Positions 1 through 64,000 of a stretch of 64,000 bases of DNA are shown one piece after another. The notes below the pieces were generated by a model that saw nothing but the letters and a program-made list of their open reading frames with translations, did no database searches and was not told the DNA's origin. Origin of the DNA: an uncultured Methanoregulaceae archaeon. Its GTDB lineage: Archaea > Halobacteriota > Methanomicrobia > Methanomicrobiales > Methanospirillaceae. Each line of letters starts with the position of its first letter. The stretch's first letter is position 1. The stretch spans positions 1,152,001-1,216,000 of the forward strand of contig CAVTTL010000001.1 of NCBI GenBank assembly GCA_963737635.1, read 5' to 3'. Position numbers and translations under genes: made by a program.

Positions 1-725
1 ACGATATCAGCAACGTCAGGATGGCCGTCCAGAAATTTGGTATCCAGTACCCTGTCGTGCTTGACAACAACTATGCCACGTGGGACTCGTACGGGAACCA
101 GTATTGGCCCGAGGATTATCTCATCGACATCGACGGTTTCATCGTGTATCATCATATCGGGGAAGGCGATTACAACGAGACCGAGGCAGAGATCCAGACC
201 CTTTTGATGGAGAGGGCGGAGGCGCTCGGCATTAACGTGAGCATATCAAATACAACCGGGGTTCCGGTTAATGCAGTTTCGATAAACTTTTCAGACATCG
301 GGAGCCCGGAAACTTACTTCGGTGCAGCAAGAAACCAATACCTGGCAAACGGGCAACCTTCCGTAACCGGGCTCCAGACGCTTGTGTTACCTTCGGCAAT
401 ACAGCTCAACGCGCTGTACTTATCCGGGACGTGGAACTTTGCTGATCAGTATGCAGAAAATACTGGAAATGCACGTATCGTGTTCCAGTATAACGCAAAG
501 AATGTATATTTCGTTGCCAATGCCGACAATGCCACCGACGTGAATGTCCTGTTGGATGGAAAACCAATTATTAACAATGCCGGCGCTGATGTCAGCAATA
601 GTACCGTTACCATCAAAGTCGATCAGCTGTATTCTCTTGTTCAGGGTAGCGATTATGGGGTACATACTTTGGAACTCGACATTCCGGAACCAGGATTAAG
701 AGCATACACGTTCACATTCGGATGA
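1..725 (+). CDS. DipZ-like thioredoxin-fold protein, C-terminal part (5' end outside window)
   Basis: YPVVLDNNYATW..YGNQYWP..YLID..G redoxin tail followed by SPETYFG and YTFTFG, typical of the DipZ C-terminal domain. Confidence 0.8.
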   Translation, partial: DISNVRMAVQKFGIQYPVVLDNNYATWDSYGNQYWPEDYLIDIDGFIVYHHIGEGDYNETEAEIQTLLMERAEALGINVSISNTTGVPVNAVSINFSDIGSPETYFGAARNQYLANGQPSVTGLQTLVLPSAIQLNALYLSGTWNFADQYAENTGNARIVFQYNAKNVYFVANADNATDVNVLLDGKPIINNAGADVSNSTVTIKVDQLYSLVQGSDYGVHTLELDIPEPGLRAYTFTFG

Positions 726-752
726 TCGCAAGAAGTCTTGAGGAGGAGAACC

Positions 753-1529
753 ATGGATGAAAAACAGGAGACTGGGAAAAAAACAGAAAAAGCGACATTT
801 GCCGGTGGGTGCTTCTGGTGCATGCAGCCGCCTTTCAGGATTGCTGAAGGTGTGATCAGTGCGATTTCAGGCTATGCAGGTGGCACAAAAGAAAATCCCA
901 CGTACGAGGAGGTATCTTCCGGTACAACGGGACATGTCGAGGCAGTTCAGGTGACCTACGATGAAGAAAAAATATCGTATGACTCGCTGCTCGATATTTT
1001 CTGGAAACAGATAGACCCAACTGATCCTGCAGGCCAGTTCGCGGATAAAGGATCGCAATACAAGACAGTCATATTCTACCACGACGATGAACAAAAAAAG
1101 CTTGCAGAAGCATCAAAGAAGAAAATTGAAGCATCGGGAAAGTTTGCAAAACCCATTACCACAGAGATCCGGCCTTATACGAATTTCTACCCTGCCGAAG
1201 AGTACCATCAGGATTACGACCAGAAAAATCCGGGGCGTTACAGGGAATACAAAGTCCTTTCCGGCCGCGAATCGTTCATTAGTAAAATGTGGGAGACGCC
1301 ACGTGTTGTCCGCGTCTATGCCACTCCGGGATGTACCGGCTGCCGTGCAGTCAAGGAGTACCTCAAATCTAAGAAAGTGGAATTCACCGAAATTGATATT
1401 GCAGCCGATGAAGAGGCAAGAAATATGGTGATTGAAAAAACCGGCCACATCGGATCCCCAATCGTCCAGATAGGTGAAACCTTCATCTTTGGGTTTGACA
1501 AGAGGAAAATGGATCAATTACTGCCGTGA
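753..1529 (+). CDS. msrA: Peptide-methionine (S)-sulfoxide reductase with C-terminal glutaredoxin/NrdH-like domain
   Basis: FAGGCFWC, GYAGG, PTYEEV, FYPAEEYHQDY; C-terminal YATPGCTGC...SPIVQIG; RBS AGGAGG before ATG 753. Confidence 0.95.
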   Translation: MDEKQETGKKTEKATFAGGCFWCMQPPFRIAEGVISAISGYAGGTKENPTYEEVSSGTTGHVEAVQVTYDEEKISYDSLLDIFWKQIDPTDPAGQFADKGSQYKTVIFYHDDEQKKLAEASKKKIEASGKFAKPITTEIRPYTNFYPAEEYHQDYDQKNPGRYREYKVLSGRESFISKMWETPRVVRVYATPGCTGCRAVKEYLKSKKVEFTEIDIAADEEARNMVIEKTGHIGSPIVQIGETFIFGFDKRKMDQLLP

Positions 1530-1578
1530 TCTCATTTTACCTAATTACGACCTTCCCCTATTTTCTGATGGAGGAATC

Positions 1579-1603
1579 ATTTCAGTACATGTTTCAAAAT
1601 CTG
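1579..1603 (+). promoter_or_regulatory. Island motif copy upstream of sod
   Basis: ATTTCAGTACATGTTTCAAAATCTG, then GGAAGATCCTTTAAA 8 nt later. Confidence 0.7.
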
Positions 1604-1703
1604 CTTTTTGAGGAAGATCCTTTAAAATTTCGTGGGAAATACCGAAACCGGATAGGACTATTCCTTTCATGATTAGTCCTCGAGAAAAAGGGAGGTATTG
1701 AAC

Positions 1704-2321
1704 ATGGAATCAGACAAATTCTACACGTTACCGAAGCTGCCTTATGACTATACAGCCTTGAAACCCTATATTTCTGAAGAACAACTAAAACTGCATCATC
1801 AGAAGCATCACCAGGCGTATGTCAACGGGGCAAATGCCATCTACGAGAAATTTGATAAAGCACGTAAAGAGAATTCAGACTTTGACGTTAAAGCGACATT
1901 CAAAGAGTTGTCATTCCATATAGGAGGATTTAAGCTCCACAATTTATTCTGGGAGAACCTTGCTCCCGCTGGGAAAGGCGGAGGCGGCGCTCCAAAAGGA
2001 GCACTTGGGGAAGCAATTAATACGGAGTTTGGGAAGTTCGACCGTTTCAAAAAAGAGTTTACTCAGGCCGCAGCAAGTGCCGAGGGATCAGGATGGGCCG
2101 CGCTGACGTTCTGCAGGAAAACCGGAAGGCCGCTTATAATGCAGATAGAGAAACACAATACCAATGTCTTCCCCGGTTTCGACATTATCATGGTCCTTGA
2201 TGTCTGGGAGCATGCGTATTATCTCGATTATAAGAATGATCGGGCAAAATTTGTCGATGCATTCTGGAATATCGTAAACTGGGATGAAATCGGCAGGCGC
2301 TTTGACCAGGTACGGAAATGA
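1704..2321 (+). CDS. sod: Fe/Mn superoxide dismutase
   Basis: [33 protein letters not shown]. Confidence 0.97.
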
Positions 2322-2372
2322 TAAAAACGCCGGGAAAGGTAATCCGGTGCAACAGGAAATCGGTACTGGTTC

Positions 2373-2408
2373 TTTATGATCAGATTGCCTGTAAAATAAG
2401 ATCATAAA
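2373..2408. promoter_or_regulatory. Inverted repeat, possible operator of the flavoprotein gene
   Basis: TTTATGATC-N18-GATCATAAA, perfect 9-bp arms about 70 bp upstream of ATG 2480. Confidence 0.4.
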
Positions 2409-2479
2409 TTATTTCAACGGGAACCTGCAACGCCATCGCCGGCCTTTTAGGTTATCGCCGAATACTGGTGAATTGAACT

Positions 2480-3871
2480 ATGGCTGTGGAATATGATCTG
2501 ATTGTTATCGGAACTGGTGCGGCTGGCGTATCAGCAGCTACTACAGCAGTGCATCTGGATGCAGCTCATGTAGCCGTTATTGAGCGAGGGCCTCTCTGGG
2601 GCACATGTGTCAATACCGGGTGTATCCCAAGCAAATTTCTCCTTACTTTGGCCGGTTACAACTATTACCGTGGACATGGGCATACTGGTGTCCATATGGA
2701 GAGTCAGCTCGATCTTAAACAGGTGCTCGAGGAAAAAAATGTACTCCAGAAAAAGCTGCGGGAGAAAAAACGAGACAACCTTTTCACCAGACTTGGCGTC
2801 GAGCTTATAGAAGGGGAAGCGAAATTTCTCTCACCTTCTGTATTGCAGGTAGGCGACAGAAAACTCACTGCACAGCGTTTTATCATCGCGACTGGTTCTT
2901 CGCCTGCAGTCCCACCCCTTGACGGTATCAGATCGGTCCCGCTCATGACAAGCACGGACGCTATGGACCAGGAACAGATTCCCTCAACACTTACCATAAT
3001 CGGGGGAAGAGCACTCGGCCTTGAATTTGCCCAGCTGTATGCCCATTTGGGGACCCGTGTCACCCTTATCCAAAGAAGCCCCCGGATCATTCCTGAGGAA
3101 GATCCCGAGATCGCGGGCCTGATGACTGGCTATCTAACTCGTGAAGGGATTAATATCATCACTGGTGCGGAAATCAGGCGTATTGAACGAGCCGGGAGTG
3201 CGATTTCGGTTATTGTACGCGTTGGCGCAGAACAAAGGGTTATCTCTGGGGAACATCTCTTCCTTGCGACGGGACGTTCCCCGAATACAAAAGAACTCGA
3301 CCCCGGATCTGCAGGAGTTGACACGAGAAAAGACGGGGCAGTTATTGTTGATACTACCTTGAAGACATCTGCTCCCCACATTTGGGCAGCTGGTGATGTG
3401 ACCGGTGAACCGATGCTCGAAACAGCGGCAAAGTACGGCGGCGAAATCGCTGCATCAAATGCCCTGCGGGAATTGAAACGATCATACAATAGTGCGCTTC
3501 TCCCCAAGGGGATCTTCACCATGCCACAGGTTGCGAGCGTGGGAATGACTGAAGAGAGCGCCCGCAGAGCCGGCATGCAACCGGTATCACACAGCATCAG
3601 CACTGACTCGATGGCAAAGTTCTCGATAGATGGAGACACACGGGGCCTCGTAAAAATCGTTGCCGACCGGGCGACCCGGCGTATCTTGGGAGTTCACATC
3701 TGCGCTCCGCTTGCCACCGAAATGATCCAGGAAGGGGTCATTGCTGTTATGAGATACCTGACCGTGGATGATCTTGCGGGAACCCCTCACATCTTCCCAA
3801 CAGCGACAGAAGCACTTGCCGTTTGTGCCCGCGGCTTGCGGGACCATACCGGATCGTATCCTGAATGTTGA
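2480..3871 (+). CDS. Class I pyridine nucleotide-disulfide oxidoreductase, MerA-like
   Basis: GTGAAG, GTCVNTGCIPSK, IWAAGDV, HIFPT (MerA-like rather than the HAHPT of lipoamide dehydrogenase); no C-terminal Cys-Cys. Confidence 0.85.
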   Translation: MAVEYDLIVIGTGAAGVSAATTAVHLDAAHVAVIERGPLWGTCVNTGCIPSKFLLTLAGYNYYRGHGHTGVHMESQLDLKQVLEEKNVLQKKLREKKRDNLFTRLGVELIEGEAKFLSPSVLQVGDRKLTAQRFIIATGSSPAVPPLDGIRSVPLMTSTDAMDQEQIPSTLTIIGGRALGLEFAQLYAHLGTRVTLIQRSPRIIPEEDPEIAGLMTGYLTREGINIITGAEIRRIERAGSAISVIVRVGAEQRVISGEHLFLATGRSPNTKELDPGSAGVDTRKDGAVIVDTTLKTSAPHIWAAGDVTGEPMLETAAKYGGEIAASNALRELKRSYNSALLPKGIFTMPQVASVGMTEESARRAGMQPVSHSISTDSMAKFSIDGDTRGLVKIVADRATRRILGVHICAPLATEMIQEGVIAVMRYLTVDDLAGTPHIFPTATEALAVCARGLRDHTGSYPEC

Positions 3872-3898
3872 GTATTTCCTGAAATAGGGCAGAATCAT

Positions 3899-3923
3899 TT
3901 TTCAAATGATGTTCTATAATTTG
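3899..3923 (+). promoter_or_regulatory. Degenerate island motif copy upstream of lipoprotein/OYE genes
   Basis: TTTTCAAATGATGTTCTATAATTTG, then CAAAATAATTAT at the conserved spacing. Confidence 0.45.
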
Positions 3924-3978
3924 GAAATTGTCAAAATAATTATCTGATGTTTGGACGCGACTACAGTGAAGTGGTTGT

Positions 3979-4876
3979 ATGAAAGCGTGTCTTGTGCTCA
4001 TGGCATTCTTGGTATTGATATCGATCCTTCTTGTCACTGGTTGCACCCAGAATCAAGCGTCCCAATCGGCAGCTCAGTCTGGTTCACCTCCGGCGTCGCA
4101 GCAGGCCACTCAGTCTGCTGATACCATTAAGGTTGCATCGTCTTCTCTGGGAAATATTCTCGTAGATGCACAGGGCAAGACCCTGTATTATTTTGCTCTT
4201 GACGTACCTGCAAGCGGTGCAAGCGTATGCAGTGGCTCATGTGCGGGTATCTGGCCGGTCTTCTATACCGGGGCGATTACCGTATCGCCGCCTCTAATGG
4301 CGTCCGACTTTTCGTCCTTCGTCCGGTCTGACGGCATGAACCAGACGACATACCGTGGATGGCCGCTCTATTACTTCCAAGGAGACAACAACCCCGGCGA
4401 CATCTCTGGTGAGAATGTCACCCATAACTGGTTTGTAGTCAAACCGGATGAAACCGTAATGATCGCCCAGCGTAGTTCATTAGGTTTATTCCTCGTCGAC
4501 AAGATGGGTAATACCCTGTATTACTTCGCAAAAGATACTCCGGGGATGAGTTCCTGTACAGGGGCATGCACGGGAAAATGGCCCCCATTCAATGCCGGGA
4601 CGGTTAGTGCTCCATCAGGTACTAAACCCGGCAGATTTCAGTACAGTGACGAGATCAGATGGAACTAACCAGTCCGCGTTTATGGGAAGACCGCTGTATT
4701 ATTTCTCCAACGATACTATGCCCGGGCAGACAAACGGCGAGGGGTTCAATAATCTCTGGTATGTTGCAAACGTTACCGGTTACGCTCCATCTGCACCCAC
4801 ACCAACACCTACACCGACCCCAACCCCCACACCAACCCCGACAACAGTGTCTTACGGTGGAGGAGGGGGCTATTAG
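3979..4876 (+). CDS. Lipoprotein with secreted Y-X4-D repeats (COG4315-like); frameshift near 4615
   Basis: Lipobox LVTGC; repeated GKTLYYF..D, CxGxCxxxWP and PLYYF..D..PG units across ORFs 3979-4668 and 4592-4876; PT linker, ends YGGGGGY. Confidence 0.85.
4792..4843 (+). repeat. Pro-Thr coding repeat
   Basis: (CCNACN)n encoding APTPTPTPTPTPTPTPT. Confidence 0.85.
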
Positions 4877-4904
4877 AGAGGATCCGGTGTTAAACGGGGG
4901 CTGT

Positions 4905-5981
4905 ATGAGTGTCTTATCTCCCTACAGGATGGGGGACCTCGTTCTTTCGAACCGGATGGTTATGGCACCGATGACCCGGTGTCGTGCTGGAAAAGGCAAT
5001 ATACCGGGTCCATTATCGGTTATCTATTATGAGCAGAGATCATCCGCAGGTCTCATTATTTCTGAAGGTTCACAGGTAAGCCCCCAAGGTGTTGGTTTCT
5101 ACCGGACACCAGGAATTTATTCAACCGGACAAGTTGAAGGCTGGAAAAGTGTAACACGGGCGGTTCATCGCGCCGGGGGAAAGATCTTCCTCCAGCTCTG
5201 GCACGTTGGGCGTATGTCACACCCCGATTACCTGAACGGCGGGCTTCCGGTCGCCCCGTCAGCGCTTCCGGTCAACGAAGAGATCCATACTCCGGTTGGC
5301 AAGAAAATGATCCCGGTTCCCCGGGCACTCGAACCAAAGGAGATCCCGGAGATCGTACAGCAGTTCGGGAAAGGTGCCGCAAACGCGAAAGAAGCAGGTT
5401 TTGACGGTGTTGAAATCCATGGAGCAAATGGTTACCTGCTGGACCAGTTTCTCAGGGATGGTTCGAACCAAAGGACGGATAACTATGGGGGAACTCTTAA
5501 AAACCGGGCACGTTTACCGCTTGCGGTTGCTGAAGAAGTGGCAAGGGTGTGGGGCCCAAAAAGAGTTGGGTATAAAATCTCACCTCATTTTCTAAACCAT
5601 GCCATGTCTGATACGAATCCCCGGGAGACCTTTGCTTACTTGGCACAGGAGCTGGGCAGGCTGGGTATAGGCTATATTCATCTTGTGGAGCCGATCGGGG
5701 GAAGGCTCGGGCAAATACAACCCGAGATGCAGATGGCCCCTCTAATCCGTAAAAAATTCGATGGCACGCTTATCCTTAACGGAGGCTATGATCTCAAAAG
5801 CAGCACTGAAGCAATTGAGAGCGGCCTTGCTGACCTGATCGCTTTCGGTGTCCTGTTCCTGGCAAACCCGGATCTTCCCGAGAGATTCGGGAAGAATACG
5901 TCTCTGAATCGCGAAGACATCTCAACATTTTATTCAGGTGAAGAGAAGGGATACACGGATTACCCGTCGCTCGGGTCGTAG
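4905..5981 (+). CDS. Alkene reductase / old yellow enzyme (NemA-like)
   Basis: NRMVMAPMTR, QLWHVGR, GFDGVEIHGANGYLLDQF, ANPDLPER, GYTDYP. Confidence 0.95.
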   Translation: MSVLSPYRMGDLVLSNRMVMAPMTRCRAGKGNIPGPLSVIYYEQRSSAGLIISEGSQVSPQGVGFYRTPGIYSTGQVEGWKSVTRAVHRAGGKIFLQLWHVGRMSHPDYLNGGLPVAPSALPVNEEIHTPVGKKMIPVPRALEPKEIPEIVQQFGKGAANAKEAGFDGVEIHGANGYLLDQFLRDGSNQRTDNYGGTLKNRARLPLAVAEEVARVWGPKRVGYKISPHFLNHAMSDTNPRETFAYLAQELGRLGIGYIHLVEPIGGRLGQIQPEMQMAPLIRKKFDGTLILNGGYDLKSSTEAIESGLADLIAFGVLFLANPDLPERFGKNTSLNREDISTFYSGEEKGYTDYPSLGS

Positions 5982-6041
5982 AAGAAAATCAGGAACAAGG
6001 GTAGTCCTTAAAGGGTAGATTCACTCAAAAAAAGTTTTACG

Positions 6042-6353
6042 TCATTTTTTCCCGAGAAGTCCCTGAGCATACCGTTGTGCCATCTCGGACCCCTTCGTGC
6101 AATAGAACCTGTTTTTGAGCCCGATCTCGCTCGTAACCGGGCAGGTCGGGCAAATACAATCTTTCTCCTGGGAAATACAGACAAAACTCTTTCCTTCTGC
6201 ACAAAAGAGTATTTCCTTGGCATTCTTCGCACATCCAGTGTATGTCGGGCATGAAGGACAGGTACACATCTTCTTGAACGTTTCCACTGCCTCCATCATC
6301 TGGGCAGGCGACATTCCTGCCATCGACTTCATCGCATCATCGAATTTGTCCAT
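6042..6353 (-). CDS. Cys-rich DUF2769-type protein
   Basis: CTCPSCPTY..C...LFC..GKS..CI....CICPTCPV......YC..G pattern. Confidence 0.8.
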   Translation of the reverse strand: MDKFDDAMKSMAGMSPAQMMEAVETFKKMCTCPSCPTYTGCAKNAKEILFCAEGKSFVCISQEKDCICPTCPVTSEIGLKNRFYCTKGSEMAQRYAQGLLGKK

Positions 6354-6372
6354 GATATTTCCCTCCGACTAT

Positions 6373-6852
6373 CTATTCAATGGCAATTTTTCCCCCGGAA
6401 TCTTTTGCTACCTTCTTGAGATGGATTTCCAGAACACCATTCTTGAACGTTGCAGAGGAAGCATTTTCTGTCACCGGTTTTGGGAGGGGAACGATCCGTG
6501 TCATCGATCCAAAACTGCGCTCACGCAGATAGTAGCCCTCGTTTTCCTCTTTTCTTTCCTCCCTGCGTTCGCAGGATATCTCAAGAGCTTGCGGAGTAAC
6601 CAGATCTAGAGAAATATCCTTTTTGGCCAGTCCCGGGATCATATCGGCAGTCACGACAACTTCGTCGTCCTTTTCGGTGACATCTACATGCAAGTCTGTG
6701 CGCTGTGCAGGAAGCATCTTTGTCCCTGCTTCCGCGGTAGCGGGTAACAACGCCGCCGGGCCAGTATCGTACATCTGCCGCGACAAAGACTCCATATACT
6801 TCCGCATGTCTTCGAGTTCATCAAAGATCGATCTATAATACCATCGGACCAT
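6373..6852 (-). CDS. Small heat shock protein Hsp20
   Basis: VDVTE...ADMIPG, YYLRERSFG, ATFKNGVLEI. Confidence 0.95.
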   Translation of the reverse strand: MVRWYYRSIFDELEDMRKYMESLSRQMYDTGPAALLPATAEAGTKMLPAQRTDLHVDVTEKDDEVVVTADMIPGLAKKDISLDLVTPQALEISCERREERKEENEGYYLRERSFGSMTRIVPLPKPVTENASSATFKNGVLEIHLKKVAKDSGGKIAIE

Positions 6853-6995
6853 TATTCTCACCCCATTTTTTAGTGCGGATCCCAATCCGCAGAAGGTAAG
6901 GAATCATTGTTATCCCGATGTGTCCCCGGGTAACCTGCTATCCTTATCAGGTAGCATATTGTTGAAGAATATTTTATCAATTTAATCTGAAAACT

Positions 6996-7020
6996 CATAT
7001 TTTGAAACATTTTTTGAAAA
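6996..7020 (-). promoter_or_regulatory. Island motif copy upstream of hsp20
   Basis: Minus strand reads TTTTCAAAAAATGTTTCAAAATATG. Confidence 0.7.
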
Positions 7021-7082
7021 GAATAATACCGGTCGTTCGTGCCTGGATAGGCAACCCGAGCTGAGAATTATCTACGATTAGA

Positions 7083-7368
7083 TCAACTGGTTAAATCTTC
7101 GGGTCTCAGCAACGAAAGGACAGCCTCAATATTGGAGATCTCGCGCTTGATGATTTCTTCATGAAAATAGTACCTCAGTTTTTGTTCGAATTTCAACCGG
7201 AAATTGTGGTTCCATCCGTGTCCCGGATCGGTACTGGTTCCTGATATAGAACTGGAACTCGTCAAGATCCTGGCGGGTGAGTTTGTCGATGAACATTGCC
7301 TGGTACTTATTCATCAGGTACTGTTTCGTATCTCCAAAAGGAATGTTTTCTTGTGCCATGTTATCCAC
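7083..7368 (-). CDS. Hypothetical protein, probably one gene with a frameshift near 7230
   Basis: Overlapping protein-like ORFs 7159-7368 and 7083-7265 in operon orientation. Confidence 0.45.
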
Positions 7369-7374
7369 GAAGTG

Positions 7375-7569
7375 TCATACCGACGATTTAATCCTGTGCA
7401 GATCGGGGTCAATCAGATAAATTGCCGGATTGTTAAGGAGATCAAGCACATTGATCTTCTGATCGATAAGCTCATCATAGGTGAAGAAATTGTTATTCTC
7501 ATTTCCTGCACCGGACCAGAACACCTGGACACCATTTTGGTATTTTTTACTACTTTCAATCTGTTGCAT
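7375..7569 (-). CDS. Small hypothetical protein
   Basis: ATG at 7569 with purine-rich RBS; MQQIESSKKY...VFWSGAG. Confidence 0.55.
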   Translation of the reverse strand: MQQIESSKKYQNGVQVFWSGAGNENNNFFTYDELIDQKINVLDLLNNPAIYLIDPDLHRIKSSV

Positions 7570-7582
7570 TTTTTTCCTCTTC

Positions 7583-7738
7583 CTATCTCTCCTCTTCATG
7601 CCATTCCGGGAAATGAAGTCCCAATGGCAGACGCTTCTCTTCTGGACTATTTGCTCCGTGCCGGAATGCCGTTTTCAGATCGTCAGGTGAAGCATCCCAT
7701 CTTACGCCAAGTACCTCGTAATAATCACCCTTCGCCAT
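7583..7738 (-). pseudogene. dnaJ: Truncated dnaJ (J-domain N-terminus only, 51 aa)
   Basis: Hand translation MAKGDYYEVLGVRWDASPDDLKTAFR, then unrelated sequence without HPD; lies directly after dnaK. Confidence 0.85.
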
Positions 7739-7753
7739 GGGTCGGGGAAACTA

Positions 7754-9622
7754 TTATTTTTCATCATTCACTTTGAAATCCGCGTCGACAACCCGCTCGC
7801 CTCCCTGACCGCCTGGCTCTTCACCTGAGGATGCAGCCTGCGGGCCGGGCTGCTGCTGTGCTTGCCGGCGGGCGGTCTCCTGGTACGCGGCTGATCCCGC
7901 TTCCCCGAGAACCTTTTGGAGTTTTTCGGTTTCCGACTTTATTTTTGCAACATCCTTACCTTCCAGTGCCGCTTTGACAGCAGTTATTGCCCCGTTAAGC
8001 CGGTCCGTCACGTCAGCATCTAGTTTGTCGGCCAGGTCGACCTTCGTTTTTTCCGCAGTATACACTAAGGAATCGGCGGTATTGCGTGACTCAGACTCCT
8101 CTCTTATTGCCTTGTCCTGCTCCTCGTATTCTTTGGCATCGCTGACCATCTTTTTCACATCGCTGTCAGAAAGTTTCGTTGAAGCGGTAATGGTCATCTT
8201 CTGCTCTTTACCGGTGCCGAGATCTTTTGCCGAAACATTGAGGATACCGGAAGCATCGATATCGAACGTAACTTCGATCTGCGGAACGCCCCGGGGAGCC
8301 GGCGGAATGCCTACGAGGTTAAACTGGCCAAGGCTTACATTGTCTGCCGCCATCGCCCGTTCACCTTGGAGTACATGAATGGTAACCGAGGTCTGCATAT
8401 CTGCTGCGGTAGAAAAGATCTGGCTCTTCTTCGTCGGGATCGTCGTATTCCTGTCGATTAGAGGGGTTCTTACACTCCCAAGCGTTTCAAGGCCTAGGGT
8501 CAAGGGTGTGACATCGAGGAGCACCATGTCCGTGATCTCTCCTCCAAGGATCGCCCCCTGAATCGCTGCACCCATGGCAACGCACTCCATCGGATCGATG
8601 CCTCGTACCATCTTATTGCCGACATGATCTTCGATGAATTTCTGGACGACCGGCATCCGGGTCGGTCCCCCGACAAGGATCACCTTCTGGATATTCCCTT
8701 TGGTCAGTTTCGCATCTTTCAATGCCTGGTCGAACGGGACGATACACCGTTTAATGATCGGTTCAATCAGCTGTTCGAGCTTGGCACGTGACAATTTGAT
8801 GGAGAGATGCTTGGGGCCTGATTGTGTCGCAGAAACATAAGGAAGATTGATCTCAGTTTCGAGCACCGTCGAAAGCTCGATCTTTGCCTTCTCGGCTGCT
8901 TCTTTTACCCGGTTGATTGCCATCTTGTCGGTGCGTAGATCTATCCCTTCCTGCTTCTTGAACTCTGCCGCGATCCATTCGTAGATTGCATTGTCCATAT
9001 CGGTACCGCCGAGCTGGGTATCACCAGATGTCGCGAGAACGGTAAATGTACCGCCGCCAAACTCCATGATGGTGACATCGAGGGTACCACCACCAAGATC
9101 GAATACGAGGATCTTATACTCGCCTCCTTTATCAAGCCCATAAGCCATGGATGCCGCTGTGGGCTCGTTGACAAGCCGCACGACTTCGAGACCGGCAATT
9201 TTTCCCGCATCCTTGGTCGCCGTCCTCTGGTTGTCGTTAAAGTAGGCAGGTACCGTAATTACTGCCTTCTTTACTGGTTCGCCCAAGAAGGCTTCCGCGT
9301 CTCTTTTTATCTTCTGCAGGAGAAATGCCGAGATCTGCTGGGGTGTATATTCCTTCCCGTAAATCTTGTAAATATGAGAGGTGCCGATCTTCCTTTTTGC
9401 CGCTGTTACCGTGCCGTCAGGGTTGCTTACGGTCTGCCTTCTGGCTGGTTCCCCCACAAGGAGCTGGCCGTCAGCGGTAAATGCGACATACGAAGGAAAC
9501 ATTTTCCCGGCAACAGTCGCTCCTTCTGCAGAAGGAATAATAGTCGGTTTGCCGCCAACCATTACTGCTGCTTCGCTGTTGGATGTTCCAAGGTCAATAC
9601 CAATAATTTTTTCCTTACTCAT
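7754..9622 (-). CDS. dnaK: Chaperone DnaK (Hsp70)
   Basis: [44 protein letters not shown]. Confidence 0.99.
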
Positions 9623-10103
9623 TCTTCTCACCTTTGGGTTCCACTATGTGTTCTGCAATCTTTACTTTCGAAGGCCTGATCACTTTGGATTTCAACCGGT
9701 AACCTTTTCCCAGATCCTCAAGGATCGTGTTCTGCTCGCCGGAGCACTTCTCTGTGCATATGGCTTCATGGCACTGTGGATCGAATTTTTTTCCGATGCA
9801 TTCTATAGGCTGCAGGCCATACGAGGATAGGACATTAATGAATTTTTTATAAATCATCTCCATTCCCTCCCTGTTTTTTTCCTGTTCGAGGCATGGAAAT
9901 GCATGTTCGAAATCATCAAGGATCACGAGGAGATCCTCTATCAGGCGCTCATTTGCGAGCTCCGTGATCAGCTCTTTTTCTTTTGCTGAGAACCTGCGAA
10001 AATTCTCAAAATCGGCCTGAAGGTACCTAAGCTGGTTAAGTCGCTCCCCGGCAAAACGGGTCTGTTCCTCAAGTTCTTTTTTTAGTTGTCCGATCTCATC
10101 CAT
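9615..10103 (-). CDS. grpE: Nucleotide exchange factor GrpE
   Basis: [32 protein letters not shown]; RBS GAGGTGA before ATG 10103. Confidence 0.96.
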
Positions 10104-10140
10104 CGGATCACCTCTTTTTTTATCGCTCTCCGTATGCCTT

Positions 10141-10299
10141 TCAGTCAAACCGGGGATGGATCCAGTAACGCCGGATGAAATCGGAATATATACAGCTCTC
10201 TGAATGACAACGGTTACAACCATCTCCCGGACAATAAAATCCGCCAAGGTAAACTGTTGCAAAAGGGTATTTTTTAACGCATCCTTTGCCTTTGCACAA
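10141..10299 (-). CDS. Putative 52-aa Cys-rich protein
   Basis: TTG start after GGGGGT; CKGKGC...CPGDGCNRCHSESC; lies between the motif promoter and grpE. Confidence 0.5.
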   Translation of the reverse strand: MCKGKGCVKKYPFATVYLGGFYCPGDGCNRCHSESCIYSDFIRRYWIHPRFD

Positions 10300-10424
10300 A
10301 TTACCCCCGTTTTTCTCTATGCTCTCACCCGTTACACGCAATCTGCCTGCAGTTTCAAATACGGGAATCGATCTCACCCGTGAGCGCATTAATTAGGAGA
10401 TATAATAGGATCTTTCTTAGAAAC

Positions 10425-10449
10425 CAGATTTTGAAACAAAATTTGAAAT
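10425..10449 (-). promoter_or_regulatory. Island motif copy upstream of the grpE-dnaK operon
   Basis: Minus strand ATTTCAAATTTTGTTTCAAAATCTG, then GAAAGATCCTATTAT 8 nt later. Confidence 0.75.
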
Positions 10450-10478
10450 ATCAGGAGGATTTTTTTTAAGAAATCCAA

Positions 10479-10946
10479 TCAGCAATATCCTGTTCGCAGG
10501 TCTTCTGGCCTGCCTCCCGTCATCGCAAACCTGTTTTCAACATCCTCCTGGAAATATCCCAGGTGAATTAAATCACGCTGTATCGCGACAAAAAACGAGG
10601 GATTCAAGGGAATGCCGGAGTAATCAGCAAGGAGATCGGCAAGAATCCCTGGCAATTCAACCCCTCTTTCACGATAAATCTGCTGTAACAGCATGAAAAA
10701 TGCATTATTTACTGTATCATTTCCGTATAGATCAGGTTTATCGCGGGATAATCCCAATAGCCCGTCCCACATTTCGTAGATGCCATGTGCCCTGCAAAAC
10801 TGCGAAAACTGTTCGGATGCCAAGTAGTCAAGAATACCCAGACGCCGTAAATGATCTGCCAACTGCCTGATTAATTTCCGCCAATCCTGTGGTATGGGTA
10901 CACGATCTTCCCCGTGAAGGCCGCTTGATATCATAAATATGGACAT
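10479..10946 (-). CDS. Hypothetical protein
   Basis: 155-aa ORF starting 6 bp after the glycosyltransferase stop. Confidence 0.65.
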   Translation of the reverse strand: MSIFMISSGLHGEDRVPIPQDWRKLIRQLADHLRRLGILDYLASEQFSQFCRAHGIYEMWDGLLGLSRDKPDLYGNDTVNNAFFMLLQQIYRERGVELPGILADLLADYSGIPLNPSFFVAIQRDLIHLGYFQEDVENRFAMTGGRPEDLRTGYC

Positions 10947-10952
10947 TATGAA

Positions 10953-12092
10953 TCAACTGCACACCTGAGCATAGGTACCCGCCATCCGGGTTGCAATAGG
11001 GCTCCAGAGGAACTGCCGGTCTACCTTAGTTCTTCCCCGTCTACCGAGTACCTGCGCATTGGTAGGATCGCGAATTAACGTGCCGATCCCCCATGCGAGT
11101 GATCCGGGTTCCGGCTGCACTTTGATCCCGTTCACGAACGTATCGATGTTTTCCGAAAGGCCCCCGACATCACAGGCAACGACTGGTTTCTCCGCGCTCC
11201 ATGCTTCAAGGAGGACAAGTCCAAATGGTTCGTTCCTACTCGGGATAACGACCAGATCGCACGCATTCAGGAGACGGATGTATTCCGAGTCAGGGATGTA
11301 CCCTACAAAATTGACCGGGAGATCCTTTGCCCGCTCCTGAAGGTACTGTCGCATCCCCCCGTCGCCGGCAACGATCACTTTTGCATCCCAGTGTTCACGG
11401 CATACCGACCGTAACGCCTCGATAAACAGATCAGGGCCTTTCTGGTATACCAGCCTGCCGACAAAGAGGATCAGCGGGGCATAAGGATGGATCCCATAAC
11501 GCTGTTTAACCTCCCCGGGATCGATACTCGCTTGGTACTGCTGTGGCACGATACCATTTGGTACCACATCGCATTTCCAGTCAGGGACGTTATAGAGCTG
11601 CATTACCTCGTTCTTCATCACAGTCGAGACTGCGGTCACCCTTTTTGCCACCAGGCCACCATACCATTCCTTGCCGGAGATTGCGTTATACTCCCACCAG
11701 CCCCCAAATTGGTTGCCATTCCTGCCGTATTCCGTGGAATGGAACGTAAGAATAGTCTCCCGGTCCTGCAACCGGTGCAGCGCCTGGACTGGGTGCCAGT
11801 CATGGAAGTGTAGGATATCGAATTTTCCTTTCTGGTCGCACTGCCGGAACTGATCCACCATCTGGTTGCTCATGTCCTCGCAGTACTGAACGGTATTGTT
11901 GCCCTGTGGCCGGCAGTAATGGTACGACACGCCATTGATGGTCTGGTCCTGCATCCACCCGCGGGTGAAGAAGTGAATCTCATGATCCTTTGCAAGAGTC
12001 TCGGCAAGGTGGGTTGCCGCACTCGCGAGTCCCCCGACGCGCTCAGCATACAGGGACTCCCAACAGAAGAATGCTACGTTAAGCGACTCCAT
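10953..12092 (-). CDS. GT4 glycosyltransferase (archaeal glycogen-synthase-like)
   Basis: WES...VGGL, HFHDWH, FVGRLVYQKG, PSRNEPFGLVLLEAW. Confidence 0.92.
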   Translation of the reverse strand: MESLNVAFFCWESLYAERVGGLASAATHLAETLAKDHEIHFFTRGWMQDQTINGVSYHYCRPQGNNTVQYCEDMSNQMVDQFRQCDQKGKFDILHFHDWHPVQALHRLQDRETILTFHSTEYGRNGNQFGGWWEYNAISGKEWYGGLVAKRVTAVSTVMKNEVMQLYNVPDWKCDVVPNGIVPQQYQASIDPGEVKQRYGIHPYAPLILFVGRLVYQKGPDLFIEALRSVCREHWDAKVIVAGDGGMRQYLQERAKDLPVNFVGYIPDSEYIRLLNACDLVVIPSRNEPFGLVLLEAWSAEKPVVACDVGGLSENIDTFVNGIKVQPEPGSLAWGIGTLIRDPTNAQVLGRRGRTKVDRQFLWSPIATRMAGTYAQVCS

Positions 12093-13528
12093 AACTGTTC
12101 CCTCCGCTCGTTCATGATCGTAATCAGTTCCTGCCGGTCCCGGCGCCCGCTAATATCCCCGGCCAGTTTCTGGTCTTGGAGCGTATGTTCGATCCATTGG
12201 GCAATATCGCCCCGCTCTTGGTGATAGATAATCGAATCCGCTGGCACTACTTGGAGCAGGTCGCAGAACTGGTCGAGACTGTAGGCGGCATACCCGACGT
12301 ACCCCGAAGGTGAGGTGAAATGAAATGCCTCTTCCGGTGTCAGGGTCCGCAGGGTCTTTGCCGATCGTTTGTTTTTCATAAGCCGGATATTCCGGTTTTC
12401 GAAATCGGCAAGGATTGCCATGTAGGTCTTAAATGCGTCACCGGCCTCGTGGTGGCTGAAGTAGTTATGTACTTCACCGCAGGTTCCGTACTTGGAGGCC
12501 ATATAATAGAAGTGGTCACTGGTCTGGAGGTACCGCCATATCGCCTTATCCTTGGCAAACGCGGCCGCCTTCTGGATCGCAGAATATGCCGTATGCTGAC
12601 GCTCGTTGCCCATCCACGCAGATGCGTCCTTCTCGATATCGGCCCAGGATATAGTCTCCCGGACATCAATCGTACCGACCGGCAGATAACTCTCCAGTGC
12701 TTCAGTAGGCAGGATGGTCCGTACACCCCGCTTTTCCAGCTCTTCCGGAAGAAACGAGAGAAAATTGAGGATCCCGGTCTCTTTCCAGAAATGTTCCCCA
12801 AAGGTCTCGTAATCGATAAAAACGTTTACCAGATCACCGGATGTACCGCTTATCCATTCAGCATAGGTGTCTGCCGTCAGCGGGAACTTGTCCCACCCCC
12901 GGTTGCCAAACCGGAAAGCGATATCGTCAGAGACTTGGGTATCGCGGAGGAGGACCGGCATATCTTCACAACTATAGATGTGGTGCGGGCTGCGCCAGTT
13001 GAGAATCCGGTCCACACCTTCGGTGTAGACTCCAGTATACCCCATCTTTTTTACACAGGACGCGATGTTGTTATTAAACGTAAATTCAGTATTTTCAAAA
13101 ACCACCGGACGGATCCTGAAAAGGTCATACATCAGGTCGGTATGCATGGTAGCCTGTTCCATAAACTCCGACTTATCCCCAAAGCAGCCTGCAATGCTAT
13201 GGTAATAGGTCTGTCCCAGCAGCTCGGTATTCCGGTGCCGGGCTACCTGGTCGAAAAGGGCAAGGACATCCGGTTTCCATTTCTCCAGCTGCTCGATAAG
13301 CGTCCCGGAAAAAGAAAACGTACAGTGGAATCCTTCGTCGAGTTTTTCTAGGATGATCCGGGTGGCCGGCAGGTAACATTTTTCTGCAACCCTGTCCAGG
13401 ACATCCCGGTTAATTTCATCGAAATAGAGCGCATCGAGATCCTTTTCCTTCTTCTTTGGATCCGGTGAGAAGTGCCGGTTCAGCCTGAATGGCTGGTGCA
13501 CTTCAAATCCGATACAGATATCTGGCAT
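12074..13528 (-). CDS. GH57 alpha-amylase-like protein with C-terminal DUF5752-like domain
   Basis: FEVHQPFRL, TYYHS, NTE, SDDIAFRF, DYETFGEH, LQTSDHFYYM; tail AFHF...SIIYHQERGDIAQW. Confidence 0.93.
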   Translation of the reverse strand: MPDICIGFEVHQPFRLNRHFSPDPKKKEKDLDALYFDEINRDVLDRVAEKCYLPATRIILEKLDEGFHCTFSFSGTLIEQLEKWKPDVLALFDQVARHRNTELLGQTYYHSIAGCFGDKSEFMEQATMHTDLMYDLFRIRPVVFENTEFTFNNNIASCVKKMGYTGVYTEGVDRILNWRSPHHIYSCEDMPVLLRDTQVSDDIAFRFGNRGWDKFPLTADTYAEWISGTSGDLVNVFIDYETFGEHFWKETGILNFLSFLPEELEKRGVRTILPTEALESYLPVGTIDVRETISWADIEKDASAWMGNERQHTAYSAIQKAAAFAKDKAIWRYLQTSDHFYYMASKYGTCGEVHNYFSHHEAGDAFKTYMAILADFENRNIRLMKNKRSAKTLRTLTPEEAFHFTSPSGYVGYAAYSLDQFCDLLQVVPADSIIYHQERGDIAQWIEHTLQDQKLAGDISGRRDRQELITIMNERREQLWSRLT

Positions 13529-13709
13529 TTATTCTCGTCCTCCAATCATGGTCTTGCCTACCGACTGTTTCCTGGATGGTTTCGGGGATGTACTTACCTA
13601 TTCTCACACCCCTACACACCCTATCCCCCCATCATGTGGCCCTAGTGGTCGGGTGATAACAATCATCCTGCTTTCTCTCAGGAACAATAATAGACCCTTT
13701 CCCGAGTAT

Positions 13710-13734
13710 CAGATTTTGAAACACGGGTTGAAAC
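13710..13734 (-). promoter_or_regulatory. Island motif copy upstream of the GH57-GT4 operon
   Basis: Minus strand GTTTCAACCCGTGTTTCAAAATCTG, then GAAAGGGTCTATTAT 8 nt later. Confidence 0.75.
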
Positions 13735-13772
13735 CAGAGCCCCCCCGATTAAAACTGAGTCAAAATACAATT

Positions 13773-14444
13773 CTAATACCCGAGGGACTCGCTGACAAGG
13801 ACAAGGTTAATGCGCCCTTCCTGCTTCTCGTTTGCAAGAATCACGCATTTCCCGATCATACTGGGAGTACCATAGGCTTTCATAGCCCGGGTATTCTCAA
13901 GAGGGAAGACATATTTCCTGATCCGGTTTAGTGCGTCCTCGACCGTGGGGACAATTTTATTGACCCCTGCGACCAGAACAAGATGCCCCGCAGCAAAAGG
14001 CCACGCACCGACACGGCTTCCGCTGGCATCGCAAGCAACAATCTCACCTCTCTGGGAAATCGCATTCACTGACGAGATGAAATAATCGGCCGTAACGGAT
14101 TTTCTCCGCAGCTCTGCACGTTTTACCGGATCATCCTCGGCAGTGATCTTCGTATGTAAAAGATTCCACCCACTCTTTCCTCCGGCAACATAATCCTCGA
14201 ACCCGATCTCGATAAGGGTTGTCGAGGAACCGCTCATAACTTCAGCGTTAGGTGGGATAAGTTTCCGAACCGCTGCAAGCGCCTCGTCGCCATTTGCAGC
14301 ATGGGAAACCTTTATCCCCCGTTTTTCTAGAGCCTTAATTGTTATAGCAACAACTTCCGGTGTCGGAAAAATGTTCCACGAATCCGCATCCACGGCACTT
14401 TCCGGGTAAAGGTTTACGGCGCTATACGGGGTAATTCTACTCAT
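13773..14444 (-). CDS. LUD-domain (lactate utilization-like) protein
   Basis: GSSTTL.EIG, SSVNAI...GEI...D.SGSRV, VAGVNKIV. Confidence 0.85.
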   Translation of the reverse strand: MSRITPYSAVNLYPESAVDADSWNIFPTPEVVAITIKALEKRGIKVSHAANGDEALAAVRKLIPPNAEVMSGSSTTLIEIGFEDYVAGGKSGWNLLHTKITAEDDPVKRAELRRKSVTADYFISSVNAISQRGEIVACDASGSRVGAWPFAAGHLVLVAGVNKIVPTVEDALNRIRKYVFPLENTRAMKAYGTPSMIGKCVILANEKQEGRINLVLVSESLGY

Positions 14445-14482
14445 GTGCCCTCTTGTCGCCTTGTAGGTACAGGACACCAGAC

Positions 14483-14731
14483 TTAACCGGATCGGCTTTC
14501 CGCCACCGCGGTCTCCTGTACCGAGCCCAACCGGTACTGGTATATAATCTGGCGCATATCCTGCAGGTTCATCTTCTCGATGAGGAGTTTCTTCTCCTTG
14601 AGTTTTTTTAACGCGTAACGCACCGTTCGTGGCGAGTAGTTCACTTTTCCGGCGATCTCCTTGTGAGTCATGGCACCACCGGTACCAAGAATCTCAAGGA
14701 CGATTTTTTGTGACTGAGGTAATGATTTCAT
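14483..14731 (-). CDS. Small winged-HTH transcriptional regulator
   Basis: MTHKEIA...SPRTVRYALKKL...NLQDMRQIIY. Confidence 0.88.
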   Translation of the reverse strand: MKSLPQSQKIVLEILGTGGAMTHKEIAGKVNYSPRTVRYALKKLKEKKLLIEKMNLQDMRQIIYQYRLGSVQETAVAESRSG

Positions 14732-14758
14732 AATTCACTCCTTGGTTTATGCGAGGCA

Positions 14759-15109
14759 TCAGCCGCAGCTGGTCCCGCAACTTTCACTCTGCCCGCTGTC
14801 TGCTGCATCCTTATCTGCTAAGATACGGGGAAGCGCTTTTTTTACAAAATCATCGATCGTTCCCATCTCTCCCCAGGATTCCGTCTCGTAATTCTCGGAA
14901 TTATCCGGATTGGGCAGGATCAGCACATTGCCCTCCTCGCTCGGTCCGGAGACATACTTTTTCCCCCGGTGCAGGTTGTGTACACCTTCCGCACCGCCTT
15001 TGGGGATCCGTGCATAGATAATCCAGTAGGTCAGTTTATCTGTTGCACTAACATAGACCTCATAATCCTGCTCGAACTTTTTTAAGAGTTCCAGTGTTTT
15101 ATCCTCCAT
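14759..15109 (-). CDS. Hypothetical protein
   Basis: RBS AGGTGA before MEDKT; first gene of an apparent operon with wHTH and LUD genes. Confidence 0.7.
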   Translation of the reverse strand: MEDKTLELLKKFEQDYEVYVSATDKLTYWIIYARIPKGGAEGVHNLHRGKKYVSGPSEEGNVLILPNPDNSENYETESWGEMGTIDDFVKKALPRILADKDAADSGQSESCGTSCG

Positions 15110-15336
15110 GATCTCACCTGGTCCTAGTGCCTGCATCTCACGATGACAGATTCATTTTTTCGTTCTCTCTGGTTTTCTATCTTGATCCGGTTTGAATCAC
15201 CGGACTCATTGGCGACCGGATTGACGCGATACAACGGCATTCCTTGTTTTTTTTGGAAAACTACCGGTTTTTTGGGGCGCCTTCCCTGCCTGCATGGAAC
15301 TGGACAACAAAAAGGTATAGGTTCTTTCCCGAACAG

Positions 15337-15361
15337 CAATCTATGAAACAAATTTTGAAAC
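15337..15361 (-). promoter_or_regulatory. Island motif copy upstream of the 15109-wHTH-LUD operon
   Basis: Minus strand GTTTCAAAATTTGTTTCATAGATTG, then GAAAGAACCTATA 8 nt later. Confidence 0.7.
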
Positions 15362-15397
15362 ATGAATCAGGAGGAATAAGATGCACCATTAAATACG

Positions 15398-15676
15398 TTA
15401 GACGGGTTGCTCAAGGATAAGTTCCAGGATACCGTCATGGAATTTTTTGGTACTGATCCGCGATCCTGCGGGAACAGTAATTTTTTTCATGACCCTCTCG
15501 TTTTCTTTTGGCACTGAAATGGTAAGCCGGGTCTTTTCCAGATCGATCCGGATCTTCTCCTCAGGAATTCCATGGAGCTGGCATATGATACGGATCGAGT
15601 TTTCGATCTTGGTGACCTGTGCGGGTGGCACAATAGTGTTTTTTTGGCGTTTTTGTGGTTTTTCCGGACTAGTCAT
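15398..15676 (-). CDS. Minimal Hsp20/alpha-crystallin-like protein
   Basis: LHGIPEEKIRIDL...KITVP...KKFHDGILELIL; RBS GGAGG. Confidence 0.75.
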   Translation of the reverse strand: MTSPEKPQKRQKNTIVPPAQVTKIENSIRIICQLHGIPEEKIRIDLEKTRLTISVPKENERVMKKITVPAGSRISTKKFHDGILELILEQPV

Positions 15677-15885
15677 AGCGTTTCCTCCAGACTCTTCATG
15701 AAAAAAAACGAGGAGGTCTAACCATTGTCTGGTATCGGGAGCAAGATCAAAAAGCGCCCGCAACAGTATCGGAATCCGGTTATACCGGGAGAAATAGGTA
15801 TCTGGAGGTTACAGGTGTTGTTTCAAGATTTAGAACAGTATAAGACAGTAATTTCCTGCGCTTTCGCCGCGTAGGGCTAAAAAAA

Positions 15886-17225
15886 TTATCCTTTTACCGG
15901 TGCAGCAGATTCTATCCCGATAATATGCTGGAATACAAACTTAAATTCATTTAGCCGCTGCCGGATGTATTTCTTTCCGATCTCCGTCGGGTAATATAGT
16001 CTTGGATTTACCGGACACTTTCATCTCGAGGTATCCCTTGCTCTGGAGCTCGTAGAGGAATGAATAGATCCGTGCCTGAGGAATGAGGACATTGTACCGA
16101 TTATGGATCTCGTGGACGATATCGAATCCGGAGATCGGTTTTTCCAGAGTCGAAAGGATGACCGGTTCAAGAAGTTTTTTAACCACGTCTTCAATCGTGG
16201 ATTGGGGTACAACACTGATAGCCTCTGCCGGGAACGAGTTATGGGTAAAGGAAATAGTCGTGTCCTTCCCGGTCGATATAATGATTTTTGCAATGCCTTC
16301 CGAGATCAGCCGGATCCGATCATGATCGAGATTTGCCATATTGACTGCGATGATGCCGGTGATTGGAACCCCGGCCTCTTTTTTTGCAAGGATCATATTC
16401 TTTACTTCTACGATATCATCAAATTCTTCTGTATCTGAAAAATCAAACACAACCTGGAGTTTTCCTTGCGCATTGTCGGCAGGAAGACTCGATGTGCATT
16501 TCTCCAGGATACGGGGCAGGAAAAAGAGTTCGCCCTTTTTTATGCGCCGGGTAAACAGCAGGCCTTTTGAGATCTCTTCAAGGAAATATTTCTGCAGGAC
16601 AGACTGGTGATAGGCAAAGAAAAACCGCCCCCCTTTCTGGATACCGGCCTCGATGGCGAATTTGAATATTGGTTCTTTCACCGAGGGATCCACGTATAAA
16701 AAGAGGATAATCCCGGTAAAGATGTCCTTTAGAAGGACGGTCTTGATCTCGGGGAGCGCAAGGTATTCAGCGTCCGTCATGCCGGCGGCTTCAGGGTACT
16801 GCCCCAGGGTGGGGCGCAACCCGGGTTGCCTCTGCTTTCTTTTTCATTTCCTGTTCCGAAGCCCTCCGGAACAGGGCTATTTCAAGGGCAGCTTTTAACT
16901 CCAGTTCGTTAAAGGGTTTGACAATATACCCGTACGGCCGGACCTGCTTGGCCTTCTCGATAATTGCATCATCGGCGTACGACGTGATGAAAATCACCGG
17001 GATATCCAGTTCGTTTACAATCGTCCGAGCTGCTTCGACACCATTCACCTTCCCCGGCATAACAATATCCATCAGGATCAGATCAGGAGTAAGCCGCCTG
17101 GCTTTCTCGATCGCATCATCCCCGGATGCTGCCATCCCCACGACTGTATATCCCATCACGTGCAGCCGCTCTTCAAGCTGCATGGTGATGATCGCTTCAT
17201 CGTCGACAACAAGAATTTTTGACAT
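15886..17225 (-). CDS. Response regulator: REC + MEDS-like middle domain + PadR-like wHTH (frameshifts near 16810 and 16000)
   Basis: ILVVDDE, LILMDIVMPG, YIVKPF; C-terminal PISGFDIV..IHNRYNVLI..ARIYSFLYELQSKGYL continuing in another frame as LYYPTEIG to TAA at 15886. Confidence 0.8.
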
Positions 17226-17229
17226 CCTA

Positions 17230-20200
17230 TCACCTGCATGTTTCAAGGGGGAAATCGATATTCACGAGCGTACCCCGGTCGCTGCTTTCTATAGCGAGGC
17301 TCCCCTGAAGCTGCCGCACTAGGTTCCGGATCAACTTCAGCCCCAGACTCGAGGTGGTACCGGGATCCACGTCCGGGGGGATACCGGTCCCGTTATCCTG
17401 AATCGTGATATGGACCCGTCTCCCGTCCTGCTGTGCACGAACACGGATAGTCCCCTCTTTTCGCCCTTTAAAGGCATAGATAAACGAGTTTGACAGAATC
17501 TCGTTTAATGCCAGTGCACATGGTATAGCTAAGTCCACCGGGAGAGAAAACCCTTCCGCATCTACCTCGCAGCTGATCACAGGGCCGGACTTCCCGTAGA
17601 TCCCGGAAAGATCATTTGTCATATCCTGTATCTGGGCACCCATATCGATCCGGCCGGACTGGTTGCTCTGGTACAGCCGGGTATGGATCTGGGCCATCGT
17701 CTTGATCTTCAGCATCATATCGGTCAGGATGCCAGTGGTCACCGGATCATGGGTTCGCGATCTGGTCATCTCGAGGAGGCCGGTTATAATCTGGAGGTTG
17801 TTTTTGACCCGGTGGTGGATCTCCCGGATCAGGCTGTCTTTTTCTGCGAGTGTGGAAAGTATCTTTTCATTGGCCCGTTTTGTTTCGGTTACATTTCGGA
17901 AATACCCTATAATCCCGTCGATTTCTCCCAGATTATTCATTTTGGGCACATACGATCCATCGAAGTAGTTTATCTCACCCCGGGCGCTCGCAATCGCTAT
18001 TTCATTGGGAACTGCTATCCCGCTTTCCAGGACGCGCTTCTTGATCGTAGTCAGGGCATCTGCATCTTCCCGGGACGCAAGATCGTAATCGGTCTTCCCG
18101 ATCATATCGTCCTCGGTGATATCCATCTGTGGATTTATGACCATGGTATATCGGAGATCGCTATCCTGCACCAGAATATGATCGGGAGTACTGGTGGCAA
18201 TGATCCGGAATTTTTCAAGGCTTTCCTTCAAGGCCTCTTCGGCATTTCTCCTCTCGGTGATGTCACGGTAACTCCAGACCCGGCCAATAATGGCATCGCC
18301 AATTTTCTGAGGCCGTGAAAACCGCTCAAAGATCCGGCCATCTTGGAGCCTGACCATATCATAGCTCTCACGTCCCGGGTGACTGTACAGTTCATTCCTG
18401 CGATCGGTAAACTCCCGGATGTCTTCTACAAGCGGAAAAATATAGGCAAGCGCAGTCGCCTCACCCGCGGCCTCAAGTACATGTTCCGGGATCCCCCAAA
18501 TCGCACAGAATTTCTTGTTGTAACTGGTAATTTGCCGGTCGCTATCCACTACGAGAATACCGTCAGCTGTGGAATCAAGGGCAGCCTGAAGCAGCGATGC
18601 AGTCTTCATCGCCATCTCTTCGGCACTTTTACGGCCCGTAATATCCTGGCCTTGGGCCATCGTGGAGATTATCGTGTCACCATCGGCATCATAGACGTTT
18701 GCTGAATTCCAGAGCACAATTTTTACGGCACCGGATACATGCCTGACCGGGATCTCCACCGACTCCCAGCGTTCCCCGCAGCTGGTCTTCCGGATCAGTT
18801 CCATGGACTCATCTTTGAATTTTTCCGGGAAGAGGGTATCAAGGGGTTTTCCTATCACCTCATCTGCGGCCATTCCGGTCAGGAACTCAAAGGCCTGATT
18901 AAACCGCAGGATTCTGAACCGGGTGTCCCACACGATGATGGGGGCATTGGCATAGGCGATCAAGTTCTCGAGGTACTGGCTTGTCCCCCTCAGGGTATCA
19001 TCGGTTTTTTTCCGCGCCATCGCTATTGCAACCAGATCGGTTACGGCCTGCATCAGGTCTAATTCCTCAGCGGTAAACGTAGGCCTGTCTTTGGTCCCGA
19101 AAGAAAGCGTCCCAAGGGTAGTGCCCCGGTAGATGAGGGGATGGCATGCATACCCGGAAATCCCGAAGGAGCGGACGAGGCAGAGTGCATCTTCATCGGA
19201 GTTCTGGATATCGCACGCCACCACCCTTTTGCCCCCCTGGGCCACCCGGCCACAGACTGATTCACCGATATTGAGGGTGGAAAATTTGCCTACCTCTCCA
19301 TCCGGGACACCGGCACTGGCGTTCAGCTTCATCCGCTGCCTGCTTTCGTCGATTAGATAATTATAAAAGATATCGCAGGAAAGGAAATGCATTACCCGTT
19401 CGCCGATGATCTGGACAACACGTTCAGGCTTCTCGGAACTCATCAGGAGCCGGGCAGAGTCTGCGAGAATCCTGAGTTTTTCCTTCTCTTTTTTTAGCCT
19501 CTCTTCCTGCTTCCTTCGTTCGGAGATATCCTGGAATGTCCCGATCACCGAAGAACGTGCCCCCTCCCGTACCGGGGAGAGCCCCCGAAGTTCAGTCCAG
19601 ACCTTCTTTTTCGAGCCAGTGGTAATCAGGAACTCAAGTTTAAAAGGCTCTCCGGTGGCAAGGCATCGTTCAATGTTTTTCCGGATAATGGGCTGGTCAT
19701 CCGGGGAAAAAAAGTCCAGCCCCTCAGAAAGGCCTAACTGGTAGTTGCAGGGAGTCTCGAAGATGTCGTACGCCCCGACCGTCCACTGGAGATAATTAGT
19801 ATGCGGGTTTGCCTTCCACCCCCCAATCTTTGCGATCTTTTCAGTCTCCCGCAGGAACTGTTCGCTCTCGTGCAGGGCCCGTTTGTTTCTGGTAATTGTA
19901 TCGATATCCTGCCGTAAGTTCTTTTCAACAGCCAGATGTTCCGAATTGTGGGCGCTGAGAGTCTGCATTCCTGCTGGCAAGTTCCTGTTCTGTCCGGTCA
20001 AGATAGAGGCCAATTTCTCCCGACAATCTGCCGACAATGATTGAAGTACCGGTGATGAAGATGACGAGGCCGGCTGAGATGATGACAGCGTTTGAGATGG
20101 CAAACCACCCGGAAATAAGATAAAAAAGAATTGTTTCACCCCCGGTTATGGCTAAGGAGAGCGGGACAAAGGTCCGCAACAGCCGTGCCCTGATGGAATT

Positions 20201-20908
20201 TCCCGTAAAAAAAGAAAGTGGTCTCGTTGCCGGGCCTGCAGCAAAAATAAGCCCCAAGCCGATTAAGAACGCGGCAAGGGCGGAGAGCATAGCAACCGGA
20301 ATGACCGATGGTGAAATAATGAGGGGTGTCCCGAACAGGTAACTCAACGCGAGTGTGAAACCCGTAAGTATAAGAATGATCCCGGTAATCACAGAAATTT
20401 GCCGTGCCCGGGAGCGCGGTGACGACAGGAAGTCAGGATCGATGCAGAAAAACAGCCCGGCGGCCGCGATGACGATCAGTGCTGAAGCTACCGGGGAGAT
20501 TGGCGATGACCGGGGCCCAAAGATCACCAAGCCTGCCGAAACAAACCATGATTCTAGGATAAACTGCTTTCCGTTCAGGTTTGATAGGATATTAAGAAGT
20601 TCTGCGACTGCGATAACGACAAGGACAAATCGCAAAAGAATAAGGGAAGCATGGCCGACCTTTCTTATTGACGTGTAGATAAGGACCCCGCCGAAAAAGA
20701 TCCAGATAAAAGCAGCGCTTAATGCAATGGTTTTGCACCCTTGGCATACACTACTTATGGCAGTACTACCGGTTATATTCCCGGCAATTCCGGTGAGACA
20801 GGTCAGTATGGCAAGGAGACCAAAAGTCAAAGTCAGTCGTTTAAACAGAACTGCATCTGTCTCCATGCCGGGTACATACGCATCGCTTGACGGTACCTTC
20901 AGGAACAT
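17230..20908 (-). CDS. Membrane histidine kinase: multi-TM, PAS, GAF, PAS x3, HisKA_2, HATPase (frameshift near 19960)
   Basis: Hydrophobic N-terminal ORF joins the 969-aa ORF; EIHHRVKNNLQ, NEILSNS, DNGTGI, SLGLKLI. Confidence 0.9.
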
Positions 20909-20975
20909 TACCTTGCTACCCCGGGAACATTTACCGTAATTCCGTATAGAATAGAACTCCGGTATCTTTATTTAA

Positions 20976-21000
20976 ACATTATCAGATGTTTCAAAAAATG
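20976..21000 (+). promoter_or_regulatory. Island motif half-copy upstream of the Met-rich protein gene
   Basis: ATGTTTCAAAAAATG core; upstream repeat unit poorly conserved. Confidence 0.5.
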
Positions 21001-21188
21001 AGATCAAAGAACCGGCGTAAAACACTGGTGCTGGCATGCGGTCTCGCCGGGAAAGGACCGTGCCGGAACTACGACCTTCAAATATGACTCATGTGACATC
21101 CGCTGAAAGCTGGACAAGATTTTATCTTTATCTCCGATAAAGCAACGGATTGTCCGGTTTACCGGAAAAAAAAGTAGGAGGCACGTTA

Positions 21189-21392
21189 ATGCACGAAGGA
21201 ATGGATCCTGCAATGCAGCACGAAATGCAGATCATGACCGACATGTGGGACATGCTCAGCGATGACCAGAAAAGAACCCTCATGAAACGCATGCTTGATG
21301 GGAAGATCATGATGAAAGAGGAAATGATCAAGCACTTCCAATACAAGATGGAAACGATGAGGATGATCAAGAAGATGCTGGACGAGTGCTAG
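21189..21392 (+). CDS. 67-aa methionine-rich protein
   Basis: RBS AGGAGG; 16 Met in 67 residues. Confidence 0.8.
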   Translation: MHEGMDPAMQHEMQIMTDMWDMLSDDQKRTLMKRMLDGKIMMKEEMIKHFQYKMETMRMIKKMLDEC

Positions 21393-21470
21393 CGTTGTTG
21401 TTGTTTTCTCTCTTCATCTCTAACTGCCGTATACACGGCATCCATGAAAACCGACTCAGAATTTCACCTC

Positions 21471-21495
21471 GTAAAAACGGCCAGGCCGTTTTTAC
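21471..21495. terminator. Perfect inverted repeat between convergent genes
   Basis: GTAAAAACGGCC-A-GGCCGTTTTTAC followed by a T-rich tract. Confidence 0.55.
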
Positions 21496-21527
21496 TATAG
21501 TATTTTATTTTTCGAAAAAAGCATTTA

Positions 21528-23693
21528 CTACTTGAAGCATTCTTCTGCACAGTCAAGAAGGGACGGGTAGTATTTGGTGACGTACTCTTTGACCATGCGA
21601 CGGGCAGAAAATGCTGCCGCATTGCTTTTGATGGATTCTTTCATCATCTTTACCCATCCATGGGGTATACCATCGATGGAGAAATTGTAATAAAGAGGTA
21701 CAACCTGTTTTTCGAGGATGGTATAGAGTGCATTTGCATCGGCAGCATCCCGTGTTTCCGGAGACGGGTCGCCTTCGAAAGCCCAGCCGTTTTTTCCGTT
21801 GTAGCCCTCAATCCACCACCCGTCGAGGATACTCATGTTAAGCACCCCGTTCAATGACGCCTTCATGCCGCTCGTCCCGCACGCTTCCATGGGAGGTACC
21901 GGCGTGTTCATCCAGACATCCACGCCGTGCACCAGATACTGTGCCATCTGCTCCCCGTAGTCCTCGACAAATCCGATCCTTCCCCCGAACTCAGGCTTCC
22001 TGGCATATTGGTATATCCTTTGTAAGAGCATTTTGCCCTCATGATCGGCCGGGTGCGCTTTTCCTGAAAAAATAATCTGGACTGGTTGCCAGGGATTATT
22101 CAGAATGCGCCGGAGACGGGCCGTATCATGGAAAATAAGATCGGCGCGTTTATAGGTGGAAAACCGGCGGGCAAACCCAATCGTAAGAACCGATGGGTTA
22201 AGCATCAGGCACTCTGCAATCAGGTTATCGGGTTCGTTCAACTCTTTTTCCCACTTGATGCGTTTTCTCTCCCTGATCCGATTGAAGAGTTTTTGTTTGA
22301 GCCAGATATGCATCTTCCAGAGTTCCTTATCAGGGATCTCGTCAATGACCTGCCAGATATCCGGGTTATCGTGGTTCGTGTGCCAGTGGGGATCGATACA
22401 ATCGAAATATTTTGAGTAGAGCGTATTCATCCGGGGGTTCAGCCACGTGAGTAAATGGACCCCGTTCGTAATGTGATCGATGGGAATATCCTTCTCTTCC
22501 AGATCAGGCCACAGGCAGCGCCACATGGCCCGGGCAACGTCGCCGTGCTTCTTTGATACCCCGTTATGGTACTGGGAAAGCTTGAGCGCAAACGCCGACA
22601 TGTTGAACCCCCTGCCCGCCTCGCAGGGATGACGTCCCAACTCATAAAAGGTATCGGCATCGATCCCCAGCTGACCGTAATATTCCGAGAAATAATTGTC
22701 CATCAGTTCACGGGGAAAAATGTCATTCCCTGCAGGAACCGGCGTATGGGTCGTAAAGACTGCCATCCGTTTTACCTGTTCCATGGCAGCCGCAAAGGTC
22801 ATGCCGGACGACACCCGCTCCCGGATTCCCTCAAGCTGCGCAAATGCCGGGTGCCCTTCGTTGAGGTGAACAGCGGAGTAGGTGATCCCCAGTTCGCCAA
22901 GCATCCTGCGCCCGCCGATCCCAAGAACGATCTCTTGTCTGAGCCGCTGTTCGGTCTGCTCGGCATACAGGCGGTGGGAGATGGTCCTGTTCTCGGGGAC
23001 ATTCTTTTGAATGTCTGTGTCGAGCAGATAGAGCGGGATCTTCCCCACGTTCACCTTCCATACCGCGGCATACATCTCGGGGGTGATGTAGGGTACCTTT
23101 ATCACCATCTGGCTCCCGGAAGCGTCCAGGACCCGGGTGATGGGTGTAGCATCCCGGTTCAGCGTTTCCGTGATATTCTCCTGCCAGCCATCGGCATTGA
23201 TATGCTGGTGGAGGTACCCCTCCGAGTAAGCAAATCCCACACCTACAATGGGCACCCCGAGATCGCTGCATTCCTTTAAATGATCGCCGGCAAGGAACCC
23301 GAGACCACCCGCATAAAAGGGGAGTGAGTGATGCAGGCCGTACTCGGCAGAGAAATAAGCGATGGTAAGAGGCCGGGTAGTTGCATAATGTTCCGCAAAC
23401 CAGCCTCTGTGGTTTGCCATGTACTGGGAAAACCGGTTCATGATGATATCATACCGGCGCATATATTCCGGGTTTGTCAGGACGCCCTCGATGAATTCTG
23501 CCGGAATCTCCTGAAGCATTTTCACCGGATTATGGACGCTTTGTTTCCATGCCTGCTGGTTGATCTCCTTGAAGAGCACCCGGGCTTCGGGGTGCCAGCT
23601 CCACCAGAGATTGTATGCAAGGTCGATAAGACCGGACAACCGTTCCGGAACATGGGGGAATTTATCTTTCAGCTCATCCTTATGGTCTGGCAT
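21528..23693 (-). CDS. glgP: Alpha-glucan (glycogen) phosphorylase
   Basis: AYFSAEYG, GGLGFLAGD, HLNEGHPAF, FARRFSTYKR, EACGTSGMK. Confidence 0.97.
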   Translation of the reverse strand: MPDHKDELKDKFPHVPERLSGLIDLAYNLWWSWHPEARVLFKEINQQAWKQSVHNPVKMLQEIPAEFIEGVLTNPEYMRRYDIIMNRFSQYMANHRGWFAEHYATTRPLTIAYFSAEYGLHHSLPFYAGGLGFLAGDHLKECSDLGVPIVGVGFAYSEGYLHQHINADGWQENITETLNRDATPITRVLDASGSQMVIKVPYITPEMYAAVWKVNVGKIPLYLLDTDIQKNVPENRTISHRLYAEQTEQRLRQEIVLGIGGRRMLGELGITYSAVHLNEGHPAFAQLEGIRERVSSGMTFAAAMEQVKRMAVFTTHTPVPAGNDIFPRELMDNYFSEYYGQLGIDADTFYELGRHPCEAGRGFNMSAFALKLSQYHNGVSKKHGDVARAMWRCLWPDLEEKDIPIDHITNGVHLLTWLNPRMNTLYSKYFDCIDPHWHTNHDNPDIWQVIDEIPDKELWKMHIWLKQKLFNRIRERKRIKWEKELNEPDNLIAECLMLNPSVLTIGFARRFSTYKRADLIFHDTARLRRILNNPWQPVQIIFSGKAHPADHEGKMLLQRIYQYARKPEFGGRIGFVEDYGEQMAQYLVHGVDVWMNTPVPPMEACGTSGMKASLNGVLNMSILDGWWIEGYNGKNGWAFEGDPSPETRDAADANALYTILEKQVVPLYYNFSIDGIPHGWVKMMKESIKSNAAAFSARRMVKEYVTKYYPSLLDCAEECFK

Positions 23694-23840
23694 GAGGAGA
23701 AACCATCCTTAGTATACTTTTATTGAAGTATGGTTAATACTATGGGAATTGCACCGGCAGATTTATAACCTCTTCACAACCTATCCAGTCTTTTGTAAGG
23801 TGAGTTACTGTGAGTACCCTGGGACGAGCTATATGCGGTC

Positions 23841-25043
23841 GTGCAAAAACCCCGACCGGTTCCGGTGCTGACCGGGTTCAACGCCAATATCGACCGGGTT
23901 ATTACGCTCACACCTCAATTGCTCAGCGTTCTCCGGGAGCATGCCGGGTCTAGCGCTTTCCTTTCGCGGCTGTACCATTCGCTGCGGTACTGTGCTGCCG
24001 ATGAGATGGTGATCAGTGATCCGGCAGTTTTTTCCGGAATTGCATCGGCTCTCCCGGATGAAGCAGGAGCTCTCAATCTGGGTGGGCAGGCAGCACTTGC
24101 CGGGGTCCAGATGCAGAGGCTTGGGATGACGCCTGTCACTTGTGTCGTCCCGGGGAGCGGCCCCAGAACGCGGATGATGCTGAAGGAGAGCGGCGTCCTT
24201 CCCCTGACCTTCCCGGAATCTCACGATCACCCGGATATACTCCATCTCATCTTCGAACATGCCCCGGGTCTCGTGCCTCTGGCTCCCCGGGTTGTACCCC
24301 GGAGCAACCGGTTTATTGTTTCCCCGGAGCATGATCCGTCAACGGTACTCATTCCCAAGGAAAAGGAGGCCTCGTTCCTGGAACAGATCCGATCCTGTAA
24401 GCGTGCGTTTCTTTCCGGCTACCAGTTCCTGAGGGATGATGGGGAGTTTATTGCCGCCGCCTCCCAGCTGCAGGCAATACATAATGTCCACCCCCGGATG
24501 AGAACCCATGTGGAATGCGTTTCCGGGCTGCAACCCCGGGTCTTGTCCCTTATGCTTAAACACATCTTTCCGAATACGGACAGTATTGGGCTCAATGAGC
24601 AGGAACTGGACGCCTTTACCCGGGTGCTTGACCCGGGAAAGGCCGGAGGCATTTTTTTATCCCCGGCGGGGATTGTACGAGATGCCCTTGCCCTTGCGCA
24701 TGCCACCGGGGTACCCAGGCTGCACCTGCACACGTTTGGGTATTATATTCTCATCCTGAAACCCGGGACCGGGGATCCGGAATTATCCAGGGATGCCCTT
24801 CTCTTTGCCGCACAAGAAGGTGCAAACGCAGCGGGGGAGGGCCGGCAGGTCTTGGCCCGGGAAGGCCTCCACGCATATGCCGATATCCGTACTGATTCAG
24901 GTTTGGATAAACCGCAGGGCGTTTTTACCGTTGGGGATCGGGTTGTGGTATTGGTCCCCACTCTTATTGCACAAAACGTCCGGAAAACAACCGGGCTTGG
25001 GGATATTCTTTCTTCCACTGCGTTTGTTACCGATCCCTTCTGA
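23841..25043 (+). CDS. ADP-dependent glucokinase/phosphofructokinase family (start uncertain)
   Basis: GFNANID, GGQA, NRFI, SIGLNEQEL, HTFGYY, TTGLGDILSS. Confidence 0.9.
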   Translation: MQKPRPVPVLTGFNANIDRVITLTPQLLSVLREHAGSSAFLSRLYHSLRYCAADEMVISDPAVFSGIASALPDEAGALNLGGQAALAGVQMQRLGMTPVTCVVPGSGPRTRMMLKESGVLPLTFPESHDHPDILHLIFEHAPGLVPLAPRVVPRSNRFIVSPEHDPSTVLIPKEKEASFLEQIRSCKRAFLSGYQFLRDDGEFIAAASQLQAIHNVHPRMRTHVECVSGLQPRVLSLMLKHIFPNTDSIGLNEQELDAFTRVLDPGKAGGIFLSPAGIVRDALALAHATGVPRLHLHTFGYYILILKPGTGDPELSRDALLFAAQEGANAAGEGRQVLAREGLHAYADIRTDSGLDKPQGVFTVGDRVVVLVPTLIAQNVRKTTGLGDILSSTAFVTDPF

Positions 25044-25066
25044 CCGCAAAAAAAAGTTAAAACGAC

Positions 25067-25342
25067 TCAATTCTGAGCATTTCTTGTCTCCAGTTTTAGC
25101 TCCTGCAATACTGTCCGTATATGGTTTTTAAGTAATTTTTCCCCCTCCTCGGAGATCAGCCAGTCTATCATATGATTTTTATAATAAATCTCATCCCTAA
25201 AAAACGATATCAGGGCAGCGGTGATTACGTCGTTTCTGGATGCGTACTCCCCGTTTTCAATAGCCTCATTGATCTTTTGCAGGAGATCATGCGGGCATTT
25301 ATAGGACAGCTGCACCTTAGGCTTACCCTTGATCGAAGGCAT
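25067..25342 (-). CDS. Ribbon-helix-helix (CopG-like) regulator
   Basis: VQLSYKCP..LL..I...IENGEYASRNDVI..AL. Confidence 0.75.
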   Translation of the reverse strand: MPSIKGKPKVQLSYKCPHDLLQKINEAIENGEYASRNDVITAALISFFRDEIYYKNHMIDWLISEEGEKLLKNHIRTVLQELKLETRNAQN

Positions 25343-25440
25343 TTACATAACAATGCAAGGTTTATTTAAACTATTTTTGTAATTCTAATGAGGTTCTAGA
25401 AAACTTTATATTGGAGCACATTTCCCATACTGTATCAACC

Positions 25441-25557
25441 ATGTTTTGCAATACCTTTATCTCCACCTTTCAGGAATGCACCGTTCCCGGGAAATGTTTT
25501 TCCAGCACCGTCCGGCATACTTGTCCTTCCTATGATAAAATCCGTCCGGTTCCGTGA
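25441..25557 (+). CDS. Possible 38-aa four-Cys peptide
   Basis: Hand translation MFCNTFISTFQECTVPGKCFSSTVRHTCPSYDKIRPVP; AAAACTTTATA about 30 bp upstream. Confidence 0.3.
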   Translation: MFCNTFISTFQECTVPGKCFSSTVRHTCPSYDKIRPVP

Positions 25558-25590
25558 CATTTTAACGATGAATAAAACCGGAAAAAACGA

Positions 25591-27643
25591 ATGCTGACGC
25601 TGGACTTTATGGAGCGAACAGAGGGAGATTTCTGCGACGGAAACACCCTGCATGAACCATGCCAGGGTAATCCGAAACCCTGTTTATCCCCCCAGAAGAA
25701 CCGTGCGATATCCATTTTGTATGTCGACGATGAAATCTCGATGCTTGGCATCACAAAACTGTATCTTGAGCGGAGCAGTGATTTCACCGTTGAAACGGTC
25801 GACTCCGCGCAGAATGCTCTCGAGATGCTCAAAGATCGCCAGTACGATGCCATCGTCTCTGATTACCAAATGCCGGCGATGAACGGCATTACCTTTTTAA
25901 AAACACTGAGATTCAGGGGAGATACCACTCCCTTTATCCTGTTTACCGGCCGGGGACGGGAGGAAATTGTTATCGAGGCACTCAACAGCGGTGCCGATTT
26001 TTATCTCCAAAAGGGAGGTGGCCCTTCGTCGATGTTTGTCGAACTGGCGCACAAGCTCAGTTTGATCGTGGAGCAGCGAAGAATAAAGACCGAGCTCTCT
26101 GAATCCCGTCGCAGGCTCGCCGACATTATCGAGTTCCTGCCGGATGCTGCTTTTGCCATAAATTCCGAAGGAAAGGTCATTGCATGGAACAAGGCAATCG
26201 AAGCAATGACCGGTGTACCTGCCGCTGATATGCTCGGGAAAGGCGATCATGAATACGCAATCCCATTCTACGGGGAACGGCTGCCGCTCCTGATCGACCT
26301 GATCTTAGGACCGCCGGAAAAAATGAGTGAAAAGTACTCCAATATTGTGCGTGACGGGGATATTCTTAGTGCAGAAAACAGCCTCGCCCATCCGAGAGGA
26401 ATTGACCTTATCTTTACCGGAAAGGCGAGCCCCCTCTATAACCAGAAAGGAGAAGTGATCGGGGCGATCGAATCCATCCATGATATCACCCGGCAGCGAA
26501 AAGCCGAAGAAAAATTGAGGATTGCCCACAAAGACCTGAATGCTGCGTACGAACAGCTGACCACAACCGAAGAGGGAGCTGCGCCAGAATTATGATGAAC
26601 TTGCCCGAAACCAGCGGGCTCTCGGGGAAAGCGAGAGAAAATACCGGCGTCTCGTTGAGGCGGCGAACGAGGGTATCTGGGTGGTCGACCGGGATATGAA
26701 TACCACGTTCGTCAACCAGCGTTTTACCGATATGCTCGGTTATACCCGCGAGGAGATGGCAGGCCATAATGTGCTGGAGTATGTTATGAGCGAAGACCGC
26801 AGTTCCCTGGAGGCTCAGGTTGTCAACCGGAGAAATGGGTTTAAAAGCCGTTACGATTGCCGGTTCGTGCACCGCGACGGGAGGATCATCTGGTGTTTTC
26901 TCTCCAGTTCGCCCCTGCTCGACGAGTCCGGTTGCTTTCAGGGATCTTTTGGCATGGTGACAGACATCACCGAATGGAAAAAAGCAGAAGATGCCCTCAA
27001 ACACGTCAACAAGAAGCTGATCCTGGTCAATCACGTAACCCAGCACGATACCCTGAATGCTCTTACCGGTATTTTCGGACTGGTTGATATGGTATCCTCA
27101 ATTGAAGTCAAGGGTAAGCATGAGGCCGAGCTTGCACGTATCAGGGATCTTGCCCGGGTCATCCAGTGCCAGGTCGGCTTTATCAAGGATTACCAGGATG
27201 TGGGTGTTTATCCCCCGGCATGGCAGCGCATCCGCGACCCAATTTGTGCAGCGTTTGCAGTGCTCGGGAATATTACCCTGCAGGTTGAGGTGGCCGATAT
27301 GGAGATTCTCGCTGATCTGCTCTTGGGAAAAGTCTTTTCTTCGCTTGCCGCATTTGCGGTGAGGCCCGGTGAAAGAATTACGAAGATCCGGTTTACTACG
27401 GTTGAATCTCCGAATAGCTTGAAAATTATCTATGAAGATAATGGGACCGCGGTCCCGGTGGAGGAAAAAGAGCAGATATTCAAGAGAGGCTATTACCAGA
27501 ATACCGGTTTTGGTTTGTTTTTGTCCCGGGAGATCTTGGCGATAACCGGAATCACTATTCAGGAAACTGGTACGCCGGGAGAAGGGTCCCGGTTTGAGAT
27601 TTCAGTGCCCAGAGAAAAGTTCCGGCCCGGTTTTGATGGGTAA
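25591..27643 (+). CDS. Hybrid REC-PAS-PAS-histidine-kinase-like protein (frameshift near 26575; start uncertain)
   Basis: ILYVDDE, SDYQMP, GADFYLQK; PAS motifs; QHD H-box; TGFGLFLSREIL. Confidence 0.85.
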
Positions 27644-27666
27644 GGAAAACGGCCAAACGCAGGGAT

Positions 27667-28050
27667 GTGGCAGGCACGAGAACAAAAAAGGTTACGTACT
27701 TTACCGAAAAAGAGGAAGAATTAGCCGATCTTCTCATAACGATTGGTATAAAGAAAAATGTGGCAAAAGTGCTGGTATTTTTGGCAGATAGTCCCGAAAC
27801 GACCAGCCGGGCCATTGAGCGCGGAACTGATCTTCGCCAACCGGAAGTGAATATTGTCATGCACTATCTTATGGATCAGGGCTGGATCGTGAGCCGCGAG
27901 AAGAAAGTGGAGAGCAAGGGACGCCCGTTAAAGATCTATGAGCTGGCAATGCCCTTCACTAGGATTATCGATCTCATCGATGAAGAGAAGAAGAAAGAGG
28001 CGACCAGCAAGCTCACAAAAATACGAAAATTGTGGGATTATGTCGACTGA
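27667..28050 (+). CDS. Archaeal wHTH transcriptional regulator (COG4738-like)
   Basis: VAKVLVFL...TSRAIERGTDLRQPEV...KGRPLKIY. Confidence 0.88.
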   Translation: MAGTRTKKVTYFTEKEEELADLLITIGIKKNVAKVLVFLADSPETTSRAIERGTDLRQPEVNIVMHYLMDQGWIVSREKKVESKGRPLKIYELAMPFTRIIDLIDEEKKKEATSKLTKIRKLWDYVD

Positions 28051-28115
28051 CGCCAGTGTAGAGACCTTAATTCATGATCTTTTAAGGGAGGTGCTCTCAC
28101 GCTCCCCGTGCAGCA

Positions 28116-28487
28116 TCAATACCTTCTTCCCGGCACAACACCCCGGATACCTCCCCGGACTTCCGATACGTCCCCGGCGTAGCGGGGGATCATATGGCAG
28201 TGGCAGTGCATAATGGACTGTCCCGCTGCTTCACCCACATTGAACCCGATATTGTAACCGGCAGGCCTGAAATGTTCCTCGATCACCTGTTTGCATTCAT
28301 CGATGAGCTCAAGCGTTGCAAGACGCTCTTGGGATGTCAGTGAAAAGAAATCAGGTATATGCCGGAACGGGATCACCAGTAGGTGGCCTTTGCTGACCGG
28401 GAACCGGTCCCAGCGGGCATAACAGAGATCGTTTTTTGCGATAATGTCATCGGCAAAAGGATTACAGAACGGGCATTTCGGCTCCAT
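28116..28487 (-). CDS. HIT family hydrolase
   Basis: CPFC, FPVSKGH, GEAAGQSIMHCHCH. Confidence 0.95.
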   Translation of the reverse strand: MEPKCPFCNPFADDIIAKNDLCYARWDRFPVSKGHLLVIPFRHIPDFFSLTSQERLATLELIDECKQVIEEHFRPAGYNIGFNVGEAAGQSIMHCHCHMIPRYAGDVSEVRGGIRGVVPGRRY

Positions 28488-28789
28488 GCATCAGGCCCCC
28501 GGACATTGGTGAGATACCGGCATCTTTCTCTCGGGCGCCCAATATACGCTTTCCTGCTGATTAGAGATGAACGCCATGGCTTCTATCAACAGGACCCGTA
28601 TTTCATGGAGATCGTACGATGCCATAAATTGAGCTCTCCTGCAATGCTTTTCGTTCTTTCCTTTGAGGAATATATGTCGGTCTTCCTCCGCTGGCTGATT
28701 GTTCAATTCGACAGTATTAATTGCCCATGGCAGTAATCGATCCATAAGCTGATATGTCCCTTTGAGAAAGCCATCGCAGGAATGATCCA

Positions 28790-31095
28790 TTGACTGTCCA
28801 GATCGATTTACCCCAAAAGAGCAATTCCTCCGCGGCCACCACATCATGCGGAAAGCTTACTTTTAAACACCTGACTATAGTTTTTGGGCTTTCGACGTTA
28901 GTCATAGGTGCACTCGGGATTTTTGCAGTACCGCTTGGTATTCCCCTGATTTTTGGTCCGAACCAAAGTTACCGGGTAGAAGCGTTAAGCGCAGCCCTGA
29001 TCTGGATCTTTGTCGGTTCAGTTCTCACATATCACGCTGTAAGACCGCTGCAATGGACCCTGGGACTGGTCATACAGGCAATTCTGGTTCTCGTTGCGGC
29101 CGCTGAATCTCTCGAGTTCACCTGTAGTATCTTGGGAGGTCACTGTTTCATCGAGGCCCTTTTTGTCAGGGCAGGGACGGTAATCATGGGGCAGTTATCG
29201 TCCCCTATCTCCCCTGCAGCTGCCGGTCTTGCAGTTCCCGTGACCATTGCAGTGGTTTTCATTATCCGGGACCCGGTCCTTCTGCAAAGTCGATGAAGAT
29301 TCGTGATGCGATCGGCATTCTTGGACTCTTGATCTCCATTATAAGCTTCACTTTTGTGATGAGCTATGCTTATGGTTCACCCCTGATCTATGGAACACAA
29401 TTTATACCGATTGCATTCATGTCGGCACTTGCTGTATTCTTTGCCGGGGCCGCCCTTGTCGCCGCTGCCGGTCCGGAGGCATTCCCGATCAGGTTATTAA
29501 TCGGTAAATCCATCAGGGCACGCCTCCTCCGGCTCTTTGTTCCGCTGGTTATCTGCATTATCTTTATCGAAAATGTTGTGTTTGTTGGACTGTCTTCGTG
29601 GTTCAATATCCACAATGCAATCCTCCTCTCGGTAAGCCTCGTTATTTTTATTGTCGTCACGGCTTTCGTAGTTACCAAAGTTTCTGCATCGATGGGAAAG
29701 AGACTTGAACATGCTGAGCAGGAGCTTGTCCGGAAAAACGAAGACCTGAACGCGCTCAATGAGGAACTTACAGTTGCCCAGGAAGAATTGCGCCAGAGTA
29801 ACGATATGCTTCTGGCAAATGAACGCCAATTGGCGCAGAAAAACGAAGATTTAAACGCGCTCAATGAGGAACTCACGGTTGCCGAGGAAGAACTGCGCCA
29901 GAGCAACAATGAATTGATCCGGCGGGAGCAGGAAGTCAGCGCCGAGAAAGAACGGCTCTCATCCCTTATCAACAGCATCAGTGACGAGGTCTGGTTTGCG
30001 GATACCCGGCAGAGATTTACTCTCGCCAATGAGGCCGGCCTCAGGGAATTTGGCCTCAGTGCCGGTAACCATATCGACGTGGAAAAATTGGCAACAAATC
30101 TTGAAGTATTCCGCCTGGACGGCAGCCCCCGGCCTGTAGAGGAAGCCCCGCCGTTGCGTGCCCTGAAAGGGGAAGTGATAAAGAACCAGATAGAGATCGT
30201 TCGCACCCCAAGGCAGGGAGCGATGCGGTACCGGCAGGTGAGTTCCTCGCCGGTAAAGGATATTTCGGGAAACATTATCGGATCAGTATCGTTGGTAAGG
30301 GATATTACGGAGCAGAAGCAGGCTGAGGAGGAACTGAAGCGAATGAATGCAGATCTCTCGGTTGCTTATGAGGAAATCACGGCAAAAGAAGAAGAACTCC
30401 GCCAGAATTTCGAAGAACTGAGCCAGCGGGAGCAGGACCTCCACAAAGCGTTGACCGAAAAAGAGGTTCTTCTCTCTGAGATCCATCACCGGGTCAAGAA
30501 TAACCTCACGGCATTTATCTCCCTCCTCTCCCTTGAAGGTTCAATAGAAGATTCGCCGGCCGGGAAAATGCTCAGGCAGGACCTGCAGAACCGTGCGAGG
30601 AGTATGGCCCTCATCCATGAGACCTTATACCGGACCAACAGGTTCGACGAAGTTGATCTTGGGGTGTACCTCGGAACACTGGTCAACCAGGTTGCGCAGA
30701 TATTCAGGATGACCCGGCCGGTAAAAATGGTAGTTGACGTCCACGGTGTTATGCTGGACCTCCCCCGGGCCACCCCGGTGGGTCTGATCGTCAACGAATT
30801 GGTAACAAACTCTTTCAAGTACGCTTTTCCGGAGTCGTTCGATGTCCAGGCTGCCCGAGGGGCTCCCCCCACTATCTCGGTAACTCTGGTAAAAGATGAT
30901 GGGTTCTATATCCTGACCGTAAAGGACAACGGGACTGGCCTTCCCCATGATCTTGATATTACAAAAACCAAGACCCTCGGGCTGAAGCTGGTGAACTTCC
31001 TTGCACGTCACCAGCTACGGGCGACAATTCAAACCAAAACACAAAACGGGACCGAATTCGTGTTCAGGTTCCGGGAGAACGATCTAAGTGAATAG
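28790..31095 (+). CDS. Membrane histidine kinase: multi-TM, coiled coil, PAS, HisKA_2 (probable frameshift near 29280)
   Basis: Two ORFs together align with the N-terminus of the 17230-20908 kinase; EIHHRVKNNL, NELVTNS, DNGTGL. Confidence 0.88.
29733..29907 (+). repeat. Intragenic duplication, 105-bp period
   Basis: About 70-bp near-identical units at 29733 and 29838 encoding KNEDLNALNEELTVA(Q/E)EELRQSN. Confidence 0.9.
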
Positions 31096-31465
31096 GTCGT
31101 GTACATCCGTTCTGGTTGTAGAAGACGACGGTCTTATTGCGATGCACCTGAGCGAGGTATTGGAGAAGGCAGGTTATCACGTGAGTACCCCGGAATTTTC
31201 CGGGGAGAATGTGATAAACCGGCTCAAAACGGCACCTCATCCGGATGTCATACTGATGGATATAGGCCTTGGGGGAAATCTTAATGGAATTGAAACGACG
31301 CGGCAGATCCGCCAATTGTACGATATCCCTGTTATATTTCTGACCGCATATTCGGATGAAGCAAGGATTGCAGAAGCAAAGGAGATCTCTCCTTATGGGT
31401 ATATCCTCAAACCGTGCATAGAACAGGATCTTGTGGCTGCAATTGAGCACGCATTGGGCCGGTAA
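31088..31465 (+). CDS. Single-domain response regulator
   Basis: VLVVEDD, VILMDIGL, FLTAY, YILKP. Confidence 0.93.
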   Translation: MNRSCTSVLVVEDDGLIAMHLSEVLEKAGYHVSTPEFSGENVINRLKTAPHPDVILMDIGLGGNLNGIETTRQIRQLYDIPVIFLTAYSDEARIAEAKEISPYGYILKPCIEQDLVAAIEHALGR

Positions 31466-31603
31466 TCAACCGGTATGAGAACAGGTCTGGAGATCGCAAA
31501 GAGATAATCGCTTAAAGTTTCTATCTATCATCACCTGAAATTATCTGAAGAGTCGTCCACCACCGGACTCATCAAAATCCCCGGATCGCCAAAAAACCCC
31601 GGA

Positions 31604-31629
31604 ATAACTGCGGAATTTTTCGCAGTCAT
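31604..31629. promoter_or_regulatory. Palindromic site, copy 1
   Basis: ATAACTGCGGAATTTTTCGCAGTCAT just upstream of TTTATAT. Confidence 0.65.
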
Positions 31630-31667
31630 GGTCGGATATTTATATTTCTCACATATACAATCTTTGT

Positions 31668-32585
31668 ATGAATTACAAGGTAGTCATCATCCTTATCGTG
31701 TGCATCGCGGCAGTGGTTATTGCCGGGTGCACCAGCACTCAAAACAGCGTGGAGAGATCCACGATTATGCAAAGTTCCCCGGCATCTGTGGGAGGCAGTG
31801 GAGATTCGTATAGTTTTGTCCCAAGCGCGAAAACGGTCGAATCAGTGCCGATTGCACCACCGGTCCCTACATCCAATGGGCTGCCGGGCGAGGGAATCGA
31901 TCAGAAGATCATCAAGACCGCGGACATCTCGCTTGAAGTAAGCAATGTCACCAGCGCTGCGGCAGCCATCGAACAGATGGGCACCGGGGCAGGAGGATAC
32001 GTATCGACTACAAATATCGGGACGGACTATAACGGACAGCCCACCGGGACGGTCATTCTCCGGATCCCCGCCACCCAGTTCGACAGTACGCTATCAGGAG
32101 TACAAGGGATCGGGAAGGTACTCTCTCTCTCCACGCAGGGACAGGATGTTACCGAACAGTACGTCGATGTCCAGGCCCAGATCACCGCATACCAGAACCA
32201 GATTGCCCAGTACAATGTGATCATGAAGAACGCCACGAAGGTCGAAGACGTCCTTGCTATCCAGCAACAGATCGATGCCGTCCAGACCAATCTTGACCGG
32301 GTCACCGGGCAGATGAAGTACCTCAACAGCCAGATCGACTATTCGACTATCACCGTTTCGCTGCAGGAACCGGAACCGGTAGGCGGGCCACAGGGTCACG
32401 ATTTCGTTACCGCTATAAACGAGGGGATCTCCGGCTTTTTCGGGGTCATCGACGCGATCATTATCTTCGTCATCAGCGTCCTGCCGCTGCTCATAATAGG
32501 CGGCGTAATATATGCTGGTTACCGGGTCTGGAAACACAAGCGGCCGGCACAACCAAAGACCAGTGAGCCTGAGCAGAAACAATAA
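31668..32585 (+). CDS. DUF4349-domain lipoprotein/membrane protein
   Basis: Lipobox IAGC; KIIKTA.ISLEV, LRIPA, DVTEQYVD, YSTITV; C-terminal TM helix. Confidence 0.88.
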   Translation: MNYKVVIILIVCIAAVVIAGCTSTQNSVERSTIMQSSPASVGGSGDSYSFVPSAKTVESVPIAPPVPTSNGLPGEGIDQKIIKTADISLEVSNVTSAAAAIEQMGTGAGGYVSTTNIGTDYNGQPTGTVILRIPATQFDSTLSGVQGIGKVLSLSTQGQDVTEQYVDVQAQITAYQNQIAQYNVIMKNATKVEDVLAIQQQIDAVQTNLDRVTGQMKYLNSQIDYSTITVSLQEPEPVGGPQGHDFVTAINEGISGFFGVIDAIIIFVISVLPLLIIGGVIYAGYRVWKHKRPAQPKTSEPEQKQ

Positions 32586-32856
32586 AAAAACCCAATCTTC
32601 TTTTCTCGTTTTTCGCGACTCCGTTCCGCTCATGGATGACTAGACGCCCTTTCCTTTTGAGTAATCCACCGGGAAACCAGATTGCAACAATACGCTAAAA
32701 CAGCTCTCCTCCCCCAGCTTATACTATAAACGCTCTAACCCGCAGGTTCGACTTGCTTACCCCGGGCATTTGTCCAATATATATCCCTTCCAGGAGAAAC
32801 GACTGATCACAGCCCGAAAAGGGCCCGCACGCACAAACCCAGGAGATGGAAACTTT

Positions 32857-33492
32857 ATGAAGGTAAGACCATTGTTTATTCCCTGCATCTGTGCAGTACT
32901 CCTCCTCGCGCTGGTGCTTCCCGCCGGTGCAGATGATACTTCGCAGGTAAATGTAACGCCCACTGTAACTGTAGCAGCCCCCCCTGGCTTTGACCCGATT
33001 GGCTCATTCATGGGCATCGTTGGCTTGCGGCAGGAAGACCATAACCTGACGCAGGATATCCATGCAAACGATCAGGATATCCACCAGAACTGGTGGGACA
33101 ACCTCAATATCTTCCAGGATATCCTTGGTAACCGGACAGATGTCCGGGAAGACCAGCAGGCCGATCTCCAGAACCGGTCGGAAAACATCGGGTACCGCGA
33201 GGATATCCACGCCGATCACATGGACATGAGAAACGACTCGGGTAACCGGACCGCTGAAGAGCAGCAGATCGCCGGGGACCGTCAGGCCATCCATCAGGAC
33301 TGGCAGGATATCAATGCAACTCATCAGGACATTCATGACGAGCGTAATGCAAGCCAGCAAGACTGGGCCAGCATCAATGCAAACCGGGAGCAGGATGCCT
33401 CCCTCCGGCAGGATAACGGTGCCGACAGGGAACAGGTACGGGATAACCGCCAGCAAATCCGCAATGACCGCGGGAATGCCAGCTCATCCTGA
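32857..33492 (+). CDS. Secreted heptad-repeat D/Q/N/R-rich protein
   Basis: Signal peptide ending PAGA; repeats such as QDIHAND/QDIHQN/EDIHADH; RBS AGGAGA. Confidence 0.8.
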   Translation: MKVRPLFIPCICAVLLLALVLPAGADDTSQVNVTPTVTVAAPPGFDPIGSFMGIVGLRQEDHNLTQDIHANDQDIHQNWWDNLNIFQDILGNRTDVREDQQADLQNRSENIGYREDIHADHMDMRNDSGNRTAEEQQIAGDRQAIHQDWQDINATHQDIHDERNASQQDWASINANREQDASLRQDNGADREQVRDNRQQIRNDRGNASSS

Positions 33493-33626
33493 ACTTTTTT
33501 CCTCCCTCCCTTTCAATGGCATCTGTTACACTCGGACAGGAACCTCAGGACAGTGAGTGATCTTTTCTTTAAAAAAAGAACAGGATCCGGCAAGGGCAGT
33601 TATATTACGGGTCTGGACAACAAATG

Positions 33627-33652
33627 ATAACTGCGAATATTTTCGCAATTAA
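33627..33652. promoter_or_regulatory. Palindromic site, copy 2
   Basis: ATAACTGCGAATATTTTCGCAATTAA upstream of TTATA. Confidence 0.65.
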
Positions 33653-33687
33653 GACAATAATTATAGCCTTTTTCGGGTAATATTAGG

Positions 33688-33975
33688 ATGATGATCATGA
33701 ATCCAAGCACCATAAGTCTCTCCACTCTCTTCGCTGCACTAATCATACTCTTTCTTTGCGTATGCGGCTGCACGGGATCTTCCGGGCCACAGATTCAGCC
33801 GTTCCCCGCCACCACCTTAATGACCCCCGTGGTTACCCCAAGTATGCCAACCGTTAACACGACGGGACAAGTGCCAACGCCGGGCACTATCTGCAACTGT
33901 CCCATGGAACCCGCCTTGTCACCGGGAGTTACGCTGACGCCAAACCCCAACAACGGTCCCTGCCACTGCCCGTGA
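33688..33975 (+). CDS. Small lipoprotein with two CxCP motifs
   Basis: Lipobox VCGC; P/T-rich; ICNCP and terminal PCHCP. Confidence 0.7.
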   Translation: MMIMNPSTISLSTLFAALIILFLCVCGCTGSSGPQIQPFPATTLMTPVVTPSMPTVNTTGQVPTPGTICNCPMEPALSPGVTLTPNPNNGPCHCP

Positions 33976-34051
33976 CCGGCACCTATCTCCCTTGTGCCGG
34001 GGAGTGTCACGGTCGCTATGTTTATCGTCTTGCTCCGGCAAGGGCTGGATC

Positions 34052-34913
34052 ATGCCACCGGCGCGTGAAATTTTCCGGATGTTCTCTTCCCGGGAAACTC
34101 TCGAAGGGGCCGGAGTCAGGCTCCACCGGGCGTTTGGCTATTCCCAGATTCCCCTTTTCGATCCGTTCCTAATGCTTGACGACTTCCGAGCTTGAGCGGC
34201 CGGAAGATTACTTGGCTGGTTTTCCCTGGCACCCGCACCGGGGGATCGAGACAGTGACGTACATGCTGGAAGGAAGAGTCGAGCATGGCGACAGCATGGG
34301 CCATGCAGGGAGCGTGGGGGCCGGGGACATCCAGTGGATGACTGCAGGCTCTGGGATCATCCACCAGGAGATGCCAAAACCGGCCGACGGCCGGATGGGT
34401 GGTTTCCAGCTCTGGGTCAACCTCCCGAAAAGCCACAAGATGATGGACCCGCGCTACCAAGAGATCCCGGCTCATGAGATCCCGAAGGTTACCCCAAGCG
34501 ACGGCGCAGAAGTCCGGGTAATTAGCGGAACAGTCGGCGGTGTTACGGGTCCTGTACGAGATATTGTCGCAGATCCTGAGTACCTCGACGTGACGCTTGC
34601 GCCGGGCATCCCCTTTTCCCACCTTGTACGGCCCGGGTACAGGGCTGCGATCTATGTCATCGCCGGGTCGGGGGTCTTTGATCCCCACCCCACTACGGAG
34701 CTGAGTAATCGCACGATGGCTCTCTACGACGACAAAGGCACCTCGGTTGAAGTGAATGCCGGGGACCGAGGTACCCGGTTTTTGTACTTCTCCGGGAAAC
34801 CGTTCCGTGAACCGGTTGCCTGGGGCGGCCCCATTGTGATGAACACCGAGGAAGAATTGCAGCGGGCATTCGCCGAATACAGGAACGGGACGTTCATCAA
34901 GAAAAAAGCATGA
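34052..34913 (+). CDS. Pirin family protein (frameshift near 34190)
   Basis: EGAGV, DPFLMLD, GFPWHPHRGIETVTY, QWMTAGSGIIHQE, GPIVMN. Confidence 0.95.
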
Positions 34914-34943
34914 GCCCGGTAACCTGAATTCCTGTAATCCGGC

Positions 34944-36996
34944 TCAAGATCGCCCTTCGAACCGGTACATACCTTCCGGGACCGTCGCCTCGAACCGTGC
35001 TCCTTTGCCCGGCTCACCGGTCTCACGAATGGTGATGCCGGTAATCCCAAGGATTTCCCGGCAGAGGAATAACCCGTTTCCTGTCTCTTTTCCGGCACCT
35101 CTGGCAAAAATCTGATCTTTATCCCCTACGGGGATGCCTATCCCATCATCTTCAAAGACAAGAATCACGTTTTTTTCTGTCTGTTGGTACGACACATGGA
35201 TCCGGGTTACATGCTTACCATGGCGGAGAGCATTTTCGATGAGATTAAAAAAGACTTTCTCGATGAGGTAATTAACATAAATCTCCAGGTTATCCGTATC
35301 GATCACGAAAGATACATCCCCGATTTCCATGGTTTTTAATACCGAAGAAATGGTAATTTTTATATTCTTCCACTGGGGCGGCCGTAAGCCAACATACTCG
35401 TAAATCCGGGTGAATACGATCTGGCGGTGGATGGTATCGGCAATAGTTTCCATTTTTTGAATCTGGCCTGCAATGTTTTCATCCCCCGATTGTTCTTTTA
35501 AGAGAGAGATATACCCTGCCAGCATAGAGAGCTGATTAAGAATATCATGCCGGGTTATACTGGTTAAAAGGCTTACTTCTTTATTTGCCTCATGCAACGC
35601 TTCTTCTGTCTTCTTGCGTTCGGTGATATCTGAGAGGAGGACAAGGATGGCCGAATCTCCGTTCCAGGTAATAAGGGTGGAGTTGATCTCCATCCAGTGT
35701 AGGGATCCCTCTTTAGAGACAATCCGGAACGTATAACTATCTGTCGGAATCTCTCCGGAAAGACGCCTTTTGAACTGTTCTGCAACAAATACGCGGTCAT
35801 CGGGATGAACGAAATCTAGGAATACTTTTTGTGTAAGTTCCTCTGCTGCGTATCTGGTAATCTTCTCCAGTTTCGGATTTGCAAAGCAGATTCTGCCACC
35901 CTGGATTACGAAAATAGCCTCATTCGCATTCTCAACCAATGTCCGGTACCGGTCTTCACTCTCACAGAGCGCCTCCTCGGCGCGTTTCCGGTCGGTAATA
36001 TCTGTCAACATAGCGAATGAACCGCAGAACTGCCTGTCTGTATCCAGGATAGGAGATGCAGAGACCATCATCCAGCATACACTCCCATCCTTATGCCGGA
36101 ATCTGCGTTCATAGGTGTCGCTGAGTCCTTCCACTCTCTGTTGCACTTTGATAAGATGATCCTGGATATCTTCCGGGAACATAAATCTCGCGAAGTCATG
36201 GCCTACAATTTCTTCTGCAGAATAGCCAAAGATATCCACCAGTTTCCGATTGGCAAAGGTAACGGACCACGTTTTGTCCATCACGAGGATTCCCTCATTT
36301 GCAGTCTCGACAATCCGGCGGTATTTTTCTTCGCTCTCCCTCAGGGCCTCATCCGCATGGATTCGATCCTGAATCTGCCTTTGCAACGCTTCGTTGGTTA
36401 TGACAAGTTCCTTGGTCCGCTCTTCGACGCGTTCTTCAAGCTCACGCTGGTATTTCTTTATATCGGTAGTATCTTCGAAAATGATAACGACAGCCCGCCC
36501 GCCTCCATCAAACACGAGTGGGAGGAATTTCACTTTGAAATAACGTAGTTCATCGCTTCCTTCGATTTGGATATCAAACGTACTTTCCGATCCATCGAGT
36601 GCCTGTTTGAGGGCATCAAAATGTTTATCGGTGAAAAAAGAGGCTAGAGACGAATGCTTTAATTGTCTCCCTTTAAGTTCCTCCTTTGACAATTTAAAAA
36701 AAGTAAGGAATGAATCATTGGCTTCCTGTATGAAAAGATCTTTATCCAGGATGAGAATGAGATCTGGTGTCAGGCTCAGGCAGATTGATCAACGGAAGCC
36801 GCTGGGTGAGATAGAACAGCTTTGCCGGGCCGAGAGTCCGCATATCAGCTTTTCCCGCTATTACGAGCATATTGAGATATTTCGCTGTTGTTGCCCGGCT
36901 CAGGGAGAGTATCTTTGAAACCTCTTCTATTGTCAGTCCTTTTGGATTTGTCTTTAAGAGGTCCCAGATGCGCTCCTGTTCATTTTCTTTTTCCAT
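34944..36996 (-). CDS. wHTH-PAS x3-histidine kinase (frameshift near 36770)
   Basis: N-terminal NPKGLTIEEVS..L.LSRATTAKYL; TRHDILNQL, NLIENALRHG, DDGIGI. Confidence 0.85.
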
Positions 36997-37220
36997 AGAA
37001 TTCTTACCGTTTAGATGTTTGCACTTATTAATTTAAATATGTGTCATTAATACGAATCATAAGTACAAATCACTATTGAAAATCATAATAGTTTATCAAA
37101 AACAAGTACTACTATTGATTGTTATATGTAAATAACTTTAAATATCATTAGAAAGAACAGGAATTTGCAGCAAAAAAATCGGTAACGCAGAAAATCGGCA
37201 GAAGAGGGTGTGAATCTGAA

Positions 37221-37364
37221 ATGACGTTTAACAAAGAAACTGGAAACCTCTCCAAAACCTTGTTGATCGAGAACAATCTGAGGGAGCATTTCGCTGTTCT
37301 TGATGAACTGGCACAGAAGTTCGATGATTACACTGCGATCCCTACAATTCCCGGTGAGCATTGA
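37221..37364 (+). CDS. 47-aa hypothetical protein leading the satP operon
   Basis: Hand translation MTFNKETGNLSKTLLIENNLREHFAVLDELAQKFDDYTAIPTIPGEH; GAGGGTG upstream. Confidence 0.55.
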   Translation: MTFNKETGNLSKTLLIENNLREHFAVLDELAQKFDDYTAIPTIPGEH

Positions 37365-37464
37365 CGGGGGAGTGCATGGTGCACTGATCACATGATCGAA
37401 CGGGGGAACAGACTGTAGTTTGTCAATCAATGAACGCTGCACAGTATCGTAGAGGATTGAAACG

Positions 37465-38058
37465 ATGGACACTGACACCAACACTTTCAAAGAAACCATC
37501 AGGATTGCCGATACAACGGCAAATCCGGCACCGCTTGGGTTACTGGCTTTTGGTATGACTACCGTGCTGCTGAACCTGCATAACGCCGGGTTCTTTGCGA
37601 TGGGATCCGCGATCTTTGCGATGGGGATATTCTTCGGCGGGATTGCGCAGATCGTCGCAGGAATCATGGAATGGAAAAAGAACAACACCTTTGGAACGAC
37701 TGCGTTCGTCTCGTATGGTTTTTTCTGGATCTCGCTCGTGGGCCTAATCCTCATGCCGGTATTCGGCTGGACAAGCCCGCTCCAGATGGAAGCGCTTGTA
37801 TCGTTCCTTGCGATATGGGGATTATTCTCGTTTGTAATGTTTGTAATCACCTTCAGGCTGTCAAGAGCACTTCAGGTGGTTTTTGGAACACTGACACTAT
37901 TATTTCTCCTTATGATCGTGGGAAACGCCGCCGGCAACAGTATGGTCCTCCAGATTGCGGGTATCGTTGGCATTATCTGCGGACTTTCGGCGATGTACGC
38001 GGGACTTGGACAGGTTATGAACGAAGTGTATAAAGTACAGGTTATCAGACTCGGGTGA
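37465..38058 (+). CDS. satP: Acetate uptake transporter, SatP/GPR1/FUN34/YaaH family
   Basis: [30 protein letters not shown]; six hydrophobic segments. Confidence 0.95.
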
Positions 38059-38063
38059 ACTAC

Positions 38064-39545
38064 ATGGTTGAATTACAAGACTTAACGGAAATGTTTGAAA
38101 AGAGTCCGCTGGCGCAAGCAGTTGTGGAACCTAATCTCAAATTCCTCATGGTAAATGACGCCTTCTGCAAGCTGGTCGGATACAACAGGGACCGTCTGCT
38201 GGCAATAAAATACTCAGATTTCCGGGCACAGGGAATGATGAAGTATCTCAAAGACTCCGGCGAATCAGTGAGTGACGCCGTTAACACCCGAAGGTTAACG
38301 TTAGGCCAGAGCACGTTTGAAACGCCATCGGGACTGCATATCGTTGCCCGCGGTAATGTACCGCTGCTGAATGATAAAGGGGACGTGAAATACGTCTATA
38401 TCACGTACAGTGAAATCACCAAGATAGAAAAGAACCGGGAATACATGGAGCATGAGATTGACGAATTCGTCGCCGTCTATGATAAAATGGCAGCGGGTGA
38501 CCTGACTGCAAGTCACGCTGTTGAAAAACCTAAGGATCCGGATCTCCAGGACACATTTGAGGTTCTGGCAAAACTCCGGGCTTCGGTCCGGCGGATCATC
38601 AGTAACCTTCAGGTAAACATAAAGGATGTTAATAACCGGATGCAGAACCTGACAGCGACAGCGGACAATGCGACCCAGAGTCTTGAAGAAGGGACCCAGG
38701 GATGCAAGCAAATCGCCAAGAATGCGACTAATGTCAGCAGCAATGCGGAAAAGGCAGCACAGGGTGTCGACCAGATTGCAAAAGCCATGCAGGACATGAG
38801 CGCAGCAGTCGAAGAGATCACCTCAAGTATGGAATCGGTCTCAAGCCTTTCCAAGCAGAGCGATGAACTCTCCAAGTCCGGTGCGGCACTCGCGGGTAAG
38901 GCGGAGAAGAGCATGGCTGAGATTTCAGAGTCCTCTGCAAAAGTCTACGATATCGTACTTGACGTAGAAAAGCAGATGGGTGAGATCTCAAAGATCGTTG
39001 TGCTCATCCGCGAACTGGCCAACCAGACAAACCTGCTGGCGCTCAATGCTGCGATCGAAGCGGCTCGTGCGGGCGATGCGGGGCGGGGTTTTGCAGTCGT
39101 CGCGACGGAAGTAAAATCCCTGGCGCAGGAATCTCGGAATTCTGCCGAGCGGATCGAGGAAATGATTGTCTCCCTCAAAAAGAGCACCCAGAACGCGTCA
39201 ATTGCGATGAACGATGCAAAGGGGACGGTCGATCAGGGTTCAAAGATGGTGACCGAGACCCTGCAGTCATTTAACAAGATCGCGGCAGCTGTTGAGAAGG
39301 TGGCTGCGAGCGCTACCGAGGTGGCGGCAGCAACCGAAGAGCAGGCGGCTACAACCGAAGAGATAACGGCTAGTATCAGCGAAGTGGCAAGCCTGGTTGA
39401 GCAGACTGCAAGGGAGGCCAGTGATGCAGCGGCAGCAACTGAAGAATCCTCAAATGCTCTGGACGAGATCACCCGAATGGTAGGAAACGTACACAAGGTC
39501 GCTGTCGAAGCGATGGAAGCAAACAAGAAATTCAAGGTGGATTGA
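38064..39545 (+). CDS. Soluble PAS-containing methyl-accepting chemotaxis protein
   Basis: N-terminal PAS ([11 protein letters not shown]), HAMP-like [31 protein letters not shown]; no TM segment. Confidence 0.95.
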
Positions 39546-39560
39546 ACGGGGTGCGTTACC

Positions 39561-40101
39561 ATGGCGGCAAAATCAAGCATGCCAGAAGAGGCGCAGACTC
39601 AACATGAGGAAGATGACAGAAGGAAACGGCAGGGTAGCATCCAGATCGTCGAGTTCGTCCTTGGAACAGAACTCTTTGCTATCGACCTGTTCGATGTCAA
39701 GGAAGTCGTTGAATATACTACGATCACCAAACTTCCCAATGTGGCGGCGTATGTAAAAGGGATCATCGATCTCCGGGGAGAGATCACGACTATCATCGAT
39801 CTCAAACACCGGCTCAACATCACTGACGGGAGGCAGGTTGCAGCAGAATCATCCCGGATCATCGGTACTCGACGACAAGATCACCGGCACCAAGATCGGA
39901 ATCCTCGTCGATGATGTTACCTCGGTCTCGACATTTGAGGCAAATCAGGTCGACTATACCTCAGCTTCGGTGAGCAAAGTGGATACCGCGATCATCGGCA
40001 TCATCAAACGAAAAGTGAAGGTCAAAGACAAAGAGAAGAACGAACTAATCATCTGGATTGATATCAAGCAGCTGCTCGGGGATATCGATACAGCAGTCTG
40101 A
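39561..40101 (+). CDS. cheW: Chemotaxis adaptor CheW (frameshift near 39865)
   Basis: IVEFVLG.ELFAI, VKGIIDLRGEI..IIDL, IGILVDDV. Confidence 0.93.
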
Positions 40102-40227
40102 TGCTATAATCTGACCGTTTACGATCTGATTTTCGGATGTGTCAGGGAAAATACCGTGGATGGGGGGAGAGGAAATAACATCCCCCTTTCATTTTAGGCA
40201 GAATCTGGTACCTGGAAGATTGCATTC

Positions 40228-40668
40228 ATGATTTCCGTACTCTATGTGGATGACTGTTTGTCATTGCTGGACATCGTCTGCCGTTTCCTTGAGGAAAAGG
40301 GGGATGTGGTAGTTGAAACATCATTCACTACCGAAAAGGCCTCACGAATAATGGACCACATTTCCTTTGATGTCATTATCACTGATTATAATTCCAAGGA
40401 ATCGTCGGGCATCGATCTTCTTCAAAAAACCCGGAATAAGGGAAGAATGACACCTTTCATCTTCTTTACCTTAGAGCGGGACCACGGTATGGAAGAAGAC
40501 GCAGCACGGTACGGTCAGGTTGTGTTTGTCCCGAAGTTACCTTATTCCGGTTCGGGCTGTGATGAGCTTGAGAAAACCATCCGGACAATAGTTCCGGTAC
40601 CCTATTTGGAAAACACACGCGAACAAAAGGATCGGATCAATTCAATGGGAGGAGAACCTCGATCATGA
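40228..40668 (+). CDS. Single-domain response regulator
   Basis: VLYVDD, IITDY, PFIFFT, FVPK. Confidence 0.85.
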   Translation: MISVLYVDDCLSLLDIVCRFLEEKGDVVVETSFTTEKASRIMDHISFDVIITDYNSKESSGIDLLQKTRNKGRMTPFIFFTLERDHGMEEDAARYGQVVFVPKLPYSGSGCDELEKTIRTIVPVPYLENTREQKDRINSMGGEPRS

Positions 40669-42134
40669 TCCCGGTTCTCTATGTCGATGATGAGCCTGGC
40701 CTGCTTGAGATCAGCAAACTTTTCCTTGAGCGAAGCGGGCAGTTCTGTGTGGACACTATTGCCTCTGCTCCAGCCGCACTTGCCTTGTTGAAGACAAAGA
40801 ACTACGATGCCATTATCTCCGACTATCAGATGCCGGAAATGGATGGGATCGAATTTTCAAAGAAGATAAGAACTTCGGGAAACACCATTCCGTTTATCCT
40901 TTTCACCGGACGAGGACGTGAAGAAGTGGTCATCCAAGCCCTAAACGAAGGGGCCGATTTTTACCTTCAGAAGGGCAATGACCCCAAATCACAATTCGCC
41001 GAGCTCGGGCACCAGATCCGCCAGGCTTGCCAGCAGAAAAGGGCAGAAGCAACCATTCGCGACCTCGAACGTCGTGAAGCGGATATCATTAACTTCCTGC
41101 CCGATGCTACGTTTGCCATAGATACAAAGGGAGTTGTTATCGCATGGAACCGTGCCATCGAAGAGATGACCGGTGTTTCGGCAGCGAAGATGGCGGGAAA
41201 AGGGGAGTACCAGTACGCCATCCCGTTCTACGGGAGCCGGCGTCCTGTGGTCGTCGACATGATCTTCAACTATGACGAGAAGGTTGCAGGGTATTACTCC
41301 AGTATGCTGCGTGAGGGAGAGACGTTCTCTGCAGAAACCCATTTTCGCCACCGGAATGGTCATCAGATCTGGGTCACTACCAAAGCAAGTCCACTCTACA
41401 ACCGGGAAGGTGGTATTGTCGGTGCGATAGAGGTGATCCGGGATATCACCGAATGGAGAAGAGCAGAAGACGCTCTTAAGACCGCGAACCGCCAGCTCTC
41501 CCTGCTCACCAGCATCACCCGGCACGATATCAATAACCAGATGACGGAGCTTCTGGGGTACCTCCATGTTCTGGAAAAGAAACGGTGCGATCCCTCGTTC
41601 CATGAGTATTTCCAGAAAGCGGCACATGCAGCAAAGCGCATTTCCACCATTATCAGGTTTACCAACGCGTATGAAGCGATCGGTGTCAATGCCCCGGTCT
41701 GGCAGAACTGCCACACCCTTGTTGATACTGCAACAAAGCAATCCCTACTCGGACAAATTCTGGTGAAAAACGAATTTCCTGTCGGTGCTGAAGTGTTGGC
41801 CGACCCGCTGATCATTAACGTGTTTTGCAATCTGATAGACAATGCAGTCCGGCATAGCGCAAAGATCGCGACCATCCGGTTTTCCCTGCAGGCATCAGGT
41901 GATAATCATATCATCATCTGCGAAGACGATGGCGATGGTGTTGCTTGGCAGGAGAAGGAGAAAATCTTTGAGCGGGGGTTCGGGAAAAACACCGGGCTTG
42001 GACTATTTCTGTCCCGTGAGATCCTATCAATCACCGGCATTACCATCAGCGAAACTGGGGAATCTGGCAAAGGTGCACGGTTTGAGATGACCGTGCCAAA
42101 AGATGCGTACCGGCTTGCCAATGTACACTGTTAG
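40665..42134 (+). CDS. Hybrid REC-PAS-histidine kinase
   Basis: VLYVDDE, SDYQMP, TRHDINNQ, NLIDNAVRH, DDGDGV, TGLGLFLSREIL. Confidence 0.93.
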   Translation: MIPVLYVDDEPGLLEISKLFLERSGQFCVDTIASAPAALALLKTKNYDAIISDYQMPEMDGIEFSKKIRTSGNTIPFILFTGRGREEVVIQALNEGADFYLQKGNDPKSQFAELGHQIRQACQQKRAEATIRDLERREADIINFLPDATFAIDTKGVVIAWNRAIEEMTGVSAAKMAGKGEYQYAIPFYGSRRPVVVDMIFNYDEKVAGYYSSMLREGETFSAETHFRHRNGHQIWVTTKASPLYNREGGIVGAIEVIRDITEWRRAEDALKTANRQLSLLTSITRHDINNQMTELLGYLHVLEKKRCDPSFHEYFQKAAHAAKRISTIIRFTNAYEAIGVNAPVWQNCHTLVDTATKQSLLGQILVKNEFPVGAEVLADPLIINVFCNLIDNAVRHSAKIATIRFSLQASGDNHIIICEDDGDGVAWQEKEKIFERGFGKNTGLGLFLSREILSITGITISETGESGKGARFEMTVPKDAYRLANVHC

Positions 42135-42338
42135 GTTGAAATCATACTATTATCAAACGTGCAGATAGATGCGGACCAAGAACTGGGAAACGAAGTGCCG
42201 CACGCACTGCAACGACACTCCCCGGATACTTATGAACCCGGTCGAGACTTTGACTATTCTTTGGTAGTTTTTGACCGGTAACCTCATGAGAAATCTACAC
42301 CGAAACGGTAAACAGTGCCCTGCGCACATCGTACCATA

Positions 42339-42836
42339 ATGGCAGAAGAAAAGTACAAGATCGTCGTTTTTGGCGCGTTCGGGGCCGGCAAGTCAACATT
42401 GATCCAGACACTTGACCCGCAGGCAAAACATATCGAGGCCGAGTGTGCCGGGGGTACCACTACCATCGCGCTCGATTACGGCCGGGTCCAGATAGGTGAA
42501 AAACGGGTTTACCTATACGGGACCCCGGGACAGGAACGATTTGAGTTTGCCCGGGATATCATCGGTAAGGGCATGGACGGCGCGATCCTGCTCGTGGACG
42601 CGACCTCTCCGGTGGACGAGTTCGTAGAGCACCTCTTCACTTCGATTACGGTTGCCTGCATCCCTTTTATGATCCTGATGAACAAGTGCGATGAAGTAGG
42701 TGCACGGCCGGATGAGGTGAAGACGCATTTCACCGGTACGGTGGCATCTCTCATATCGGCGAAGGACAGGCGCGGGACACGGGACATGCTCGAACGATTC
42801 ATCGGAACGCTCCGGCCGCACTCCGGGGAAAAATAG
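42339..42836 (+). CDS. Small GTPase, MglA-like
   Basis: GAFGAGKST, TTIALDYG, GTPGQERF, NKCD. Confidence 0.9.
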   Translation: MAEEKYKIVVFGAFGAGKSTLIQTLDPQAKHIEAECAGGTTTIALDYGRVQIGEKRVYLYGTPGQERFEFARDIIGKGMDGAILLVDATSPVDEFVEHLFTSITVACIPFMILMNKCDEVGARPDEVKTHFTGTVASLISAKDRRGTRDMLERFIGTLRPHSGEK

Positions 42837-42860
42837 ACTTGATGGAGGGCTGGAGGAGCT

Positions 42861-43766
42861 TCAGCGGTGGCTCTTCCTGCCCGGCCAGTTCTGGCCACTT
42901 TTAGGCTGCAGGGGCACAAACTTTGAGCCTTGCATCCGGATCCCGGTGACGATCGCGTGCCCGGCCGCATGCGCCTCATCTGTAGTCACCGCGACTACGT
43001 CCACCGCGTCCGCAAGTGGCCCGGCCCGCACCTTAGGCGCAAGGATCTCCTGTACCTGGAAGATCCCGGCAGGACTCGACATATGAATCACAAGGCCGAT
43101 AGGTTTTTCGTCCCCTTTCCGGATCTCCACTTTTTCGATGGACAGCGCCGAGACTGAATGGATCGTGATGCTCCCGGATGCAAATGCGACCCGGCCCCTG
43201 CCCTTGGTCATGTCGGTCGAATCGGCGATGCAGACAAGTGCCGCTTCGATGGTGAGCGGCCGCGGTGTCCCGTGGTGGGAGTACATTGCGGAGAGGATGA
43301 ACGACCGGATCGCTATTCGCTGTCCGGGATCGTCATAGATTTCAGGCAGGAGCCGGTCGAGGATTGGGAGCGCCACCACGACGCTCAGGTTTGCATGCTC
43401 CTCCCGGTGCACCGTGTTTCCGAGGTCATGGCAGAGCATGGCAGTCATGACCACGAGGGCAGCGTCGTCCAGGTCGCCAAACCCTCCGGCAACGATATCG
43501 GGACAGAACGGTGAACCCTCCAGCAGGTCGAGCATGGTAAGGGCTGACGCAGTGGCTACCGTGGCATGGGTCCGGCCATGATCGTTCATCCCCAGTTTTG
43601 TCGCAGCTACGTAGTTCGCCATGCGCCAGCATGCCTGAACTTCAAGAGAGCCAGTGAGGAGTTTCCACATCTTTCTGGCCCGGGGCCGGCAGGCAAGGTA
43701 GTGTTCTATAAGGGCAACGGCGTGGGTTTCGAGGTCAGTGTCCAACTCAGGTTTACGTTTTTTCAT
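42861..43766 (-). CDS. HD-domain phosphohydrolase (COG3294-like)
   Basis: LGMNDHG..H, CHDLGN.VHR..H, ADSTDMTKGR, IHSVSA. Confidence 0.88.
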   Translation of the reverse strand: MKKRKPELDTDLETHAVALIEHYLACRPRARKMWKLLTGSLEVQACWRMANYVAATKLGMNDHGRTHATVATASALTMLDLLEGSPFCPDIVAGGFGDLDDAALVVMTAMLCHDLGNTVHREEHANLSVVVALPILDRLLPEIYDDPGQRIAIRSFILSAMYSHHGTPRPLTIEAALVCIADSTDMTKGRGRVAFASGSITIHSVSALSIEKVEIRKGDEKPIGLVIHMSSPAGIFQVQEILAPKVRAGPLADAVDVVAVTTDEAHAAGHAIVTGIRMQGSKFVPLQPKSGQNWPGRKSHR

Positions 43767-43920
43767 GGGTGGCTCCTGTACAGTATATCTTTCCTGCTCA
43801 GAAGAAAGGTGTTCCTTTGGAGGAAAACGATGTGTAGAGGACCGCCTGCCTTTAACATATATAATCCGGCGAGGCACAGCTCTACTAAGGAACCCGGGCA
43901 TCCTGCACAGCTGCCCGGAT

Positions 43921-44418
43921 ATGCGTGATACTATGCCGGTCTGGTTTCAGAAAGTTGCCCTTGCATTCACTATCGGTGTGCTCGTCCTGGTAATCGCCCT
44001 CCCGGTCTTCCATATAGTAGGGAATCCTTCGAAACAGGACACCGTTGCACAGATGTATGTGTCCATGTTCCCGCAAGTCGGTGAGAACAATGCTGAAGCG
44101 CTGCTGGATTCCTTCATTACTGCACCTGACGGCAGCCTGACCCTGCTTCCGGCAAAGGATATCAGCGTCCGGGGATACCTCATCGGCACCACGGTCAGGA
44201 TAATCTATCTGGGAGGACGGGACGATGCTCTCCTCTCTTCGATTGGCATCTTCATTCACAGATCCGGGGGACAGGTTCTTGAGCAGATGCACCCAAAACC
44301 CGAACTCGACGAGCAGTATACGTTCACGAATCTGGGGAACCCGGGTCCTGATGAGATCCTTGTCCTTGGAATCTTCACGGACCAGTCCCAGCAGGTCCTC
44401 CTGACGACTTCTGTATAA
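43921..44418 (+). CDS. Membrane-anchored pilin-like hypothetical protein
   Basis: Single N-terminal TM helix; C-terminal VLGIFTDQSQQVLLTTSV resembles Methanomicrobiales pilin-like proteins. Confidence 0.55.
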   Translation: MRDTMPVWFQKVALAFTIGVLVLVIALPVFHIVGNPSKQDTVAQMYVSMFPQVGENNAEALLDSFITAPDGSLTLLPAKDISVRGYLIGTTVRIIYLGGRDDALLSSIGIFIHRSGGQVLEQMHPKPELDEQYTFTNLGNPGPDEILVLGIFTDQSQQVLLTTSV

Positions 44419-44599
44419 CGGAACCAAGAAAATCTTTCGAAGGGGATATTATACCGGTCCTATGTTCTAAAACAATCAAAATCAGTAGTATATTCCAGCT
44501 TGAGTGGATGAGGTTTGAGTGCGTCTCCATCAGTTGGAGGATTATTGTACATCGAAATACTATTTTATCAATCACTGTGCCGGACTACCCAAGGAACGG

Positions 44600-45004
44600 T
44601 CACCCAAACATGAGTCCGCCAGACTCTTCCAGGTACACTTCGATATCTTTTTTGATGAACCTGTCATGGATACGGTTCGGGAACTCCTCCATCAGACGGT
44701 TGATGAGATCTATCGGATCGATTTTCAGGTCCATACCGGTTTTTTTGGCTTCCTCAACAATGAAAGGGCTTGAATTGAAGAGGTCGGACCCCGCGTTCAG
44801 AATGCAAAGGAAGCGTGCATTCAACGTGTAGAAAACCTCCAGGGTCTGTTTCGCACGCCGTACATTCTTCTCGGCCGATTTTTCTATACCACAGATGTTT
44901 GTTTTTGATGTATGGAAGATATCCGCTATCTGCTGCCGGGTCATCCCTTTCTTCCGGTATCTCATTACGTCTAATTGCCGGCGTGTAAGCAGGCTCTCTC
45001 CCAT
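44600..45004 (-). CDS. tfx: Tfx family DNA-binding protein
   Basis: LLTRRQ..V.RYR.KGMT.QQIA....TSK.NI..IEKSA..N.RRAK.TL. Confidence 0.88.
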   Translation of the reverse strand: MGESLLTRRQLDVMRYRKKGMTRQQIADIFHTSKTNICGIEKSAEKNVRRAKQTLEVFYTLNARFLCILNAGSDLFNSSPFIVEEAKKTGMDLKIDPIDLINRLMEEFPNRIHDRFIKKDIEVYLEESGGLMFG

Positions 45005-45485
45005 TCATTTTCACCCGAATATAAATTGATTATGTCGATAATATATTGAATATGTGTTTTACTCACACGCCAGCGAAGGAAGTCGGTGACAATAGTCGGC
45101 ACCATTAAGTACCTTAGATCGAAGAATTCATTTCCATGGGGGATGCAGTGATGGCGAAGGCAGTAGTTACCATATCCCTCAGGGAGCGTTAAGAACATCA
45201 GAATTGTGCCGGCCCTTTTTTCCGATCCTTTTAAAATCATTCAGTGTTAATAATATTTATTAATAGAAAATATTTACCATCCACATAGCGCCGTATCTGG
45301 CCTTTTAGGTCGTCGGTACCGTCTATTTTGGTTAGGTTTTCTACAGAGCAATTCTTTTTTTAATCCGGCTTTGCCGACTTCTCGCAGAAATATCCTCAAT
45401 GAAAGCCGGTGCCGGAATACACCCTGAATTACCGGATTTATCTATCCCTCCCATATTGCTCATATACATGAAATGCTAATATTCC

Positions 45486-45788
45486 ATGACGAATATGAGA
45501 GATACTTCCGAGGTACTGGAACAACTGCGGGTCATGAGACACGAGTTAAAGGAGCAGTATCACGTAAGGAACATCGGTATCTTCGGATCGTACTCCCGGA
45601 AACTCCAGACCGAACAAAGTGATCTCGATCTCGTGGTTGAATTTGACCAACCGATAGGCATGATGGCATTCGTGCATTTAAAAAACCTGATCTCCGGCCG
45701 TCTTAATATCCCGGTCGATCTCGTGACTCCCGAGGGTCTCCATCCCCTGATCCGCGATCAGGTCATGCACGAGGTCGTGTATGTCTGA
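45486..45788 (+). CDS. MNT minimal nucleotidyltransferase antitoxin
   Basis: IGIFGSYSR..Q...SDLDLVVEF, VDLVT. Confidence 0.92.
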   Translation: MTNMRDTSEVLEQLRVMRHELKEQYHVRNIGIFGSYSRKLQTEQSDLDLVVEFDQPIGMMAFVHLKNLISGRLNIPVDLVTPEGLHPLIRDQVMHEVVYV

Positions 45789-46127
45789 AAAGCGATCCTC
45801 CAGTCTCCTTTTATTTGATATTTACCAGTCCGTGGAAAAAATCGAAGTATTCACTCGGGATAGTTCTTTTGATCAGCTGATGACTGATGAACGGACAAAG
45901 GATGCTATTCTTCGCAATCTTCAGGTAATCGGGGAAGCATCCAAGAACCTTCCAGAATCCCTCATGACTGATCACCCGGAAGTGGACTGGAGCGGTCTTG
46001 CCGGGTCCGGGATATTGTCACACACCGGTATTTCCGTGTTGACTGGAATCTGCTTTGGATAAGTATTCGTGAAGAATTACCCGTTCTGAAAACCCAGATC
46101 CGGAACCTTATGAAAGAAGACGGGTGA
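45781..46127 (+). CDS. HEPN (DUF86) RNase toxin (frameshift near 46005)
   Basis: DAILRNLQVIGEA, PEVDW; shifted frame gives RDIVTHRY (Rx4HxY) ending at TGA 46127. Confidence 0.88.
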
Positions 46128-46446
46128 TAAATTACGGGCTCGCACATTGTGCCGGTGATGCACTCCCGACTCTGCCAGCGTGGAGTTTGATGGCGGCCCG
46201 GTATCTTTTACCGCTTGAAGAAACAGGTGTGCCTGAATCCCGGAAATCGGGCGTGAGATAGTGTTCATTCATCCCGCCCTCTTGGAATTGCTTTACGGAC
46301 CGTGAGGATATGCCGGAGATCCTGCTTTTTTCCGGCACGATTTGGGACGTGTCGAGGCGGTCGACAGGTTTTTGAATTGTGTATTGATTTCGGGTTTTCC
46401 GAATCCCCGGTGGATGTATCCACGGTTCAAAAATTGAGAAAATGGC

Positions 46447-46920
46447 CTACTCTACGGTCGCCCGGAGGATGGTCATTTTTTCTTTCGGCCGGTCGTCGGG
46501 GTCAATCGTGGTTGTGCCGATCCGGTCGACTACGTCCATGCCTTCCACCACTTTTGCGAAGACCGGGTGCTTTGCGTCAAGGAAGTTGTTGTTGACGAGG
46601 TTGATAAAGAACTGTGAGCCTCCGGTATTGGGGCCTGCGTTTGCCATCGAAAGGGTACCCCGGTCGTTCCGGTTGTGACCGGAAAACTCATCCCGGATCA
46701 TGTAGCCGGGCCCGCCCCTGCCGGTACCGGTGGGGTCACCTCCCTGGATCATAAACTCCGGGATCACGCGGTGGAAAATAACGCCATTATAGAAGCCTTT
46801 CTTTACGAGCGTTTCAAAATTTCCGGCAGTGACAGGCATATCCGGATCGAGTGCAACCGTAATAGTGCCCATGTTCGTTTCAAGCCGTACCCGTTTACCG
46901 GGTTCCTGTTCTGGTGTCAT
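46447..46920 (-). CDS. Cyclophilin-type peptidyl-prolyl isomerase, cytoplasmic
   Basis: [30 protein letters not shown]. Confidence 0.96.
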
Positions 46921-46991
46921 GATTGCAAGAAAAGTATAGCTTGTTGGAGGTATTCTTTTTTGTGCGGTGCAGGAGCTGGTCGCCTCGGACC

Positions 46992-47609
46992 TCAGACCAT
47001 CTCCGCATGAAGAATCGTCACGTTGGTGAGCGGCCGGTTATTTGTATCGGTGGGCACTTGTGCGATGGCATTAACTACGTCCATGCCGGAGGTGACCGTC
47101 CCAAAGACCGGGAAGTTTGGATCGAGGTACGTGTTGTCAACGAGATTGATAAAAAACTGCGAGCCTCCGGTATTGGGGCCTGCGTTTGCCATCGCCACCG
47201 TACCCCGGGCATTGTGGTTGTGGCTGGTAAATTCGTCCGGAATGGCATAGCCGGGTCCGCCTTTGCCGGTACCGGTGGGGTCGCCACCTTGGATCATGAA
47301 TCCGGGGATCACGCGGTGGAAGATAACTCCGTCATAGAATCCGCTTTTTACGAGTTTTTCAAAATTGCCGCTGGTGATCGGCATGTCAGAGTTGAGCGCG
47401 ATGGTGATGTTTCCCATCGTTGTCTCGAGCAGGACGTGATCCTGTGCAGTCGATACACTTGCGCCTGAGCCTGTAGGAGACGCGGTGATTCCCGTTGACG
47501 TGGCGGCCGGGCTCTGGGTTGCGGTTCCTGCAGGCTGCGTGCACCCACAAACAAGGAGAAGGACACACACGAGAAGGAAAAGGGAGAGGGACGTTCGTGA
47601 TAAAATCAT
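46992..47609 (-). CDS. Cyclophilin-type peptidyl-prolyl isomerase, lipoprotein
   Basis: Lipobox VCGC, S/T linker, same catalytic motifs. Confidence 0.94.
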
Positions 47610-47665
47610 GGAGTACCAGTTCTCTCCGGGACAAAAAAAAGTTTGTAAAAAAAAAAGAGATTTTT

Positions 47666-48340
47666 TCAGGATGCCTTTGGCGCATCGTCTCCGGTTTTCC
47701 GACTGAATACGTAGAGTGCAGAGAGTACGATGACGATGGAGACAATACCGGTCGCGATGATCCATTCGCCTTGGGTCGTCGAAGCCACATAATTGTCCTC
47801 TGATACGTCAAGACCGAGGATGGCGTACGTGTTTCCAGCAGAATCATCGATAGGCGCGTAAGCGGACATGAACGATCCCCACGAATCAGTATAGGGTACG
47901 GGTGAGGTGGTCGGGCCGGAGAGCGCTTCAAAGATCTGCATTTTGTCCGGGGAGGTATCCGCTTCGCCGATCCGGGCGGAACCCGACGGGTCCAGCGGAT
48001 AGAGGTCATCAACTAAAAACGAGGCAGACATATCCGTGGTGTTCACTTCGATGATATAAGCGTTGAGAAGATTGTCGTTCATGCTGCGCATCGAACGCAG
48101 CTTTGCTGCAACTGCAAGGTACTGGGTCGTGTTTTCGTCGCCCGTTTTGAGACCGGTAAGCTCGCTTGCGCTGATCTGCGTGGCCATGACGCCGGCTGTG
48201 GACTTGAGTCCCGATTGTACGGCGTTCCTGAGCGCTGCATTCGAATTCTCGTACGCAAACGCGGTCAGCACCGAAATAATAACCACGGCAATGATTGCAG
48301 TGGCCACCAGTTTTGTCGAACGTGAACAGGTTTGGGCCAT
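47666..48340 (-). CDS. Two-TM protein with an extracellular Cache/PDC-like domain and no output domain
   Basis: TM, YTDSWGSFMSAYAPI.D..G....ILGLDV, TM, short tail. Confidence 0.75.
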   Translation of the reverse strand: MAQTCSRSTKLVATAIIAVVIISVLTAFAYENSNAALRNAVQSGLKSTAGVMATQISASELTGLKTGDENTTQYLAVAAKLRSMRSMNDNLLNAYIIEVNTTDMSASFLVDDLYPLDPSGSARIGEADTSPDKMQIFEALSGPTTSPVPYTDSWGSFMSAYAPIDDSAGNTYAILGLDVSEDNYVASTTQGEWIIATGIVSIVIVLSALYVFSRKTGDDAPKAS

Positions 48341-48341
48341 A

Positions 48342-49799
48342 TCAGCATCGCCTCCTCAGGCACCCAGCCATCCCGAATGCTGCTACAAGCACGCAGAGTA
48401 CCGCTGCAGGACCCGGTGCCGGGGTCTGGGTCGCAGTGGGGGTTGGGGCAGCAGCAAGTGCGAGAGCGAGCGGTGAAATCTGCCCTGAAATTACGGTTGT
48501 CGTTGTCGTGTAGTCCACGTAGCCTGGTGCCGATACCCGGACCAGGTGGTCTCCCGGCGAAAGGCCGGTCACGGTAAGCGGGGTGGAACCGCGGTACACG
48601 CCGTCGATGTACATAGCCGCATTTGTCGGGGATGATGCAACAGCCAGGCCCCCGGTGGCTGGAGCAATTGTCGGGGTTACGCCGATGGGTGTCAGGGAAG
48701 CGGAAACGGTATTTACGACGTTTGCCTGGATATAGACCGTATTGAGCCAGGCATTATACCCAGGTGCGGTCACCCTTAAAAGATGGTTACCCGTGGTGAC
48801 ACCATTGAGCGAGAGAGTCCCGGCAGAATTGACCACACCCGCCACATTACTGTCGAGATACACGGTTGCTCCCGGGACTGACGTAATAACGACCGTTCCT
48901 AATATCGCTGTCGACATCGTGATCGGCAGGTTCTGAGACTGGCCGCCAACTACCCAGATGTTTGTGGAATAATCGTTATACCTTGCGTATTTGAGTACGA
49001 TCTGGTGGCTGCCCGGGTACAGCGTCAGGGTCAGGGGCGTCGTCCCGTAGTACCCGCCGTCGGCATATGCGCCTGCCTGGTTCGGGTTCGAAGTCACGTA
49101 TACCAAGCCGGTCTGGCGCGGCTGGGGTGACTGCTGGAGCACCGGGTAATAGGGTGCCGTCTGCCCGGAGTACACGTAGACGACCGTGTTGTCAGGTGTA
49201 TAACCGGAAAGGGTGGCTTTCATGGAATAGGTGCCCTGCGCAAGACCCGGGATGGTCAGCGGCGAGTACCCGTAGAAGTTCCCGTTGAGGTAGATCGCTG
49301 CCCCGGCCGGGCTGGACTGGGCATAAATCGCGCCGTTTGTCACCGGCGGGATAGTGGTTGGGATCGTCATAATCGGGTTGATGGTTGTGTAGACTGCGAC
49401 ATGCTGGCCGGGCGAGGGCATGGAGGAAAGAGGGCCTGACCAGGTCGTGTAGCCCGGTTGGGAAACCGTTATCGTCCTGACAGGAGCGCCTGTGGAGTAT
49501 ACTGCCACCGACAGAATGCCCCCGGCTGTTGTACCTTGGGCAACTCCATCGAAATAGACCGTGGACCCATCGACATTACAGTACACATCGATCCATCCCT
49601 GGTCTCCTCCCATCGCGGTGGTCGGAATCGTGATGGTCTGCTCGGTCGTGGGGATCGTTGTCGGTTCAGTGACGGTTGGCAAGAGGGTCTGATCCGTGGT
49701 GGTTTGCGTATCGGTTGTGCCGGCGCCGGCAGCGAGCGGGGCAAGGATACCTATGCAGAAGACGAGGATCAGTACAAGTACAAGCAGTTTCTTTATCAT
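48342..49799 (-). CDS. PEGA-repeat cell-surface protein with a C-terminal sorting-type anchor
   Basis: Signal peptide; repeated S.P.GA..Y.DG.Y.G.TPL units; T-rich linker, TM, RRR. Confidence 0.9.
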   Translation of the reverse strand: MIKKLLVLVLILVFCIGILAPLAAGAGTTDTQTTTDQTLLPTVTEPTTIPTTEQTITIPTTAMGGDQGWIDVYCNVDGSTVYFDGVAQGTTAGGILSVAVYSTGAPVRTITVSQPGYTTWSGPLSSMPSPGQHVAVYTTINPIMTIPTTIPPVTNGAIYAQSSPAGAAIYLNGNFYGYSPLTIPGLAQGTYSMKATLSGYTPDNTVVYVYSGQTAPYYPVLQQSPQPRQTGLVYVTSNPNQAGAYADGGYYGTTPLTLTLYPGSHQIVLKYARYNDYSTNIWVVGGQSQNLPITMSTAILGTVVITSVPGATVYLDSNVAGVVNSAGTLSLNGVTTGNHLLRVTAPGYNAWLNTVYIQANVVNTVSASLTPIGVTPTIAPATGGLAVASSPTNAAMYIDGVYRGSTPLTVTGLSPGDHLVRVSAPGYVDYTTTTTVISGQISPLALALAAAPTPTATQTPAPGPAAVLCVLVAAFGMAGCLRRRC

Positions 49800-49894
49800 C
49801 GTATCTCATCCTGTGGTACAGTTCTGGAAGATACTCCTATATAAAAAGAGGATGTATATGTCACGCCAGAAAAAACCCGGCAACACCCTTCTCC

Positions 49895-51088
49895 CTATCG
49901 GTTGGTTTTCTCCGGGGATAATCTGTCAATAACCGTCGCGAGCCGGTGCATGCCTTCCGCGATCTTCTCCTCATTGGCATTCGAGAAGTTGAGCCGGATG
50001 ATATCGGTACCGCCGCCATCGACAAAGAACGGCATCCCGGGCAGCACTGCAACGTTCTGCCGGATTCCTTCTTCAAAGACTCTCATTGCGTCCATGTCGG
50101 GAGGCAGCGTCGCGGTAAGGAACATCCCCCCATCGGGAGTCGTGTGGGAGAGGGCCGGCATCAGATCGTCGAAGAGATCGCACATCAGCCGGCATTGCCG
50201 GCTGTAGACTGCAATGATTTTCCGGATATGGCTGTCGAGATCGTTTGTAGTGAGGTACCGATGCAGGATCTGTTGGCAGAGGAAGTTTGAATGAAGGTCT
50301 GCGGCCTGCTTTGCGGTATTGAACGCTGCGAGGATCTCACCGGGAGCATATAGCCATCCGATCCGCATGCCTGGCGCAGTTATCTTGGAAAACGATCCTG
50401 AGATCACGGCATTTTCGGGGAGGAGGCGTTTTACCGGCGGCCGTGGTTTCCCATCAAAGAAGAGTTCCCCAAATGCATCGTCCTCATAAAAAACGGTGCC
50501 TGTACCGTCAATAATTTCGGCGATCTCCTTGCGCCTTTCCCGCGAGTACGTACGACCTGAAGGGTTCTGGGAGTTGGGAATGCCGTAGAAAAATTTCACC
50601 GGAGCGTCTTTCATCATTTTCCTGAAGACAACCGGATCCGGGCCCTCGCGGTCGAGCGGCACGGTGGTAAATTCCGGCTCGTAGAGCGAAAATGCTTCGA
50701 TCGCCCCAAGGTACCCCGGTCGCTCCATGCCCACCCGATCGCCGGGATCAAGAAAGATCTTTGCGAAGAGATCGAGGCACTGCTGGGAGCCGTTGGTGAT
50801 CTGGATCTCGTCGGCAGTGGCCGGAATGCCAAGACGCTGGCGGTAACGGTCCGCGATATACTCCCGCAGCGGCCGGTAGCCATCGGTCGTCGAGTACTGC
50901 AGGGCAGTCCTGGGATCGGTACTGAAGACGTCCCGGGCTGCGGCTGACAGCCCTTCTGTATCGATTAGTTCGGATGACGGCAGCCCACCGGCAAACGAAA
51001 TGATGGAGGGGTCGGACGAGACCTTGAAGAGCTCCCCGAGGAACGATGCCGGGGCATGCTGGATGCGTCGGGCAAAGGCAAACGTCAT
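49895..51088 (-). CDS. PLP-dependent aminotransferase (LysN/MocR-type class I)
   Basis: ISFAGGLP, ITNGSQQ, QNPSG, EDDAF, GSFSKITAPGMRIGW. Confidence 0.94.
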   Translation of the reverse strand: MTFAFARRIQHAPASFLGELFKVSSDPSIISFAGGLPSSELIDTEGLSAAARDVFSTDPRTALQYSTTDGYRPLREYIADRYRQRLGIPATADEIQITNGSQQCLDLFAKIFLDPGDRVGMERPGYLGAIEAFSLYEPEFTTVPLDREGPDPVVFRKMMKDAPVKFFYGIPNSQNPSGRTYSRERRKEIAEIIDGTGTVFYEDDAFGELFFDGKPRPPVKRLLPENAVISGSFSKITAPGMRIGWLYAPGEILAAFNTAKQAADLHSNFLCQQILHRYLTTNDLDSHIRKIIAVYSRQCRLMCDLFDDLMPALSHTTPDGGMFLTATLPPDMDAMRVFEEGIRQNVAVLPGMPFFVDGGGTDIIRLNFSNANEEKIAEGMHRLATVIDRLSPEKTNR

Positions 51089-51280
51089 GGTATTTACCTG
51101 AATAGGCGGACAGGTGGTACAAGTGTTGGCCGGTTCACGTACAAAAAGGCTATAGTTCCTGCTTTTATACCGGAAGGAGCCAGATGGGTGCCATATCTGT
51201 CACTGAGTATATTGTAGAAAATCCTGAAAAATAGGTATACATTTTTGCGGGAAGAAATCCCCGTTTGTGCGCACACGAAG

Positions 51281-51505
51281 TCACGCGGCGTCGGCTACGT
51301 CAATCCTGATGATATCGGATGAAAGTGACTGGATCGTGCGGTGCAGGTCAGCCTGCCAGGCCTGCTGCATCCGACCGATCGCCACTTTAAGCCGGGCGAG
51401 CGCTTCTCCTTTGTCCGCACCCTGGCAAATAGTCCCCGGGATCTCAACGCAGCGGGCGGTAAAACCACCTTCTTCGTTGGGCTCGAAGACGATTGTGTAT
51501 TGCAT
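51281..51505 (-). CDS. hicB: HicB family antitoxin
   Basis: YTIVFEP.EEGGF...C.EIPG...QG....EAL. Confidence 0.85.
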   Translation of the reverse strand: MQYTIVFEPNEEGGFTARCVEIPGTICQGADKGEALARLKVAIGRMQQAWQADLHRTIQSLSSDIIRIDVADAA

Positions 51506-51753
51506 GATCTCATATATTTTTTTGAGAGTATACAGTCTTTCCTGTCGGCAAAAGGTGCCTGAAAAGGGGTTTCCTTTTGGAGAGAGGTGGCCATGATCCC
51601 ATTGACCCGGTTTAGTTCTTCTAACCCCAAGGTTCAATGGCGTTACCCGGGCAATCTTGGAAATATATACCTGCGGGCAGGCAACATCACGAGCAGATGA
51701 GTCTTGCAGGGACTGCAGGGCCATCATAAGGAAACAATGCCAAGGTGAAAAAA

Positions 51754-52530
51754 ATGAATACCACAAAGACAATCCTCATCGGCAGCCTCTGTTTGATCTG
51801 CCTTGCTGCGGCGATCATGCCGGTTGCAGCCGATCCCGTAAGCGGGAATGCATGGAATACGAATCCGGAACATATCGCGGCGATGCAGGCCTATGTTGCT
51901 TATGCGGGAGCATTGGGACAGGCACAGATGGACGGGGCGATCGGATACTTCGGCACCATCGGCAACGGTGCCGGGACGAGTCAGCTTTCCTCGCTCGAAT
52001 CGCAGTTTACCAGCACAGTCTCGTCGGTACAGTCAATGACCGCTGGCGACCAGATTGCAGCTGCAGAAACACAGATGAGTTCGGATCATAAGCAGTTTAC
52101 GGCCGATGCAAAATCCTCGCTCAAGGAGTACAACGGTACTGGAAAAGCCCTTGAGGCAAGTATCAATGTCTCGGTCATGGCACAGTCCGCCACGATCCAG
52201 AGCCTGAAGAGCACGTGGTGGACGGACCGCCAGACCGCCCGGATGAATGAGTTTACCACAAACGACCAGCGCCGCAACGGCATTCTCTCGAATATGACGG
52301 CAAAGGGAATCGATGTCTCACAGGCCCAAGCGGTTGAAACCCAGATCCAACAGGAAGGAACCGTCCTTAATACGGCATTAACCAACCATGATGAGCAGGC
52401 AATCAAGGCCGCAAACCAGGATCTCGCAACGCTCAACCAACAGTTTGCCAGCATCGTGAAGATCTACCGGGCAGAGTACAGGCAGCACGCCACCCCGTCC
52501 ACAACAGTTACTCCGGCCGCCACCGCGTAA
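51754..52530 (+). CDS. Secreted alpha-helical hypothetical protein
   Basis: Signal peptide ending PVAA; A/Q/T-rich; several NxS/T sequons. Confidence 0.8.
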   Translation: MNTTKTILIGSLCLICLAAAIMPVAADPVSGNAWNTNPEHIAAMQAYVAYAGALGQAQMDGAIGYFGTIGNGAGTSQLSSLESQFTSTVSSVQSMTAGDQIAAAETQMSSDHKQFTADAKSSLKEYNGTGKALEASINVSVMAQSATIQSLKSTWWTDRQTARMNEFTTNDQRRNGILSNMTAKGIDVSQAQAVETQIQQEGTVLNTALTNHDEQAIKAANQDLATLNQQFASIVKIYRAEYRQHATPSTTVTPAATA

Positions 52531-52615
52531 GAGGCGTCCGGATCTTTTTTTAGAAAGATACCATAAATGGTTGAGATCTTGAATACGTTCTCCCTCATCC
52601 GTGATGCAATCGTTT

Positions 52616-53911
52616 CTAGGAGGAGGAAATCCGGTACTCCCCTTTTGGGACGAGGATCTCAAACCGTACGCCAGCACCCGGCGGCCCGGTCTCCGTTATA
52701 CTAATTCCGGTGGTTTCGAGGATCTCCCGGATCAAAAAAAGACCAAGTCCGGTATTACGCCCGAAACTCCGGAGGAAGATCTTCTCTTTTTCCAATGGCG
52801 GGATCCCACAACCGTTATCGGTATAAGAGATCACAAGCCCGTTCTCCGTTTCAGCTGCGGAAAAGGATATTTTTGTTAGATGACCGCCATGCCGAAGGGA
52901 ATTTTCCATAAGATTATAGTAGACTTTGCCTATCAGTGGATCAGCATAGATCGAAACACCGGTCTTCCCAGGGTCAAGGATGACACCCTCAAGGGGCAAC
53001 TGGCGTGCCTCTCCGAGAATACCTTGCTGTACATCGAACCAGCCTGCGTTTGCAGTTCCCAGTTCCTCATAGTATCGGGTAAACTCAATCTGTCGTTCTA
53101 TGGCGTCACTGCAGACTTTCAGTTTGCACATGTGACTCTGTAGCGACGGATCATCCGGGGCTTCGTTTTTTACCAGTTGCAAAAATCCGGCCAATCCTGT
53201 CAACTGGTTCTTGATATCGTGGCGGGTGATAGTTGAGAGAATGGAGAGTTTTTTATTGGTCTTCTGGAGGGCATCCTCCGCCAGCTTGCGGTCGTGGATG
53301 TCAACAAACATCGGAATGAAATAGAGAGGAGCGCTGTCTTCACTACGGATAAGACGGACTGACTGGCGCACCCAGATTCTATCCCCATTTTTCCGTACCA
53401 GATGCAGATCGCGTTCATCCACGTCAGCAGCGCCACTTTTGAGATCTTTTGCACAAGCGCTGATCTGGTCCATCTCCTCAGGGGTAACGATTGAGGTAAT
53501 TGATAGGGAAAGAAGCTCGTCCGGGGTGTATCCGGTGATTGTGCACAGGGCGTTATTTACCCGGGAAAACCGGAGATCGGGTGAAAGGATTGCCGCTCCC
53601 ACCGGGGATTGATCAAAGGTTCTCCTCAGCTTCTCTTCACCCTCGCGTAACTCTATCTCCATGTCATGTCGCCTCTCCACCTCTGCGGAGAGCAGTGTGG
53701 CGGTCTCATAATAGGAATTGAGGGGAAAATAGGCAATGATGACTGCAAGACCGCTGGTAAAGAGGCTGGTGATCAGGTTTGAACGCCAGTCAGGTGGGTA
53801 CGGATTGAGGAACTGGCTCGCAAATTCGAATACAGTCATCACAGCGAATGTGACAAGGAAGATAAGAAAGAGCCTCTGATCGAACGGTGTATGATCTTCC
53901 CCTTTTTCCAT
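52616..53911 (-). CDS. Two-TM PAS histidine kinase
   Basis: TRHDIKNQL, NLMENSLRHG, DNGCGI, TGLGLFL. Confidence 0.92.
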   Translation of the reverse strand: MEKGEDHTPFDQRLFLIFLVTFAVMTVFEFASQFLNPYPPDWRSNLITSLFTSGLAVIIAYFPLNSYYETATLLSAEVERRHDMEIELREGEEKLRRTFDQSPVGAAILSPDLRFSRVNNALCTITGYTPDELLSLSITSIVTPEEMDQISACAKDLKSGAADVDERDLHLVRKNGDRIWVRQSVRLIRSEDSAPLYFIPMFVDIHDRKLAEDALQKTNKKLSILSTITRHDIKNQLTGLAGFLQLVKNEAPDDPSLQSHMCKLKVCSDAIERQIEFTRYYEELGTANAGWFDVQQGILGEARQLPLEGVILDPGKTGVSIYADPLIGKVYYNLMENSLRHGGHLTKISFSAAETENGLVISYTDNGCGIPPLEKEKIFLRSFGRNTGLGLFLIREILETTGISITETGPPGAGVRFEILVPKGEYRISSS

Positions 53912-54078
53912 TGTGGTATATTTATAAAATTTGATCCGTTAAAACCTTCGCCCACAGTCAAACTTGAACTGCGGCGCAGGGTACACAAGAAAAGCCCCGC
54001 CGTACAGTTGATGCAACTGCCATAAGATCTTCGCCTCAGAACGTTTCCCTTTTTTGGGGCGGCATCCCGGGTTGCCGT

Positions 54079-54846
54079 TCACTCCTTCTCGCCTTCTGCG
54101 ATCCGGTCTACTGCAAGTTCACAGTAATGCGGATCGATCTCGATTCCGATCGCCCTGCGGTTGCACCGCGAGGCGGCAAGAAGCGTGCTCCCGCTCCCCA
54201 TGAACGGGTCGAGCACGGTATCACCAACAAAGGAGAAAAGTTTCATGCAGCGCAGCGGAAGTTCGACGGGAAACGGGGCCGGGTGGCCGATCCTGGTCTT
54301 GCGCTCGCCATTAAAAGTCCACAGGCCATTGGTCCAGTCCTTGAATTCATCCGGCCTGATATCGGATTGCCGTGAGCCGCTTGTCTTTTTCCATACATCC
54401 CGGTACAAAACTACGATCAGCTCAACAGGAGCGATCACGTATGGCGCAGAGGCGCTCGCCCATGAGCCCCAGGCGGTACGGCGCGAGATATTGCCTTCGT
54501 TCCAGATAATGGTGGAATGATATGAAAACCCGCATTCTTTTGCTATCTCGGTGAGATCGGCACCAACACTCTGCTGGCCTCCCTTATTTTTGTCAAGCGG
54601 GATATTGAGGCAGAACCTGCCGTCGTTTCGCAGCCAGCAGTAACAGCGCTTCATCCAGCGCTTCGAGAAAGCGAGGTACTCATCATACGTGAGCCTGTCG
54701 TCGTGGGAATTATAACTGATATCGACATTATACGGTGGGGACGTAACCACGAGATCGATTTCCTGTGCCGGAATTGCATGAGTGGTAAAGATATCCTCGT
54801 TAATTATAGTGAGTTTTTCTGTCCGGAAAAATGCGTTCTGTCCCAT
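54079..54846 (-). CDS. Beta-class amino-DNA methyltransferase (probably m4C)
   Basis: TSPPY precedes HPAPFP and DPFMGSGST. Confidence 0.92.
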   Translation of the reverse strand: MGQNAFFRTEKLTIINEDIFTTHAIPAQEIDLVVTSPPYNVDISYNSHDDRLTYDEYLAFSKRWMKRCYCWLRNDGRFCLNIPLDKNKGGQQSVGADLTEIAKECGFSYHSTIIWNEGNISRRTAWGSWASASAPYVIAPVELIVVLYRDVWKKTSGSRQSDIRPDEFKDWTNGLWTFNGERKTRIGHPAPFPVELPLRCMKLFSFVGDTVLDPFMGSGSTLLAASRCNRRAIGIEIDPHYCELAVDRIAEGEKE

Positions 54847-54952
54847 GCGTTCCTTTTCCCTGCAGAAGCGTTGATCGTTGTACCTAAAGTAGTTCCCGGC
54901 CCGCGGCACCGGGATTTTTACCCTTAAAAGCTCCAATACTCCTCCATGCGCA

Positions 54953-55444
54953 ATGCTTCCGGCCCGGCCTTTCACGTACCGCCCGATCGGGACCATCCAC
55001 TCCCCCTTTACCGATATTGCAGGTATGCCTATTCAGCCTACCGGGGCCCGGGGTGTGCAGGGAACTATAGAACTCGATCCCGAGTTCTGCGAAGGGCTTG
55101 CTGACCTTGATGGTTTTTCCCGTATTATCCTGCTCTATGCCTTGCACCGGTGTACGGGGTATTCCCTTATGGTCACGCCGTTTCTTGATTCCACCCCGCG
55201 AGGCGTCTTTGCGACCCGGTCACCGAAACGCCCCAACGCGATCGGTCTTTCGGTTGTGAGGCTCTCCGGTATTGACAGGTGCGTTCTTTCTATCGAGGAT
55301 ATTGATATCCTCGACGGCACCCCGCTCCTGGACATTAAACCCTATGTATCCGGATTCGATGCGTATCCCGGTGAGCGCGGTGGCTGGCTTGAACATGTCG
55401 CACACAACGCCCGGTACAAGCGCGCCGACGACCGGTTCGGATAA
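54953..55444 (+). CDS. tsaA: tRNA t6A37 N6-methyltransferase TsaA/TrmO
   Basis: PIG.IHSPF, GVFATRSPKRPNAIGLS, DILDGTPLLDIKPY. Confidence 0.94.
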   Translation: MLPARPFTYRPIGTIHSPFTDIAGMPIQPTGARGVQGTIELDPEFCEGLADLDGFSRIILLYALHRCTGYSLMVTPFLDSTPRGVFATRSPKRPNAIGLSVVRLSGIDRCVLSIEDIDILDGTPLLDIKPYVSGFDAYPGERGGWLEHVAHNARYKRADDRFG

Positions 55445-55502
55445 ACGTCGCAGTTTTGCGTAGAACTCTTAATAGCCTTTTGTGCCTGATGGTAGATCTG
55501 GC

Positions 55503-55997
55503 ATGACAGAAAACGAGTCTTTCCGGGGTATCCCCGGTATTCTTCGCCCATTCAAGGAATACATCAAAAGCCTCAACCTCAACGAAGGTGACATGGTTGT
55601 CTACTACGGGTGTATCGGGACCTGCACACCTTTTGTGGAACTGCTTGCGGTTGCAATTCGGGGCCTGCACCTCCGGCAGGTATTTGTGCCCTTGCTCGAT
55701 GAGACAAAAGCGCATTTGATCCATGACGTTCCGGATATCGGCATGCAGGCCTCAGGTGAACCGGTCGCTATAACCTGCCCCCGGGTCATGGTTATCATGG
55801 GAGGGCTCGCGATGCCCCTGATGCCTGTCACCAAAGAGCAGGTTCGCGATCTCGCCGCCCAACACCGCGGGGCAAAGGTGGTCGGGGTCTGTTTTCAGGA
55901 TATGTTTGTAAGAGCTGGCTGGACCGGGACGGTGCCGTTTGATCTTGCCATCAGTGCGATGATCGATACGGTGACCGTAACCCGTCCGGAAAAGTGA
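55503..55997 (+). CDS. DUF2124-type methanogen protein
   Basis: LRPFK, GCIGTCTPFVELL, MGGLAMP, GVCFQDMF...GW. Confidence 0.85.
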   Translation: MTENESFRGIPGILRPFKEYIKSLNLNEGDMVVYYGCIGTCTPFVELLAVAIRGLHLRQVFVPLLDETKAHLIHDVPDIGMQASGEPVAITCPRVMVIMGGLAMPLMPVTKEQVRDLAAQHRGAKVVGVCFQDMFVRAGWTGTVPFDLAISAMIDTVTVTRPEK

Positions 55998-56092
55998 CTT
56001 TCCGGTTTATGTAATCCCACATACGTTCCCGGTGATCCTCAGGACGTACCGGGAAGATACGTCTTTTCTCCTTTCAGGGCATACAAGTATTT

Positions 56093-59037
56093 ATGGCTTC
56101 TTTTGTCCACCGCATAGAAGTTCACTATAGCAAAGATCCCCGGGAAAAAATCCGCACGGATCGGATCCGGTCAGTCGGGTTTTCCATCGACGCACTGCAG
56201 TTCGTTGATGTTTATACCCTAGTAACCGTTAGCCGGGACCTGAGCCCGGACTGAACTTGCTGAGATCGGTGCCCGGCTCTCCAATCCCGTGGTGCAGGAC
56301 TTTGTGGTGGATGAAGCGACCCGGCCCCTCTTCGATTACGCTATCGAAGTTGGGTTTTTACCCGGTGTGACCGATAACGTGGGTACAACCGCCCGCCAGA
56401 CCGTTGAGGACTATCTCGGGGTGCCTTTTTGTGAGGGCGAGATGGTGGCTTCATCGGTCACTGTATCTTATTCGTGGCAGACTTGCGCCTGACGCACTTT
56501 CACAGACTTGCCTCGACACTTGCAAACCCGCTGATCAACCGGGTGAGCACCAAGACTAGGCAGGAGTATGGGGAAACGGGGATGAATCGGGTCGTCCCTC
56601 AGGTCAGGCTCCATGAAATCCCGGCTGCGGGCGACGTCGATCTTGCCATCCCGGCTGCGGAGCTTGCCCGGTTGGGAAAGGAAGGGATTTCCGATCTACG
56701 GACCGGCCAGCGCCGGGGGCCGCTCGCGCTCGATCTTGATCAGCTCCATACGATCCGCGATTATTTTGACCGGGCAGGACGAAAGCCGACTGATGTGGAA
56801 CTTGAATCCCTTGCACAGACGTGGAGCGAGCACTGCAAGCACACGATCTTTGCTTCTCCCATGGATGATGACATCCCAAAAGGCCTTTATAAGACCTTCA
56901 TACAGGCGGCGACAAATGAGATCCGGGCTGAGAAGGGTGAGCGCGATATCTGCATCACGGTTTTTACCGATAACTCCGGCGCAATTATCTTTGACGATCA
57001 GTACCTCGTGACCCACAAAGTCGAGACCCACAACTCTCCCTCTGCCCTTGACCCATTCGGCGGAGCGCTCACCGGGATCGTCGGCGTGAACCGCGATACG
57101 ATTGGTTTTGGCCTCGGCGCAAAACCCTGCATCAATGTCTATGGTTTCTGTGTCGGTGATCCGGCGACAGGCCAGAAACTGTACCGGGGCAGGGACCGTG
57201 CAAATCCCATTTTCTCCCCCCGGCACGTCCTCGATGGCGTTGTGCGGGGTGTGGGAGTAGGTGGCAACTGTTCAGGCATCCCGACCCCACAGGGCTTCTG
57301 CTGGTTCGACAACCGCTACACGGGAAAACCACTTGTCTTTGCAGGTACTGTGGGTGTCATGCCCCGGGTGCACAATGGCAGAAACCTTTTTGAGAAAAAA
57401 GCGGAACCCGGTGACCTTATCGTGATGGTTGGCGGGCGGGTGGGAAAAGACGGCATTCATGGCGCCACATTCTCTTCCGAGGCCCTTGACCCGGAGAGCC
57501 CGGTTACTGCCGTGCAGATTGGCGACCCGATTACCCAGAAGAAATTCTCGGATGTCCTTGTCAAGGAAGCGCGGGACCTCGGCCTTTACCGGAGCATCAC
57601 AGACAATGGCGCCGGGGGCCTGTCCTGCTCAGTTGCTGAGATGGCAAAAGAGTGCAACGGCTGCCATGTGGAGCTCGGCCGGGTCCCCCTGAAATACCCG
57701 GGTATGGCCCCGTGGGAGATCTGGATCTCAGAATCGCAGGAGCGCATGACGCTTGCCGTGCCACCTGAAAAGATCGAAGCATTCACCAGCCTTCTTGCGC
57801 TCCGGGACGTCGAGGCGACGGTGATAGGGCAGTTTACGGATACAGGGAGGTGCGTGGTGGAATACGATGGCAGGATCGTGATGGACATCGAGCTCGCGTT
57901 CCTGCATGACGGCCTGCCCCGGAAACAGCTCACAACAACACCGGTAAAGACGGAGAATCCCGGCCCAGTTCCGGTGTGCCCGGCCCGGCTCGATGATACC
58001 CTGATCGCAATGCTCGGGAGCAGGAACATCTGTTCCACTGAATTTGTCTCTATCCAGTATGACCATACCGTGCAGGGAGGCCACGTGCTTGGACCAGTGC
58101 AGGGAAAGGGCCGGGTGCAATCGGTGGCGACGCTCACCAAAGTCGTGCAAAGCTCCCATAAAGGCGTCGGGCTCTCCCAGGCACTTTTCCCTGCATACTC
58201 TGAGATCGATCCGTACTGTATGGCCGGGGCCGCCATCGATACGGCGATCCGGGGGCTTGTGTCTATCGGTGTTTCTACCGATTTCATCGCGCTCCTTGAC
58301 AATTTCTGCTGGTGTTCTTCTGATGAGCCGGGGCGGCTCTGGCAGCTCAAGCAGGCCGCGAAAGGATGCTACGATTACGCTAAAGCCTTCGGGACACCCT
58401 TCATCTCCGGAAAAGACAGCATGTTCAATGATTTCTCGGGATATGACGGGGAAAACAACCGGGTTAAGATTTCTGTCCCTCCTACACTGCTGATCTCATC
58501 TATCGGCATTCATAAAGATGTTGCAAAGGCAGTCTCACTTGATGCAAAAGGAGCAGGAGATCTCGTTTATGTGATCGGGGAAACGAAGGAAGAGCTTGGT
58601 GGTTCGGAATATTATGCTCATCTCGGCACTTCCGGGAGCACTGTTCCCCGGCTTGACGCAGCGGCAGCACGGGCGCGCTATCTCAGACTTTCTGATGCGA
58701 TCGCCCACGAACTGGTCGCTTCGGCATATCCGGTCAACCACGGGGGGTTAGGAGTGGCGCTTGCAAAGGCGGCGATTGCCGGCCGGCTCGGCATGGACCT
58801 CACCATTCCCGGCACCCTGCGCCCGGACTTTTTCCTCTTCTCCGAAACGCTTGGACGATTTGTCGTGACGGTGGCGCCGGACCACAAGCGGGCATTCGAA
58901 CGGACCGCTGGGACCGATGCACTGCTGCTGGGAAAAACCGGGGAAGCCGGTTCCGGATCACCGGGCAGGCGCTCCTCGCGGATCAGGAGATTGCAAAACT
59001 GGAAGAGGCTTACAAAGCGCCTTTCAGGGGGTTCTGA
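56093..59037 (+). CDS. purL: Phosphoribosylformylglycinamidine synthase PurL, long form (frameshifts at 56180-56480 and near 58950)
   Basis: MASFVHRIEV start; EVGFLPGVTDN, QTWSEHCKH, KVETHNSPS, DGIHGATFSS, SESQERM, ISGKDS; natural end LEEAYKAPFRGF*. Confidence 0.9.
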
Positions 59038-59038
59038 T

Positions 59039-59857
59039 ATGCCATCTTCATCTACCCTCATCCCGGAGAAAGCCATTGTCATGAGCGGGTACGGCATCAA
59101 CTCCGAGATGGAAACACGGGAGGCATTGCTCCGGGCCGGCATGGACGCAGATATCGTCCATATCAATGACCTGATAGCAGGACGACAGCATCTGGCTGAT
59201 TACCGGCTCTTAGTGTTTCCCGGAGGCTTTTCCTATGGAGATGATACCGGTGCCGGAAACGCGTATGCAAACCGGGTAAGAAACAACCTTTGGGAAGAAC
59301 TGTTGGAATTTTTGGATGGTGATAATCTCGTACTTGGGATCTGCAACGGCTTCCAGATCCTTGCAAACCTCGGTCTTGTCCCTGCCTTTGACCGGTCCTG
59401 CTCCCGTGATATTGCCCTGATGCCCAACCGGAGCGGGCGGCTCGAGTGCCGGTTTGTGACGATCCGTCCCGCCACCGACACGATCTGGACGCATGGGATT
59501 GTCAGACTCTGCTGCCCGGTATCCCACGGCGAAGGGAACCTTTCCTGCTCAGCGGAAACTCTCCAGCGGATCAAAAAACACCGGCAGGTTGCGTTTACCT
59601 ATTGCCGGGAGGACATGAGCCCTGCCTGCGGAGAATACCCTTTTAATCCAAATGGATCAGTCGAGGACATTGCCGGTCTCACATCGACTGATGGGAAAGT
59701 CTTGGGCATGATGCCGCACCCCGAACGGGCAATCGAATTTACTAACCTCTATGACTGGCCGCTTCTCAAAGAACAAATGCGGCGAAGCGGGGAACGGGTC
59801 CCGGAAGAATCGCTCAACATGGTAATATTCAGAAATATCGTGGAATATTTCGCCTGA
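59039..59857 (+). CDS. purQ: FGAM synthase glutaminase subunit PurQ
   Basis: GYGINSE.ET, PGGFSYGD, GICNGFQ, SHGEG, GMMPHPER. Confidence 0.93.
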   Translation: MPSSSTLIPEKAIVMSGYGINSEMETREALLRAGMDADIVHINDLIAGRQHLADYRLLVFPGGFSYGDDTGAGNAYANRVRNNLWEELLEFLDGDNLVLGICNGFQILANLGLVPAFDRSCSRDIALMPNRSGRLECRFVTIRPATDTIWTHGIVRLCCPVSHGEGNLSCSAETLQRIKKHRQVAFTYCREDMSPACGEYPFNPNGSVEDIAGLTSTDGKVLGMMPHPERAIEFTNLYDWPLLKEQMRRSGERVPEESLNMVIFRNIVEYFA

Positions 59858-59918
59858 ACTGGTGGGATTCCTCAAGCAGCGAAATCGGAGACAAGAAGCG
59901 CGCCACAGGAGCCTGCGT

Positions 59919-60653
59919 TCACTTCAAAAATTTGAACATTCCGCCTTTTTTTCCCTGTTTACCTTTGCGTCCGGGTCCCCCGCTCTCCGCAGGATCGGAA
60001 CGGGCACGGCGTTCGGCGTCCTGCTTTAATTCTTCAGCAACAAGTGGCAGGTGGGAATACTTTTTCTGTGGCCCGGAGACCTTCGGCACTTGGTCCGGGA
60101 CAGGCTTTTGGATCCGTACTGTTCCCTCGCCAATAGACTGGAGGTCGGTGTGGGGTTTCTGCTGGGGCGGCTGGGGCAGAGGTGTAGATATATCATAAAC
60201 CGGATCCCCGTCGGTCCAAGGATCCCACTCAGCAGCAGGGTCGTCAGGTACCGGCAGGCGCCCTTTCCTGAGTTTTACAACGACTGGATCGGGTTCCGGT
60301 TTTGTCATGGATTGGGTGGGAGTGACACGGTTTTTTCCCGGGATCTGAGGGCCAAAGGTCGCACCGCACCGGGTACAGAATTTTGAGCGCGATGATGGTG
60401 CCGGATTGCCGCAGGAAGGGCAGACCGGTTTTGTCAGAGGTGCACCGCATTCATCGCAGAATTGAGCCTTCTTGTCCGAAACAATCGCCCCGCAGGAAGG
60501 GCAGACGGGCAGCCCTTGCGGTGTAACCGGCTCTTCGATGAGTGGCGCACCACACAGGTCGCAGAACCGCGAATTGCTATCCGGGGCAGGAGCGCCGCAG
60601 TTTCCGCATTTTCTGGTCATGTACTTCTTAGTGAGTACCTGCGTCTTTGGCAT
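59919..60653 (-). CDS. Triple zinc-ribbon protein
   Basis: Three CxxCG...FCxxCG units followed by a P/K-rich tail. Confidence 0.85.
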   Translation of the reverse strand: MPKTQVLTKKYMTRKCGNCGAPAPDSNSRFCDLCGAPLIEEPVTPQGLPVCPSCGAIVSDKKAQFCDECGAPLTKPVCPSCGNPAPSSRSKFCTRCGATFGPQIPGKNRVTPTQSMTKPEPDPVVVKLRKGRLPVPDDPAAEWDPWTDGDPVYDISTPLPQPPQQKPHTDLQSIGEGTVRIQKPVPDQVPKVSGPQKKYSHLPLVAEELKQDAERRARSDPAESGGPGRKGKQGKKGGMFKFLK

Positions 60654-60873
60654 AAATACTGCGGTTTCGACGTTAACAGGAGGCTGTCGGACTAGATTTC
60701 ATGCTGAAATAACCCTTATTCAAAATCGTAGCTCATAGTTAATATAAATCAGCCGGAGGTTTATACAACATATTCTGTCAGAAATGCCCTGCATTATTCT
60801 AAAGACATTTGCCTTGATCAACGGCCCGAGGAAAATGGATCTCTTTTTCCTGTTTAGGAGTCCATATACGGAT

Positions 60874-61185
60874 ATGGCACCAGTACCGGATGATGAGTTG
60901 ATCCGGGAATACCCGGATATCCTGCAGGTACACGAAGTTGTTGGACTCTATACGATAACGGTCAGGGATGTAGAAGTTCCGCTCAAAATCAAGATCATGC
61001 GATCAGGGAGCGAATATTGGGGGATTGCAAACCTTGCCGTGCGGGAGAAGGGAGCGAAGGAATATTACCGGGATACAGGTATCTATTCTTCAAAGGAAGC
61101 CGCACTACATGGAGCTGTAACTGGATTTTTCCGGTATTTGACTCCGGGAGCCTCGATACGTGAGATCAAGAACTGGGGAATCTGA
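60874..61185 (+). CDS. Hypothetical protein
   Basis: Protein-like ORF filling the gap; start uncertain. Confidence 0.65.
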   Translation: MAPVPDDELIREYPDILQVHEVVGLYTITVRDVEVPLKIKIMRSGSEYWGIANLAVREKGAKEYYRDTGIYSSKEAALHGAVTGFFRYLTPGASIREIKNWGI

Positions 61186-61251
61186 AGCGGACACGATCTC
61201 TTTTCTTCTATCCGTGGCTCGTTGCGTTTTGGAAAATCAGTTTAAAAAAAG

Positions 61252-62178
61252 TTAGATGTAGGGGGTCCGGAGAGACCTGCCAATACCAAAGGTCTTGCGG
61301 GCTTCGACCGTGTTCTTGTTCTTCGTGATCTTCTCGTTTGCGAGCTTGGTCACGAGTTCAAGGCCGGGCTTGACCTTCTCGATAGGCTGGATCTCAAAGA
61401 GACCTGCTTCCATTGCTTTTGCCCAGACTGCTTCACCGATCTTTGACCTGACAAAGACCGTGGACCAGCCATCGGGGCTGCCAACGGAACCGGTGGAGAT
61501 ATCGCCGAGGTTTGCAACGTAGTCAAGGCAAACGTGGCATCCGGGCTGCTCGTACTTGTGGGTCACCTTGAGCGGCAGCTGAACGACCTGTCCGCGCTTG
61601 CCGTAGACCCAAAATTTGCCCTTACCGATCTCCATCTTCTTGACCGACTCGAGCTTCATTGCAGCGTGATCTTCCACGAGCTGGAGGATGCTCTGGTACG
61701 GGAAGTTCTCCATGCAGAAGATACCGACAGCGAGTGCGACGGCAGCGCCGACATCACGTGCACCAATCGGGTAGAGCTGGAGTTTCCGGATTGCCTGCAT
61801 CTGGCAGGGGGTTCCGACGATACCGACCTTGTCAAGGCCGAAGGTACGGGTTGCTTCCTTGATCATCGATACATTCGGGCTGATATTATATTTGGTGCCA
61901 GCCGCTGCAATCAGGTCAGCCTTGGTGTGAACGATCGCGGGAATAGGTCTCCAGGGCTCGATCATATCGAAGTTCGAGTTGTCCATCATGACCTTTGACG
62001 GGTTCTTTGCTGCGAATTCCTTGCTTGCAGCGACAATTGCGCCGTCAATGATACCTGCGTCAAGTGCGTAGCCGAAGAGGGATGTAACAATACCGCCATC
62101 CTGAGCGTGCTTGAGAACCTCCTTGTCGGTGCTCCGGGCTGAAACACATGTTTTGTATTTACCGAGTTCTGCTCCCAT
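61252..62178 (-). CDS. frhB: F420-reducing hydrogenase beta subunit
   Basis: AQDGGIVT, AAGTKY, VGTPCQ, GIFCMENF, CHVCLDY, GSVGSPDGWST. Confidence 0.97.
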   Translation of the reverse strand: MGAELGKYKTCVSARSTDKEVLKHAQDGGIVTSLFGYALDAGIIDGAIVAASKEFAAKNPSKVMMDNSNFDMIEPWRPIPAIVHTKADLIAAAGTKYNISPNVSMIKEATRTFGLDKVGIVGTPCQMQAIRKLQLYPIGARDVGAAVALAVGIFCMENFPYQSILQLVEDHAAMKLESVKKMEIGKGKFWVYGKRGQVVQLPLKVTHKYEQPGCHVCLDYVANLGDISTGSVGSPDGWSTVFVRSKIGEAVWAKAMEAGLFEIQPIEKVKPGLELVTKLANEKITKNKNTVEARKTFGIGRSLRTPYI

Positions 62179-62189
62179 TTCAATCACCT

Positions 62190-63091
62190 TCACTGGAGTG
62201 CCGCCATGATGGCCTCGTTGATCGCCTCATAGTTGTCGACAACATCGAAGCTGTACCACTCCGTGGGCACTGGTTATAGCATGCTCCGCATTTTATGCAC
62301 AGGTCACGCTCGCCCTGAGGCTTGCCATATTCCATTGTGATTGCATTGACCGGGCAGGCTGATGCGCAGCTTCCACAGCCCATGCAGAGGCTCTGGTCGA
62401 TGACGTGGGTCATCAGGTCGCAGAAGCAGGCAGTCGATGAACCGCATGCAGCTCCTTGGACTGGCAGGTCCATGAGCGGCTTGAGAAATGCAGTTGCAAG
62501 ATCTTTCTGTTCCTTGGTTCCTTTAAGGAGCAGGTATGCCATGACCGCGACGTTCCTGATCATCTGGGGGGTAGGCGCACATCCGGGGATGAACACATCA
62601 ACCTTGATCAGTTCGTTGATCGGTATGAATGCCTCGTGGGCGGGCTGGTTCTGCTGGCCACCGCGGCAGAACCGCGTGATGTTGCCATAGCAGGCACATG
62701 CGCCAAGTGCCACGACAATGGTGGATTTCTCACGGGTTTCCTTGATCTCTTCTACTGCGAGTTTGTCGTTAATACAGACGGAACCCTCAACAAATGAGAC
62801 ATCGACTTTCTGGACGTGCCTGGCATCTGCAAGCGTTGGCATGTATTTCAGGTCGACGTATCTGTCGAGGAGCGTTAATAATCCGGCATAGTTGTCTGCA
62901 AGTGCCACAGTACAACCGGTGCACCCACTGACGTGAGTGTAACCTAATGTAATCTTATCAGCCACAGTCTTAACCTCCTTTTTTGTTTCTGCTGGTTTTA
63001 CTGCAACGTCAGCTGATTTTGAAGGAGCCGCAGTTGGTTTTGGCGGTTCCGGGCTGGCGTTCTTCTTGAATACATTTGATAGTAGTCCCAT
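62190..63091 (-). CDS. frhG: F420-reducing hydrogenase gamma subunit (frameshift near 62260)
   Basis: SGCTGC, GACACYGNI, IPGCAP, 2x[4Fe-4S] motifs; corrected end NYEAINEAIMAALQ*. Confidence 0.95.
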
Positions 63092-63560
63092 AATCCACTC
63101 CAATCGTTTCGAGTATTACCTGGATTGCTTTCGGAATCGCGTTTTTCACATCTTCTGAAAGCCCCATATCAACATCAGCATCTCCTTTTTTCAGAACCTT
63201 TGACGGTTGGCATATAACAACTGTTGTGTCGATCTGATCTCTGATACGACAGAGCTGGTCGACCCCATCCCATGAATGCGGGTCAATGTATGCCCCTGGC
63301 TTCAGATCCTTCCCGGAGATTCTGGATATTGATCCTGGCTTCGCATTAAAATCTGCAATATCGACGACGATAAGTTTCTTCGTTACTTCGGGATTAAGGA
63401 AATTAAAAATATAGTGCGGGGCGCCTGCGCCACCGTCCTGTATTGTTACATTGTCGGGAAGTGTAATCTTCTCCATTTCCTCAATCACCGCTGGGCCAAA
63501 CCCGTCATCGCCAAACAGGGGGTTTCCGCACCCCACTATTACGATCTCCGATTGCAGCAT
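63009..63560 (-). CDS. frhD: Hydrogenase maturation protease
   Basis: VGCGNPLFGDDGFGP, DPHSW; position in frhADGB. Confidence 0.93.
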   Translation of the reverse strand: MLQSEIVIVGCGNPLFGDDGFGPAVIEEMEKITLPDNVTIQDGGAGAPHYIFNFLNPEVTKKLIVVDIADFNAKPGSISRISGKDLKPGAYIDPHSWDGVDQLCRIRDQIDTTVVICQPSKVLKKGDADVDMGLSEDVKNAIPKAIQVILETIGVDYGTTIKCIQEERQPGTAKTNCGSFKIS

Positions 63561-63570
63561 CAGGTTACAC

Positions 63571-64000
63571 TCACTGGATGAGCTTCTGAGCCACTACCTT
63601 GTTGTCTTCGTCTAATACGATCATGTGGGTTGCACATGATACACAAGGGTCGTACCCGCGCATGATGACCTCAGCGAGCTGCCAGGGTGCACCGGTAAGG
63701 GCGGCACTGCAGGTCGCAAAGTTCCAGGTGGTCGGGACGAGCATGCTGAAGTACTGGACCTTCCAGTCCTTGACGCGTGCAATGTGGACATCGGTGCCAC
63801 GGGGGGCTTCGTTGGATGCCCAGCCGAGCGAACCATCACCATCGGGGATGTAGTCTGCAACAACCTTGCCGTTCGTGTTCAGAGCGTCGATGCAGTCGAT
63901 CATCTCGTACAGGCAGTCGGTGTATTCCATCTCACGGGCAATGTTCTGTCCGACTGTGCCTTTCTCGTCGTAGCCCTTGTAGGTTGCGAGACGGGCACGG
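63571..64000 (-). CDS. frhA: F420-reducing hydrogenase alpha subunit, 3' part
   Basis: EAPRG, VPTTWN, RGYDPCVSCATH. Confidence 0.96.
   Translation of the reverse strand, partial: RARLATYKGYDEKGTVGQNIAREMEYTDCLYEMIDCIDALNTNGKVVADYIPDGDGSLGWASNEAPRGTDVHIARVKDWKVQYFSMLVPTTWNFATCSAALTGAPWQLAEVIMRGYDPCVSCATHMIVLDEDNKVVAQKLIQ

Follow-up and report, generated by a model that had tools for sequence, protein, structure and literature searches.

A conserved promoter site of a probable stress regulon in a Methanoregula-type methanogen and a linked two-component system as its candidate reader

Within the window (the whole stretch of DNA analysed here, 64,000 nucleotides), a repeated TTTCA word stands upstream of operons for superoxide dismutase (SOD), chaperones and glycogen enzymes. 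A sequence-only reading of this DNA had taken the word for the mark of one regulon joining these functions under a single activator. We asked whether the word is a control site, how it is placed relative to the promoter and which protein may read it.

Frequency, targets and promoter geometry of the repeated site

The pattern TTTCA-N5-TGTTTCAAAATCTG, at up to three mismatches, was matched four times in the window (1580 on the plus strand; 6996, 10425 and 13710 on the minus strand) compared to a mean of 0.04 matches expected, and none of 100 shuffles reached four. The first copy had been placed at 1579 and is corrected to 1580. With a 14-mer core at up to two mismatches, six matches were found compared to 0.59 expected (0 of 100 shuffles reached six), the extra ones being at 15349 (minus) and 20987 (plus). 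A blind repeat finder returned motif copies both as its largest direct-repeat family (D1; 6986, 10415, 13700 and 15327) and as its longest inverted pair (I1; 1577/6987). When a motif matrix was run over the 2.46-Mb genome, 15 sites scored at least 20 compared to none in the reversed genome, and nine scored at least 25 compared to none, eight of the nine being training sites. By these counts the repeated motif is real. Seven of the 15 sites fall inside 17 kb. Beyond 24 kb of the window no site scored at least 20 (best 12.3, at genome position 1182083), in agreement with the earlier statement that full intergenic copies end there. The sites and their operons are as follows.

Genome position 1149968, plus strand: extra strong site, 2 kb before the window; the operon after it (CheW-like, DsbD_TM, Thioredoxin_10 and MsrA-Grx genes) extends into the window at 21-1529
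1578-1603, plus strand: motif array of the SOD operon (matrix score 37.0; pattern match with 0 mismatches), followed by a BRE/TATA-like box at 1612-1627
1698-3871, plus strand: SOD / pyridine-nucleotide-disulfide oxidoreductase operon (Pfam Sod_Fe_N/C, Pyr_redox_2)
3898-3923, plus strand: weak forward site of the lipoprotein-OYE operon (matrix score 23.6; reversed-genome matches all below 20)
3979-5981, plus strand: Lipoprotein_15 / Old-Yellow-Enzyme operon (ORF list, Pfam)
6042-6885, minus strand: Hsp20-DUF2769 operon (Pfam HSP20, DUF2769)
6996-7021, minus strand: motif array of the Hsp20-DUF2769 operon (matrix score 36.8)
7754-10389, minus strand: hyp78-GrpE-DnaK operon (78-aa Cys-rich ORF; Pfam GrpE, HSP70)
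10425-10450, minus strand: motif array of the hyp78-GrpE-DnaK operon (matrix score 40.3, the genome's best), with a conserved GTG start 45-48 nt downstream
10479-13528, minus strand: GH57-GT4-hyp155 operon (Pfam Glyco_hydro_57, Glycos_transf_1/Glyco_transf_5; the GT4 is glycogen-synthase-like; 155-aa ORF)
13710-13735, minus strand: motif array of the GH57-GT4 operon (matrix score 34.3)
13773-15136, minus strand: hyp125-wHTH82-LUD operon (125-aa ORF, 82-aa wHTH; Pfam HTH_24, LUD_dom)
15337-15362, minus strand: motif array of the hyp125-wHTH82-LUD operon (matrix score 32.7; three TTTCA at a 12-nt period; 15337 is the earlier register, and the third TTTCA lies 12 nt farther upstream)

As previously noted, the five strong copies in the window are co-oriented with the next gene (SOD, Hsp20-DUF2769, GrpE-DnaK, GH57-GT4 and hyp125-wHTH-LUD), and this orientation is non-random.

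In this and related genomes, 75 sites give the module consensus tgTTTCAAAaTt-TGTTTCAAAATC-TGaTTTtt. The array consists of two and a half tandem 12-bp units (TG-TTTCA-AAATY), followed by a BRE-like AAA 8 nt and a TATAAAA box a fixed 17 nt after the array end. Several conserved positions in these 75 sites lie outside the search matrix: thymines run from +1 to +5 after the motif, and AAA (+9 to +11), TATA (+17 to +24), AA (+34/35) and a G-rich stretch (+46/47) follow. The fixed distance to TATAAAA would put the array at about -73 to -38 of a promoter that is otherwise of canonical archaeal type. At 45-48 nt 3' of the motif, preceding two unrelated gene families, stands a conserved GGTGA or GTG start, which would fit the start expected earlier some 40-50 nt downstream. 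The second box that had been described exactly 8 nt after the motif in four named copies was recovered with the letters quoted, and its fixed distance held over the 75 sites. By contrast, the TATA box, earlier called mostly non-consensus, was near-consensus over these sites, and the BRE-like element also looks near-consensus; thus, the weak-promoter argument for activation is weaker than had been assumed. The motif is not known to match the MsvR, HSR1 or Phr sites.

In an ortholog comparison comprising 86 sites in relatives' loci, the module was found, in many species of the genus, before orthologous operons that include grpE-dnaK, SOD, Hsp20, GH57-GT4 and MsrA/thioredoxin, which bears out the proposal of one regulon for oxidative defence, chaperones and glycogen enzymes. 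A site was present before the grpE-dnaK orthologs of nine relatives, the SOD orthologs of at least nine, the Hsp20 orthologs of five and the GH57-GT4 orthologs of four, as well as before DsbD-Trx-MsrA in two genomes, hyp117 in five, and the hyp125-wHTH82-LUD operon in two genomes and at two further loci. The copy at 3899 is weak here, as had been stated, but the lipoprotein ortholog carries a site in two relatives (G054, score 35.9; G071, score 22.0). The motif is very probably a functional regulon site.

The linked histidine kinase and response regulator

The likely regulator lies inside the interval that the sequence-only reading had covered (15886-20908) and had gone unnoticed there. The features of this part of the cluster are as follows.

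15398-15676, minus strand: small gene, conserved, of about 92 aa counted from its ATG; it separates the regulator gene from the next forward site
15807-15833, plus strand: degenerate motif copy before the small gene and reverse-oriented relative to it, seen by sequence comparison of G000, G009 and G020
15886-17246, minus strand: response-regulator gene (Pfam Response_reg 16791-17246; weak PadR 15947-16819)
17230-20908, minus strand: PAS/GAF/HisKA_2/HATPase histidine-kinase gene (Pfam)
20975-21000, plus strand: half-site of the kinase operon (core 14-mer with 2 mismatches)

The regulator is intact in the related genome G020, where its 450 residues comprise a receiver (REC), a KaiC/RecA-like middle domain without Walker A, and a C-terminal PadR winged helix. 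Pfam detected Response_reg (82.5 bits) and PadR (28.5 bits; cut-off 27) in this protein and no Trans_reg_C, AAA+ or Fis-type domain. The family holds 94 cluster representatives at E<=1e-10. A profile of the family matched solved PadR structures through the C-terminal 100 residues (5dym, E 7.8e-11) and, more weakly, hsRosR (6qfd, E 9.5e-5). The full-length predicted model had a pLDDT of 88.6, and its middle domain resembled FlaH/KaiC/RadB-type folds (VIA Z 14.2, rmsd 3.1, 162 aligned residues; Foldseek E 6e-5); Walker A was found in 0 of 43 members. Receiver residues D8, D9, D53, T81 and K103 were nearly invariant.

By tblastn against the intact G020 proteins, the regulator gene here falls into three frames (-1, -2 and -3), broken in the linker between REC and the middle domain and near the C-terminus, and the kinase, compared to its 1253-aa G020 counterpart, into two frames, seen as overlapping ORFs at 17230-20139 and 19925-20908. 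Eight strong sites are kept in this genome despite these breaks; the breaks may be assembly errors, or else something other than this system maintains the sites. The kinase gene was directly upstream of the regulator in all 12 loci examined, and in 11 of the 14 loci tested with tblastn a homolog of the small gene was found just 3' of the regulator. A by-eye label of the small gene as Hsp20-like was unsupported, as Pfam returned no significant family.

The small gene and the kinase-regulator operon share a second geometry, in which reverse-oriented units end about 11 nt before the TATA box; this suggests feedback on the system itself. Read from the minus-strand kinase operon, the half-site has the unit CATTTTTTGAAACA in reverse orientation, with a TTTAAATA box 11 nt downstream. 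The copy at 20976, described as weak and earlier assigned to a Met-rich protein, is only a half-site and probably belongs to the kinase operon promoter. The same arrangement upstream of the kinase was seen at two, and a similar one at a third, of 11 relatives' loci examined.

Association of regulator and site, and alternative readings

Among 108 genomes of the genus, 64 had both regulator and motif, 29 had neither, 10 had the regulator only and five the motif only (reversed-pattern control: two matches over all 108 genomes). Of the regulator-only genomes, five hold only homologs at 36-46% identity; completeness is 61-79% in four others and 90% in G050, whose homolog is at 61%. Two of the motif-only genomes (87-96% complete) have single weak 2-mismatch matches and the other three are 64-74% complete. 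Five grpE and four SOD loci from five regulator-less genomes (93-98% complete) were without a site within 1.5 kb (best score 5.9). In a separate, named collection of 80 regulator loci, 57 had at least one site scoring at least 20 within 2.5 kb, compared to two reversed matches in 481 kb. In this set, sites were found only 3' of the regulator gene, and their positions were stereotyped; the forward site was mostly followed by the 78-aa ORF and then grpE, and a reverse-strand site about 130-160 nt past the regulator stop codon recurred in many of the loci. The 23 loci without a site included six of the seven at 52-54% identity (L205-L211) and 17 at 59% or more. This distribution favours the linked regulator as the reader of the motif; such co-occurrence and synteny, common to kin, would also hold if the regulator were a mere regulon member, and co-occurrence with the motif is also seen for other co-located genes, such as those for the 82-aa wHTH and the 125-aa ORF and the small gene 3' of the regulator.

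Based on these sequence comparisons, we propose, with a rough probability of 0.55, that a conserved stress-regulon site is read by the linked, kinase-controlled response regulator, which activates. The PAS/GAF histidine kinase would phosphorylate the adjacent regulator, encoded at the centre of the gene cluster; regulator oligomers would line up head to tail on the tandem units and assist the loading of TFB/TBP at the adjoining BRE/TATA. We infer that the signal is oxidative, heat or general stress. Against this reading, a near-consensus BRE-like/TATA would leave no obvious need for an activator, and a direct-repeat array would, by analogy, be an unusual site for PadR-family proteins, which are dimers on inverted repeats and mostly repressors.

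It is possible, though unlikely, that another factor reads the motif, be it an unlinked transcription factor or the 82-aa wHTH, which belongs to the regulon, and that the two-component system is only a co-regulated or co-inherited neighbour. As expected of an autoregulated factor, the wHTH82 gene is in a motif-driven operon in G000, G020, G071, L134, L202 and L204; a motif-like site is directly before its homolog in G019 and in G013 (70% complete), where no regulator was found, and co-occurrence does not separate reader from target. However, wHTH82 homologs were detected in 37 of 41 genomes, including motif-less species and four other families, and wHTH82 shares its recognition helix, PRTVRYALKKLKE, letter for letter with a paralog whose conserved upstream element is a palindrome, ATGTTAACA-N2-GTTAACAT, unrelated to the TTTCA repeats. 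The constant neighbour of the sites in the 57 of 80 loci is the regulator gene, not wHTH82. Far less probable still is that the conserved 60-nt module is a special promoter class for a variant TFB/TBP paralog, or a copied cassette, with no dedicated regulator. The whole module (BRE, TATA, the -11 AA and the start region) is indeed conserved as one block, and 7 of 15 sites cluster in 17 kb, but conservation is highest 5' of the BRE, in the tandem units, a region whose sequence basal factors do not read, and regulator-less species keep the orthologous genes with promoters that lack the module. The flanks and the 5-nt spacer of the first unit vary freely, so that the copies are not recent duplicates, and neither terminal repeats nor an Rfam family was found for the module.

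A further question is the sign of control. Given that the regulator binds, activation is the effect we consider somewhat favoured, while a motif that represses, whether bound by the linked regulator or by another factor and keeping TFB out until stress releases it, appears doubtful. Heat-shock repressors of other archaea act in this way, by a protein occupancy that stress releases. Repression would be in keeping with near-consensus BRE-like/TATA elements that may give high basal activity, a degenerate third unit that abuts the BRE, the mostly repressive habit of PadR-family proteins, the short distance, about 11 nt, between TATA and the reverse-oriented copies of the kinase and small-gene promoters, and the persistence of sites here although the regulator gene is broken in the assembly. 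By contrast, archaeal repressor sites overlap BRE/TATA or the start site. The strongly conserved units here occupy -73 to -48, entirely 5' of BRE/TATA. Phosphorylation usually raises DNA binding of receiver-domain regulators. The -73 to -48 position is that described for activation of the Ptr2, TFB-RF1 and EarA type (PMC5512572).

Comparison with known regulators

The geometry proposed here resembles that described for Ptr2 of Methanocaldococcus jannaschii, TFB-RF1 (PF1088) of Pyrococcus furiosus and EarA of Methanococcus maripaludis, with a multicopy site at a fixed distance upstream of the BRE, and the presumed TBP/TFB recruitment would be as for these proteins. Ptr2 is described as binding multiple sequences upstream of the BRE and recruiting TBP, and TFB-RF1 and EarA as overcoming weak BREs (PMC5512572); unlike the described targets of the latter two, BRE/TATA is not weak-looking here. 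All three are one-component proteins of other families that serve one or few promoters, whereas the candidate here is a phosphorylation-controlled response regulator with a PadR-type helix and a predicted regulon of about 15 promoters.

In OmpR/PhoB proteins a winged-helix output reads tandem direct repeats upstream of the promoter, and in the candidate, similarly, a receiver controls a winged-helix output, presumably on tandem direct repeats; the motif period is 12 bp compared to 10-11 bp for PhoB boxes. The candidate is built in three parts like NtrC, with a receiver, a central domain of P-loop fold and a DNA-binding domain, although the central domain here is a RecA/KaiC-type fold without Walker A. 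The candidate differs from both groups in its lack of Trans_reg_C, AAA+ and Fis-type domains by Pfam and in its archaeal transcription machinery. PadR and RosR, the latter a haloarchaeal oxidative-stress regulator of the PadR family, are small stand-alone dimers that bind inverted repeats; the regulator, by contrast, has two additional domains in front of its PadR helix and would presumably bind an array of direct repeats.

Among archaeal DNA-binding response regulators (FilR1, LtrR, Bat), the candidate is like FilR1 of Methanosaeta (Methanothrix) harundinacea in combining a methanogen histidine kinase with a winged-helix response regulator. FilR1 is reported to bind promoters and its own operon, with binding enhanced by phosphorylation; the main text of that paper contains no 'motif', 'direct repeat' or 'footprint' and appears to define no binding motif (PMC3991700). 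For FilR1 binding is shown, apparently without a defined motif, whereas a precise motif and regulon are predicted here. The domain order also differs, as FilR1 is described as wHTH-DUF1724-REC with a C-terminal receiver (PMC5847659) and the candidate as REC, KaiC-like domain and PadR. The archaeal two-component census of Galperin et al. 2018 (PMC5847659) lists in its Table 3 a provisional 'methanogen output domain', MetOD5, of about 300 aa, associated with REC in three proteins, all from Methanoregula, with no function given and no fold, DNA binding or target assigned in that description. By its described size, taxon and REC association, MetOD5 may correspond to the post-receiver part of the regulator; that part resolves here into a KaiC/RecA-like fold and a PadR winged helix, beyond the description of MetOD5.

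Oxidative-defence, chaperone and glycogen genes of this methanogen are preceded by a repeated DNA word that is a genuine control site and is conserved. What is new here is its candidate reader, a PAS/GAF histidine kinase with a 450-aa response regulator, through which SOD, methionine-sulfoxide and thiol repair, Hsp20, GrpE-DnaK, glycogen enzymes, GAPDH and a UvrA-containing operon would be jointly induced in this Methanoregula-type methanogen.

Distribution of the TTTCA array in the window and the genome

The sequence-only reading had placed copies of a tandem TTTCA motif ahead of stress-related operons, and pattern counts against shuffles confirmed these copies. In the 64-kb window, TTTCA-N5-TGTTTCAAAATCTG gave four matches with at most three mismatches compared to a shuffle mean of 0.04, with none of 100 shuffles reaching four. 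The 14-mer core, at up to two mismatches, gave six matches compared to 0.59 expected, the extra copies being at 15349 (-) and 20987 (+). The same copies were recovered by a pattern-blind repeat finder as the largest direct family and the longest inverted pair. In four copies, the second box was found to start 8 nt past the motif with the letters that had been quoted for it.

Matches to TTTCA-N5-TGTTTCAAAATCTG in the window (position, strand; pattern search)
1580, +
6996, -
10425, -
13710, -

Pfam analysis agreed with the gene names proposed earlier and identified Fe/Mn SOD, Hsp20, DUF2769, GrpE, DnaK, GH57, a GT4 glycogen-synthase-like enzyme, a LUD-domain protein and an 82-aa winged helix, as well as a thioredoxin-like protein and an MsrA-glutaredoxin at the start of the window. 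Nothing in Pfam was matched by the 78-aa, 117-aa, 125-aa, 155-aa and 190-aa ORFs, and Rfam returned no family for window positions 1-24000.

The window corresponds to C1:1152001-1216000 of a 2.46-Mb assembly (four contigs, 90% complete), which was scanned with a 26-column matrix trained on the eight best copies of this genome. By this approach, 15 sites scored at least 20 and nine at least 25, compared to none at either threshold in the reversed genome (top score 19.8); eight of the 15 are training copies, leaving seven new ones. The stretch 1149968-1167362 accounts for seven of the 15 sites, and one lies on contig C4. No site scoring at least 20 was detected at 24-64 kb of the window, where the earlier reading had likewise seen no full intergenic copy. 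The ORFs that follow sites 1649414, 755980 and 235434 were without a Pfam family.

Motif sites elsewhere in the genome (position; score or placement; genes that follow)
1149968; 2 kb ahead of the window; CheW-like, DsbD_TM, Thioredoxin_10 and MsrA-Grx genes
496893; at least 20; small ATP-cone protein
501923; at least 20; small HEAT-repeat protein, then MacB/FtsX permease genes
514078; at least 20; type-I GAPDH and P-type ATPase
1727956; at least 20; 117-aa ORF leading to UvrA
499975; 15.6; small HEAT-repeat gene, then Mrp/ParA-type gene; same spacing to BRE/TATA-like box
204338; 13.9; small HEAT-repeat gene; same spacing to BRE/TATA-like box

Three paralogous HEAT-repeat proteins of 120-137 aa (L034:5103-5483, L034:7054-7467 and L039:4876-5238, loci fetched from contig C1 of this genome near 500 kb and 204 kb) were each found behind a weaker motif copy with the standard spacing to a BRE/TATA-like box. 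The MacB/FtsX-type permease appears to be split into two ORFs of 105 and 270 aa (L034:7608-8796, corresponding to C1:502608-503796), a further possible frame break of this assembly. Flanking the cluster in the window (21528-25043) are a glycogen-phosphorylase-like gene (DUF3417 and Phosphorylase) and an ADP-dependent kinase gene (ADP_PFK_GK). Neither has a motif copy, and the site is associated with only part of the glycogen pathway.

Conservation and promoter anatomy

When searched with at most two mismatches, the pattern was present, often in several copies, in 16 of 24 congeneric genomes besides this one and in one of 16 genomes from five other families, compared to a single match of the reversed pattern across those 24 plus 16 genomes. 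Over the whole genus sample, it was found in 69 of 108 genomes, this one counted (two matches for the reversed pattern). Loci around the listed sites were fetched in 20 relatives and gave 86 sites scoring at least 20. Sites preceded the orthologs of grpE-dnaK and SOD in nine genomes each, Hsp20 and the 117-aa ORF in five each, GH57-GT4 in four and GAPDH in one; two genomes each had sites ahead of DsbD-Trx-MsrA, the 125-aa ORF with the winged-helix gene, the lipoprotein, and the ATP-cone protein or its 70-aa neighbour. Many of the sites in relatives lie ahead of small ORFs without a homolog in the present genome. The flanks could not be aligned, indicating that the site itself is conserved and not a duplicated segment. 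Of the activator-driven stress regulon that was originally proposed, the regulon is well supported by comparative evidence, and activation by the motif reader is plausible only from the position of the site.

The anatomy of the promoters was examined in an alignment of 75 sites, comprising the eight copies of this genome and 67 from relatives scoring at least 27. The consensus read tgTTTCAAAaTt TGTTTCAAAATC TGaTTTttgg aAAgat(c/t)c TATaAaat. Columns 3' of the 26-mer had not been used in finding the sites, and here a T-run, a BRE-like AAA at +9 to +11 and a TATA box from 17 nt on were conserved, as were an AA 34-35 nt and a G-rich stretch 46-47 nt past the motif. The information content of the TATA box exceeded 1.2 bits at three columns outside the search matrix. 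The site consists of two and a half tandem 12-bp units at about -73 to -38, and in the 75 sites it lies at a fixed distance upstream of the BRE/TATA, as do sites of the Ptr2, TFB-RF1 and EarA type. The G-rich stretch was found to be GGTGA ahead of two unrelated gene families, where it serves as the GTG start of the conserved Cys-rich 78-aa ORF that precedes grpE and as the ribosome-binding site, 5-9 nt before the ATG, of the 117-aa ORF. Taken together, these features suggest that the module is a canonical archaeal promoter with a predicted start near +45 to +48 past the motif, canonical being judged against what we take to be the archaeal consensus. The BRE/TATA consensus (gAAAg...TATAAAA) is near-canonical in looks compared to that same presumed standard, and a TATA box so close to consensus weakens the classical argument for an activator. 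The tandem array itself does not appear to resemble the operators of Phr, HSR1, MsvR and RosR.

The Cys-rich ORF (78-82 aa, CPxxGCxRC; window 10141-10389, -) lies between a motif-driven promoter and grpE and has no Pfam family. Its GTG start was found 45-48 nt past the motif in this genome and in 13 promoters from relatives that were examined directly, and its transcript is probably leaderless or nearly so.

A kinase-regulator pair linked to the motif

In the interval from site 15337 to half-site 20975, Pfam identified a kinase and a receiver-domain ORF that, in relatives, is part of a single protein of 445-450 aa with the 290-aa ORF that it overlaps.

Kinase-regulator genes in the window (location, strand; Pfam)
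between 15337 and 20975, -, kinase with PAS/GAF/HisKA_2/HATPase domains
between 15337 and 20975, -, receiver-domain ORF overlapping a 290-aa ORF with a weak PadR match

The regulator of this assembly is spread over three reading frames and the kinase over two, giving three breaks (one in the kinase, two in the regulator) within window 15886-20908 (-); no break was noticed in the other ~18 kb of coding sequence of the ~23-kb cluster. In two loci of close relatives (L121 and L122), the receiver and the remainder are in different frames at the linker, and a third (L120) is intact. DNA alignment to the nearest intact relative was only 78% identical. The breaks could be due to assembly (long-read indel) error, gene fission or decay: a 90% complete assembly in four contigs would fit indel errors, yet all three breaks fall in the kinase and regulator.

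Regulator and motif were compared for co-occurrence across the 108 genomes of the genus. No p-value was attached to the resulting counts, since the genomes are kin and not independent.

Co-occurrence of regulator and motif in 108 genus genomes, counted over non-independent kin
Regulator and motif, 64
Regulator only, 10
Motif only, 5
Neither, 29

Five of the 10 regulator-only genomes hold only homologs of 36-46% identity; of the other five, four are 61-79% complete and one (G050) is 90% complete and has a homolog of 61% identity. Among the motif-only genomes, G006 and G064 (87-96% complete) had single weak matches with two mismatches, and G011, G104 and G110 are 64-74% complete.

Regulator loci, 80 in number, were taken with 2.5-kb flanks from a named genome collection. 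Their titles were mostly Methanoregula or Methanoregulaceae, with a few Methanospirillum (one a complete isolate genome) or Methanolinea. Sites scoring at least 20 were detected in 57 of the 80, compared to two matches in 481 kb for the reversed control. All sites were downstream of the regulator gene and in stereotyped positions, a reverse-strand site ~130-160 nt past the stop codon and a forward site ~0.8-1.1 kb past it. Six of the 23 site-less loci were among the seven with regulators of 52-54% identity. A small conserved gene was found between the reverse and forward sites in 11 of 14 loci tried; it had been labelled Hsp20-like by eye, for which Pfam gave no support. At 56 forward sites with a downstream ORF homologous to this genome, the first gene recognisable by BLAST was the 78-aa ORF (25 sites), SOD (5), grpE (4), GH57 (4), the 125-aa ORF (2), one of four other named genes (one site each) or another gene (12, several of which match the second grpE copy of this genome). 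That second grpE-dnaK locus (C1 near 2388796-2390872) is without a motif, and its ortholog lies behind the forward site beside the regulator in many relatives.

Natural controls were provided by five genomes, 93-98% complete, that lack both regulator and motif. These were found to keep grpE (five loci) and SOD (four loci; SOD was not found in G122), with no site within 1.5 kb of these genes (top score 5.9).

Several genomes have a second regulator paralog of 57-61% identity (for example L071, G020:C1:1536001-1548000), and two to three paralogs occur. Sites near the second paralogs often read TTGCA, TGTCA or TTCCA instead of TTTCA.

A second geometry was also detected, in which reversed units end ~11 nt before the TATA box upstream of the small post-regulator gene and of the kinase. 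The arrangement at the kinase promoter was present in this genome, L120 and L121, and a similar one was present in L070, with loci of 11 relatives examined. The weak copy at 20976-21000, previously assigned to a Met-rich protein, probably belongs to the kinase promoter. These reversed units suggest feedback, positive or negative in sign, on the kinase/regulator system.

The regulator protein and candidate motif readers

The intact regulator of a relative (G020) has Response_reg at residues 4-115 and PadR at residues 360-425. Against a Response_reg cut-off of 30.2 bits, the window ORF scored 89.3 and the G020 protein 82.5. Receiver residues D8, D9, D53, T81 and K103 were at least 90% conserved (alignment A1), and the acidic pocket, phospho-acceptor Asp, Thr and Lys of a response regulator were all present. 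In 12 of 12 loci, the PAS/GAF/HisKA_2/HATPase_c kinase gene was directly upstream on the same strand, as expected of a cognate kinase. Only Response_reg and PadR were detected by Pfam, with no Trans_reg_C, and the protein is thus not a member of the OmpR/PhoB family, although it may work similarly.

PadR scored 28.5 bits in the intact G020 protein compared to a cut-off of 27 (19.5 in the frameshifted window ORF alone), and a profile of the 43-member family matched solved structures, with PadR chains at E-values as low as 7.8e-11 and hsRosR at 9.5e-5. Typical PadR regulators are small stand-alone dimers that bind an inverted repeat. The present protein is of 450 aa with three domains and is linked to a direct-repeat array; thus, it is a PadR-domain protein and not a typical PadR regulator.

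The full-length AlphaFold model had a mean pLDDT of 88.6 and, by fold search, gave receiver-domain matches only. When modelled alone (pLDDT 86.7), the middle 185 residues displayed a RecA/KaiC alpha/beta fold, with VIA giving Z 14.2 to FlaH (4yds; rmsd 3.1, 162 aligned) and Z 12-13 to KaiC, Rad51, RadB and Sso2452, and Foldseek E 6e-5. The Walker A loop GxxxxGK[ST] was found in none of the 43 family members, and the domain is therefore classed as KaiC-like by fold only; the invariant Asp D265, which follows a hydrophobic strand, could be what is left of a Walker B motif.

The family is small: of 1.84 billion cluster representatives, it had 270 at E<=1e-3, 94 at <=1e-10 and 24 at <=1e-30, in forms with a receiver (~420-450 aa) and without one (~290-340 aa). 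Table 3 of a census covering archaeal two-component systems describes MetOD5 as a REC-associated domain of ~300 aa in three Methanoregula proteins, with no function given there (PMC5847659). Based on size and taxon, MetOD5 is probably the same family as the post-receiver part of the regulator; MetOD5 was listed for Methanoregula only, and a few regulator loci are titled Methanospirillum or Methanolinea. Our literature search returned no described regulator or regulon of matching kind; two motif strings were absent from the literature searched, and the name MetOD5 appeared only in that census. Among the papers retrieved were the census and the one on FilR1. The new element is the motif-linked pair of kinase and regulator, the domain layout of which is undescribed.

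The other DNA-binding candidate in the cluster was the 82-aa winged-helix protein, itself a member of the regulon. Its homologs were present in 37 of 41 genomes, motif-less ones included. A widespread ~90-aa paralog outside the window (C1:1230336-1230570) has a recognition helix identical to that of the 82-aa protein, and just past its own TATA box is a conserved palindrome, ATGTTAACA-N2-GTTAACAT (seen at loci L048-L069, in the genus as well as in further families of its order), which occurs once in the present genome. We infer that the palindrome is the operator of the paralog, which looks like a separate autoregulated factor. The identical helix and the palindrome argue that proteins of this winged-helix family recognise GTTAAC-type sites rather than the TTTCA array. 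Given the palindromic element and the homologs in motif-less genomes, the 82-aa protein was ranked below the response regulator as reader of the motif.

The most far-reaching reading, to which we assign slightly less than even odds (about 0.45), is that the kinase/regulator system, as a lineage-specific archaeal two-component system, directly drives the general stress regulon. By this model, the PAS/GAF kinase would phosphorylate a regulator of new architecture, with a receiver followed by a KaiC-like middle domain, which would serve as an ATPase-dead oligomerisation domain, and by a PadR winged helix. The regulator would line up on the 12-bp tandem repeats flush against the BRE, recruit the basal machinery, and feed back on its own operon via the reverse-oriented copies.

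If true, no earlier archaeal two-component regulator would have had its DNA word, geometry and regulon all defined, and the receiver / P-loop / DNA-binding layout of bacteria would have an analogue in archaea. For the question of how archaeal two-component systems generate their output, the locus offers a concrete case, with a precise 36-bp site, ~15 promoters in a single genome that recur over dozens of species, an expressible candidate regulator, and natural controls in related species without regulator and site. Even if the regulator proves not to bind, a conserved stress regulon remains defined by the motif. The system would give a first picture of how oxygen defence, chaperones and glycogen reserves are coordinated in these methanogens of peat and sediment, a coordination that bears on surviving water-table swings.
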